DNA from: Psammoneis japonica
Taxonomy: Eukaryota
Assembly: GCA_008632985.1 (NCBI GenBank)
Contig: QPGO01000235.1
Coordinates: forward strand, 62,001-103,048
DNA length: 41,048 nucleotides
Direction: 5' to 3'
The notes under the pieces were generated by a model that worked only from the letters and a program-made list of their open reading frames with translations, ran no database searches and was not told where the DNA came from. Numbering within the stretch: the first letter of the stretch is position 1; each line of letters starts with the position of its first letter. Of this stretch, positions 1 to 41,048 are shown one piece after another. The translations under genes were made by a program, and so were the position numbers.

Positions 1-752
1 AAGGAGACAAAAAGAAAAAGGGTAAAGGACAAACAAATGAAACAACTGAAAGATCTCACAATGAGGAAATGAACAACGAAATCAACGGGTGGAATGCCGC
101 AAAAAGCAACAAGAACTCTCGCACAAATTCCACGCAAAATTCACGCACCAAGGAAGACAACAACAAGGAGGAAAAACTCACACCTGATGACGAAAAACCC
201 TTTACACGAAGCAGAAAAAACAAAAAGGAGGAGAACTCAAAAGCAATCGCTCCGGCGAAAATTGCAATCACGGAAGAAGATCACATGCATGAAGAATCCT
301 CCGATGAAGACATCTTTCAACAACTCACAAGCAAGAATCACTCTACAGAATCCGATGAAGAAAACAAATGAGAAATGAATGAACAGGAGTCGCAGCAAAC
401 CGACACACTGCAAGATGAAGAAATCGAGGAAGAAGCGAATGACAGGGAGTCGCAGCGAATCGACACACCACAAGAAACTGAAGCCACCGACCAAACTGAA
501 GGAATTCCTTGGTGTCAGTTACGTCACAATGCATTTCTGACCATTCCACCATCCAAAAAGCCTCTGAAAGCAGTGGCCTCCATCCTGAGAGAATCCTTCG
601 CAACAATGCAAGAGATGCTTGGACAAGACGTTCGGATCGGCACATGGGACCCTGATCTAGAGGATGCTTTTGGTGAACCAACCTCTCCAGAAGACATTCT
701 GGAAGGATTGGCAAAGGAAAGAGAAATTCTAAGTGCTTTCCTGGGGGTGGAC

Positions 753-1913
753 CTCAGCTTGGTTTTGCCGTGTTTTTGAACAAAATTCCCCGGGATTGCC
801 ACCTTTTACCCTGTTTTTCTACGGAAAGGGTGAATTCCCGGGGAATCGACACAAATTGCCCTTCGTTGTGCATGCACCAAATGCACGAATAAAAAATTGT
901 GCATTGGCAATTCCCCGTTCTTCCCCTCTTGTACATTTCTACGTGTTCTGCGTGCCGGCATGCACAGAACCACACATCAGAATTGAAAATCAACAATCGC
1001 AACAAAAATGGGCAACACGCCATGGAGCGGCTCGCATCCCATTTATGACGGCTTTTGTCAAACAATGATGACACCAGTCAATCTAGTGAGTGACATTGCG
1101 ATTGACAGCATAAAATGTGAAATGAACAGATTCTTGATAGATTGTGTTTGGAAAAAAAAAGGTGTGTTGATGGATCGTTGCACTCATTCTTTTGTCGTGC
1201 GGTCACAAGTGCAAGCCACACGGCATCCACAGTAAAGTCCAAAGCAAAAGTAGAACTGTCTGTGGCAAATAAAAATGTGGCGGATTGAATGGCCTTGCTT
1301 GTTTTTCCAGTCGACACATCTTGTGTTCAGAATGAAGCGGATCGTTTAGAATCACTGTTGTCGTGCAGCTACAAATGCAAACCATGAGGCATCTAAAGCA
1401 AAGGCTCAGGCAAAAGTGGAACCTCACAAGGCTAATAAAAAATGTGGCAGATTGAGTGTTCATGCTCATTCTTTCCTTTGAACTGTCTCATTTGCAGAAC
1501 ACAGTGCATCGCGCATTCCTTCTTGTGTCGCGTGGTCACAAATGCAAACCACAAGGGCTCTAGAGCAAAGGACAAGGCAAAAATAGAACCTCACACAAGC
1601 AACATTGACACGGCTGATCCAATGGTAAAGTTTCTTCTTTCCTCACTCTGCCACAAGGGGCCGCTTTGTGTCGATGTGTCGATGCAATCATTGTCATCGT
1701 CGCTCGGTCATGGTGATAAAAGCACACCCGCCTAACTGTAATTACCACACATCACCGCATTCCATTCGTTTTTGTTCCCCTCCCCTGAGCCCTTTCAGGC
1801 ATTCCTTCCCGCAAAATTACCCTCATTTCCCGGGATTCCCCCAAAAGGGCAAGGCAACTTCCCCTCACCCTGGCCATTTTGGGGAATCCCCAAATGGGTG
1901 AAACCAAACCAAG
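753..1913. mobile_element. Non-autonomous TIR DNA transposon (MITE-like; hAT- or MULE-type TSD length)
   Basis: Flanked by direct repeat GGGGTGGACC (744-753 and 1913-1922; TSD 8 or 10 bp depending on boundary). Imperfect TIR CTCAGCTTGGTTTTGCC vs reverse complement of right end CTTGGTTTGGTTTCACC. Subterminal TTCCC(C)GGG(G)A motifs at both ends; no coding capacity. Confidence 0.8.
1185..1605 (+). repeat. Three degenerate ~165-bp tandem units inside the TIR element
   Basis: Recurrent gtcg..g.(t)acaa.tgcaa.cca...gcaaaa.t.gaac motif at ~1195, ~1360 and ~1527; aataaaaatgtggc.gattga follows the first two copies. Confidence 0.65.
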
Positions 1914-3150
1914 GGGTGGACCATCTCAACCCAAGAGTCAACGCCGAACACACAACATGTTGCCAACTTTGTTTCGTCCAGGTGTCAGAAGATTGCAGTC
2001 CCAGAATTGTGGCAGACTGTGGCGTGCAACTCTCAGGGATGTTTGCAGACATGGAAAAAGGCAAATTCTCCATTGGACGTAATCCCATGCCCTGTCAATT
2101 GACGCGCTTTGAATGCATTGGATGATGGTTGCATCAAAGCACCAAAACAATGAGCGAGCGGACATTGCACAAACAATTCAGCAAAGCTCTTGGCTCAGGC
2201 AGAGATTGCGACAGTCTTGGCATTCAATGGAGATCCATTGCAGGAAGGGACGGAAAAAGACCTGCCTTTGACAGGAACACACCGGACAAGAATCCGGAAG
2301 CTCTTCATGTCATCATCGAGTCCAGCAAAGTGCACAAAGTCAAGCTCGCGGCAGAATGACTGTGGAGGGCAGGTGCTCAGAAAAAAGTTCTGGGACTTGA
2401 ACTGCGCTTCGTTCCATGCCACTCGAACTCTGCCACACAGCATGCCTCAGACAAAACCAAAGAGAATGTCGACATGCTTCAAAAACGCCAACACTTCTTT
2501 TGCCAGAAAGTTGTTGGACAACTCAATTTCAGCTTTCTTGACAACCCGGACCATGAGATGCGTGTTGCTGGTGGAGAGACAACACTGTGACAGCATCTCA
2601 TGCAGAAACGGATGCCAGACCCCACCAACCCGGACAAGATCATTCCACTGATCCATCACCTTGATGTCAAGTGGAACAGACCAAATGATCATGCAATCAC
2701 ATTCCCGAGGAAATTGGTGGATCAAGTCTCACAAATGATCAACAACATCATCCCGGAATGTTTGCACATCTATGGTGCATCCGCAGAACCATGGTTCACG
2801 GCTGCAGGGATCGCCACGCACGAGCATTCGGGGTGCGATCCAGAAACTGGACTCACAACGTCCAAGGACAGTGAAATGTTGTCAGATGTGATCAAGGAAG
2901 ACCCCTGGGGCATGGAAGAGCAGTGGACGGATGAGAAAGCACAAACGAATGGAAAGGAAAGATGGAAGTCTTCTGATGGAAACAATCAGAGAAAAACAAG
3001 CGGACAGAAGGGAGCACAAGGCCCACCTGCAGCAGCACAGGAAGTCGCTGAAAAATTGTCTCAAGCTGCGGATGTAGAATCTGTTGGACATCTTAGAAAC
3101 AAGGATGACGACACACAGCATGCATCTGCCACGAGACGTTCAGTGACCTT

Positions 3151-3342
3151 TGTCAGCCTGTCTGCACCTGTCGCATGATGGACAGACTGGATGCGGATGA
3201 TGGCCAGACCATTCAGACAGACGAGCAGATCTCTCTGAGATCTGCTTCTCACTCTTTTCTTGCCAGCACTCGTGTTGTCAAAGTCCTGGCACTTTGGGGA
3301 GTCTTTAGACCATCGTCACCTCACACCTTTGGTGCTCTGTCA
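3151..3342 (+). repeat. 5' LTR of Copia 1
   Basis: TGTCAG...CTGTCA; 12 mismatches against 9768-9959 by manual alignment. Confidence 0.96.
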
Positions 3343-3352
3343 GGTTGTGGCC
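3343..3352 (+). promoter_or_regulatory. Primer-binding site of Copia 1 (GGTTGTGGCC, resembling the GGTTATGGGCCC half-tRNA-iMet type)
   Basis: Immediately follows the 5' LTR; resembles the copia-type PBS with a TA->TG change. Confidence 0.65.
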
Positions 3353-3519
3353 TTGCGCTGTGCCACAGACCTCTGCGCCAAGCTTTCCATTTTGATTCAT
3401 TTGTTTTGTGAGCCGACAGAGCGAGCCTCATCGTCTGATCCGACAACTTTTTGTCTGGCTTTCCCGGCATTTTTCATGACCGTAGAAACACACCAGATTG
3501 CTGCGCGCGCATGACCAAA

Positions 3520-5880
3520 AATGGCTCAACCAACTAAAACCATGGCATCTTCCGACCCCACTAAAGACGGGTTCCAATCCCAGGTGGGACTCCGTGTGAC
3601 ATTGGGCCCGTAGACTTCTGCGTGCAAGCTCTGCATTAAAGTTGTTAATCAACAAAAATGTGAATGATCGCCAACAGAAAAAGAGGCAATTTTGCGAACG
3701 TATCTCCTCCTTCACACTTGCAGCACATGAATGACAGTTTGCATGGTCATGTTCTGCAGACATTAAAGAATGTGCCCAGCGTGTTTTCATTGTCACAAAT
3801 GTTGAAAATAGAAAGCCTTTGGCTTCGCAAAACAGGAAGCATGAAACAATTTCGTAGAATGTCACACGTGGCCGTCTACGTGCGCGACATGCGGCGCGAT
3901 CCAAAAAACTGTTGATGTCACAGTTCAGTGCTGCGAGGTCCCACCCAGAGCTGGAACGCGTCTAAACCCGCTCTTCCGTCAATTGCAGAGATCTGCTACG
4001 AATTTGAGGCACATGCAACGATGCCACATCTACACAACTGCCTGAATGCGGTTTGTGCGGACTCCACAACCGATCTCGATCAATTTTTTGACGATCCAGA
4101 GCATGCGCAACCCAAGAAAGATTTTGCGGACATGATTCGTGATCATTTCATCTACGAAGCGTTCCCACCTTATGCAGCTGATCCTGCGGATGCAGAATCA
4201 ATCAAGACGATTGTGGATCAAGCCCCGTTTCGACTCATCGACCCTCAAAGGCCTCGTCTGGTCCGCTTGACGACTCCGATCTTGTCAAAGACGATCAAGA
4301 TGAACCTTCAGAACGGTGAACAATGCTTGTTCATTGCCACATCTGCCCAACACATGCATGTTGACCCGGACATGGTGTGGAACTGTTGCAACTGGAACGA
4401 GTTCTCTCTTACACCCTGTCAGCAGAAACAGCAGCCTCCGTCTCCTCCTCAGAAAACTGCAGGATCTAGCATGGTGAGTGTGAACGACTTGGTCAACGCT
4501 CTGCCTTCTGCAGTTTCTGCCAAGTCTCCTGGAAGCAATGCATCCTCCATTACATCCAAACACCTCTTCAATCCGAACACACTTCCAACAGATGTTCGTG
4601 AATGCTGTGACCGCAAAGAAGAAGGCAAAGTCACCCTCAAGAGCTCCCTCGTCCCCTGCGATCATGGATTCTGTCACTGTGTTGATGCATCCGATCGCAT
4701 CATCCTTGATGATGGCACCCTTTTCATCATGAGCTCGACCCCCGACCAGAAAATGTTGTTCAGGGAACCTCCTGCATGCCATGATGACTCTCCTCCTGGG
4801 ACACGCGCCTGGCACCAAAATTTCCAACGTCATGCCTTTGACTCGGGATGCTGCATGCATCCATTGTGGTGTTTTACCAAGGATCACGGTGGTGAGAAAG
4901 GTTTCAAGATCGGCAATGGCAAGGATGATGACTTGCCTCAATGCATGCACGTCCACTGCAAGGAAGCTCAGAGCTCTCTCCACAAGATTCTATCCAAGTC
5001 GGACATGTTCCCCAAGAACAGCAAGTGTCATCGGATTGTTGCATCATGCTGCGGCAACGGATGCAAGGCTCTCAAGCAGATCATCTACGAGAACCACCCT
5101 GCTTTCGACCACAATGCTCCAGGACTAGTTGATTCCCATCCTGTCCAAGGCAATCGATCATTGACGGACTGCCACATGATCTTCAATGATTTCCTACAGC
5201 CACGTGCCTGCACATTCAATGCAGACTCTACGTTGAGTGATCCACAAGAGATGACTGTCTTTGTCAAGAACACCAAGCATTCCAAGTTCTCATCTCGTGC
5301 TGCCAGAGATGAACGGAAGTCTCCAACCATGCAGAAGAAGCACACTGATGCACAGATTGTCGAGACTCTCTCTGATTTCCTCCGCCAGCCGGACAGCCCA
5401 TCCCTTGCCACCCGCCATCCAATCCCTGCCGCAAATGGAATCGAGCAAATGAGGACATGCGACACACGACCATTGATGTCAATGCTCTCCAGATCCCTGA
5501 GATCTCATCCATTGAACCTGTCGATGACTCTGCTGCTGAAGACACTGGTGCGGAATCCACACCTTCGGACACCTTTGACACTTTTTGCAACAAGTTGCAT
5601 GAACTCGAGGTCCCTTCCACAGACGAAGACCGCCTCCTCCATCATGTCTACTCGGCTTCAGTCCACAAACTCAAGGTTGCTCCAAACGAGGCTTCCAAGA
5701 AACCATGTCTCGTTTGCTCCGGTGAACACTCATTTGACGACTGTCCAGTCTTGAAGAACAACCCACACATCACCACTTTTGTCAATTCTTGAAGAGGGAA
5801 GCAGCTGTGCAAGCTTCTGAGTTCCAAGGACCCCAAGGACTGCTCCCCCCTCACCATGAAAACCCTGAAAATTTGACTGA
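3520..5880 (+). pseudogene. gag: Copia 1 gag (frameshifted) with CCHC zinc knuckle; start approximate
   Basis: ORF 3928-5754 plus frame 5457-5792 containing CLVCSGEHSFDDC (CX2CX3HX4C); lies between the PBS and the protease. Confidence 0.8.
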
Positions 5881-5985
5881 CTCTGGTGCCCCGCCCTCGG
5901 ATTTTCAATCGGGCCGTCGCAGCTAGTTTCGGATCTCCAACGCTGCCCGTTTTCTCCTCACCGAGACACCACTGATGTCAGCGGG

Positions 5986-8900
5986 ATGACCATGAAAGAG
6001 GGACTGACCGTCTCGTCATCTGTCGCTGAAATGCCTCTTTCTTCGCAGATTGACATGGATGCCACCCCCACCACTGCCATGAGGGTGTCATTTGACACTG
6101 GCAAATTGCCGGACGACGACCCTGCTCCTCAAGAAGACATTGTTGATGCTGCTCCTGCTCCGGATCCTTTGGAACAGGGGAGGGAAGACTCAGAAACACC
6201 AGAGTTTGAGGAATGCATTGACCTCACCTGTGATGACATGGCTGTCAAGGATGGCTTTGCTGCCGTCAACTCTGTTCGTGTTGCTCCAATCGACCCCCAC
6301 CAAGTCACCCAATCTCCTGAGCTGGAACTGCTGCGCTCCACTTGCTCTGTCAATGGAGTTAATTTTGCTCCAAATGAGCGTTGTGCTCAGTTGGATGCTG
6401 GTGCCAACATTGCGTGTGCAGGTGACCGTGACCTTCTTCATCGACACCAAGAATTCACCCCGTCCAATCCCTGCCCCCTTGCTGTCAATCCCGCCCTTGG
6501 CCATCAAGCTGTCCCAGTTGGATTCGGATGCCTGCAGATTCCTGCGGAGAACTCTGCCGGACATGTTGACGTTCGTGCACACTGCCACCCACAGATTCAA
6601 TCTACCTTGGTTGATGAACGACTTCTCCTTCGTCAAAATGGCACTCGTCGTGCAGATTGCAACGTTGATTGTATCCTCAAGTTCCATGATCTTGGTGCCT
6701 GCAAGTTTGTTGCACGACACCGACTGCGCAAGAGTCAGGACATCATCATTCATGGGAAGTTGATCAAAGGCAAATGTTTTACTCACCCTGTCATCCTCCC
6801 GGAATCTAACGACGCACTGGATGCATCTGTCAAGCGCCTCAAGACCAGTGACCCTTCTTTTGCCAATGAGTGTGAAGCGGTCTCTGCGTGTGTGATTGAG
6901 ACTTGTCGCACCCACCAACATGAAGCTCTTCGTGATGAACGCAAGTTGATCCCCCGAGCACATCAAGATGTCCCTTTCGAGAAGCATGCTGAGAAGAACA
7001 CTCCAGTCCAGTCTCTCAAGGCCGACACGGAACGTCTTTTATGGCATCAGCGGCTTGGTCACCCGAGTGATCAACACCTTCACAATGCCCACAAATGCGT
7101 GGAAGGTGTCCCCAAGTTTGCTCACGGAACTTCTCCCCTCAACACTTGTCCCACCTGTGCATGAGCAAAGCAGACAAAGGAACCTGCCGGTCCGAACACC
7201 ACTCTTGCTGCCACTCAACCCTGTCAAGGTCTTACGGTTGATTTTTCTTTCTCTGGCCTGCGCTCCAAGAACTCAGAGCGTGCCAAAGACCATGTTGGAT
7301 TGAATGGCGAGACTTGTTGGATCACCATTTACGATCATAAAACGAAGCGTCTCCATGGTGCAACTTGTGTCTCCAAGGCAACCCCTTTGAATTGGCTTTG
7401 CCACTTTCTGGAAGAGCACTCGCCAAAATGTCCCAACAAACATGTCTTCATGGATCAAGGAGGTGAATTGTGTCAAAATCCAGAGGTTTGGCGACTTTTC
7501 GAGGATGACTTTCACCATGCAATTCGTCCTGCGGGAAAAGATGCTTCAAATCAGAGTGGCCCAGTGGAACGCAGTCACTTGACTGTTGCCAATGCCATTC
7601 GGGTGATGCTCATTGGTGCCGATTTACCCACAAAATTCTGGCCATGTGCTTTTCATCATTTCACTCGGATCAACAACGCCGCGCCATCCCGTGGACAAAC
7701 TGCTGCTCCGATTGCTCTTGCCACTGGTCGAAAGGATGACTTCAAGAATTTCCGCACATTTGGTTGTCGAGTTTGGGCACGTGCTTCGAACCATCGTCCT
7801 GCCAAATTTTGCTCGGTCTCTCACAAAGGCATTTTCTTGGGCCATCTTCCGGACACCACCAAGAACATGCTCTGGCATGACACTGAGACTTCCCGTGTCA
7901 AGCTTGCCAAGCATGTTCGCTTCGATGAGGGCATGAACGACCTGTCCCGTGACTCGATTCCTCCGAATGTAGTCCACTTGGAGCGCACTCAAGATGGCAA
8001 AACTCCACCTGCCAAGACCTCAAGCATGATGGCACACGGCACTCCCGACAATGTTGTGATGGATCTCCCCGTGCTGCGTCGATTCTACATCGCCTGTGCT
8101 CGACACATTCTTTCTGTGTCAAACAACCCATCCAACGGATGTTTTTTGCTCTTGCTGCAACTGTGAGCTGCCCTGCACTTGGTGGTGATGCTCGTGACGC
8201 CTGTGCACATTCTCCACGGCCGTCACATCCTGTCCACGTTGCCACAGACAAAGCGCATGCTGCGTGGCACAAGGCTCGTTTTGGCATTGATTTGGACAGG
8301 AGCACGGTCCTTCCGATGCAACATGCACTTCAAGGACACCCAGAGGCCGGCGTGCTCTGGGAGACGCACATCAACGGCATTTTGTCTGATGTGAACTTGC
8401 TCTTTTGCAGCACTGCTCATGACAAATGCATCCATTCTGCCACTTTTGAAGGACACAAGGCATTGCTTCTCCGTCAGGTTGATGATTTCTCCCTCGCTTG
8501 TCCTGAAGAATCCATTGCGATCAAGATCTACGATGAGATTGGTGAGGCCCTCCAACTGGAATTGGAAACTTCTCCGCCCTTCAAGCATCTTGACATGATT
8601 GAAGAATTCAATGGTGTGGATGTCCATCAATGCAATGACTCCATTGGTGTTGCTGTTCACAGCTGTGTGCATCGGGTTTGTGCCTCGCATGGTTGGTCGA
8701 CACCGACGGACGAGGAACTCGATGATGACTGCAAGGCTGCACCTCTCCCGGTCGACTCTGTTCGTGAACTGCACACTGCCATTGGTCCAGCTGAAGGAAC
8801 CCCAGAGCATGCGGAGTTACAACAAGCTGCTGGATTCGGGTGCCGTGCCCCACTTGGTGAATTGTTGCATGCACATGTTGTCTGTCGATTGGATGTTGGG

Positions 8901-9588
8901 CATGGCATCACGACTCTGTCCAAGTTCTCCACTTGTCCTGCTGTGGTTCACTGCGATGCGCTCAAGGGCACATGCAAGCACCTTCGCCATGCCAAACATT
9001 GGGAATTGAACTGCAAGAAGCCTGCCCGAGACCCAAAACTACCCGCCTGCCCCTTCGAACGTCTCACCCCAGACCCAACCTTGCCATCGTTCCCTTGTCC
9101 TGAGTGTGATCATCAACTCGTTGCTTTCTTGGATGCTGCGCATGGCAATGACCTCCGCAACCATTGCTCTACAACTGGCCATGCTTGCATGTTGGCTGGC
9201 GCTGCCATGTCTTTTCGATGTAAGACCCAATCGGCGACAGCTGCGAGTTCCATGGAAGCTGAATTCCACGCGGCTGGCACTGCTGCCAAGCGCATGTCCT
9301 TTGCCTTCGTCACGTCCTGCAAGACCCAGGCTTCCCTCAGACTGAGCCAACCCTGCTGCACACTGACAATGAATCAGCAATCAAGATCATCAACCATTCG
9401 ATCCCGACCGAGCGCGCTCCCGTCACACTGAGATCCAGTTTTTTGTGATCCAAGAATGGAAGGACACGGGCAAGATTGTCACCAGACATGTCCCTGGCAT
9501 TGTCAACCCTGGCGATGACCTTGCCAAGGCTCTTGGCTGGGCACTGCACGCTCGCCATGCTCGACGCATGATGGGACACTGCTGTTGA
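5986..9588 (+). pseudogene. pol: Copia 1 pol: protease, integrase, RT, RNase H; stops, frameshifts and an apparent deletion between IN and RT
   Basis: AQLDAGAN (PR); LWHQRLGHP...CPTC (pre-integrase/Zn); FMDQGGE and NQSGPVERSH (IN); ALQGHPEAG and LLRQVDDF (RT); FLDAAHGND, SSMEAEF, TDNESA, NPGDDLAK (RH). Confidence 0.93.
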
Positions 9589-9758
9589 CACTTTTTTTTC
9601 TGCGGTGGCCTCCCTGCTGCGCACTGCCCCTTTTGTTTGATTGTGTGTTGGGCATGGACACTTGTCGTGTCCTGTGTGTTGTCTCTCTGTTTTTCCTCAC
9701 ATCATCCCTGTTCTTTGGTTTGATCTGCACTCTTCTACATGTTGAGATGTCACAGATC

Positions 9759-9767
9759 AGGGGAGGG
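9759..9767 (+). promoter_or_regulatory. Polypurine tract of Copia 1
   Basis: AGGGGAGGG abutting the 3' LTR. Confidence 0.85.
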
Positions 9768-9959
9768 TGTCAGCCTGTCTGCACCTGTCGCATGATGGAC
9801 AGACTGGATGCGGATGATGGCCAGACCATTTGGACAGACGAGCAGATCTCTCTGAGATCTGCTTCTCACTCTTTTCTTGCCAGTGCTCGTGTTGTCACAG
9901 TCCTGGCACTTTGGGGAGTCTTTAGACCATTGTCACCTCATGCCTTCAGCACTCTGTCA
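9768..9959 (+). repeat. 3' LTR of Copia 1
   Basis: Direct repeat of 3151-3342 followed by TSD ACCTT. Confidence 0.96.
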
Positions 9960-10289
9960 ACCTTTGATCTGGCAAATCTGGAAAATCATCACGAATGTGA
10001 ACAAGAGGAGGACGCATCCATCAAAACTGTGCCCTCAACCCGAGTGAAACTAAAGGAGGTACAAGAAATGAACAAAGCCCCAATTCAAGAATTAGAAAAG
10101 CTGCGAGTGGCAAAAGATCAAGACACTGGTCCGGCCCAGAAGGGCTCCAAGCAAAGAGACCCAGAAGACCATCCCAGCTCTCAGGCCGAGGGAGTGGGCC
10201 AGGATCCCCAGTCCCCACCATCCTCAGCGGTCACGACAACTGCCGCAAAAGGAGGATGTAAATCAAGACACCATTGGTCATCAATTGGA

Positions 10290-13200
10290 CGAGGCTTGGG
10301 GTGACAATGCGTCAATAAAATGACACAACGCCATCAGAGTTGCATTTCACAATGTTGGAGGGCTTCCAGTTTCACCTTCTTCTGAGGATGAACACAAAGG
10401 AATGATGAGTTGGATCACTGAACACCATTCTGACTTCACGGGCTTGACAGAGATCAATTTGAACTTCAAGCAAATCCCCAAACACGAGCAATGGAAAGAC
10501 TGCTGGAGAAGCCTTTCCAAACATGGTTCTCTCATCACAACCAACAAGCACTGCTCAACGGAAAACAAGAGGCAGTGCGGGGGAGTGGGACATCTCATAA
10601 CAAGGCATGTCAACCACCACCTAATTTCAAGTGGTGAAGACCCGTCGGGACCAGGCAGATGGACGTGGGTGCAACTGCGAGGCAAATCAGGAACACATGC
10701 AAGAATCGTCACAATGTGTTGACCGGTTGGGGACAACCAAGCTAATCCAGGTAGAGTCTGCTCTCAACAAGAAACACATCTCCTTTGCAAGAATGATTTG
10801 CGCTGCCCATGACGAGTGGCACTAGAAGACTTGGCAAGCCACATTAAGAAATGGCAGGCAGAGGGCGACCTCACAGCAGTTGGAGGCGATTTCAATGAAA
10901 ATGTCCAAGGGACAACCTTCATTGTGTGGTGTGGGTCGCTCCATCTTGTTGACGCATTGAAAACTGCGCATCCAGATCTTCCAGCAGTGGCAACATGCAA
11001 CAAGAATCAACCAAACATTCCGGTTGATGCAACTCTCATGTCGCCCGCCTTGGAAGTGACCAAGGCAGGAATGACAGGCTTTGGTGACTTCGACTGTGCT
11101 TCCGATCATTGCCTCTTATGGATTGACATTTCGAAACCCAGCGCACTGGGTTTCAACCCACCAAAGCTTTCCAAGACCATCTCAGACCGACTGGCAGGAA
11201 AATTAAATGACCCCCAAAGGTTGTGAAGAAGTGCGTCCAGCCAGTGGTGACAGAAATTTTGAAACAAGATCTGCCACAAAGAGCCATTCGATTGGAAAAC
11301 TCTGATGACTTTGGCCTTGCAGAACAACAAGAACACAAGCTGATCTTCCAACTAAATCATCAAATCAGGCTAGATGCAAAAGCACAATGCAGGAAACTGC
11401 ACATGAACGAGGTGGAATCCAGCAACGTCATTGACAAAGCATGAAAAGAGATTCACCTGTGGAGACCAGTGTACAAGCTGCACCATTTTTGGAGAGTCAG
11501 CATGAAGATCATCAACAGGCGGATGCAGCACACAGGAAGAATGGATGCACTTAGACTCCGATCCCACCAAGTGTCAGAAGAACACAAACTGGTGATGAAA
11601 AGACATTGCAAACTCAAGAAACAAGCAGCAAAACTTTGGCAAGATGAGTTCAAGATCCGATGTGCAAAACGAGCAGAAGAAAATGGCACGACCCAGGACA
11701 AAGAGGAATGAATCATTTGGCACAGCTGTCGACAAAAGAGAATGTTTTGTCACATCAAACGAGTGACTGGCAAATCTTGACCGTCCATTCAAACAGTCAC
11801 AGCACCAGGACCCGACGGGGTGGACAAGGCATTCTCAACTAAAGAGGGAATGGAAGAAGCATGCAAAGGCGAAGGACATTTTAGTTGTGGCCAAACTCGG
11901 ACAAGTCAGTGCACTGTTCCATTCATGAAAGAACCTCTCCTCAAAGATTTTGGCTGCAACTCGGACACTCCGGCTGTGAAAAAAGCATTAGAGGGAACAT
12001 GTGTCATTCCCCAAGGAGTGGATGGATGTGCAGCAAAATGTGTCAAGCAGCTCAAGCGACCAGAACCACCACTTCCGGAAATCCAACTGGACTGCACCGC
12101 TGAGGAACATGTCACGGGTTGGAAGAAAATGAAAGCCCACACAACTGGCAGCCCCTTTGGACTGACCTTTTTGGACTGCAAGGCAGGTTGCTCAGATGAA
12201 ACTCTGGTGGAATTCGACTCATGCATGTCAGCCATTCCGGCCAAACATGGGTGCGCACCCAGTTGTTGGACAAAGGCCACAGATGTCATGATCCCCAAGA
12301 AAACGGACTCATCACACGTTAAGAAACTCCAAATCATTGCATTGTTTGATGCCATGTACAACAAGATGAACAAGTGCATTGCAAGGGCTCTTGTCAACAA
12401 TGTGGAGACATGCAAAGCAATCCCATGGGAAGCGCATGGAAGCAGGAAGAGACATCAAGCAATTCTCTGTGCTCTCAACAAGGTGCTGATGGGAGATGTG
12501 CTCCGTCAATCACATTGACCGGGAGCCATCAATGGTGCAGATGCTAAATCATGCTGTGATCGCATCCTTCATGCGGCAGCCACCCCACACATGAGAAGGT
12601 TTGGAGCTGGAAAAGACGAGGTTTTTATGATGATTGGGACACTCACACAGATGAAGCACTGCGTGAGAACTGCATGCGGAGACTCAGCAGAACCATGCGG
12701 TGCCATTGAGATCCCATTGCAAGGAATTTTTCAAGGTCATGGAGCCACACCAGCCATTTGGCTCATGGTCAGCATCCCAACAATTGACATGCTCAAAGCA
12801 GAAGGCTGCGGCATTCGGGCATTAACACCGACATCCAAGAATGCGCACCACCATGTGTGTTGCACGTTTGTCGACGACACAGATCTTCCATGCTTCCCGG
12901 GCTCTGATGACTCAATGTGCGAGGATGTTCTAACTGAGATGCAAGAAATGTCCAATTGCTGGGAAGGAGGGATCAGGGCTGCAGGAGGTGTGCTGGTGCC
13001 AGAGAAAAGCCAGTGGTCCCTCACATCCTTCAAGTGGGAAAATGACCGCTGGACTTGTCAAAGCAAGGAGGAATCACCAGGCGACATCACCCACTGGATC
13101 ACGAGGGAAACAGGACAACGGCAGAGAGGATGGAGGTGTCGGAAGCAAGAGAAACGCTGGGGGTGCACATTGCACTGGACGGGAACTCGGATGCTCAGAT

Positions 13201-13938
13201 CAAGGCAATGGAAACCAAAGTGGGAAAATGGGTGGATCAAGCACAATGCGGACATCTCAATGGAACGGAGGCCTGGTTCTCTCTGACAGGTGGCAAACAT
13301 GAGATGCATTGAGCATCCACTGGCAGCTGCATCCCTGACAAAAGCGGAGTGTCAGCAAACAGAGAAACCGCTGCACGAAATGGCATTGCCGGCAATGGGA
13401 CATCCTTGGTCATTCCCCAAGAGAATTCTCTTTGCTCCCAAACAATTCAATGGACTGGGCTCATCGGAACTTTTTGTGAAACAGGGGATTGCTAATGTGG
13501 CTGTCTTTTTGCAACAAACAGACTCACCATTGATGACAGGGAAAGAGATGCAACACACATGCGAGACCATGGCACTCAAACTCGGGCATGGAGACAGAGT
13601 CTTCTCACTGGACTACAACAAATTTGCAATTTCAGTCACAAAGACATGGATCAAATCGCTTTGGCACTTCTGCTCATCATGCTTGATTGAATTGCTTGCT
13701 CTGACAATTGTGATTCCACTGCTGCGGCAAAATGACATGTGCTTGATGGAAGCATTTGAAGCACATGGCTGCAAAGGCAACCATCTCAGAAAGATCAACC
13801 TGTGTAGAATGTGGCTGAAAGCGGTGCGGTCATCAGACGCAGTGTCAGGAGATGGCAGAAGGATGCTCCCGGATTGTTGGCACAGCACTGCAACCTGTCA
13901 GACTGCGTGCAACTGGCCGAAGGCAAGGTGTCCCTCTG
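10290..13938 (+). pseudogene. LINE ORF2: apurinic endonuclease plus reverse transcriptase, 3'-truncated
   Basis: APE: RVAFHNVGG, GLTEIN, GRWTW, VGGDFNE, SDHCLLWID. RT: IPKK, LQIIALFDA, HGSRK, DAKSCCDRI, QGIFQGHG, FVDDTD, TLGV. Coding similarity stops where the triplicated block starts. Confidence 0.9.
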
Positions 13939-15067
13939 TGGCACATGAAGATGCTGTCATCCCAAGTGGTGCCACTCTATTTTGGCTGCAATGCACGTGA
14001 GCCTGTTCTTCGCCACCTGTTTTTCTGTTGATGTTGTTGGCGGTTGTTGGCTGTTTGTCTCGTGACACTCACGTGCAGGTGTGCTGCACATGGCAAGTGC
14101 TGAACATGAGTGTGTGTGTCACAACTCCTTTTGCTGCTGATGTTGTCGCCTGTCTTGTGACACTCAGTCCACTGTGAATTGTCACATTTCTGCATCAGAC
14201 AGGAGACAGGTGTTGATGTGTTGACAGGGAAGCGAATTCGATCTGTGGGGTTCCTTCATTTAGCTGAGAATGTGTTGCTGCTAAATGTGACATTGTTTTT
14301 GTTGCTTTCTTCTCATCAATCAACCCATTTCAGGAAACATGTCCCTCATTCAGGGATCGGGTCTATGGCACCACTGACAGCTTGCCAGAAAAATGCCACC
14401 TTTGGCTGGTTTGCCCCCTGTTTCTGCTGGAATGTCGTGCCACTTCCAGGGAACAGTTGCGACAGTGCATTGTTTGTGGCTTTTTGTCAATTCATCCTTT
14501 TACATTTAACCCACAGAGGCATGTCGCGGCATTTTTGTTGGTGTTTTCATGAAATTAGTTTCTTCAACTGTTGGTTCCAGCATCATTAAAATTCTAGACT
14601 CTAGAGCCCTCTCCACTCTAGCTAGAGCAGGGTGCACAGAGAGCAGCTGTTGAAGCAAAGAGTGCTAGACTGCTGCTCCAGCTCTGGCTGGAGAGCGAGT
14701 GGAGGGCCCGATCATGCAGCAGGTGCAGTGGTGTCTGCAGTGCGACGACCCCTTGGAAAGATTTGTTGCTGACGCGAGCGTGAGAGGATGATTTCAGAGC
14801 TTCTGATTGGCTGAATCGAGGCATTTTTTAAAAACCACGCGGTTTTTGCACTGCTCTCCCGGTGCAAATTCTACATGCGTGAATGCGAGCTCTCAATCAA
14901 ACGATCCAGTGCCATCTGCTGTGAGCCCTCACAGGTTTAGACCGAAAAGGGCAAGAAGAGGAGAAAAAGGAAAGAAAAAGAAAGAAGAGAGAGGAAAAGA
15001 GAAAAAAAGACAAAAGAGACTCTGTTGTTTCCCATTGCAACAAAAGCGTTCAAAAAAGCTGTGTTTT
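13939..15067 (+). repeat. Copy 1 of locally duplicated non-coding block
   Basis: Aligns over its length with 15736-16867 (offset ~1.8 kb). Confidence 0.93.
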
Positions 15068-15735
15068 CTGGACATCTGTGTTCCATTTTCATCATCCCCA
15101 TTTTAGACCCTTTTAGATGCGGAGCTCGTGATCATTTTAGATGATTTTAGATCGATTGTAGAGCTCGACCCTAAAGCGCGACATTTGTTCTACCAGAAAT
15201 GCGCACGCACAATTTACACCTGAAAATGCGCAGGGACCTGATTAAAAAACAGCGTCACGGAGATCCCCTCAGCCAATCAGAGCCAAGCATTTTTAAAAAA
15301 TCGCGCACTTTTGAAGAGGAACACGCATGGAAGCACACCCTGATGCGCATCACACCTTGAAGGGGGCTCCTCACGCGGATTCCTTGTTCCCCATTTTGCC
15401 TCACAACCCAACACGAGCTGAGAATCATCATCTCTCTCTCGTGAACGAAAATCATTGCAAAAACCAGGCCATGATGGCGGTGACAGGCAGTGTTGGACAT
15501 TGTCGCCAATGCGGTTGCCACCAACATTTCCAATGCAGCATGCATCACATGTTGCTCCATCACGTGCATCTGTGAAAAGAGAGGTGAGAATGAATGTAAA
15601 AATGGACAACAACTGCCTTGCACAACATTGCTGTCACTCACACCTGTTGCTCACTGCTTTCGTTGCCATTTTTGTTTTTTCTCAACAGATTTAAGAGCAC
15701 CTGACCCGCCCATTTCGTGGCAGTCTACAATCACA

Positions 15736-16867
15736 TGGCATGCAAAGATGCTGTCATCCCGAGTGGTGCCACTCCATTTTGGTTGCAATGCACGTGAGCC
15801 TGTTCTTCGCCACCTGTTTTTCTGTTGATGTTGTTGGCGGTTGTTGGCCATTTGTCTCGTGACGCTCACACACAGGTGTGCTGTGTGTGGTGAGCACTGA
15901 CCATGAGCGTGTGTCTCGCAACTCCTTTTGCTGCTGATGTTGTCGCCTGTCTTGCGACACTCAGTCCACTGTGAATTGTCACATTTCTGCATCAGACAGG
16001 AGACAGGTGTTGATGTGTTGACAGGGAAGCAAATTTGATCTGTGGGGTTCCTTCATTTAGCTGACATTGTGGTTGCTGCTAAATGTGACATTGTTTTTGG
16101 TGCTTTCTTCCCATCAATCAACCCATTTCAGGAAATGTGTCCCTCACTCAGGGATCGGGTCTACGGCACCACTGACAGCTTGCCAGAAAAATGCCACCTT
16201 TGGCTGGTTTGCCCCCTGTTTCTGCTAGAAAGTCGTGCCACTTCCGCGGAACAGTTGCGACAGTGCATTGTTTGTGGCTTTTTGTCGATTCGTCCTTTTG
16301 CATTTAACCTGCAGAGGCATGTCGCGGCATTTTTGTCAGTGTTTTCATGAAATTGGTTTCTTCAACTGTTGGTTCCAGCATCATTGACATTCTAGACTCT
16401 AGAGCCCTCTCTCTGCTCAAGCTAGAGCAGGGCACGTAGAGAGCAGCTGTTGAAGTAAAGAGCACTAGACTGCTGCTCTAGCTCCAGCTGGAGAGCGAGC
16501 AGAGGGCCCGATCACACAGCAGGTGCAGTGGTGTCTGCAGCACGATGACCCCTCCGAAAGATTTGTTGCTGACGTGAGCGTGAGAGGATGATTTCAGAGC
16601 TTCTGATTGGCTGAATCGAGGCATTTTTTAAAAACCACGCGGTTTTTGCACTGCTCTCCCGGTGCAAATTCTGCGTGCGTGAATGCAAGCTCTCGATTAA
16701 AAGATCCAGTGGCATCTGCTGTGAGCCCTCACAGGTTTAGACCGAAAAGGGCAAGAAGAGGAGAAAAAGGAAAGAAAAAGAAAGAAGAGAGAGGAAAAGA
16801 GAAAAAAAGACAAAAGAGACTCTGTTGTTTCCCATTGCAACAAAAGCGTTCAAAAAAGCTGTGTTTT
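15736..16867 (+). repeat. Copy 2 of duplicated block
   Basis: Direct repeat of 13939-15067, including an identical ~80-bp purine-rich tract. Confidence 0.93.
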
Positions 16868-17501
16868 GTGGTTGCTGCCAAATGTGACATTGTTTTTGGT
16901 GCTTTCTTCCCGTCAATCAACCCATTTCAGGAAATGTGTCCCTCATTCAGGGATCGGGTCTACGGCATCACTGACAGCTTGCCAGAAAAATGCCACCTTT
17001 GGCTGGTTTGCCCCCTGTTTCTGCTGGAACATCGTGCCACTTCCGGGGAACAGTTGCGACAGCACATTGTTTGTGGCTTTTTGTTGATTCATCCTTTTGC
17101 ATTTAACCCATGGAGGCATGTCACGGCATTTTTGTCAGTGTTTTCATGAAAACATTTTCTTCAACTGTTGGTTCCAGCATCATCAAAATTCTAGACTCTA
17201 GAGCCCTCTCCACTCCAGCTAGAGCAGGGTGCGCAGAGAGCAGCTGTTGAAGCAAAGAGTGCCAGACTGCTGCTCTAGCTCCAGCTAGAGAGCAAGCAGA
17301 GGGCCCGATCATGCAGCAGGCACAGTGGTGTCTGCAGTGCGATGACCCCTCCGAAAGATTTGTTGCTGACGCGAGTGTGAGAGGATGATTTCAGAGCTTC
17401 TGATTGGCTGAATCGAGGCATTTTTTAAAAACTGCGCGGTTTTCACACTGAATGCGAGCTCTCAATTAAAAGATCCAGTGACATCTGCTGTGAGCCCTCA
17501 C
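16868..17501 (+). repeat. Copy 3 (partial) of duplicated block
   Basis: Matches ~16068-16731 and ends at GTGAGCCCTCACA. Confidence 0.9.
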
Positions 17502-17533
17502 ACACAACAGGATCTTGTTGTTTTTGTCGTTTG

Positions 17534-17758
17534 TGTCAACACAGCACAAAATCATGCGCAATGCGTGCATGCTGCACTTGCGCACAAGATTTCCCGCCAT
17601 CGGTCATTCTCAACTTTTCTCACAATTACAACATCTGGTGCAACAAGACATTGGCAGCTTTGCTGATTGCACCGTCATTGTTGGCCCTCTTTGCCAGCAA
17701 TGCGCACGCCATTTGACCTCAGTCGACTTTTCCTGACTCTCAGACGAGAGTTGTCGCA
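17534..17758 (+). repeat. 5' LTR of Copia 2
   Basis: TGTCAACACAGC...GAGAGTTGTCGCA; same length and ends as 37519-37743. Confidence 0.92.
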
Positions 17759-20700
17759 GCATCAGAGGCCGCAACATGGTGTTGTTCACTTTCCTTTGGA
17801 AATTTTGGAACATTAAATTTGACAAATGCACGTTTTTTTAGTTAAATTCTGTTTCAAATGTGACAGTCAAGTTGAATTTGTTGTTGCCTTTTCATGTCTG
17901 TGATTGTCACCATTTTGTTTTGATTTAAATTTGCCAAAGACTTTCAACAAATCTTACATTGTTGAACAATGCATTTTGTGTTGTTCAATTTATCACATGT
18001 TTGTGGAAACGTTTGCTTTGACAGTGCTTTTCAATGGCTTCACCACAGCCTTGCATCACCACAGACAAGGGTGTTTCTTGTGTGCCCAAGTTGGCCACAT
18101 GAGCATTTGGCTCATTGTTTCCACCTGCACCCACCAGTTTTCCAGTCAACAGCTCCCTGCCTGCACTTTGGCACCTTTTCTACATGCGCAAAACTCTGCT
18201 CATTTCACAACAGCACACCCTCTCCCCAAAAAGCATTTGATGAGAGGGTGCACTGTTTTGTGATTCCTGTGCATTCTACGTGAATTGGCATCTGACTGTT
18301 GGCCATGGCGTCTAACAACTTTACCCCGTCTCACAACGAGGTTGACCCGGACCCTTCTTTCCAAATTTCCAAGGACTGCAATTTTGATGAAACAGAACAT
18401 TTCACCAATGGTTTTGGATTCAAATTGTTCCAACCCAAGCTCAAAAGCACAACTGCAATGCGTGCCTCCAAAAAGCAGTTTTTGGAGTCAACAAATTGGA
18501 CCCCCTCTCCAGAATTCCTTGCTCTTCCCTTCCTTTGCCACAAGCCAAAGTTGCGCCGTGTTCCACATGTTGCCGAAGTCATCCGCACCAACAACATTTT
18601 AAGGAAAACTCTTGGCTGTCCCAACATTTGGTCCTGCATCATGACTTGAGGTTGGTCCATTGAGAAATCCCGCCAACTGAAAGGCAAACATGTCCTGTGA
18701 TGTAAAAATCTCAAGGAGGCTCTCCATTTCTCCAAAACATCCGGAGAGACAGAAAAAGAACAGCAGAACCGTGTGCTTCTCCACCATGACATCCATGCGA
18801 TGGTAGAATTTGTTCACACGATCATTGCCGGAGATGACCCAAATGTATCCGGCAAGCCTTGTTTCCATTTTTTACGGTGCAAAAGTCTCCAAAGTTTGAT
18901 CAACGATCGAGCCCAAGACCTCCACAGTGCCCATTTTGTCACTGACATTGTCATGCGTTACGTTCAGCACAAACCCAAGGACATGGACCACTGGTTCCTG
19001 AAGATTTTTCGTCATGCCAACACCCAAAAGGAATGGCGCCTCTTTGTCAATGGCTTTCTGGTTGTGTGCGATGCCAATGATCCTGGTTCCCAGGCAGATG
19101 AGATCAAGGGGTTCCTTGCTGACCCAACCGGCAACACACAGAACATGGTGTACAAAGAAAAAATCAATTCCATGTTGAATCACAAATTTGGGAAGCATTG
19201 TCCCAAGGAGCAAAATGGCATCCGACCTGGGTGCAGCAAGCAGCTCACAATGCTTCATTGCAGATTGCGCAATCAGAGGGCCGACTGCATGGAAGACGAC
19301 AACAAACGACATTACAAATCTAAAACCAAACGCAAAATTAAGAGGATCTGCAAAGATGGCACCTGTTTGTACAATGGCAAGCACCCCCCCCACCTCCCGC
19401 CTTCTGCCTTTCTGCCTGCAACTGTCGTCTCAACGTCTCTTCTCACACCCCATGATTGTTCATGCCCCGCCAGAGCCTTCCTTGACCGTCCCCAACAAGA
19501 AGGCCAAGCCTGCATCTCGCTTGAAACCAGCACCTCCTTTGCTGTCTGGTGATGTGCCATTGTCTGGGGAGGCACACCAGACTCTCACCGCCAACCTTCC
19601 GTCACCCTCAGAAATTGTGGACAACTAAAAACCTGCTCCCACCTCCAAAGGTCCTTTGTCCAAACCTCATTCCTCTCCTCCATCTGTTTTGGCAAATCTT
19701 CCTGCGGTCACGTCTCCTCCCAGCAACCCCAACGACATGTCATGGCTGGACAAATTTACACTCCGCGATTGCTTTGACCCGTCCAAGTGTCGGCCCGCCA
19801 CCACTGAGGAAGTTTCTTCTCATTTGTCACACCTGCACATCATTGACAAAGCCACAGACACTGATCGGGTGCTTCATCATTCCGCCGCTGACTTTTACCT
19901 GGCGGACAACTTGCGGGAAAACTGGCACACGTTCTCAAACAATGCTCCTTTGTGTGATTCCACCAATGCATCTTGTGTCCGAACCGAGTGCCCTCCTAAC
20001 CTTGATCACTTCTCCAAGGAACTCTCCATCGCCCGACAAGCCAACTCATTCCTGCCCCTCTTCCATTTATTCTGTTGAAGGGCAAGTCCGATTTGAAACA
20101 GGACGGACTGGTTGCAGTTCGAAATGGCGAAGGACGCAGGACAAAGTTTGGTTGTGCAGGGCAAGCGCATCACCCAAAGAAGCCGGGTTCTGCCAAACTT
20201 GCCAAACCCAAGGGTGCCTGTGGACTTCATGTTTTTGAGTCCAATGATGACTTCAATGTAAACAAGTCATCCAAAATCAAGGCAATGGCAGCCGACATTC
20301 TCGACTCGATTCAGCTGTGCAAAAATGAGGTGGATCTGTGGAAACTGAGCAATCCCCCACCATTTAACTGGTCGCTTTGGTGCAAGGAGTGCTCAAAACA
20401 GTTGGGCAAGGACATGGGCTGTCTTTTCTTTAAATGCAAGGATGTCACTGTGCAGGGATTGTGCATTTCCCGGGGTCAAGACTGTGATGGTCATCATGAC
20501 ACAAAAAACTGCATCTGGCGTTGACACAGGAAGACAGCCGCAGGTTGCTTTTTTTGTTGTGGATGCCTTTGGTGACATCTGGTCCTTCAAGGTTGTTGCC
20601 AACAGCAGAGCCACCATTGGTGGATGCTGCAATGACCAGCATGACATGAAGCCTGTGCTTGCTCGCATGCACCACAATTGAGCTCAGCTTGATTTTGCAC

Positions 20701-21845
20701 TTAAAGACTTGGACTTGCAACACAATGGTCCCACCCACCCCGATGTGTTGCTTTCCAGCAGCACATTCAAGCATCTTTCCCTTGATGACAACAGGCTGTG
20801 GGACAATGTTCCAATTGGTGGAGGGGGCAATTCTTCATGCATTGAGGTGTGCATGGATTGGCTCAAGTTCCCAACATTCCCAGTCAGGGACTTCCACTTG
20901 TCTGCCCCAGTCACAGTGCTCTGCCGTTTCAAGAACATTGTGTGCAGATCTGGGCCCGACCCAAAACGAGTCATCCGTTTGGCAATCCATGCAAGTCATC
21001 CCAATGGATGTCACCGATTTTACTGTGTGGGGGGCATGTGTCTTCCTGACCTTTGTTGCAAAGGTGCTGACCCGTTTGTGAACTTTGCCGATTGCTTGAT
21101 GAACACATTTGGCATGTTGTTCGGTGACCCACAGGTTGGAAGGATCAGCCCCACCAATTTGACGTGTGAGAAATTTTCTGATGCATTTCTAGACCCGAGG
21201 TGCAGAGGCACCGCGAATGACCTTGTTGACAAAATGGTGGAAGAAATCCATGCTGCACTTCTCTGGATGAACGACAATGTTGACACCAATGAGTTCTGTC
21301 CCAACTTAATGGAACAACGGTGCAAGGCGGCGTGTGATGCTTGGGCAGACCGGGGAGCAGATTTCAGTGAGATTCATCTCATGTTGGTTCTGCAATGTCT
21401 GGTGCTGGCCGGTGTTGCAGTGAAGGACCATCCAAGACTCAACCACATTGTGTGTCCTGTCTTCAATTCCGGAGCTGCTGCACAACTTGGGCATGTCAAA
21501 CCCCAAGAAAGGCTGCTCATGCACCAAAGGACATCATCTGAGACAGGAACCAAAGAGCATGGTTGGAACGGAACTGAGCACAAACTTTGTGAGAATTCCA
21601 ACAAAAGCTGAACCTGCATTTTTGATTGTGTTTTCCACGGACCCTGTTCAGGACAAGACCTGTTTGCCTTCTCTCCCTCCCGCCAGCATCTCTGCAAGCC
21701 ACACGGGTTGACCGAGCACGGAATTTTGGAGTGTGTTGACGACGACCCCAACATTTACAAATCACCAGACAATGCGGAATTGGGCTCATCTGTGTGTGAA
21801 TCAGCCGGGCAAACAGATGGTGCCAGTGTTTTCTCTGTCAGTGAT

Positions 21846-22037
21846 GGACTTGCCGCAGACAACGAACTGAGCTCATTGTCTTTGGAGGAGTCTGGACTTG
21901 CCGCGGACAATGAACTTGGGTCATTGTCTTCAGAGGAGTCTGGACTTGCTGCGGACAATGAACTGAGCTCATTGTTTTTGGAGGAGTCTGGACTTGCCGC
22001 ACACAATGAACTAAGCTCATTGTCTTTGGAGGAGTCA
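21846..22037 (+). repeat. 4 x 48-bp in-frame tandem repeat (GLAADNELSSLSLEES)
   Basis: GGACTTGC units start at 21846, 21894, 21942 and 21990. Confidence 0.95.
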
Positions 22038-22098
22038 TTGTCGTCAGAGGAATGCTTGTGTCATGATTCTGAATGCCGTGTTCCAACTGTCGCGGCAG

Positions 22099-22302
22099 AT
22101 TCTGGTGTCGTTAAGTCGCTTGATCAAGAATCCGATGAAGAAGATTCAAGTTGCGTCTCCGTGTCAGATCGACCCGAGCCACCTGTCCTTTCACAAGTGC
22201 ATTCTGGCATCATCAAGTTGCTTGATCAAGAATCTGATGAAGAAGACTCAAGTTGCATCTCCATGTCAGATCGACCCGAGCCACCTGTCCTTTCACAAGT
22301 GC
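22099..22302 (+). repeat. 2 x 102-bp in-frame tandem repeat (acidic 34-aa unit)
   Basis: ATTCTGG...TTCACAAGTGC units start at 22099 and 22201. Confidence 0.95.
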
Positions 22303-22321
22303 AAGATTTTGACTTGGACGC

Positions 22322-23311
22322 ATGTGTGAGTGCCATTTTTGTGCAAGTCCATCAACCGCCGAAGAACTCCTGGAATTGTTTGGCGGCTTGTTTGTCACAA
22401 AAATTTGTCTGCAAAATGACTCATTCAGTGCTTTTGTTTCACATTGTCATGTCATCCGCAGACAAGACGGAGGTGCAAATGTCCTGTGGCTTTGCATGAC
22501 GAGGCCCGTCCTTGCAGGAAATCTGACATTGGATGAGATGTGTTTGGACCGTGGCGTGGAGGCTGTCCGATCCACTCAGCAAAGAAGAGATGAGGCAAGG
22601 TGTCAAGTCGTTAAGGATCTTTACACACACTCAAATGTTTGTGCATGCACTGTGTCCCTGCAGGATGGCAGCCCCACTTGTCACTTGAATTGCAACATTT
22701 CTGCTAAAAAGTTTGCCCAAAGGGTCAAGACGCGGTTTGGAAGAGAGATTGATTTTAAGAAAAGCAGGTTTGTTCAGATTTGCATGGACTGCTGCTGGAT
22801 GCAAAAAGGGGAGTGGCAGCAGTTGACATTGGGAAATCACTTCTTTCGCAAAAACCCAAGGGAGGTGATGGAAACGTTGTTTCATCCAAAGCTCCAGAGG
22901 TGCCGCGTCACAGTCCCATGCACCATGTGGTCACTGACCCAAATCGTGCGCAATTTGGATCACATCAAGGAACATGCACTGGTGCTGGGTGTGACACAGG
23001 AGATGGCAAGTGCCGAAGTGATGATCTGCCAGGCATCACATTTGGGAGTCACGGAACAAGAAATTTGGGAAACGCTGCCAGATGCAGAAGCCAAGGCTGT
23101 CCCAGATTTCCTCCGAAATTGTGGATGTGACAATCCGAACGAACCGTTGCCGTTCCTGTCCTTTGAGAGGAGAATGCCCAATTGGAGGGACGAGGTCTAC
23201 AGATGGCCCACCAGGTTTTTGCTCTGCCAGTTGCCAGACAGATTTGTGGGTAGATTGTCAAAGCAGGCAAGTGATTGTTGTCTCTGTCAATGTCCTTGTC
23301 ATCCAGATTGA
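22322..23311 (+). pseudogene. Cargo ORF, putative Rossmann-fold SAM-dependent methyltransferase-like domain; may be the C-terminus of the preceding gene
   Basis: 329-aa ORF with strand-like motifs NVLWLCM, CTVSLQD, HLNCN, FVQICMDCCW (DYYW if back-mutated), RVTVPC. Fold assignment is inference. Confidence 0.45.
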
Positions 23312-23346
23312 ATTTCTGTTGCTGTTTTTGGATGCTCACATGCTTT

Positions 23347-26300
23347 TCACCTGCTCTTGTGAAACAGCTCTCCCCATGCATTTCTGCGGTCTTGAACTGC
23401 CCAAACATGCTTTGTCCTGTCGTGTGTCTCCGCAATGCCAGGTTGCTCCTCACACACTGACAATTTGTCGCCAACAGCATCAATGGGCACCAAGCAAAGC
23501 TTTGGTGAGTGCACTGTTTGTTCAGCAGTGGACAAATCATTGTTTTTCACTTGGTCCAATTGCCAGTGACTGACCAGGTTGGTGTGTTGCATTCGTTCCA
23601 CCATGGCACGCTTGTCAGGCTGGTGCGTGCAAGGGTGAACGACCGCGCGCAACTCACCATCGCTTTCCTTTGGAAGAAACAGTGAAGTCTTGATGGGAAG
23701 AACAAATCCTCCCTTGTTGCACCAAAATTGACATTCACCCAGTCATGAACGGGTCCTTCACTGTTGCAGTCTGGGTGTGTGCGGCAAGTGTCATTCCCGT
23801 TCTTGTTGCGGAATTCTGTTTTGCAAACAAGGTCACCGGAGAAATTGCCTCCTGCTCCAACACAATCCCTCCACTTCTTCTGAAAGAAATGGAGCAGGAC
23901 CGGCGCACCTGACAATGTTTTTGCTTTCTGTGCCAGAGAAAGCTCACTGCCTTGTTTGCCACACTGCAGGTGATGGAAAAGGTGCCACCACCCAGTGTGT
24001 GACTGTCAGCACCACGTGTCATGTCCTTTCGTCCCAGCTCCAATGTGATCCATGGGTTCGCCGACAACGCACGGTGCACCATCATTTGGTCTTGCATTCA
24101 TGACGCAACCTGTCCCAGGAAGATGTCGAAGCTGCACTGTTGTGCCGTGGCCAACGGCAATTTGAAAAAATCCTTCAGCAAAGATTCACCAAGACTGGCG
24201 TCAAAGTTCATGGCATGATGGAAATGACATGGAAAGATTGGAAGGTGAAGAAGCTCGTGAAGCTTTTGCAGCTTCCACCCAGCCCCTTTGTGCCAAGGGG
24301 AGCAACACACGATGTGAGACACCAGCAACCAAATTTTCTTTGTGACTTTGTTCAGTTCAGTTGTGTTGGTTGGTGGGTCACCGAGTCGACACCAAGCATG
24401 GAAGGCAAGCAGGTCTTCCAGCACCTGGACGCATTGCCTGACACTGCAGCCAAGGGGCTGTCTCTTTTTTTTTTGTTTTCCGTTGATTGTGGCTGACACC
24501 TTCATCCTCGGACTCATGCGGTCGGTGTTCCACAGAATTGTCAGGATCCATTTCGTGCGGATCATCTGTTCTGTTGTTGGGATGATGCTCATTGCCGGTG
24601 TCGCACTCTTCCGGTCTGTGACAGCAATTGATTTGGAATCTAGGAATCCTGTGCCCAGACGGCAATGGAGGATCGTCTTTGTCTTCCTGGAGAAAACAAG
24701 ATTCGCAGGCATCTCTGCCTTCCTTTGTCAGCAGCAACAGATGAAAAACAAAGGCCATGCCCGCCCAATGATGTGAGTTGAGGCAGGTGAGTGATGTGGC
24801 CCCGCCCTTGAAATGGGTTTGTAAGAAAGATTTGCAAGTGGATTGGTGATTGCCAAACATTTTTTCCACTGGTCTGTCAACCTTGCTTCTCACTGAGTTT
24901 GTCATGCTGTTGACAAACACACCAACCTCCCTTTTTAAAGTTCTGTTTTCAAACAGGTGCATCATGTTGCTTGCCGTGGAAAGGGTTGCTCCAAAGGGCT
25001 GTTCTCCAAAATCTGCATCAAGCAAGCAGTTGGTGGGCACATTGTGCTGCTTCATGCAATGAAGGTGCTGTGGCCAGTGGTTTCTTTCTAGCTTGTTGAG
25101 ACTGGGATCATTTGCGTGGTTCTGGACTGATAAAATGTCACCAGCCCTGACGAGTTCAAACTCCTTCCAAGGGTCGTCAAGCTCATTGCATCTGGTCATG
25201 CAAAACCTGAAACAACGTTGGTGACAGTTGTTGGTGCCACACCTGCCCACAAGGCAGTCACCACTCTTCGTGTCTCCATTGATTAGGATCATTGTTGGAA
25301 CAACACGAAGGAAGCGGATCTCGTCACCGCTTTGAACTTTGAACACAGCAGCAAAAGCCACCATTTTCCACCATGTCCAGCAGAGGCTGGAGCATTGTTG
25401 CCAACACCTTGTGACAATCATGGATGCTTTGGCCCTTCTCAGACTTTCAAGTGTTAGATTGCTGTTTTGCAGCAGAGGAGGACATTTTCTCAAGGTCAGG
25501 AATGCAGCCAAGGATGCACCACTCAGATCTGTCATGCCATTGGTTGTGGGTGACATGAGCCAACGCAGCTGTGACGGGTTCTCCGCAGGAAGATGACATG
25601 GAGGCTGTTTTCCCAGTCTTGTCAATGTAAGTTGTCAAACACTCAAGGAACTGTTTAAGAGGATCCAAGACCCTGGCTGTGTGTGTCCTTCTGCACCACT
25701 CTCCGGCCAAAACACACTTGTCATGCTTTCCCTTTGAGACATGCATTCCGCATGGATGGGCGGGGTTGGCAAGATTGTTTGGGCTGGCCCATGTGCAAGC
25801 ATCCAGCATGAACGACTCCCACACATCTTTGAAATTCCATCGCGGAACTTGTGCTGTTGTCTCACCGCGTTCCCCATTGATGCTGTCAAGGTCGACTGGA
25901 ATCATCTTGCACTCCAGACCAGGAAACGATTTGTGAAGGTTCTCCACTGGTCTGCTCTGGCGAGGGATTTGCATGCCAAGATGGAAGGCACTGCCACAGT
26001 GTCTTTCGATGAACTTGGCAATCTTGTTGCACAGGTGAAGCGGTGCTCTGCAGTCATCTAAGAGCTTGCACAGCTCTGCACAAGCACCGTTGAGGTTGCT
26101 GAGAGAAGGCATGTGGGCAAACGCGTCTTTGGCTGGGCTCCGGTGCACCTCACCCAATTGACTGTCTTCACTCCGCGATTCTTTGTCTGAGATGTTTGAT
26201 TTGTCTGTCCATTGTGACATCCGGCAACACATCAAATGAGTTGTCCAGTGACTCGCTTGCTTCGGAAGACAAGTCCAACGGCATGTGATGAATTTCCTTG

Positions 26301-26776
26301 TGATGGCACTGCAACCCAAGAGCAGAGATGTCATCATCAAACGGTGGTGACCATGGTGCATTGGTTCTGTCATGTTTGATGGCGGCGGGCCCAAGCCTGA
26401 TGTTCGCAACAGACACACCACGTCTGGACCGTCTCAGCCGTGGCAGTGACGAGTTGTCTGATGAGGAAGAAATGTCGAGATCAGCCGACCCACTTCTGCG
26501 AGAGAATTCGTTGCTGACATGGGAAGTTTTAGCCGCAATGCCAACAGACAATGCCGGCAATGGGCAGGTTGTGACTGCCTCACAATGTGACTTGTTTGAC
26601 CTCTCTCGAGCAAATGAAAAACATGGTGGGTTGTGATGGACATGGGTGAGCATCCTTTTGAAGGATCGTTTGCAACGCGGACATGCGACCGCACCATCCT
26701 CACCCTGCCAACCAGTGTTTCCTTCCATTTGTTGTTTCAGCAGGTTTGTGGGCTCCGCTGACACATGTGTGTTCAA
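23347..26776 (-). pseudogene. Plavaka-family DDE transposase with N-terminal zinc finger, frameshifted
   Basis: CPRCKRSFKRMLTHVHHNPPC; LTTYIDKT; LINGDTKSGD...C..C; ASNMMHLFE; GWKLQKLHELLH...NFDASLGES; CRTHPDC...GPVHDW (YRxHPxY...GPxYDW type). Confidence 0.85.
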
Positions 26777-27098
26777 ATGGCCTCACCGGTTCAGTTCGTG
26801 AAAAGTGACATGGTTGTGGCGGCAAGCAAGGAAAACACGACATGAATTGGTGCAAAAACATTGGTGCACTGCGTTGTTCCCATCAATGAAAACATCAACA
26901 GGTGAGAATGAATCGAGTGCATTGGGATCAATGATTGCTTTGAACACGAATGACTGGCTGCAAAGGTTGTCATTCTATGGAAAGGAGAAAATAAGTTGTG
27001 ATGTGACAGTGGCAAGCAATGTGGGCACACCTCACCGGGATGCCAGATGGCAAGAACACACCTCACCATGATGCGTCAGGGCAAGAAGTCTGGCAGGG

Positions 27099-28279
27099 GT
27101 GCACCCACACCTGCCACAGCAGAAGACCCAAACATTGCAATCAACAATGAATGCTGTTGCACAAAATGACCGTTTGACGGTGCATTGGCCAAACGACTGC
27201 TGGCAGAAATTTGATTCTTTGACAAACATGACCAAACTTGGAAGGAAACAAATTATGGAAGCGGAGCATGAGGCAGCTTTTGACAAATTGGAGTGTTTGA
27301 TAAAATCAACAGACTCAGGCAGGATGATGCATTGTGATGACACGGGTAGAAGTTGGTTCGAGTTTGAGAGCAGCGACCGTGCGGCAGACCCTTGCCTGCG
27401 CCGTGACTCCATGGACCTGTTTCACATGTTGAATGATGACGACATCCAAGAAAAGTGGGAGGAACTGTGGAAGAAGAGGTGCAACCACATGGTTCTTTGG
27501 GTGTGGGACCATGTGAGGGATTGGAGCGGTGAAGAAATTGAGTGCATGCATGCCAGCACATGCATGTTCTCAATTCATGATAACCTGCCCTGGGTGAACA
27601 GCGTCGTCAACCGTGGGACAAATGCTCACACCAGTGCAAGGAGCATTGGGACTGTGTTGCGACTCACCAAGACAGGCAAGGAAGGATGTGCTGTGTCAAC
27701 AGCACTGGCCACAACAAAGGAGAGAAAGAGCTGATGGATGAATTTGCAGCGGGTGCGTGTGATGATGCAAAACCAGTCATTGACAGGGGAGACATTTTGA
27801 GATTGAGACAGAAGTCAAGCATCAGCTTGCTGACTTGTGGAATGGACAAGACAGGCACTTGCAGACTGTTGGGAGAAACATCAGTGAGGGGAGGCAATCA
27901 GGGACTGGTGATGGACAAGAAGGGCATTGTTTGCGATGCATTGAAACTGGCGAAGTGGTTCCAGCATGACATCCTGCGAGACTGCCATGAAAGACTTTGG
28001 TTCTGTGAGGAAATGGAGTTCTTCCTGTTGTCTCCAAGGAGAGTCAATGAATGGATGCTGGACATTGTCACAAAGGAGGATGGTGAGTGGGAGAACTTTC
28101 ACAGCAGGAGAGAGGAAATGCATTGGGTGGAGAGACGTCGTTGCGTTGAAGTTAATGAATTCGTGAGAATGGTCGGAGCAGAGATGAGGGCTTTCACCCG
28201 CATGACTGATCATTCCAACGTCGGGCGACACAGCAGGTTCAGAGTTACAAGGCTGCAGGGAGATGACAAATTGGACTAG
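27099..28279 (+). pseudogene. Transposon accessory gene of unknown function (one frameshift)
   Basis: Overlapping ORFs 27099-27734 and 27686-28279 with globular-protein-like composition, divergent from the transposase and inside the TIRs. Confidence 0.55.
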
Positions 28280-28699
28280 AAAAAATGATTTGGCGCCAAA
28301 AACAATGGATGTGCTTGGGCCCCAACAGCAAACCGGAGTGTCATTGAAGCAGGTGAGGGGTTTGTTCATTGTGTTTTATGGGTGCACGTTTTCACAATGA
28401 TGTTTTAAGTGAAATGCTTGTGCATGCTGTTTGCACTGTGGAAGTGGATTTTGACATTGCAGCAAAAGAGAGGTTTGAACTGGAATTTGCAGGGATTCAA
28501 AATTTTCAAAAGACAATGAGGAGTGGCAAAATAAATGAATTGTGCACACATTGAAAGATTTGGCTAATTCTCCATTGTGTTGCATTTGAGAAAAGAGAAT
28601 CATTGGTGGAAAGCACAAGAGTTTTAGCGTTAAAGAGAGGTTTGAAAATTTCCCAATGGTGAAATTAGCTGGGGACACAAGGCATGGAGCCACCCACAA

Positions 28700-29942
28700 T
28701 TGGCAACAGCGGCACAGGCAATGGCAAGGAAGAAGAGTGAAGAAAGTGCGGGGGTGGCTGGAGATCAACCAACCAGCCCAAGGCTGACCACGGTGTTGGT
28801 GCGGGTGGGAGCCACTGGGGATCACCAGTCTGTGAAGAGAGAGGTAGAAGAGATGGTGAGGAAGGAACTGTTCCCGAAGACAAAGTTCCTTGTCAAGGCA
28901 GACATGGCAAGCAGTGGCAAAGTGTCACAGCTCATCAGGAAAAGACAGCCGGTGGCAACCACAGCAAGCAAGATTGGGCAGGAGCGTGGGAGGACTGGGC
29001 AAAGAAGTGCGTCATGCATGCAATCAATGCAAAAAGGAGCACGGTCACTCAGGCGATCAAGAACAATGCAATGGCTGGCAAGTGTTTTGTGGTGCACGGC
29101 ATGTTGAGTGCAGTTGTGCTTGACGCTGCTGCACCTTAATTTGCTGAAGTCGTGTTGACAGAGAACAAAGCCGAGGAGATGCACAGTCAGAAGAAACTGG
29201 CAGCAAGAGGTGGAGGAGGGAAGAAGAGCAAGAAGAGGAAGAAGAATGATCAGACAGAAGATGAAGAGCCGTTCCTGGTGACTTGGGAGGAGGAGACAGT
29301 GACGACGATTGTGGAGGACAAGCGCAAGAACAAGGAAGCACATGCTTGGTTCTACAAAAACATCCTGAAATTCATGAAGAGTGCCACAACATGGAGAAGG
29401 AAGGCAGAGTTGGGTGAGACAAAGGCAACTGGTCTGGCTGCAGTGAGCAACAAGGCTCTGGGGCTGTTGACATTGGAAAACTGCTGGAAGAGTTGGGAGC
29501 ACAAGGCACGTCATGTGACAAGACTGTTGGAGCGGGGAGGGGCTCAGACGAAGAGGATGAGGAAGAGTCGGAACCAACACCCAAGTGCACAGACCCGTTG
29601 AGGCAATGCAACTCATGGAAGGATGCAGGGATGTTGCGATTCAACAAACTGCTTGCGGAAGTAAAGAAAGACAGGTTGAGTGAGGAGGGCATGCAGTTCA
29701 ACACATGGCACAGCAAAGGCAAGAAAAGGAAGAGTGAAGAAAGAGGCAAGGGATCAAAAAGACCGGTGGAGAAGGAGGCAAGAACACAGGCAACAACAGA
29801 GCTTTCAAGTGACAACAAGGAGAAGGATGAAGAGGTGACAGACAAGAACAGAGGAGACGAGGACAGCAAGGAGGAGGATGAAGACAGTGATGCGGGAAGC
29901 GAAACGAGTGCAGATGCAGGCAATGAGCAAGCTGCGGCATGA
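28700..29942 (+). pseudogene. Transposon accessory gene with predicted intron 29078-29161 and acidic tail
   Basis: VRKELFPKTKF...AINAKRSTVTQAIK; VSNKALGLLTLENCWKSW; KCT...SWKDAGMLRFNKLLAEVKKDR. Splicing GCAAGT...CTTAAT...ACAG joins the frames. Confidence 0.65.
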
Positions 29943-30377
29943 AAAGGCAGCGGAGGCTTTTGTTAGTGTGAGAATGGAAAGCAGACAAGCAATGTAGCAG
30001 GTTTCAATCTAAACAGTTGTGAGGTTTAACAAAGTGTTTTGTTGATCATTGTTGCATGACCCAACCTTTCATTTGACAACCAGTGTTTGCAACAGAAGGT
30101 TCTTTAAACCCGCAAAATGGAATGATCAGCATCAATTTGTTAATGAACCAAACGTCTTCACATTAAAAAGGTAAAAAGGGACGGCATTCTGACAGTTGAG
30201 GGTTGGATCCAATGAGGAGGGTTCCCATGGTGAAAAATGGCGTGCTGTGATGCACAATAAAAAATCACGGTCTGCCCAACTCTCTCAAAATGAAACCATT
30301 GCATTTGTGCCCACAATGGCATTAAAAATCACCTGTGAGAAGGGTGGTCAGGATCACTGTAATTCGCACTCTGATGA

Positions 30378-30389
30378 GGTTAGGAGCCC
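30378..30389 (+). promoter_or_regulatory. Primer-binding site of Copia 2 (GGTTAGGAGCCC), displaced from its LTR by the Plavaka insertion
   Basis: One mismatch from the GGTTATGAGCCC-type PBS; abuts the LTR terminal CA once 17760-30378 is removed. Confidence 0.75.
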
Positions 30390-30490
30390 AAGCATCACGC
30401 TTGACAACTCCTGCGCTCATCTCTTTCTCTCCGGTGGACAAGAATTGAGCTCCGTACATTCCCACGTGCAATTCTACGTGAGTGTTGCAC

Positions 30491-30850
30491 ATGTCCGAAA
30501 GGAACTCTGTGACACTTGATGACCTTGTTGAACAACTGCAAGCCCTGCAACTCCAGGAAGCAGAGCTTGTTCATCGCATTGCCGCAGAATGAGAACGGCA
30601 GAATCGTCTTGTGACCTCAATGTGAGCCGGAACTGCTCGCAAATCAACCACACAAGAACCAACCGTCGCAGATTTTTGTGTTGGCAACTGCTTTGGTGTG
30701 ACGAATGAAATCCGTAACTTTCGACACTCCGTCAATGTCTGAGACCATCAAGCAACTGTCACTCTCATCACAGAACAACGAGTGTTTGTCTGCACAGATG
30801 ACGGCAATTCAATGAACCGTCATCCAAAGAACCTGCGCTTTCTTGCGTGA
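30491..30850 (+). pseudogene. Small extra ORF upstream of gag (119 aa: coiled coil plus KOW/SH3-like beta-barrel), three internal TGA
   Basis: Manual translation MSERNSVTLDDLVEQLQALQLQEAELVHRIAAE*...DFCVGNCFGVTNEI...ATVTLITEQRVFVCTDDGNSMNRHPKNLRFLA*; all internal stops are TGA (CGA-derivable). Confidence 0.6.
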
Positions 30851-30906
30851 TTTGCATGCAAAGCACAGCAGCGAGCATTCCGCTCCCACCTTCTCAGCCA
30901 GCCAGC

Positions 30907-32346
30907 ATGTCCAAAGTTGAAATCAACGGACGGAAGGTGAAAGTCTGCGCGAAGCCAAAAGCATCTCAAGAAACTCTTGCTGCTCTCTACACTGAGGAGC
31001 AGAGGAACCGGTTAGATCCTGACAAGCTCAACGACCTTTTTCTGAAGGCTGCTTTGAAGCAGCAGACAAAATTTGACCTCCTCAACATCAACATCAATGA
31101 TCCCGACAAGCTCAAGGACACTTGTGACCTCGTGATGTCCATCTCAACCATGCGTTTGAACCATGTCAAGCATGACATGGATGACGTTTTCACTGTCATC
31201 GACCCGGACAAACTCACGACTCAAGACCTTCACAAGGAGCACTCCACGATCACCACAGCCGAGGTTGCCTCAAGCAACAAATGGCATTCTACCATGCTTG
31301 AGGACCCTGATGGGACTTGGGCGAGCCAAAACCTTCGTCTTGCTCATGACTGCTTTGAGCGGAACTCCTCCGCAGCACTGCAGAAGAAAGTCAACGAGAT
31401 GCACCTCAAGCATGCACAGGAGGAGCAGGGTGGACCTCTCTTCTTCATTCTCATGATGAAACTCCTCCAGAGCAATTCTGAAGAGGCTGCTCATCATTTG
31501 GTTTCTAACATGACCAACCTCAAGATCACCAACTTCGATGGAGAAGATGCAAGTGAAGTCGTCTCTCTCATTCGCGGTGGCTGTTCTTGCCTTGCTAATC
31601 TCCAGGATCAGAAAGGTCAGTCCGTCATGCCTGCTGATTTTTTGGATGACCTCACCAAAGTCTTTCAAACGTCGAGTGTCCCAGAGTTTAACTCGCTCTT
31701 CGAACACCTTGCCAAGGACTCCAAGACCTCCAAACTCAAGCAATCGGGCTCGGCGACCGCCACTGCAACTGCTGCGGTGGATGACATCTCATCCTTTGCC
31801 AAAGGCGAGTGTCTCGTTCTTGTCTCCTCTGACAAGTGGTCCAGTGTGACTGCTGAGAAACAAGCAACCTTGTTTGTTGCGGGAGTTGTCACTTGCTTTA
31901 ACTGTGGCGGCCCTCATTCTTTGTGCAACTGCAAGAAACCAGTCAACGAAGCTCGTGTTTGTGCTGACAAGAAGCTGTTCTTTGATGCAAAACGGGCTCA
32001 GCACAAGAACAACTCTTCTGGACCTTCTCCTTCCGGTCCCTCAACCAAAACCATTCCCAAGAAATGGCAGCCACCAACTGAAGCCAAAAAGAACAATGAC
32101 AGTCGCCGCAACATTGATGGCAAGGATCATTGCCACCATTGCAAAACCAAGTGCTGGCGCCTGGTGTCTAAGATGGGGAACGTTGCTTTGGCTCCCGCAG
32201 CCGCACCTTCCCCCGCTCCGGCCGCTGTGCCCTTGCCTGCCCCGGCCCCGGCTTCTGCTCCTGTTGCAGATCGCGACCTTGCCATTGCCAACGCCAAGAA
32301 GGAGATGGTCGAAACCATGTCCGGCCTCTTCACCTCCTTCACCTGA
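30907..32346 (+). pseudogene. gag: Copia 2 gag (frame open but heavily substituted)
   Basis: QGGPLFF, LKITNFDGED, FQTSSVPEFN, zinc knuckle CFNCGGPHSLCNC. Confidence 0.85.
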
Positions 32347-33311
32347 AGTTTTGGGCGTGCCTCTTCTCCTGAGTGTGTGGCCCTCTCTTCTCTCTTCTTC
32401 AGCCAACCGTCTGATCCTGGAAGGGATGTCCAGGCTCATTTGTTGGTTGGCCACTTCACTCTCCTGTGGTTCACTCTCCAGATTCTTGGAGAGGGAGGGA
32501 TTGAAGTGGTGTCATCTGTTTTGCAGTCACTGTTTGTTTTAGCAGGTGGATGTTTCTTCTGCTTGCTTCCATTTTCCAAGAATCCTTTGCTTTCACACAA
32601 CAAGCTGCCCGACTTTGTTGTTGTTCCTTCTCCTGAGCCGACCTCCATTTGTCGTCCTCCTGTTCAAACTCAGATTACACATCATGCTCAAGTGCGCCGC
32701 TTGGCTCGGCGTCCAGTTTGAATCCCATGCAGAGACCCCTTGTGGTCCTTCCTTCATCCAACAACTTGGTGTGAACAATGCCGACGCCTGTTCCGGACAA
32801 TGCAACGATTGTCGATCCGGATTGCTCCTGTCAAAAATGCAAGTCATGGAAACTCTCAAGATCGAGACGTCAAACCAAACCCAGGAAAACAAGACCACCT
32901 AGATTTGCCTGCACAGATCCTCAACAAGAGGCCGCAGAAGCCTGCACTCAAATCAAGCACCATCTGCCACATCTGTTGTCAGAAATGTGTGACCTTCCTC
33001 ATGGTGCGACGTCAACTGATTTTGTTGTGTTGCTTGATCCTCTTGGTGACCACCTGAGGACCAAGCCCCATTGCTCTGCACTGCGAATGGAACCCTCACC
33101 TTTTGCACCACCAGATGACCCTGAAGCGTGCAAACTAGAAGAGTTCTCCCACATCAAACACCGACTGCTGCGCCAAACCTGGATTGTGCATGACAGGCAG
33201 CACGGTTGCTCATTGGACGAATTTGTCCAAGGCATCAATCCGTTGGAACAATTTCATTTGATCAAATCACCCACCTCTTCTGAGACATTGTGAGCTTGTG
33301 GTCAAGCACCG

Positions 33312-36300
33312 ATGCTTTCTTGTGTTGCAACCAATTTGTCTCGAATGACAACCACAACCTTTGCCAGTGGTTTTGGTGGAGTCACCATGTTTTCCCACCA
33401 GACCATGACTGGACCATCCTGTGTTGATGCATCCATGCCGGATCCACCATGGCCAACTGAAGATCCAATGCAGCATGTCAAGTCCTTCTCCAATTTAAGG
33501 GATCTTGAAGGCCAACAATGTCAAGCATTGACACCATGCTTGCCTGTCAACGCACCCATTGTTCTCGACACTGGAGCATCCTCGTTGCTCACACCTCACT
33601 TGAGTGACTTCACAGGACCACTGGAACCTGTTGGCACTACGACCATCAACGGATTATCCTCCAGCACCCAAGCAGTTGGTCAAGGTTCAAGGTTTCGTGG
33701 AATGGGACGTTGTCGACTGTTGGAACGTCATCCGGACCATCCGATTGCAAGCCCACTGTGTTCCCGATGCTTCCATTTGACTCTTCAGCCCTCAAGCCTG
33801 TTTTCAAGAGAATGGAAACCAAGGAGAATGTTTGGTGCATGGAAACAAAGCAACCCTCACTCTTCTGAAAGGCAGTGCGCTTGAGTTCCCGCACAACAAG
33901 GAAAACAACTTGCCTTTTGTGATGATGTCCGAGCCAATCTCAGCTGGAGTCACCCAGTGCAATTTGGCTCCCGTCAGCACCAAAGCATGCATCACTTCAT
34001 TTCTTTCAGTCACCTTGCACAGACCAACCAGAATCTAACACCCGGCCAGAAGGAGCTTCTTTTGATCCATCAGAAACTTGGTCATGCCAGCTTCCAGCAC
34101 ATCCAACACTTGTGCGCTGTTCCACGGGATCCTGCCAAATCCCACATCATCAAGCCTGCTTCTCAAGCCGTCTCCAGTTGTGCCGCACCTTCATGTGCTG
34201 CCTGTCAACTCACAAAGCAGAAACGACGAACTCCTGACCGTCGTGGCACATCCAATCCTCCGCCGTTGACTTTGCAAGAGGGAGCCTTGGCACCTGGTCA
34301 ACGCGTCTCCGTTGATCAAAACATCAGCCGTGTCCCTGGCCATCTTCCGACGACTGAGGGACGTGAACCCAAGAAAGACAAGCATTGTGGGGGCACGATT
34401 TTTGTTGATCATGCTTCCACCTGTGTCCATCTGACCCATCAAGTTGGTCTCACTGCAGGTGAAACCATTCATGCCAAGCGGTCCTTCGAGCAGCTCAGTG
34501 ACCAATTTGGGGTCCGCATCAAGTCCCACCTTGCTGACAACATCCCATTCAGCACCAAGGCTTTCATGGATGACCCAGAAGAAAACAACCAAACTGTTGA
34601 TTTTTCTGGTGTTGGAGCTCATCATCAAAACAGCACAGCCGAGCGCTCCATCCAAACTGTCACCTCATGGGCACAAGCTGTGCTCCTGCATGCCATTCTA
34701 ATGTGGCCTGATGCTGCCAATCTGGAGTCATGGCCTTTTGCCATGACCCATGCGACCTGCCTGTGGAACCACATCCCAAAGTCTGACACTCGTGCCGCGC
34801 CAGTTGAGATCTTCTCTAAGCAACGATTTGACACTCATGCGCATCTACAGTGCTTACAGGCATGGGGGTGCCCCACATGTGTTCTTGATCCTAAGTTACA
34901 AGACGGCAAGAAACCACCTGAGTGGGACCCCAGGAGTCACCGTGGCCAACATCTGGGCATCTCACCTGATCTTTCCACCAACATCGGCCTCATTTTGAAT
35001 CTGTCAACCAGCTGTGTTAGCCCTCAATGTCACATGGTCTATGACAACCACACTTCGCAACAGTTCCCAACAATGACTCCGGCGGCTTCTTCCAGGATGT
35101 TCCCTTTGCCGCTGACCTTTGGGAATCCCTCCCAACCGCAGACTCGCCAGTGCACAATGCTCCGCCTGAGCCTTCCAATGCTTCTGATGACCCTTGCCAT
35201 TGCTTGCCGGCCTTGCACAATGATTGGCTGACCCCCACTGAGTGCCGTCATTGCGCCACTCATCGACATGACCGCCGTCAACGTCGTCTCAAAAACTCCA
35301 AAACGGCCCCCACCGCCGAGCCTCCTTCAACCTCTTTCATCACAGCTCCAGAGGGTGAGCTTCCTGCTGCAACAAACAAATCATCAGCTGACAATCTAGA
35401 ATCTGCAACTTCAGAGGCTCCAGAGGGAGTCAAGATTGATGAGTTCAGCAATGACAGCGATGACGAATTGTCCCTCGTCAATCATCACGACTTGCCTGAG
35501 GACCCAGACTTAGGCCCTGATGAAGCTGAGCCTCCACAACTGGCTCCAAATGCCACCACAACTCCAACTCGGACTCAAAGTGGTCGCACCATCAAGAAGC
35601 CAGATCTCTTGATTAAAGCAATGCATGCTGACATCCGCACTCCACCCAACAAGTCACCGAATGCTCATAAAAATCCAAAACGTTCCGTCAAGTTGGAAAC
35701 ACTGAACAAACAGTTCTTGATGGCCCTGCGTTGGGATGGCATCACCAACGCACTTTGGTCCAAAGACTTGCGCGCAATGCTCAATCTTTTCAACAAAAAC
35801 ACCAATCAAGTTCATGGCACACTCAAAGAAATGCATCCTCTTGCCCTCGCAGCTGATGCAAATTTGGCTGATGATCCAACTTGGGAAGAAGCAATGAGTG
35901 GCCCTGATCAAGCAGCCTGTCTGAAAGCTTGTGACATTGAAATGAACTCCCTGGTCAAAGGCAAGGATGCCTGGAAAGAAGTGGATCAACAAGATTGGAT
36001 GAATGTCCTGCCGTCCACTTGGGCCTTCAAGTGCAAACGATGCCCCGATGGGTCTATCCGAAAATGCAAAGCCCGATTCTGCATCCGCAGAGACAAGCAA
36101 TTGGAAGGCGTTGACTGTTTTGATGCCTTTGCTCCAGTTGTCAATTGGACAACAGCATGGCTGATGCTCACACTTTCTCAAATTTTGGAGCTCTTGACAA
36201 AACAAGTTGATTGTGTCACCGCTTTTGTTCATGCTCCGATTGACAAGGATCCCAAATGGGGCACCATGACACCCAAAGAGCGGGAACGCTCTGGCATTTT

Positions 36301-37500
36301 TGTGCAAATGCCTTGCGGATGCTCCAAGCCCGGCAAAGTGCTGAAACTCAAACAAACCGTGCATGGTCTCAAACAAGGACCTTGCAATTTTTTCCTGCAC
36401 CTTAAGTCAAAACTTGAAGATGCCAGATTTCAATCACAAGATGATGTTGATCCGTGTCTGTTTGTATCTGACAAAGTCATCTGCCTCACGCACATTGATG
36501 ACACACTGTTCTTCTCTCTAAAACAAGAGCGCATCGACAAAGTGATCGAAAAACTCAAAATTGATGGCGGTCTGGCCATCAAAGTTGAAGATTCTGTCGC
36601 AGGTTTTTCAGGAGTCCACATTGAACGCGACACCGACAATGGCACTGTCAAGCTCACTCAAAGCGGTCCATCCAAATGTGTCGTCAAAGCCCTCAATGCA
36701 GGCCATCTGCCGAAGGCCCGAACGCCCACACTGGCTGCTCCCTTGGTCAAGGACACCAACGGAGACCCACCAAATGGAGCCCACAATCATGCCAGCATGG
36801 TTGGCATGCTTCAGCATCTCCAAGGCCATTCTAGGCCAGACATTGCCCATGCCGTTAGCTCAGCAGCCAGATTTGTTCATGGCCCTCATCGCTTGCATGA
36901 ACTGGCCCTTGAACGGATCGGGTGACACCTGAAGGGCACTCTGGACGAAGGTTCAATCCTCAAGCCATCTGGGGACTTCAACATTGACGTGTTTGTTGAC
37001 TCAGATTTTGCTGGACTGTGGCCGCACGAAGACAAGCATGACCCGGCTTGTGTCAAAAGCCGAACAGGATTTGTCACTTGCACCTCAAACTGTCCTGTCA
37101 TTTGGTCCAGTGAGCTTGCACCCGAGATCACTCTCTCAACAATGGAAGCAGAGTGCAATGCTTTTTCCACTTGCATGAAAACTGTCCTTCCCTTTCTACG
37201 CACCGTACAAGCCATTTCTCAAGGCATTGGAGTTGGTCCAGGAACTGCCAAGACTGTCCGCACCATTGTGTGGGAGGACAATGCTGGAGCCTTGACTCTG
37301 GCTAATGTGGAACCTGGCTGAGTTACGCCTGGGTCCAAGCACTGCACAATCAAGCATCATTGGCTCCGTTCACAGCTCAAACCAAATTGAGTTGCTGTGT
37401 CCAAGATCGCAGTGGACTTGCAATGCGCTGACATTCTGACCAAAGGTCTCGTTGCTGTTAAATTCGAGGCTGTTTGAAAGTTGCTTTGCAGTTGGCAGCT
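33312..37500 (+). pseudogene. pol: Copia 2 pol: protease, integrase, RT, RNase H; frameshifted
   Basis: IVLDTGAS; IHQKLGH...CAAC; VSVDQ, IFVDHAS, HLADN, HHQNSTAER; WAFKCK, KARF, VHGLKQ, DPCLF, THIDD; FVDSDFAG, STMEAE, WEDNAGA, ADILTKGL. Confidence 0.94.
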
Positions 37501-37509
37501 TCTTCATTC

Positions 37510-37518
37510 AAGAGGGAG
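37510..37518 (+). promoter_or_regulatory. Polypurine tract of Copia 2
   Basis: AAGAGGGAG directly before the 3' LTR. Confidence 0.85.
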
Positions 37519-37743
37519 TGTCAACACAGCATGAACTCATGTGTGACATGTGTGTGCTATGCTTGCATGTGCGATTTCCTGCCATCGGTCTTTCTCAACT
37601 TTTCTCACAATTGCAACATCCAGTGTGACAAGACATTGGCAGCTTTGCCGATTGTGCCATCATCATTGGCCCACTTTGCCAGTGACACGCATGCCATTCA
37701 ACCTCAGTCAACTTCTCCTGACTCTCAGACGAGAGTTGTCGCA
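37519..37743 (+). repeat. 3' LTR of Copia 2
   Basis: Direct repeat of 17534-17758 followed by TSD GTTTG. Confidence 0.92.
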
Positions 37744-38271
37744 GTTTGTCGGTGTTTTTCAAAAGTCATTCTGTTTCTGTCTTGTCCGTTTGGCAGTCTG
37801 ATTGGGTGTGTAATTGTGCACAAAACTGCGCAACATTTGTTTTTGTGACTGTGTGGACAGTTTTGAATGGAACATGTGTCAGAGACTTTTCGATGGAAAT
37901 GTTTGCCTGCATCATTGTTTGTGAATAAAATGAACAGAGGCACATTAACAGTTAGATAAAAACAAGTGTCATTGCTCCCAAGAGATTTCCTTGGTGATGG
38001 GAGGAACACCGAGTCGCACGACTTGTTTTCGTGCAACTTTGGAGAAACCATCGACAGATTTAGCTGGAGGGCAGCCTCGCAAAGCCATGCGAAGTCCAAT
38101 GAAGTCACGTCATTTCACCGATCACGCGACTTGCAAGCCAATTTCAGCACTTGAAGTCATCTTCTCTCAGAACATTGGTGGCACATCTTCTGCGCAATCC
38201 TCTTGTGAGATGCTCGCACGACTTGTTCGAGAACCCTCAGCTCCAAAAAAGAAAAAAGACATCAACAGGCC

Positions 38272-39279
38272 ATGAGATGCGGTGACACCTGCACCATGGC
38301 AGAGAAAAAACAACCTGTGGCTTTGCCAGTGCTCTTGATGCTCCAATGCACCCAGACAAACTTGGTGTTGGAGATGAAAAACTCTCCACCAACTGGGCAT
38401 GCCGCTGGAGAGGAGGGTTGTGTTGATGGGGAGGAGATGCTTGTTGGGGTGAAGCCCTCTGCATGCAACAACATGGCTGACAGAGAACCTTTGTTGGAGG
38501 TTCCAAACATCCCAAAGGAGGCTGACATTAAGGCAACAGCTGGAAAGAGGCGCCTGCCAAACCTGACAAAAGAGGTCAACCAAGAGCTGTGTTGGGATCT
38601 CTTGACACTGATCAGCACGCGAAATGCCCACTTGCCAATGCCAGATGGTGAGAGCAATCAAAGATGGCAGGAGCTTTTTGACTTGTTCTATGATCCTGTT
38701 AATGGACCAGCCAGAGGCTGCAGTGTGCCAGAGGCAGAAAGCAAAATTCACAATTTTCGCCAAGCAAACATCCGCAGAATTTGTGTTTTGGCCAAGAAGT
38801 GTGATGCAAAGGCGGGGAAAGGAGCTGACAAGGACGCAACAGGATGTGCGGTTCTGGCAAAGGACTCTCCATGCAGCAAGGCTTTCGGCACAGGCAGCAA
38901 AGAAAGATGAGACTCAAGAGGAGCGCGCAACAAAGCAGCAGCAAGAAAAGTGACAAACGAGAGGTGTGAGTTGGAGCTTGGTCTCACACCTCCAGCTCCA
39001 TTCAATGGAGGCAAGCACTCAGCCCATGGCTGTGACGTTGAGCCAACCACAGTCACAACTGTTGGGCACCTGGATGGATCAGCAAGCGGAGACTGTCGGT
39101 CAAGGGATTTTGTGAAGAATTTGGAGGATGCTCAGAAAGGGCTGAATCCTTGTTTTCAAATCTGTCAAGTGGACATGGCCTTTGGCTCCCCTGAGCTGCA
39201 AGCATCCAAGAAGCGCAAGCTGGATGTGGGAACATTGCGGGAGCTGCACATGCTCAAGAGCAATGTGGAAAAAAGCTGA
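38272..39279 (+). pseudogene. Probable Myb/SANT-like accessory gene of a PIF/Harbinger element (one internal TGA)
   Basis: ORFs 38272-38910 and 38950-39279 share a frame; helical LLTLISTRNAHL...RWQELFDLFY segment, coiled coil and KKRK; convergent with a Harbinger transposase fragment. Confidence 0.45.
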
Positions 39280-39543
39280 AAAGAGGGGACAAGCGTCCAA
39301 GCGCTTTCTGTGGAGCCATGTCTGAGGAAGTTTTTTCGTCTTTGGGCAAAAAGCCTGCCAAATCCAATGCCACCACCAAACCATCCACAAAAAGAAGTTT
39401 CAAATGATTGGTTTCTTCCCATTGTTGGCTTGGATTTAATTGATGTTTGGCAAGTTCACATTCAGGTCAAACAGCATGTTTCAATGGCTCATCTGACTTT
39501 GGCATGCGACCTGCAGGAAGCCATAAGATCGGATGTACATCAG

Positions 39544-40295
39544 GTGTGAAAACAAAAGCAACACCATTGGAAAGCATTCGTTCTGTAGATAAAAGTGTCG
39601 CCATTGATTGTTGCAAAACCACAAAACGCGCCAGGAATTTTGCACGCAACTGCGGGGGTCGTTTGGATGCATGAATGCTGATTCGGTTGTGCTTGAGGTG
39701 TGAAAACAAAAGCAACACCATTGAAAAGCGCTCGCTCTGTAGATGAAATTGTTGCCATTGATTGTCCCACAATTCTGGGCACTTCTAAAGCAATGCCTGT
39801 TTGAGCAAAACGCACCAGGAATTTGGCGCGCAACTGCGGGGGTCGTTTGGATGCATGAATGCTGATTCGGATCTGCCAAGGGTGTGGAAATAAAAAGATG
39901 CCATTAGAAAGCTGTTGCTCTGCAGGTGATCTTACTGCCATTGACTGTCCCACAATTCTGAGTGCTTCTAGAGCAACGCCTGTTTAAGCAAAACGCACCC
40001 CAGGATTTTGGCACGCAACTGCGGGGTCGTCCAGACATCTCGACGCCGATTCAGATCTGATGGGGGCACAGAAATAAAAAAGACACCATTGGAAAGCTCT
40101 TGTTCTGCAGACAATGTTGCTGCCATTGATTGTCCCACAATTCCAATTGCTTTTAAAGCAACGCCTGCTCAAGCAAAATGCACAATGATTTTGGCGCGCA
40201 TCTGCGGGGTCTTTTGGACACGTCGTTGACAATTCCAATCTGCTGGAGGTGTCGAAACAAAAACGCACCTTTGGAAAGTGCTAATTCTCTGGACA
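39544..40295 (+). repeat. Tandem array of ~183-bp units (about 4.3 copies, first with a deletion)
   Basis: Recurring aaa(c/t)aaaa...ccatt.gaaag...gccattga.tg...gcaactgcgggg at ~39544, 39698, 39882, 40064 and 40247. Confidence 0.9.
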
Positions 40296-40299
40296 ATCA

Positions 40300-40720
40300 A
40301 CACAAACTGTAAAATGTGTTTGTGTTGTTTGCTGCAGGTGCTCTTCGACCGTTGGTGGCAAAAGGCCGAAGGTGCCAATGCTGCCAATTTGGTTGTGATT
40401 GAAACAAGTGCAGCAATTGGCTGGCAAAAATGAAACCCTCAATTGCTCACATGCATGTGGATGCTTGCAACACAGCTTCCAATCACTGAATGTGCAACAC
40501 ACCCTGAACAGATTTGCTGCCACACCACAACTCCACTCAACTGCAGTGCAAACGCATTTCATCCAAAAATTCTGTAGAACTTGGATTGGTGCAAGCGGGG
40601 CACCTTGAGCAGGTCGATGCGCCTGTCTGACACATTGCCATTTGGAAACCAGCCTTGTTGGAGCTGCAACAAGCAGTTGCCAATGCCGCTGAGTTCTTGT
40701 GCAGCATGCCTCGCTGCTGG
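40300..40720 (-). pseudogene. C-terminal fragment of PIF/Harbinger (DDE_Tnp_4-like) transposase
   Basis: NFWMKCVCTAVEWSCG...NLF...EQLRVSFLPANCCTCFNHNQ...FGLLPPTVEEHL matches the MxxVRxxVEWxYG...LxNCxxC...PPTxEEYL C-terminus pattern. Confidence 0.72.
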
Positions 40721-41048
40721 ACAACACGGCGAGACCGTGCACAAGCCTCTTGCACGTGGCAACGTGGCATTGTTGACACGCACCTGGGAAGCACGACCAC
40801 AGGAGGGCGTGGCTCTAGGTCTCAGGCAATTCCAGAAGGATGCTGAGAGAGCATCCGTGTGAAGCACACTGGCCCATCGTCTGGCCCACGATGGCAGCGT
40901 GATTCCACACGATGACATCACTCGTGCATGGCGCGTGATGGCTTGATTTGCACGATCCATGATGCGAATGCACGATCGATTTGATGCGATCCAAATGCAA
41001 ACGAACAGGGATTTGGCAAGATTCCCCATTCACACGATCCCATTTTCT

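What the first reader, a model, noticed from the sequence alone, without database searches (positions are those of the whole stretch)
1..41048. Window-wide TpA->TpG/CpA hypermutation of repeats, opposite in direction to RIP
Seen: TA dinucleotides are very rare in the TE coding regions (roughly 15-20 by eye in 35,000-37,500, about tenfold fewer than base composition suggests). Conserved Tyr of several element types read Cys or His: YIDD->HIDD, YGLKQ->HGLKQ, KYKAR->KCKAR, DYF->DCF, EAEY->EAEC, EEYL->EEHL, DAKSCYDR->DAKSCCDR. Both outcomes are one event (T->C, equivalently A->G, at palindromic TpA) on either strand. Established: fungal RIP (CpA->TpA) creates TA, and 5mC decay hits CpG; neither removes TA. 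Inference: a repeat-directed mutational or genome-defence process acting on a modified T or A at TpA. I do not recall a described mechanism for it.
Basis: partly seen in the sequence, partly recalled or inferred. Interest (0 to 1): 0.92.

Follow-up and report, generated by a model that had tools for sequence, protein, structure and literature searches.

The report
TpA-erasing hypermutation of transposon DNA
A 41-kb stretch of dead transposons, probably from a diatom, has had almost every TA step rewritten to TG or CA after the elements inserted, the same rare 'reverse-RIP' mutation pattern that a 2026 preprint caught happening live in an unrelated alga.

Summary
The window holds 320 TA where 2634 +/- 39 are expected (O/E 0.12; every 1-kb bin is at or below 0.28), with TG 1.64, CA 1.51 and CG 0.54. 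In four unrelated repeat families, conserved tyrosines read Cys or His. Related Copia copies from 78 of 80 metagenome loci keep their tyrosines and have TA O/E 0.36-0.90.

The two LTRs of one Copia insertion have an intact 5-bp target duplication. They differ mostly by CA-versus-TG double mismatches. The change therefore happened on integrated DNA, on both strands, far faster than CpG decay or background substitution.

Surviving TA sites show a flank preference: target A followed by T > C > G ~ A. CpG decay is a second, separate process.

A 2026 bioRxiv preprint reports TpA-only A->G/T->C hypermutation of integrated foreign DNA in Bigelowiella natans. This window looks diatom-derived, so it is a second, more saturated case.

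The enzyme, and whether targeting is repeat-specific, remain untested because no genome was available.

The parts
1..41048 (.). Continuous TpA-depleted, TpG/CpA-enriched, CpG-poor tract made of degraded repeats
   Evidence: TA O/E 0.12, TG 1.64, CA 1.51, CG 0.54. Every 1-kb bin is at or below 0.28. In 21001-41000, the summed depth of run X1 contigs is 89-2713 in 29 of 30 bins (26,836 in the last), against about 55-66 for single pieces, so the tract is multi-copy.
3146..3150 (+). Target-site duplication ACCTT, 5' side of Copia 1
   Evidence: Read from alignment A3. The same 5 bases follow the 3' LTR.
3151..3342 (+). 5' LTR of Copia 1 (192 nt, TGTCAG...CTGTCA termini)
   Evidence: 93.75% identical to 9768-9959. 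There are 7 difference events: 5 CA<>TG double mismatches, 1 CG/TG and 1 transversion.
3343..9767 (+). Internal region of Copia 1 (gag-pre-integrase, SH3-like and RVT_2 remnants)
   Evidence: Pfam hits: PF13976 in ORF 5881-7161, PF25597 in ORF 7165-8163, PF07727 (E 9.3e-5, below the curated cutoff) in ORF 7953-9428. TA O/E of the whole element is 0.12.
9768..9959 (+). 3' LTR of Copia 1
9960..9964 (+). Target-site duplication ACCTT, 3' side of Copia 1
11781..13997 (+). Second retroelement: reverse-transcriptase ORF with two in-frame TGA (motifs DAKSCCDR, TFVDD)
   Evidence: Read through with X at the stops (P0121). It has 12 environmental homologues, 3 of them with precomputed PF00078. P0122 matches RVT_1 at E 2.6e-5. 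Conserved Tyr is kept at 0 of 11 positions (8 Cys, 2 His, 1 Gln). TA O/E 0.10.
13939..17505 (+). About 1.8-kb unit repeated in tandem (two copies plus a partial third)
   Evidence: The copies are 88-93% alike. 39 CA<>TG double mismatches were counted over three pairwise comparisons that are not independent. TA O/E 0.22.
20682..23308 (+). Repeat family of unknown type, with internal 48-nt and 102-nt tandem repeats
   Evidence: ORF 20682-21608 has 39 relatives at E<=0.001 in the representative library, the best 51% identical. None of the 6 scanned has a Pfam family. By eye in the pairwise alignment, most Tyr of P0152 read Cys, His or Phe. TA O/E 0.08.
24101..26782 (-). Another repeat family of unknown type, frameshifted ORFs
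   Evidence: ORF 24381-25634(-) has 2 homologues, the best 65% identical over 155 aa, with no Pfam family. TA O/E 0.07.
33885..37400 (+). Copia 2 pol region (integrase remnant, RVT_2, RNase H part). No LTR pair was found.
   Evidence: PF13976, PF25597 (weak) and PF07727 at E 1.7e-18. Best homologues are 60% identical; the named ones are diatoms. Tyr loss. No LTR match. TA O/E 0.11.
39529..40297 (+). Roughly 185-nt tandem array
40344..41048 (.). Very high-copy repeat at the window end
   Evidence: Summed contig depth in run X1 is 26,836, against about 55-66 for single pieces.

Best explanation
What it is. The window is a block of dead transposable elements: two Ty1/copia elements, another reverse-transcriptase element, at least two unclassified repeat families, and tandem repeats. 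The source is probably a diatom.

What happened. After integration, this DNA went through a TpA-specific A:T->G:C hypermutation. At a 5'-TA-3' step, either the A of the top strand or the A of the bottom strand is converted, so the site ends as TG or CA. The strand appears to be chosen independently at each site. The rate depends on the flanks. It is fastest when the target A is followed by T, then C, and slow when followed by G or A. A-rich 3' flanks also protect.

A second process. Ordinary CpG->TpG/CpA decay, as expected for CpG-methylated repeats, runs in parallel.

Shown here: the signature, its specificity, its timing after insertion, its action on both strands, and its absence from related copies elsewhere.

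Inferred: this is the same kind of process as the experimentally measured TpA hypermutation of integrated foreign DNA in Bigelowiella natans. It is aimed at silenced or foreign DNA rather than the whole genome. The chemistry is enzymatic deamination of adenine in DNA (A->inosine, read as G).
For: 1. TA O/E is 0.12 across 41 kb, about 59 SD below shuffles.

2. Conserved Tyr (TAY) reads Cys (TGY) or His (CAY).
- Copia: 14 of 15 positions, with 1 kept.
- Second retroelement: 10 of 11 positions, with 0 kept.
- The two further families show the same by eye.

3. Codon-level spectrum at 414 conserved Copia columns. Of 79 amino-acid differences, 27 need exactly one TpA->TpG/CpA change and 26 need one CpG->TpG/CpA change. 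In 78 related loci pooled, the figures are 61 and 193 of 4281.

4. Related Copia loci from metagenomes have TA O/E 0.36-0.90 in 78 of 80 cases and keep most Tyr. The depletion is therefore not a family trait.

5. Copia 1 has TG..CA LTR termini and a perfect 5-bp target duplication.
- Its LTRs differ at 5 CA<>TG double sites, 1 CpG site and 1 transversion.
- 4 CpGs are intact in both LTRs, so double CpG decay cannot produce 5 discordant sites.
- One TA survives in both LTRs, in a slow TTAG context.
- Across all in-window repeat pairs, 84 of 360 difference events are CA<>TG doubles.

6. An additive single-strand flank model fits the surviving TA sites. Rates by the 3' neighbour are T 2.26, C 1.23, G 0.46, A 0.30. 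The likelihood-ratio test against a uniform rate gives 263.6 on 3 df. The ordering repeats in both halves of the window.

7. Contigs of a public run at depth about 55-66 reproduce the window. 7 of 8 listed pieces show 0 other letters.

8. The same signature arises de novo in B. natans mutation-accumulation lines. 230 of 231 mutations in two viral regions were A->G or T->C, and all of these fell on TpA. Those rates were about 1000-fold above the rest of the genome.
Against: - No host gene or single-copy sequence of this organism could be examined. Targeting to repeats is therefore inferred, not shown.
- Run X1 may be the data the assembly was built from, and its platform is not on record. It is not independent confirmation.
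- The flank model uses Copia relatives as a stand-in for the true ancestors of all 41 kb. It fits imperfectly: Pearson X2 is 31.0 on 12 df, and ATAA shows 21 observed against 9.1 fitted.
- The one natural eukaryotic enzyme shown to deaminate A in DNA, amphioxus ADAT2, prefers 5'-GAA-3', not TA (passages read). The ADAT2 attribution offered by the preprint is therefore weak.
- Because TpA is a palindrome, a T-directed chemistry (T->C at R-T-A) predicts exactly the same sequence data.
- The taxon is inferred from TE homology only.
Confidence: 0.75

Rival explanations
1. Same signature, different chemistry. The thymine of TpA is the target: for example it is oxidised to 5-hydroxymethyl- or 5-formyl-uracil by a TET/JBP-type enzyme, or otherwise modified, then mispairs with G, giving T->C in the context R-T-A.
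For: - TpA is a palindrome, so every count here fits a T target with a 5' neighbour preference A > G > C ~ T equally well.
- The only natural DNA A-deaminating ADAT2 tested prefers GAA, not TA.
- Recalled, not from any call: dinoflagellate 5hmU is enriched at TpA, and 5-formyluracil mispairs with G.
Against: - No evidence for such a base in this organism.
- The B. natans authors favour adenine deamination but tested neither chemistry.
- No enzyme is known that oxidises T specifically at TpA in diatoms. This last point is recalled; no search was run on it.
Confidence: 0.2
2. The TpA->TpG/CpA bias is genome-wide in this organism and is not directed at repeats. It is visible here only because dead TEs are under no selection.
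For: The window has no boundary and no host gene for comparison. No genome is held.
Against: - In Copia 1's LTRs, TA sites turned over nearly completely, while only 1 of 10 CpG copies and 1 other position changed. A genome-wide rate hundreds of times background at every TA would put a heavy load on genes (inference).
- In B. natans the process is confined to particular regions.
- Related TE copies in other organisms are not depleted.
Confidence: 0.12
3. Sequencing or base-calling artefact. A modified base at TpA in heterochromatic repeats is read as G or C, and the true sequence is TA.
For: The platform of the only holder run is not on record, and that run may be the assembly's own data.
Against: - Contigs with k-mer depth about 55-66 match exactly over 391-758 nt in 7 of 8 listed pieces. 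That is not what noisy long reads give (inference).
- The two LTRs have identical flanks yet show opposite outcomes (CA vs TG) at 5 sites. A deterministic miscall would not do that.
- An unrelated metagenome contig, L041, shows the same signature.
- In B. natans the changes are heritable, newly arising mutations seen in Illumina data.
Confidence: 0.03
4. A-to-I editing of retrotransposon RNA (ADAR- or ADAT-like), fixed by reverse transcription and integration.
For: A->G with a 5' U/T preference resembles RNA editing enzymes (preprint discussion).
Against: - LTRs are identical at integration, yet they differ by CA<>TG doubles.
- Both strands are hit about equally, and the TG:CA ratio shows no strand-coordinated clustering. 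X2/df is 1.01-1.62 in the window against 1.20-1.90 in controls.
- Tandem repeats and non-retroelement families are affected too.
Confidence: 0.02

Closest known systems
TpA hypermutation of integrated NCLDV and virophage DNA in Bigelowiella natans (Mettrop et al., bioRxiv 10.64898/2026.01.13.699255). Read: abstract, Introduction, Results, Discussion. Not seen: Methods, figures, supplements.
   Same: - Only A->G/T->C changes, only at TpA, on both strands (TpG or CpA outcome).
- It affects integrated foreign or selfish DNA.
- The long-term trace is TpA depletion with CpA+TpG gain, in clusters enriched for reverse transcriptase and transposase domains.
- The window passes that paper's cluster cut-offs (Rho TpA <= 0.43, CpA+TpG >= 1.52) with 0.12 and about 1.57, computed here as simple O/E.
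   Different: - Taxon: TE homologues point to diatoms (stramenopiles), not a chlorarachniophyte (rhizarian).
- Extent: depletion is far more advanced and covers at least 41 kb unbroken (0.12 against 0.45 for their NCLDV region).
- Targets: here they are LTR and other retroelements and repeats.
- CpG decay is superimposed.
- A flank preference (TAT > TAC >> TAG ~ TAA) is seen here and is not mentioned in the preprint's text.
- Here the process is inferred from its trace, not observed in real time.
Repeat-induced point mutation (RIP) of Neurospora and other fungi
   Same: Dinucleotide-specific transition hypermutation that riddles integrated repeats with missense and nonsense changes on both strands and leaves a strong dinucleotide skew.
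   Different: - The direction is opposite. RIP turns CpA into TpA and lowers GC. Here TpA is destroyed and GC rises.
- The RIP indices are inverted: TpA/ApT is 0.14 and (CpA+TpG)/(ApC+GpT) is 1.71 (counts).
- Dependence on duplication was not tested here.
- In B. natans a single-copy region is hit.
5-methylcytosine deamination at CpG in methylated repeats
   Same: It produces TpG/CpA excess. It is present here as a second process: CG O/E is 0.54, and 8 of the 9 changed conserved Arg codons are CGN->CAN/TGN.
   Different: It cannot remove TpA or change Tyr codons. L041 shows total TA loss with CpG intact (CG O/E 0.92; 19 of 20 Arg kept).
Deaminase hypermutation of retroelements in animals (APOBEC3 on DNA, ADAR on RNA)
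   Same: A host enzyme-like signature recorded in integrated retroelement copies. ADAR also prefers a 5' U.
   Different: - APOBEC gives C->T.
- Both of those act before integration and are strand-coordinated.
- Here the changes came after integration, hit both strands, show no strand clustering, and require a strict 5' T.

Membership tests
B. natans-type TpA hypermutation | Substitutions are A->G / T->C at TpA only | tested here: met
   Tyr->Cys/His at 14 of 15 and 10 of 11 conserved positions. 27 of 79 amino-acid differences need one TpA change, against 1.4% in controls. AT, AA and TT are not depleted. CpG decay is an additional process.
B. natans-type TpA hypermutation | Both outcomes occur (TpG and CpA), meaning either strand is hit | tested here: met
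   Cys and His outcomes both occur (14 and 8 among 28 Tyr columns). CA<>TG discordance between LTRs and between repeats.
B. natans-type TpA hypermutation | TpA depletion coupled to CpA+TpG enrichment, in clustered 1-kb windows | tested here: met
   All 41 full 1-kb bins have TA O/E <= 0.28. TG is 1.64 and CA 1.51. The preprint's cut-offs are 0.43 and 1.52. Its exact Rho formula was not read.
B. natans-type TpA hypermutation | Confined to foreign or integrated DNA while the rest of the genome mutates normally | not testable with these tools
   No genome is held. The window holds only repeats.
B. natans-type TpA hypermutation | Acts on DNA already resident in the genome, at rates far above background | tested here: met
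   LTR pair of one insertion: 5 discordant TA-derived sites, against 1 CpG change and 1 transversion in 192 nt. Numbers are small. Newly arising mutation was not observed.
Fungal RIP | C->T at CpA creating TpA; high TpA/ApT and low (CpA+TpG)/(ApC+GpT) | tested here: not met
   TpA/ApT = 320/2357 = 0.14. (CpA+TpG)/(ApC+GpT) = 8068/4705 = 1.71. The usual RIP thresholds (>0.89 and <1.03) are recalled, not from a call.
RNA editing fixed by retrotransposition (ADAR-like) | Changes predate integration, so both LTRs carry them identically; strand-coordinated clusters | tested here: not met
   LTRs are discordant at 5 sites. The TG:CA ratio is not over-dispersed relative to controls.
ADAT2/TadA-type deaminase as the agent | Known DNA context preference of the enzyme matches T-A-Y | tested here: inconclusive
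   Amphioxus ADAT2 prefers 5'-GAA-3' on E. coli DNA (passages). The window implies T-A-T > T-A-C. No deaminase gene of this organism could be examined.
Ty1/copia LTR retrotransposon (the carriers) | LTRs with TG..CA ends, a 5-bp target duplication, and integrase before RVT_2 | tested here: met
   Copia 1 has 192-nt LTRs and the duplication ACCTT, with PF13976, PF25597 and PF07727 in order. Copia 2 has the domains but no LTR pair was found.

The most novel reading that the evidence does not exclude
A TpA-directed DNA-editing defence against selfish DNA is not a peculiarity of one chlorarachniophyte. It operates in diatoms and other marine protists as well, and it drives LTR retrotransposons to near-complete loss of TA and of every tyrosine codon. 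It would be a 'reverse RIP' that raises GC. Its agent would be a natural deaminase, or T-modifying enzyme, that acts on double-stranded genomic DNA with a T-A-Y preference and hits sites one at a time rather than in strand-coordinated runs. Two metagenome contigs would be further instances from unknown hosts: L041 with zero TA in 3,085 nt, and L050 with TA O/E 0.21.
Probability: 0.45. Interest if true: 0.85.

Novelty: new member of a known kind. Interest (0 to 1): 0.7.

Why it matters
- The only described case of TpA hypermutation is one preprint on one alga. A second, saturated case in what looks like a diatom would suggest the process is widespread among SAR protists and acts on retrotransposons as well as viral inserts. 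Further traces sit in environmental contigs.
- It adds mechanistic constraints any candidate enzyme must reproduce: action on integrated DNA, either strand chosen site by site, and a 3' pyrimidine preference.
- A natural enzyme that makes A:T->G:C changes in chromosomal DNA would interest the base-editing field.
- Practical consequences for annotation. Such tracts lose TAA and TAG stops (134 and 88, against 953 TGA), so long false ORFs appear in all six frames. They also lose all Tyr, so profile searches barely recognise the TEs.
- The process shifts local GC upward, which matters for composition-based binning and for calls of horizontal transfer.

Tried and rejected
- TE versus host genes. 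No genome is held for the window, so this comparison was impossible.
- Six-frame translation. Instead, 251 stop-free ORFs of at least 75 aa were scanned. Pfam recognised only the two Copia elements, plus two sub-threshold chance-level hits.
- Rfam at gathering scores: 0 matches. tRNA genes: 0.
- Sequencing runs. No RNA holder is listed. Of three runs from one sample, only X1 holds the stretch. Contigs cannot show rare variants, so ongoing mutation could not be checked. Of the 40 differences shown (of 393), 15 were CpG-type, 3 were CA/TG doubles, 1 was window CA against other TA, 12 were transversions and 6 were other transitions. This is a partial listing and is not used as evidence.
- Strand-coordinated runs of outcomes. 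The Tyr outcomes looked clustered by eye, but the TG:CA ratio in 100-1000-nt bins is no more dispersed than in controls. Rejected.
- Outcome versus the preceding base at Tyr codons. After C/T: 7 Cys to 1 His. After A/G: 7 to 7. This is in the direction the flank model predicts, but the sample is too small.
- TA O/E against CG O/E across 1-kb bins: Spearman 0.18, p = 0.27, no link.
- LTRs for Copia 2 were not found.
- A viral-contig scan for Copia relatives confirmed none.
- Cluster look-up of 7 homologues returned no organism names. Earlier-findings look-ups returned nothing relevant.
- Literature. Searches found no report of TpA hypermutation in diatoms or any organism other than B. natans. 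The library lacks most subscription journals. PMC9258296 was opened and is irrelevant.
- Selection against TA (stop-codon or nuclease avoidance) is rejected, because catalytic Tyr residues are destroyed and the copies are dead.

Full report
**1.

The window has 320 TA dinucleotides where base composition predicts about 2,634 (200 shuffles: 2634 +/- 39). That is O/E 0.12. Every full 1-kb bin lies between 0.03 and 0.28, and every annotated segment between 0.07 and 0.22, so the window contains no boundary.

TG (1.64) and CA (1.51) are in excess, and CG is low (0.54). AT (0.90), AA (1.21) and TT (1.23) are not depleted, so the loss is specific to the TpA step and is not a general loss of A or T.

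One side effect: only TGA stops remain common (953 TGA, 134 TAA, 88 TAG). As a result the window has 251 stop-free frames of at least 75 codons across all six frames.

**2. What the window contains**

Pfam recognises only two Ty1/copia elements.

- Copia 1 is a complete insertion. It has 192-nt LTRs at 3151-3342 and 9768-9959 with TGTCAG...CTGTCA termini, flanked on both sides by the 5-bp duplication ACCTT.
- Copia 2 (33885-37400) has integrase, RVT_2 and RNase H remnants. No LTR pair was found.
- A third element (11781-13997) is a reverse-transcriptase ORF with two in-frame TGA. It has 12 environmental homologues, and P0122 matches RVT_1 weakly.
- Two more ORF families (20682-23308 on +, 24101-26782 on -) have relatives in environmental data but no Pfam family.
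- There is a 1.8-kb tandem repeat, a roughly 185-nt array, and a very high-copy repeat at the right end.
- There are no RNA genes and no recognisable host gene.

Named relatives of Copia 2 are all raphid pennate diatoms: Cylindrotheca, Nitzschia and Seminavis, about 50% identical. The nearest Atlas clusters of the second retroelement list Bacillariophyta as the commonest phylum in all three top rows, though phylum is known for only 1, 7 and 1 members. For Copia, the top clusters list Oomycota and Bacillariophyta. I therefore take the source to be a stramenopile, most likely a diatom. This rests on TE homology alone.

**3. It is a mutation, and it hits TpA**

I laid homologous proteins on the window and kept columns where they agree.

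- In Copia 2, Tyr is kept at 0 of 9 conserved columns (4 Cys, 5 His). Asp is kept at 19/19, Pro at 31/31 and Trp at 15/15.
- With a panel of nine intact homologues covering both Copia elements, 14 of 15 conserved Tyr read Cys or His, and one is kept.
- In the second retroelement, 0 of 11 are kept (8 Cys, 2 His, 1 Gln).
- Pairwise alignments of the two unclassified families show the same substitutions by eye.
- The six longest frames hold 0-4 Tyr each in 309-739 codons.

At codon level, 79 amino-acid differences fall on 414 conserved Copia columns. Of these, 27 need exactly one TpA->TpG/CpA change and 26 need one CpG->TpG/CpA change. Only 7 need another transition and 10 a transversion.

So two processes are superimposed. 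CpG decay is visible in Arg codons: 8 of the 9 changed conserved Arg are CGN->CAN/TGN. It contributes to the TG/CA excess, but it cannot touch Tyr codons.

**4. Controls from relatives**

One scan of metagenome contigs returned 80 related Copia loci.

- 78 of them have TA O/E of 0.36-0.90, mostly 0.5-0.7.
- Of the 80 loci, 79 had at least 5 conserved Tyr columns. In 77 of the other loci these are mostly kept, with 0-3 Cys/His replacements each.
- Pooled over the 78, only 61 of 4,281 differences (1.4%) are of the TpA type and 193 (4.5%) of the CpG type.

The depletion therefore belongs to these particular copies and not to the element family.

Two loci stand out.

- L041 (3,085 nt) has no TA at all, where 142 are expected. 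It keeps 0 of 11 conserved Tyr (9 are Cys or His). Its CpG is normal (O/E 0.92; 19 of 20 Arg kept).
- L050 (1,693 nt) has TA O/E 0.21 and CG 0.54.

L041 shows that TA erasure occurs elsewhere in nature and does not depend on CpG decay. A caveat applies: one of the two search patterns contained an intact Tyr codon, so the scan was biased against mutated copies.

**5. It happened on integrated DNA, on both strands**

LTRs are identical when an element inserts. Copia 1's LTRs differ at seven places: five adjacent double mismatches where one LTR has CA and the other TG, one CG/TG, and one transversion.

A CA/TG discordance can arise from an ancestral TA or an ancestral CG that mutated in both copies on opposite strands. 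Here four CpGs are intact in both LTRs and only one of ten CpG copies has changed. Double CpG decay should therefore give about 0.03 such sites, not five (inference). The five sites were TA.

If the two outcomes are about equally likely, roughly as many sites again mutated concordantly. Only one TA survives in both LTRs. Since insertion, TA sites have thus turned over almost completely, CpG by about 10%, and other positions by about 0.3%. These numbers are small, but the ratio has the same order as the roughly 1000-fold reported for B. natans.

Over all repeat pairs inside the window, 84 of 360 difference events are CA<>TG doubles. Another 42 are TA against TG or CA, and 75 are CpG-type. The three tandem-copy comparisons are not independent.

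This rules out editing of the RNA before integration. It also argues against a deterministic base-calling error, because identical flanks gave opposite outcomes.

**6. Flank preference**

The surviving TA sites are far from random. ATAT occurs 0 times and TTAA 55 times, though base composition predicts 169 for each.

Measured against the tetranucleotide frequencies of the 78 unmutated relatives, the surviving fractions run in this order:

| Context | Surviving fraction |
|---|---|
| ATAT | 0.00 |
| ATAC/GTAT | 0.016 |
| ATAG/CTAT | 0.055 |
| GTAC | 0.078 |
| ATAA/TTAT | 0.11 |
| CTAC/GTAG | 0.20 |
| GTAA/TTAC | 0.23 |
| CTAA/TTAG | 0.41 |
| CTAG | 0.47 |
| TTAA | 0.54 |

I fitted a model in which each strand's A is hit at a rate set by its 3' neighbour, and the two strands add. 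It gives T 2.26, C 1.23, G 0.46 and A 0.30. The likelihood-ratio statistic against a single rate is 263.6 on 3 df. The same order appears in both halves of the window. The fit is imperfect (Pearson 31.0 on 12 df).

Survivors are also twofold enriched for A at the second position 3' of the target (0.52 against 0.26).

Read as a T target, the same data mean 5' A > G > C ~ T. The preprint's text mentions no flank context. Its figures and supplements were not available.

The strand choice shows no clustering. The TG:CA ratio in 100-1000-nt bins is no more dispersed than in controls.

**7. Is the sequence real?**

One public run (X1, coded) holds 74% of the sampled words of 30001-40000. Its contigs, at depths of about 55-66, match the window over 391-758 nt. 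Seven of the eight listed pieces have no other letter.

In all, 2,423 contigs lay on 21001-41000 at 90% identity or more (523 at >=99%, 592 at 95-99%, 1,308 at 90-95%), so the tract is multi-copy.

The run may be the assembly's own data, and its platform is not recorded, so this is not independent proof. Taken together with the LTR discordance, the independent contig L041 and the heritable de novo events in B. natans, I put an artefact at about 3%.

**8. Comparison with what is known**

Full-text searches found one matching description: Mettrop et al., bioRxiv 10.64898/2026.01.13.699255. I read its abstract, Introduction, Results and Discussion.

- In mutation-accumulation lines of Bigelowiella natans, 231 of 302 nuclear point mutations fell in an integrated giant-virus region and a virophage region. 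All but one were A->G or T->C, and all of these were at TpA. Rates there were near 6e-7 against 3.5e-10 elsewhere, and only some lines showed it.
- The genome also has 124 clusters of TpA-poor, CpA+TpG-rich windows and 324 TpA-poor gene models, enriched for reverse transcriptase and DDE transposase domains.
- The authors propose DNA adenine deamination by an ADAT2 homologue, untested.

The window meets every sequence-level criterion of that phenomenon. It differs in four ways: probable host lineage; degree (0.12 over at least 41 kb, against 0.45 for their viral region); targets; and the superimposed CpG decay.

I cannot fully exclude that the window is B. natans itself. Three points argue against it. 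The nearest named or taxon-labelled relatives of two TE families are diatoms. None of four searched ORFs had a homologue above 65% identity in a database that includes public proteomes. The enriched domains the preprint's text describes do not include Copia domains.

The process is the mirror image of fungal RIP: TpA/ApT is 0.14 and (CpA+TpG)/(ApC+GpT) is 1.71 (counts).

The ADAT2 idea is weakened by the one biochemical precedent. Amphioxus ADAT2 prefers GAA, not TA, when deaminating A in DNA (passages only).

**9. Verdict**

- The interpretation as a TpA-directed hypermutation of resident selfish DNA is well supported.
- Its chemistry, and its restriction to repeats, are inferred.
- The phenomenon is no longer undescribed, but it is known from a single preprint in one species.

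This is best filed as a new, more extreme member of that kind, probably in a second eukaryotic supergroup lineage. New detail here includes the timing after insertion, the site-by-site choice of strand, and the T-A-Y preference.

Noticed in passing
L041 (metagenome contig, 3,085 nt): A Copia-bearing environmental contig with zero TA dinucleotides (142 expected). It keeps 0 of 11 conserved Tyr, yet CpG is normal (O/E 0.92). This is an independent, fully saturated instance of the same signature in an unknown host.
   Followed up: partly
L050 (metagenome contig, 1,693 nt): TA O/E 0.21, CG 0.54, TG 1.46, CA 1.48: the same composition as the window. However, 6 of 9 conserved Tyr are still present. 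It may be a partly mutated copy from a related organism.
   Followed up: partly
window 40344-41048: Summed contig depth in run X1 is about 26,800, against about 55-66 for single pieces. That implies a repeat present in hundreds of copies. It has no Rfam or Pfam match.
   Followed up: no
window 1-41048: TAA and TAG have been erased (134 and 88, against 953 TGA), so stop-free frames of 150-626 codons occur on both strands and overlap one another. Gene finders would over-call ORFs here, and Pfam sees only weak TE matches.
   Followed up: yes
window 20682-23308 (+) and 24101-26782 (-): Two repeat-encoded protein families with environmental relatives (39 and 2 hits) but no Pfam family. Their element type is unknown.
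   Followed up: partly
window 13939-17505: A unit of about 1.8 kb in tandem (two copies plus a partial third). Its TA O/E is the highest in the window (0.22). It may be younger, or rich in the slow TTAA/CTAG-type contexts.
   Followed up: no
window, surviving TA sites: Beyond the immediate neighbour, survivors are twofold enriched for A two bases 3' of the target (T two bases 5' on the other strand). A/T-tract flanks therefore seem to protect a TA step.
   Followed up: partly

Follow-up and report, generated by a model that had tools for sequence, protein, structure and literature searches.

A Copia retrotransposon lies at positions 3151 to 9959, on the + strand, of the 41,048-nt stretch of diatom DNA analyzed here (hereafter, the window). 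Its two 192-nt LTRs (3151-3342 and 9768-9959), each of the form TG...CA, are bounded by a 5-nt target-site duplication, ACCTT, that matches perfectly between the two ends (3146-3150 and 9960-9964), and the 5' LTR has kept one TA, at 3306, in a resistant YTAR context. The primer-binding site follows at 3343-3350 with its own TA step mutated; among the 11 family copies with this site, the step reads TG in eight, CA in two, and TA in one, and the sole site with TA can base-pair with the anticodon loop of a tRNA-Met encoded in the genome (L235). A polypurine tract (9759-9767) sits directly 5' of the 3' LTR, and every one of the 12 copies of the family has a purine run just before the 3' LTR, interrupted in two of them by a single C. 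The gag-pol region (3916-9431) is broken into four open frames (3916-5754, 5881-7164, 7165-8166, and 7953-9431) that contain only 7 Tyr among 1,864 residues. Pfam matches between the LTRs occur in Copia order, with the integrase-side domains gag_pre-integrs and SH3 upstream of an RVT_2-type reverse transcriptase match that falls under its cut-off (22.6 bits, E 9e-5); no Pfam match to the integrase core was found between the LTRs of this element. The element thus has the Ty1/Copia hallmarks of paired TG...CA LTRs, 5-nt target-site duplication, primer-binding site, and polypurine tract, and these, together with the tRNA-Met primer site and the integrase-side domains ahead of the reverse transcriptase, are shared with the CoDi-like Ty1/Copia elements of diatoms, from which the window copy differs in being dead, with broken frames and Tyr nearly absent. 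It is also ~390 nt shorter than its sister copies. A second Copia element on the + strand spans 17534-37743, with LTRs at 17534-17758 and 37519-37743 and the target-site duplication GTTTG; over their 225 nt, its LTRs differ by 14 swaps (CA in one LTR facing TG in the other) and at 8 places of the CpG class, and its 20-kb span suggests nested insertions.

Gapless alignment of the LTRs of the first element gave 12 differences in 192 nt, and our recount was identical to that of the initial annotation: five CA/TG swaps (10 nt), one CG/TG, and one A/C. When 12 random differences were placed on the LTR in two sets of 100,000 simulations, three swaps were reached once and twice, respectively, and more than three were never reached. 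The ancestral state of each site was read from 40 genomic LTR copies. At the CA/TG swap at 3214-3215 (partner 9831), these have TA in 19, TG in 14, CA in 7, and CG in none, directly indicating a TpA-class site. The CA/TG swap at 3267-3268 (partner 9884) has CA in 27 and TG in 13, with no TA and no CG, in contrast with the true CG sites of the LTR, which retain CG in 32-35 of the 40 copies. At the CA/TG swap at 3324-3325 (partner 9941), the eight closest copies have TG in five and CA in three, with no CG or TA, and the 13 of 40 copies having the site are divided between CA (7) and TG (6). Because 3267 and 3324 are only ever CA or TG and never CG, both were probably TA originally. The TG/CA swap at 3333-3334 (partner 9950) is also TpA-class (CA 32, TG 6, TA 1, and CG 0 of 40), its sole TA coming from the little-mutated 5' LTR of another element, L033. 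The remaining swap, TG/CA at 3330-3331 (partner 9947; CG 24, TG 11, CA 4 of 40), is CpG decay on opposite strands, and the CG/TG mismatch at 3314-3315 (partner 9931; CG 6 and TG 2 in the eight closest copies) likewise as CpG decay. The only ordinary substitution is the A/C difference at 3281 (partner 9898), where other copies have C. Along with the intact target-site duplications, this alignment supports the earlier proposal that the swaps arose from palindromic ancestors mutated on opposite strands after insertion. The ancestor proposed, TA or CG, proved to be mixed, with four swaps assigned to the TpA class (TA being seen at two) and one to CG. The suggested TpA link also stands, as CG was found in 0 of 40 copies at 3214, 3267, and 3333, and context-specific change did outrun ordinary substitution, by 12 nt to 1.

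To place this pair among others, 42 candidate elements were compared (40 fetched plus the two in the window), with exact LTR ends set for 31; L118-L123 were unused. Similarity searches supplied the copies, with 40 of 173, 150 of 804, and 40 of 60 candidates being scored, and such a choice is biased toward those that are less eroded. LTR differences were counted in the 27 pairs with at most one target-site mismatch, excluding L085, L086, L093, and L094. Of the 362 bases that differ, 328 belong to the TpA or CpG class and 34 to neither, so raw LTR ages are inflated roughly tenfold, bearing out the warning in the initial annotation of an inflated LTR clock both for the window pair (12 versus 1 nt) and for the 27 pairs (362 versus 34 nt). 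The 118 differences of TA versus TG or CA are divided into 60 TA>TG and 58 TA>CA. The direction of change is most direct in L033, whose target-site duplications match: one LTR has 17 TA and the other 3, 14 of the differences being TA versus TG/CA, and as both LTRs belong to one insertion, the polarity runs from TA to TG/CA.

Coding positions displayed the same polarity. Comparison with 60 outside Copia proteins defined 17 conserved Tyr positions. The eroded copy L117 has His or Cys at 11 of these and Tyr at none, while its intact sister L092 has Tyr at 13; the window's own pol, in a shallow outgroup alignment (333 columns), has four His/Cys and no Tyr at eight conserved Tyr. The 535 swap columns of the 12 full copies of the family contain TA only in 105, CG only in 201, neither in 227, and both in 2, and the window copy retains 29 of 334 TpA-class and 235 of 350 CpG-class sites. 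Ordinary 5mC decay of ancestral CG holds at swap 3330, at mismatch 3314, and in the 201 CG-class columns. As an account of all swaps, however, it is refuted and keeps practically no probability, given that sites of the other class show TA, never CG, beside CA and TG, that TA-rich sister LTRs exist, and that Tyr codons became His or Cys.

Losses in the two LTRs of an insertion were close to independent: of 152 sites lost in both, 55 were discordant (39% expected), and among copies of the younger Copia family (family C, 19 copies) the concordance of derived states was 0.61, compared to 0.66 expected. The proposal that the target was integrated DNA and not a reverse-transcription intermediate is supported by these data, as the LTRs of single insertions differ and the strands are hit equally. 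Editing at the RNA or reverse-transcription stage, recombination of eroded with intact copies, or assembly artefact could in principle yield similar patterns, and some recombinants or misjoins do exist, since the target-site duplications of L085 and L086 are unmatched and L086 and L115 share 91% of derived states. Such an origin is nonetheless highly improbable for the pattern as a whole, because the strands are equal (60 TA>TG versus 58 TA>CA), differences occur even between LTRs whose target-site duplications are intact, copies do not have derived states in common, and loss is graded and context-dependent.

The mutation spectrum was determined per copy-site in family C. A>G occurred at 18.6% of TA sites, compared to 0.60% for other A>G, 2.0% for C>T at CpG, and 0.39% for other C>T, and the historical excess at TA is at least 30-fold above other A>G. 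TA sites carried 2,033 transitions versus 12 transversions, and loss depended on the 3' flank (TAC 25%, TAT 21%, TAG 14%, TAA 10%). A weaker A>G leak was present at AAT (1.8%) and AAC (1.0%), and for A in NAY it was 7.6-fold higher in eroded than in intact stretches; this 3'-pyrimidine taste, shared with TA loss, is what a single enzyme of a single motif would produce. Loss of CpG was 11-fold higher in eroded stretches and non-CpG C>T 2.6-fold, with non-CpG C>T and transversions in the range of ~2.6-2.9-fold; because this background is also raised, part of the contrast between hot and cold stretches reflects age (L086 was excluded from these analyses and from the flank and strand modelling). 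TpA loss preceded CpG decay, which was about nine times slower in young copies. The arithmetic side effect of TA loss was considered as a source of CpG depletion but covers only 0.94 to 0.80, so that genuine decay of CpG must be invoked; such decay accounts for one of the five swaps, the CG/TG mismatch, and the loss of roughly between a quarter and a third of family CpG sites. The spectrum of polymerase eta is far less strict than the one seen here. Error-prone patch repair of this polymerase type, with a W-A motif, around repaired 5mC lesions would fit the leak at AAT and AAC and the co-location with CpG decay, but it is very unlikely given that TA is hit at 10-25% versus 0.3-1.8% for AA, that transversions at TA are nearly absent, and that TpA loss runs ahead of CpG loss.

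In the 19 family C copies, TpA was lost in kilobase tracts, and 5' LTRs adjoining unmutated flanks were spared (Spearman -0.64, p 0.035, 11 copies). A universal 5'-first polarity was rejected: of 18 family C copies, 15 follow it, in a sample where 10 of the 19 had been chosen by intact reverse transcriptase, but four elements from other families show heavier erosion in the 3' LTR than in the 5' LTR. Strand coordination was absent, with runs tests non-significant in 8 of 8 copies tested (p 0.09-0.93). A transcription-strand bias was also rejected, the excess of TG (1,028 to 761) disappearing after flank modelling (strand term -0.03). With neither strand coordination nor a strand term, nothing indicates single-stranded DNA or single bursts. 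One lightly hit copy had 7 CA to 1 TG.

The erosion extends well beyond the element, as the TpA-erased domain holding it covers the whole window (1-41048, no strand), with observed/expected ratios (O/E) of 0.12 for TpA, 1.51 for CpA, 1.64 for TpG, and 0.54 for CpG. The 8 kb just upstream have a TpA O/E of 0.41-0.82, and gene loci ~0.5-0.6. Judged by TpA O/E, the process is thus confined to foreign or transposon-rich regions, which are putatively silent, and spares host genes, although one actin paralogue lying within an erased domain is mutated. Two silicon-transporter copies on one contig, 99.85% alike over 3.4 kb, have kept 131 and 130 TA, and another duplicated pair, 99.4% alike over 5.5 kb, has kept 204 and 208; both pairs may stem from very recent duplication or represent haplotigs.

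A process of this kind is already known from a single preprint from 2026, so far the only report, on viral inserts in an unrelated alga, the chlorarachniophyte Bigelowiella natans, in which integrated NCLDV and virophage DNA undergoes TpA hypermutation (Mettrop et al., bioRxiv 10.64898/2026.01.13.699255). B. natans itself was considered as the host of the present DNA and rejected in favour of a diatom, given an actin frame that lacks introns and 24 matches to silicon transporters, the best at 697 bits. As far as its available text goes, the same TpA spectrum was seen there de novo, at a rate ~1000-fold above background and with only some lines active; an ADAT-type adenosine deaminase was proposed only, and transposon targeting merely suggested from composition. 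The two systems share TpA>TpG/CpA transitions in integrated chromosomal DNA on both strands, restriction to foreign-type, silent regions (putatively silent here), and long-term TpA depletion with an excess of CpA and TpG. They differ in host and in target, since LTR retrotransposons are shown here copy by copy and viral inserts there, and in depth, TpA O/E being 0.03-0.15 over tens of kb here versus 0.45 in the B. natans NCLDV region. The main text of the preprint, as available, lacks the terms diatom, LTR, Copia, CpG, and context and contains no description of the flanking preference, tract polarity, and CpG-decay coupling found here.

With RIP of Neurospora and other ascomycetes, as described in the portions available of PMC7296669, the process shares hypermutation by transitions at a specific dinucleotide, which disables transposons in situ, and, putatively here, a tie to heterochromatic silencing. 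RIP, however, is premeiotic, strand-clustered, and duplication-triggered, and its C>T changes make TpA (PMC7296669), whereas here TpA is destroyed, non-CpG C>T stays at its background of 0.39%, no one-strand clustering was found in the 8 copies, and the near-identical, possibly very recent or haplotig, duplicates keep their TA. What is available of PMC7884421 concerns RIP indices only. A RIP-like route in which a methyltransferase-like enzyme (N6-adenine, or a DNMT4/RID relative of changed chemistry) marks or destabilises a base in TA would suit the co-location of TpA loss with CpG decay, the several C5-methyltransferase domains in the genome (no marked candidate among them), and the DNMT4 enzymes, relatives of fungal RID, described in diatoms in the accessible part of PMC9998398. 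We consider this route decidedly unlikely, as RID targets cytosine and creates TpA (PMC7296669, as available) and the host in the TpA preprint lies outside diatoms. The same portion of PMC9998398 reports CG methylation of diatom Copia elements by DNMT5; CpG decay linked to it cannot remove TA.

Based on the data presented above, we are highly confident that post-insertion timing, the TA-to-TG/CA direction, action on both strands, context order, tract structure, and restriction to transposon-rich domains hold jointly. The explanation we favour, and consider reasonably probable overall, is a putative adenine deaminase linked to silent chromatin. After insertion, the element would join a putatively silent, transposon-rich chromatin domain, in which TpA on either chromosomal strand would change to TpG or CpA by a single transition, the loss continuing through many cell generations to ~90% of TA sites; in the same domain, C-to-T decay of CpG, presumably at 5mC, would proceed more slowly. 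The two LTRs would lose each TA independently, so that about one-third of sites would become CA in one LTR and TG in the other, appearing as swaps. Tyr codons would turn into His or Cys and the primer site would be spoiled, the element thus dying by missense rather than by stops. That the process is genome defence and not a by-product seems likely. For the chemistry, somewhat better than even odds may be given to a silencing-recruited zinc deaminase of TadA/ADAT fold, which would turn the A of TA(C/T) into hypoxanthine, a base that is read as G.

TadA prefers TA or TAC. This preference is not stated in the text available of PMC10661471, which gives UAG as the ADAR2 hot spot, unlike TAC here. 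A search of the genome for deaminases gave nine matches, none marked out as the editor; they include a TadA-like protein with Asp where DNA-editing variants carry Asn, as well as apparent housekeeping deaminases. TA being palindromic, A>G in TAY is indistinguishable by sequence from T>C in RTA, so a thymine lesion fits the sequence as well as the A-centred reading does: an oxygenase would oxidise T in R-T-A to 5-hydroxymethyl- and then 5-formyluracil, which pairs with G. Dinoflagellates carry modified thymine on transposons, and formyluracil miscodes, both in favour of such a lesion; a search for Tet_JBP found no candidate in the genome, although the same search matched no control genome and does not establish absence. 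We regard this oxygenase route as unlikely.

Deamination of adenine by a natural enzyme would make the process notable, because DNA adenine editors had to be engineered. What is new here is the extension to diatom retrotransposons with direct within-insertion evidence; the order TAC>TAT>TAG>TAA, the lack of strand bias, the kilobase tracts, and the CpG-decay coupling provide handles on the putative enzyme, and diatoms are a group with knockout tools. More tentatively, and with rather less than an even chance of being right, a natural editor of DNA adenine may be common to diatoms and chlorarachniophytes. It would be recruited to chromatin that is methylated and silent, would start just within the element and spread over kilobases, and would deaminate A in TA(C/T) on both duplex strands, making it an A-to-G counterpart of RIP across SAR. 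Environmental Copia loci do not support a wide spread: among the best 78 of 383 related metagenome loci, a choice favouring intact copies, 0 of 78 were strongly TpA-depleted, with a median TpA O/E of 0.63, a lowest value of 0.34 (a locus of 61% GC), and no 1-kb bin below 0.2. Among Copia protein homologues, Tyr was below 2% in 2 of 120, and 3 of the 60 outside proteins tested have His/Cys at 6-11 of the 17 conserved Tyr. One of these three, searched back, had a best identity of 64% among the 50 of 1,108 candidates scored and is not from this genome; further hosts of the Tyr>His/Cys mark are therefore likely. In the present genome, sites of the TpA and CpG classes need masking, as LTR ages and transposon phylogenies are otherwise distorted ~tenfold.

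Alignment of the 192-nt repeats at 3151-3342 and 9768-9959 was gapless and revealed mismatches at 12 of 192 positions, made up of five CA/TG swaps (CA in one repeat facing TG in its partner), one CG/TG and one A/C difference, reproducing the tally in the initial annotation. When random differences were simulated on this sequence, more than three swaps arose in 0 of 200,000 runs. The repeats are the 5' (3151-3342) and 3' (9768-9959) LTRs of a Copia element, each with TG...CA ends, bounded by a perfect target-site duplication (ACCTT), accompanied by a primer site and polypurine tract, and enclosing matches to gag_pre-integrs, SH3 and RVT_2 in that order. The element's four frames contain 7 tyrosines in 1,864 residues, compared to ~3% in intact copies. 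Observed/expected dinucleotide ratios for the window were 0.12 for TpA, 1.51 for CpA, 1.64 for TpG and 0.54 for CpG; the 320 remaining TA lie mostly in YTAR-type contexts, with none in ATAT. This TpA-poor domain has a sharp edge at the window start, where the contig returns to a TpA ratio of 0.41-0.82.

The LTRs of a second Copia element (17534-37743), older than the first, lie 20 kb apart; 14 swaps, 4 transversions and 8 CpG-class changes distinguish them, and the element probably contains nested insertions. Long direct repeats of 80-94% identity, spaced ~1,800 and ~800 nt apart, occupy 13939-17505, and tandem arrays that repeat every 48, 102, ~184 and ~167 nt were found at 21845-22302, 39529-40209 and 1193-1595.

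The swaps had been attributed to a palindromic ancestor, either TA or CG. Among the best 40 of 173 candidate LTR copies, sites fell into two clean classes, one with TA, CA and TG and almost no CG, the other with a CG majority and minor CA/TG. TA was present at swap 3214 in 19 of the 40 copies and at swap 3333 in one. At swaps 3267 and 3324, CA and TG were the sole states; since true CG sites of the LTR retain CG in 32-35 of 40 copies, these two swaps probably descend from TA as well. Swap 3330 (CG in 24 of 40 copies) and the CG/TG mismatch at 3314 (CG in 6 of the 8 closest copies) read as CpG decay. Pure CpG decay, which would trace every swap to CG, thus accounts for 3330 but does not fit 3214 and 3333, so that the proposed TpA link held and the ancestor can be assigned as TA at four swaps, two of them by inference, and as CG at one. 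In 12 full-length copies, 2 of 535 swap columns held TA and CG together, and the window copy retains 29 of 334 TpA-class sites and 235 of 350 CpG-class sites.

Across 27 LTR pairs from six families (6,786 columns), we counted 87 swaps, 60 TA>TG, 58 TA>CA, 36 CpG-class changes, 24 other transitions and 10 transversions. Ordinary changes made up 34 of the 362 differing bases; context-specific mutation therefore far exceeded background, and raw LTR ages are ~tenfold too high, in line with the inflated clock that had been anticipated from the window pair, whose own 12:1 ratio is based on one ordinary event. In L033, a copy with matching target-site duplications, 17 TA are present in the 5' LTR vs 3 in the 3' LTR. 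Its primer site is the sole one to keep TA, which pairs with a genomic tRNA-Met at the anticodon loop (TG in 8, CA in 2 and TA in 1 of 11 copies). Of 17 tyrosine positions conserved in 60 outgroup Copia proteins, 13 are Tyr in an intact copy; its eroded sister retains none and carries His or Cys at 11. Among sites lost in both LTRs in 12 pairs of the window's family, 55 of 152 were discordant, near the 39% expected if the LTRs chose independently. Editing during reverse transcription does not fit these data: both LTRs are copied from one template, and RNA editing is expected on one strand alone, so the changes must have occurred on the chromosome, as the disparity in L033 and the balance of TA>TG and TA>CA attest and as initially proposed.

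The 19 copies of a younger family span stages of TpA loss from 3% to ~90%, with other changes near or below 1%. Per copy-site, counting states rather than independent events, A>G reached 25% at TAC, 21% at TAT, 14% at TAG and 10% at TAA, compared to 0.2-1.8% at A outside TA, and C>T was 1.4-2.7% at CpG and 0.1-0.7% elsewhere. TA was almost never converted to CG (0-2 of 288 sites per copy). Loss peaked 0.5-2.5 kb inside the element and fell off toward the 3' end in 15 of 18 copies, a polarity partly due to selection of copies by intact RT; in four elements of other families, the 3' LTR was the more eroded. LTRs adjoining unmutated flanks were partly spared (rho -0.64, n = 11 copies). Sharing of derived states did not exceed site bias (0.61 vs 0.66), and the tracts were therefore neither inherited nor converted, one pair excepted. 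CpG loss was mostly ~10% or less until TpA was nearly exhausted, reaching ~30% in the most eroded copy; in eroded bins, private CpG changes were up 11-fold, private A>G at NAY 7.6-fold and other C>T 2.6-fold. TpA loss had no strand term after flanks were modelled, and a search for strand clustering of TpA changes found none; error-prone repair does not fit as their source.

Near-identical duplicated host genes retain TA. An actin paralogue in a TpA- and CpG-erased domain (L103, G000:C162:133188-134063), with ~84% identity to the actin gene L101, has no tyrosine in 292 residues, and host-type genes appear to be mutated when located inside such domains. The target thus seems to be set by position in a transposon-rich domain, and not by duplication or foreign origin.

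We favor a mechanism in which silent chromatin would recruit an adenine deaminase that mutates TpA, given the single transition class, the strict 5' T and a 3' preference that is graded and still visible in the leak, as well as a parallel proposal for B. natans. No deaminase candidate in the genome stood out, and its TadA-like protein does not have the Asn seen in DNA-editing variants. TA being a palindrome, attack on A and attack on T leave the same sequence, and thymine oxidation is a live alternative; a Tet_JBP search of the genome was blank, a result uninformative on absence. A methylate-then-mutate route is likewise live. Separately, L132 (313-1785, minus strand) encodes in one frame a zinc deaminase domain, presumably guanine-deaminase-like, with DIOX_N and 2OG-Fe(II) oxygenase domains, and looks metabolic. 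C5-methyltransferase frames, possibly transposon-borne, occur in L142-L144, L154 and L155 (G000:C297, C301) within TpA-erased repeats that share 96% identity over 5.4 kb and differ mostly by CpG-class changes.

Silicon transporters of this kind are a diatom hallmark, and 24 matches in the genome (top score 697 bits) place it among diatoms. One locus with normal TpA (L147, G000:C38:226311-230342) carries a single 1,511-residue frame with three silicon-transporter domains.

For two viral inserts of B. natans, the available portion of Mettrop et al. (bioRxiv 10.64898/2026.01.13.699255) reports a TpA>TpG/CpA rate of ~6e-7 per site per generation; transposon targeting is suggested there from composition alone. 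The window LTR pair, which the initial annotation read correctly in the main, is a real further instance of this process, new in host group (a diatom) and target class (LTR retrotransposons). Beyond that preprint, we found no report of a TpA process, and none in diatoms, in a literature search with thin coverage of subscription journals. RIP, as outlined in the accessible text of PMC7296669, differs in direction, trigger and strand clustering, and the CG methylation that diatom Copia elements receive through DNMT5, described in the part of PMC9998398 available, agrees with the CpG component of decay. Spread beyond the present genome is uncertain: 3 of the 60 outgroup proteins bear the Tyr>His/Cys mark, one of which, searched back against the best 50 of 1,108 candidates scored, did not derive from this genome, and 0 of 78 environmental Copia loci (the best 78 of 383) were TpA-erased.

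Several other elements were unusual in structure. L085 and L086 share a 3' flank with L084 and have different 5' flanks. A 5' flank end is common to L086 and L115, which also agree in 91% of derived states, pointing to recombinants or assembly misjoins among these four loci. In the window's family, L032 and L024 display tandem LTR arrangements, with paired LTR matches 170 and 344 nt apart. The Copia families of L094-L100 have LTRs that start with AGT and mostly end with ACT or AGT, not TG...CA, and have 5-nt target-site duplications.

What the first reader, a model, noticed from the sequence alone, without database searches (positions are those of the whole stretch)
20075..20640. TET/JBP-like dioxygenase motifs with an apparently shortened double-stranded beta helix
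Seen: RRTKFGCAGQ, a helical stretch, then DVTVQGL...GHHDTKN (HxD at 20492-20500), and after one stop and one frameshift KTAAGCFFVVD.FGDIWSFKVVANSR. The order recalls TET/JBP (FG strand; strand + HxDxxN; terminal RxSxVxYxR strand). No distal His is visible and the spacing is short, so it may be a reduced or non-canonical version.
Basis: inference. Interest (0 to 1): 0.7.

Follow-up and report, generated by a model that had tools for sequence, protein, structure and literature searches.

The report
Rewired TET-like enzyme in diatom transposon
A broken copy of a diatom jumping gene carries a DNA-oxidising enzyme of the TET type whose barrel seems to be wired in a new order, with the third iron-binding histidine placed about 200 residues before the other two ligands instead of after them.

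Summary
The motifs are real. They belong to a decayed passenger gene of a 12.6-kb PlavakaB-type DNA transposon (17760-30376; CATCA..TGATG ends, 2-bp target duplication) with dozens of TpA/CpG-mutated copies in a diatom genome. HxD is near-invariant in outside homologues (His 70/71, Asp 70/71). An AlphaFold model (pLDDT 95.5) matches only 2OG/Fe(II) oxygenases, with TET2 (Z 9.1) and NgTET1 (Z 8.1) first. The barrel does not look reduced; it looks rewired. I read that segment as relocated strands IV-VII supplying the third ligand (about 0.8). This is inferred: no distances could be measured, and sequence profiles do not link the segment to TET/JBP. The 2OG-binding Arg is absent and a Lys is conserved instead. 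A fused C-terminal domain has an invariant Cys recalling amino-acid:DNA transferases (inconclusive). Likely role: oxidising 5-methylpyrimidines (5mC or T) in DNA for the element. The window copy is dead.

The parts
17760..30376 (.). PlavakaB-type DNA transposon, 12.6 kb, multi-copy, mutated at TpA and CpG
   Evidence: 10 near copies (L021-L040) match it at 80-90%, most up to one or both ends; ends and flanks; TpA o/e 0.10
17760..17767 (+). left 8-bp terminal inverted repeat CATCAGAG; target duplication AG at 17758-17759
   Evidence: the duplicated 2 bases differ by insertion (AG, TT, CT, CA, TA, AG in the 6 copies with both ends read, window included)
30369..30376 (+). right terminal inverted repeat CTCTGATG; target duplication AG at 30377-30378
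18296..19400 (+). N-terminal region of the long passenger ORF, no Pfam match; related (26%, E 2e-28) to the same region of the little-mutated sister family
19830..19937 (+). N-segment: four predicted strands (model 34-39, 44-49, 53-59, 65-69), read as relocated barrel strands IV-VII
   Evidence: Tyr173 52/55, Leu178 53/55, His183 56/56
19926..19928 (+). invariant His (P0001 His183), proposed third iron ligand, upstream of HxD
   Evidence: 56 of 56 outside rows with a residue; CAC in 37 of 40 genome copies; position
20046..20047 (+). 37-nt deletion with frameshift in the window copy, relative to the open copy L009
20138..20152 (+). R-x-x-F-G strand (Arg 65/71, Gly 68/71)
20438..20461 (+). E-x-x-T-x-Q-x-K strand, read as strand I (the window copy has Lys for the Glu)
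20492..20509 (+). H-x-D-x-x-N, strand II, two iron ligands
20522..20524 (+). premature TGA; the codon is CGA 12, CAA 13, TGA 12 among 40 copies
20531..20609 (+). strand III, D-x-x-G turn, strand VIII (W-S-x-K-x-x-x-N-S-R); +1 frameshift at about 20548
20886..21700 (+). fused conserved C-terminal domain with E-F-R-L, G-A and E-x-x-L-C-E motifs (Cys 42/42; codon 21588-21590); stops at 20679 and 21609 in this copy
22343..23308 (+). further ORF or exon of the element, no Pfam match
23596..26305 (-). Plavaka transposase, broken, convergent with the passenger gene
   Evidence: sister copy PF18759 E 0.0038, below cut-off; 48-62% identical to 5 of the 8 loci of this genome that pass the cut-off
27072..28276 (+). 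accessory ORF of the element, no Pfam match
28673..29680 (+). accessory ORF of the element, no significant Pfam match
17533..17759 (+). 5' LTR of the copia element into which the transposon inserted (3' LTR 37518-37744)

Best explanation
A dead copy of a transposon-borne, multidomain DNA-modifying enzyme whose core is a TET/JBP-type Fe(II) oxygenase with a rewired double-stranded beta helix. Shown: the fold resemblance, the conservation pattern, the transposon setting and past purifying selection. Inferred: strand III turns directly into strand VIII (they are neighbours in the major sheet, by general knowledge of the fold), and strands IV-VII were moved to the front of the domain, so the iron triad reads His183...His384-x-Asp386. 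A Lys on strand VIII probably replaces the Arg that binds 2-oxoglutarate. Inferred function: the intact enzyme oxidised the 5-methyl group of pyrimidines in DNA to help the element against host silencing or mutation. My odds on substrate: 5mC 0.45, thymine 0.35, other (6mA, CMD1-like chemistry) 0.2.
For: His183 56/56, His384 70/71 and Asp386 70/71 are the most invariant columns of the domain. The gap in spacing (29 versus 65-74 residues in 120 of 120 phage TET/JBP) is about 37 residues, and the N-segment is 36. One confident domain: pLDDT 95.5, pTM 0.90, N-segment 97-98. TET2 Z 9.1, rmsd 4.2, 201 aligned; NgTET1 Z 8.1, rmsd 4.0, 164 aligned; 37 of 50 rows start at model residue 69-95, after the segment. 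Folded alone, the segment keeps three strands but its E-x-Y strand loses strand status, as expected for strand VI, which pairs with strand III. Four of 50 rows for the fragment are cupin or jelly-roll proteins (three by title, one by recall), including the lowest rmsd (2.2 A, 43 residues, no gap in the chain). dN/dS 0.15 between two subfamilies. The other families of this genome that I read keep the upstream His and HxD. TET-bearing fungal Plavaka all belong to PlavakaB (PMC12730594).
Against: No coordinates were available, so the His-His-Asp geometry was not measured. Profile-profile tests against 120 phage TET/JBP found nothing for any segment, and a forced slide put His183 on the HxD His, not on the distal His. 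No Pfam Tet_JBP match in 87 members. Foldseek was not significant. The Z values are near what the tool calls common (7-8), with rmsd 4-5 A. 13 of 50 VIA rows, including TET2, CcTet and CMD1, start inside or before the N-segment, so part of it may overlay their N-terminal parts. Fragment matches are all Z 3.8 or less and the top four are not cupins. The covariation scan was noisy, with the best ladders in the wrong orientation. Two long homologues left out of the alignment (P0110, P0120) show no N-segment at 12 bits. The R-x-S Arg is absent. No activity data.
Confidence: 0.68

Rival explanations
1. Truly reduced barrel: strands IV-VII and the distal His were lost, the enzyme uses a two-ligand site or is only a DNA or base reader, and the upstream His has a separate structural role.
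For: No sequence link of the N-segment to canonical strands IV-VII; no R-x-S Arg; the TET2, CcTet and CMD1 alignments begin inside the segment.
Against: His183 is the most invariant column (56/56). The segment length equals the missing length. One strand of the segment needs the distant core to stay a strand.
Confidence: 0.14
2. Two-step thymine-modifying fusion: the rewired oxygenase makes 5-hydroxymethyluracil and the fused Cys/Glu domain, a distant amino-acid:DNA transferase (aGPT-Pplase) relative, processes it further. The modified T either shields the element or feeds the TpA-to-CpA mutation seen in repeats.
For: Cys 42/42 and Glu 33/37 in E-x-x-L-C-E. The best local hhalign match to both phage clades falls on their E-x-x-L-C motif, and three motifs line up in order with clade 2. 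Cys and Glu are essential in clade 2 enzymes, and TET/JBP genes occur beside them in phage contigs (PMC8989533 passages). Repeats here mutate at TpA.
Against: The scores (16.6-18.6) are within or barely above the column-shuffled range (maxima 18.2-25.0). No Pfam ADDT or HMUDK_hel match in 47 homologues. No kinase domain was found among the element ORFs scanned. TpA loss also affects the two copia elements, which showed no such gene, and a preprint favours host adenine deamination for the same signature in another alga.
Confidence: 0.13
3. A 2OG/Fe oxygenase of another branch (AlkB/FTO-like demethylase of 6mA or of RNA) or of CMD1-like chemistry with ascorbate, not a 5-methylpyrimidine hydroxylase.
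For: FTO Z 7.0, ALKBH3 Z 6.7 and CMD1 Z 6.4 lie within about 2-3 Z units of the TET rows; the 2OG Arg is missing; CcTET also oxidises 6mA (PMC12730594 section 3.4).
Against: The three best rows are TET enzymes in VIA-align and CcTet in Foldseek; H-x-D-x-x-N is shared with 120 of 120 phage TET/JBP.
Confidence: 0.12
4. Chance motifs in decayed repeat DNA, with Cys and His created by TpA mutation of Tyr codons.
For: The window copy is broken, and 4 of 5 Tyr-rich columns do read Cys or His in the copies.
Against: His183 and His384 are His in unmutated outside homologues and never alternate with Cys in the copies; 137 homologues; dN/dS 0.15.
Confidence: 0.01

Closest known systems
TET/JBP dioxygenases (human TET2 9hxv, NgTET1 5cg8, CcTet 7vpn/8jkk, CMD1 7cy4; Pfam PF12851)
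   Same: Best structural matches; R-x-x-F-G strand, H-x-D-x-x-N, and a terminal strand ending in Arg.
   Different: Only 29 residues from HxD to the last strand; invariant His upstream, none downstream; no R-x-S Arg, conserved Lys instead; no HMM or profile match; fused to N- and C-terminal domains without Pfam names.
TET-bearing PlavakaB transposons of fungi, PE-type TET/JBP (Kojima 2025, PMC12730594)
   Same: CATCA..TGATG termini, 2-bp target duplication, Plavaka transposase, very divergent TET-like cargo seen mainly by structure.
   Different: Host is a diatom ('diatom' occurs 0 times in that paper's main text). The PE type has HxE with a downstream His; this family has HxD with an upstream His.
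Amino acid:DNA transferases / aGPT-Pplase clades 1 and 2 (PF18723, PF18724; phage M6 gp55, gp51)
   Same: E-x-x-L-C motif near the C-terminus, with an invariant Cys in our family; they occur beside TET/JBP genes in phage contigs (PMC8989533).
   Different: Similarity not significant; fused here to the oxygenase; no 5hmU kinase seen.
Dinoflagellate TET/JBP thymine hydroxylases (PMC11572971) and phage T-dioxygenases (PMC13229309)
   Same: Divergent TET/JBP enzymes; show that thymine in repeats can be the substrate.
   Different: The dinoflagellate enzymes keep HxD and H...R in canonical order and serve host silencing; no relation to this family was tested beyond the Pfam and phage-profile comparisons.
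TpA hypermutation of integrated foreign DNA in Bigelowiella natans (bioRxiv 10.64898/2026.01.13.699255)
   Same: Same TpA to TpG/CpA spectrum as in the copies here.
   Different: Here it hits DNA transposons and copia elements of a diatom, together with CpG loss; 'diatom', 'TET' and 'thymine' occur 0 times in that text.

Membership tests
TET/JBP (PF12851) | 2OG/Fe(II) double-stranded beta-helix fold closest to TET/JBP | tested here: met
   TET2 Z 9.1 (rmsd 4.2, 201 aligned), NgTET1 Z 8.1, CcTet Z 7.3; all 50 listed rows are 2OG/Fe-type oxygenases; Foldseek not significant
TET/JBP (PF12851) | conserved HxD | tested here: met
   His 70/71, Asp 70/71
TET/JBP (PF12851) | distal His downstream of HxD, strands I-VIII in order | tested here: not met
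   no conserved His after 384 up to residue 490; spacing 29 versus 65-74
TET/JBP (PF12851) | complete 2-His-1-carboxylate triad in space | tested here: inconclusive
   indirect support only; no coordinates were returned and the complex predictor was not available
TET/JBP (PF12851) | R-x-S 2-oxoglutarate-binding Arg on the last strand | tested here: not met
   hydrophobic residues two before Ser414, Lys 57/70 two after it; Arg and Ser 120/120 in phage controls
TET/JBP (PF12851) | match to the family HMM or profile | tested here: not met
   no Tet_JBP row among the 25 of 49 families shown for 87 members at E up to 1, none for the first member; 0 of 47 long homologues at E up to 0.1; hhalign probability 1.5% or less
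TET/JBP (PF12851) | oxidation of 5mC or T in nucleic acid | not testable with these tools
   needs biochemistry
PlavakaB transposons | 5'-CATCA..TGATG-3' termini | tested here: met
   definition from PMC12730594 section 3.2.2
PlavakaB transposons | 2- or 3-bp target-site duplication | tested here: met
   2 bp in 6 of 6 copies with both ends read
PlavakaB transposons | Plavaka transposase (PF18759) | tested here: met
   sister copy E 0.0038, below cut-off; 48-62% identity to five over-cut-off loci; no tree built
aGPT-Pplase / ADDT (PF18723, PF18724), tail domain | conserved Cys with nearby Glu | tested here: met
   Cys 42/42, Glu 33/37
aGPT-Pplase / ADDT (PF18723, PF18724), tail domain | significant profile similarity | tested here: inconclusive
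   motifs align in order but the scores are about those of shuffled columns; templates shallow, and the clade 1 reference row carried extra upstream residues
aGPT-Pplase / ADDT (PF18723, PF18724), tail domain | helix-hairpin-helix glycosylase-like fold | not tested

The most novel reading that the evidence does not exclude
Diatom Plavaka transposons encode a topologically rewired TET/JBP oxygenase fused to an amino-acid:DNA-transferase-like domain: a single-chain thymine oxidation and hypermodification enzyme in a eukaryotic transposon, tied to the TpA-specific mutation of repeats either as armour against it or as its chemical source (T to C through oxidised thymine rather than A deamination).
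Probability: 0.12. Interest if true: 0.93.

Novelty: new variant of a known kind. Interest (0 to 1): 0.74.

Why it matters
The strand order of the 2OG/Fe barrel and the order HxD...H are treated as fixed (general knowledge), and family HMMs depend on them. A natural family with strands IV-VII moved to the front would be missed by those searches, as this one is by Pfam, so TET-like enzymes may exist in lineages scored as lacking them. It also extends TET-bearing DNA transposons from fungi to diatoms, whose transposons are silenced by CG methylation (PMC9998398 passages), and supplies a candidate enzyme in a genome whose repeats undergo an unexplained TpA mutation. A little-mutated family member with a long open frame makes all of this testable.

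Tried and rejected
Pfam on 39 window ORFs, on 5 copy ORFs and on 47 and 87 family members: no Tet_JBP row seen. Word-based homologue search with the mutated P0001 region: none of 802 candidates. PDB sequence searches with both alignments: nothing relevant. ESM Atlas: no usable hit, twice. PF12851 in the own genome: no match, but the controls did not ring either. hhalign of eight segments and a forced slide against 120 phage TET/JBP: not significant; the template was narrow (Neff 3.5). Covariation on 87 rows: noisy; one top pair (model 62-273) fits the His-beside-Asp register, and the top three ladders join the expected strand pairs or near them but as parallel, so I give it little weight. Foldseek against viral models: nothing significant (one JBP1/TET row at E 0.32); Foldseek with the fragment: nothing. 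Pattern scans for relatives: none in JGI metagenomes or IMG/VR, so the hosts and contexts of the 137 outside homologues stay unknown; the six rows show only metagenome and read-assembly sources. No RNA holder was listed. The complex predictor was not available. A viral origin was considered and set aside: inverted termini, target duplications and a Plavaka transposase, and no viral hallmark among the ORFs scanned with Pfam (PHROGs not run). Literature: 9 searches that ran plus one search listed no paper on a permuted TET/JBP or a diatom TET-bearing Plavaka. The 2013 survey by Iyer and colleagues was not held under the id I recalled, and I did not see their 2009 and 2014 papers or any supplements; these could already list such proteins.

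Full report
Observation. The window is strongly depleted in TpA (o/e 0.06-0.22 in 2-kb bins) with CA and TG in excess.

Setting. The stretch 19950-20750 has 45 matches in the 91-Mb own genome, from 40 of 63 candidates scored. Flanks of 20 copies were fetched; the 10 near copies delimit an element at 17760-30376. It ends in CATCAGAG and CTCTGATG with a 2-bp target duplication that differs between insertions, in 6 of 6 copies with both ends read. The minus-strand gene at 23596-26305 is a Plavaka transposase: a sister copy hits PF18759 at E 0.0038, below cut-off, and the window gene is 48-62% identical to five of the eight genome loci that pass the cut-off. CATCA..TGATG ends with 2-3-bp duplications define PlavakaB, the group that holds all TET-bearing fungal Plavaka (PMC12730594; I read the abstract, passages and sections 3.2.3, 3.4 and 4.2). 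The host has many full-length silicon transporters, which points to a diatom. The element sits at the LTR/primer-site junction of a copia element.

State of the gene. Sister copies are open across the motif (L009, 966 aa, kept as P0001; L010, 867 aa). The window copy has a 37-nt deletion at 20046, the TGA, the +1 base and stops at 20679 and 21609, so it is dead. Copies are mutated at TpA and CpG: at the 18 sites where any of 15 near copies has TA, the copies carry TA 0.38, TG 0.32, CA 0.30; four of five columns rich in Tyr among outside homologues read Cys or His in the copies; TpA o/e is 0.10 in the element and 0.46-0.48 in three transporter genes. Between majority codons of two subfamilies (15 and 12 copies) dN/dS is 0.15, so the protein was under selection. 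A protein search gave 95 matches, from 90 of 213 candidates scored, in at least four families; those I read keep the upstream His and HxD. One family (C160, C267) is little mutated, has the same termini and has an open frame of at least 1341 aa.

Family. A profile of 16 natural copy segments found 137 proteins among 1.84 billion representatives. I aligned 83 of them, leaving out short fragments and the three longest proteins. Counting rows with a residue: His384 70/71, Asp386 70/71, Asn389 65/70, Arg422 65/69, Glu366 69/72, Gly270 68/71. There is no conserved His after HxD (next best His column 0.43, and it is upstream). From His384 to Ser414 there are 29 residues in 61 of 67 rows, against 65-74 in 120 of 120 phage TET/JBP proteins fetched as controls. 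The hosts of the outside homologues could not be determined.

Fold. AlphaFold2 on P0001 118-490 with 87 rows gave pLDDT 95.5 and pTM 0.90. VIA-align against 48,161 chains listed 50 rows, all 2OG/Fe-type oxygenases by title or by my recall: TET2 Z 9.1 (rmsd 4.2, 201 aligned), NgTET1 8.1 (4.0, 164), CcTet 7.3, FTO 7.0, ALKBH3 6.7, CMD1 6.4. Foldseek ranked CcTet first to third but at E 0.04-0.07. The tool warns that a best Z of 7-8 is common; the uniform list, not the Z value, carries the case.

The missing ligand. The most invariant column of the domain is His183 (56/56; window 19926), at the start of the last of four strands (model 34-69) that precede the core. This segment is 36 residues long and about 37 are missing after HxD. 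Its pattern, hairpin, then E-x-Y strand, then His at the start of a strand, is what strands IV-VII look like (recalled). In the canonical barrel strands III and VIII are antiparallel neighbours (general knowledge), so the D-x-x-G turn seen here can join them directly. 37 of 50 structural alignments begin only at residue 69-95. Folded alone, the segment keeps strands 1, 2 and 4 but the E-x-Y strand is lost, as expected if its partner is strand III. Four of the 50 rows for the fragment are cupin or jelly-roll proteins, three of them gap-free in the chain and one with the lowest rmsd, but all Z values are 3.8 or less. Among 143 proteins the segment precedes the core in the 52 that show both once; it follows an HxD only in one tandem protein; most others are fragments, but P0110 and P0120 are long and show no segment at 12 bits. 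Against this reading: profile comparisons with the phage controls found nothing, 13 of 50 structural alignments, including TET2, CcTet and CMD1, start within or before the segment, and covariation was noisy. I could not measure distances. I put the rewired triad at about 0.8.

Co-substrate site. The R-x-S Arg (120/120 in controls) is absent; the last strand reads W-S-x-K-x-x-x-N-S-R with Lys 57/70. If Arg422 is the final Arg of R-x-S-x-V-x-Y-x-R, the Lys occupies the Ser position and could bind the 2OG carboxylate. This is inference.

Tail domain. 48 proteins with at least 200 residues after the core share a second domain with E-F-R-L, G-A and E-x-x-L-C-E motifs; the Cys is 42/42. From memory this resembles aGPT-Pplase/ADDT enzymes, in which a Cys and a Glu are essential and which occur beside TET/JBP genes in phage contigs (PMC8989533, passages). 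The best local hhalign match to both phage clades is that motif, and three motifs line up in order with clade 2, but the scores are about those of shuffled columns. It is a lead only.

Mechanism. Most likely the intact element expressed an Fe(II) oxygenase that hydroxylated 5-methylpyrimidines in DNA. Oxidising 5mC would counter CG methylation, which silences diatom transposons (PMC9998398, passages) and is the role proposed, untested, for fungal TET-bearing transposons. Oxidising thymine has precedent in dinoflagellates and phages (PMC11572971 and PMC13229309, passages) and would fit the tail domain. The TpA signature matches that reported for Bigelowiella natans, where host adenine deamination is proposed (bioRxiv 10.64898/2026.01.13.699255, abstract and passages; its supplements are closed). 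It also hits copia elements here, so it is probably a host process, and a link to this enzyme is speculation.

Membership and novelty. It works like a TET/JBP enzyme by fold and HxD, but fails three defining tests (downstream His, R-x-S, family HMM), so I file it as a separate TET/JBP-like variant. The element meets the PlavakaB tests. My literature searches (listings only, plus passages of PMC4738411) showed no report of a permuted TET/JBP or a diatom TET-bearing Plavaka. The library lacks most subscription papers, the main surveys by Iyer and colleagues were not seen, and I opened no supplements. Earlier scan notes held nothing on this protein and two notes on TpA loss in this genome.

Verdict. 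Real, transposon-borne, dead in this copy; new variant of a known kind; interest 0.74.

Noticed in passing
window 1-41048; L001-L020, L061-L080, L125-L129: Repeat-wide TpA to TpG/CpA mutation beside CpG loss. Two young copies (C160, C267) differ at 151 TA-type and 152 CG-type steps, against 37 other transitions and 127 transversions.
   Followed up: partly
window 17533-17759 and 37518-37744: LTR pair (81%) of a copia element; the Plavaka element inserted at the LTR/primer-site junction, so it is the younger of the two.
   Followed up: partly
window 3151-9959: A second copia element with 192-nt LTRs at 94% identity and gag-pre-integrase, SH3 and RVT_2 matches.
   Followed up: no
L113 / L125 (G000:C160) and L114 / L129 (G000:C267): Little-mutated 13.9-kb sister family with the same termini, an open frame of at least 1341 aa and a distant convergent Plavaka-like transposase.
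   Followed up: partly
L085, L086 versus L087, L089-L092, L094: Two Plavaka loci that did not match the window's transposase have CpG o/e 0.10-0.15, while the six that match it have 0.56-0.70. This could hint at CpG protection in the latter lineage, or be an age effect; their cargo was checked only in part.
   Followed up: no
L140:5068-7137; protein P0015: Tandem duplications of the oxygenase domain, a possible route to strand rearrangement.
   Followed up: no
window 3565-3968: A roughly 400-bp repeat found at about 70% in L023, L034, L043 and L044, in L023 and L034 inserted inside the Plavaka element; possibly a small non-autonomous element.
   Followed up: no
window 13939-17505, 21845-22036, 39529-40209, 1193-1595: Arrays of about 1.8-kb, 48-bp, 184-bp and 166-bp repeats.
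   Followed up: no
G000:C38:226311-230342: A 1511-aa open frame with three silicon-transporter units in tandem.
   Followed up: no
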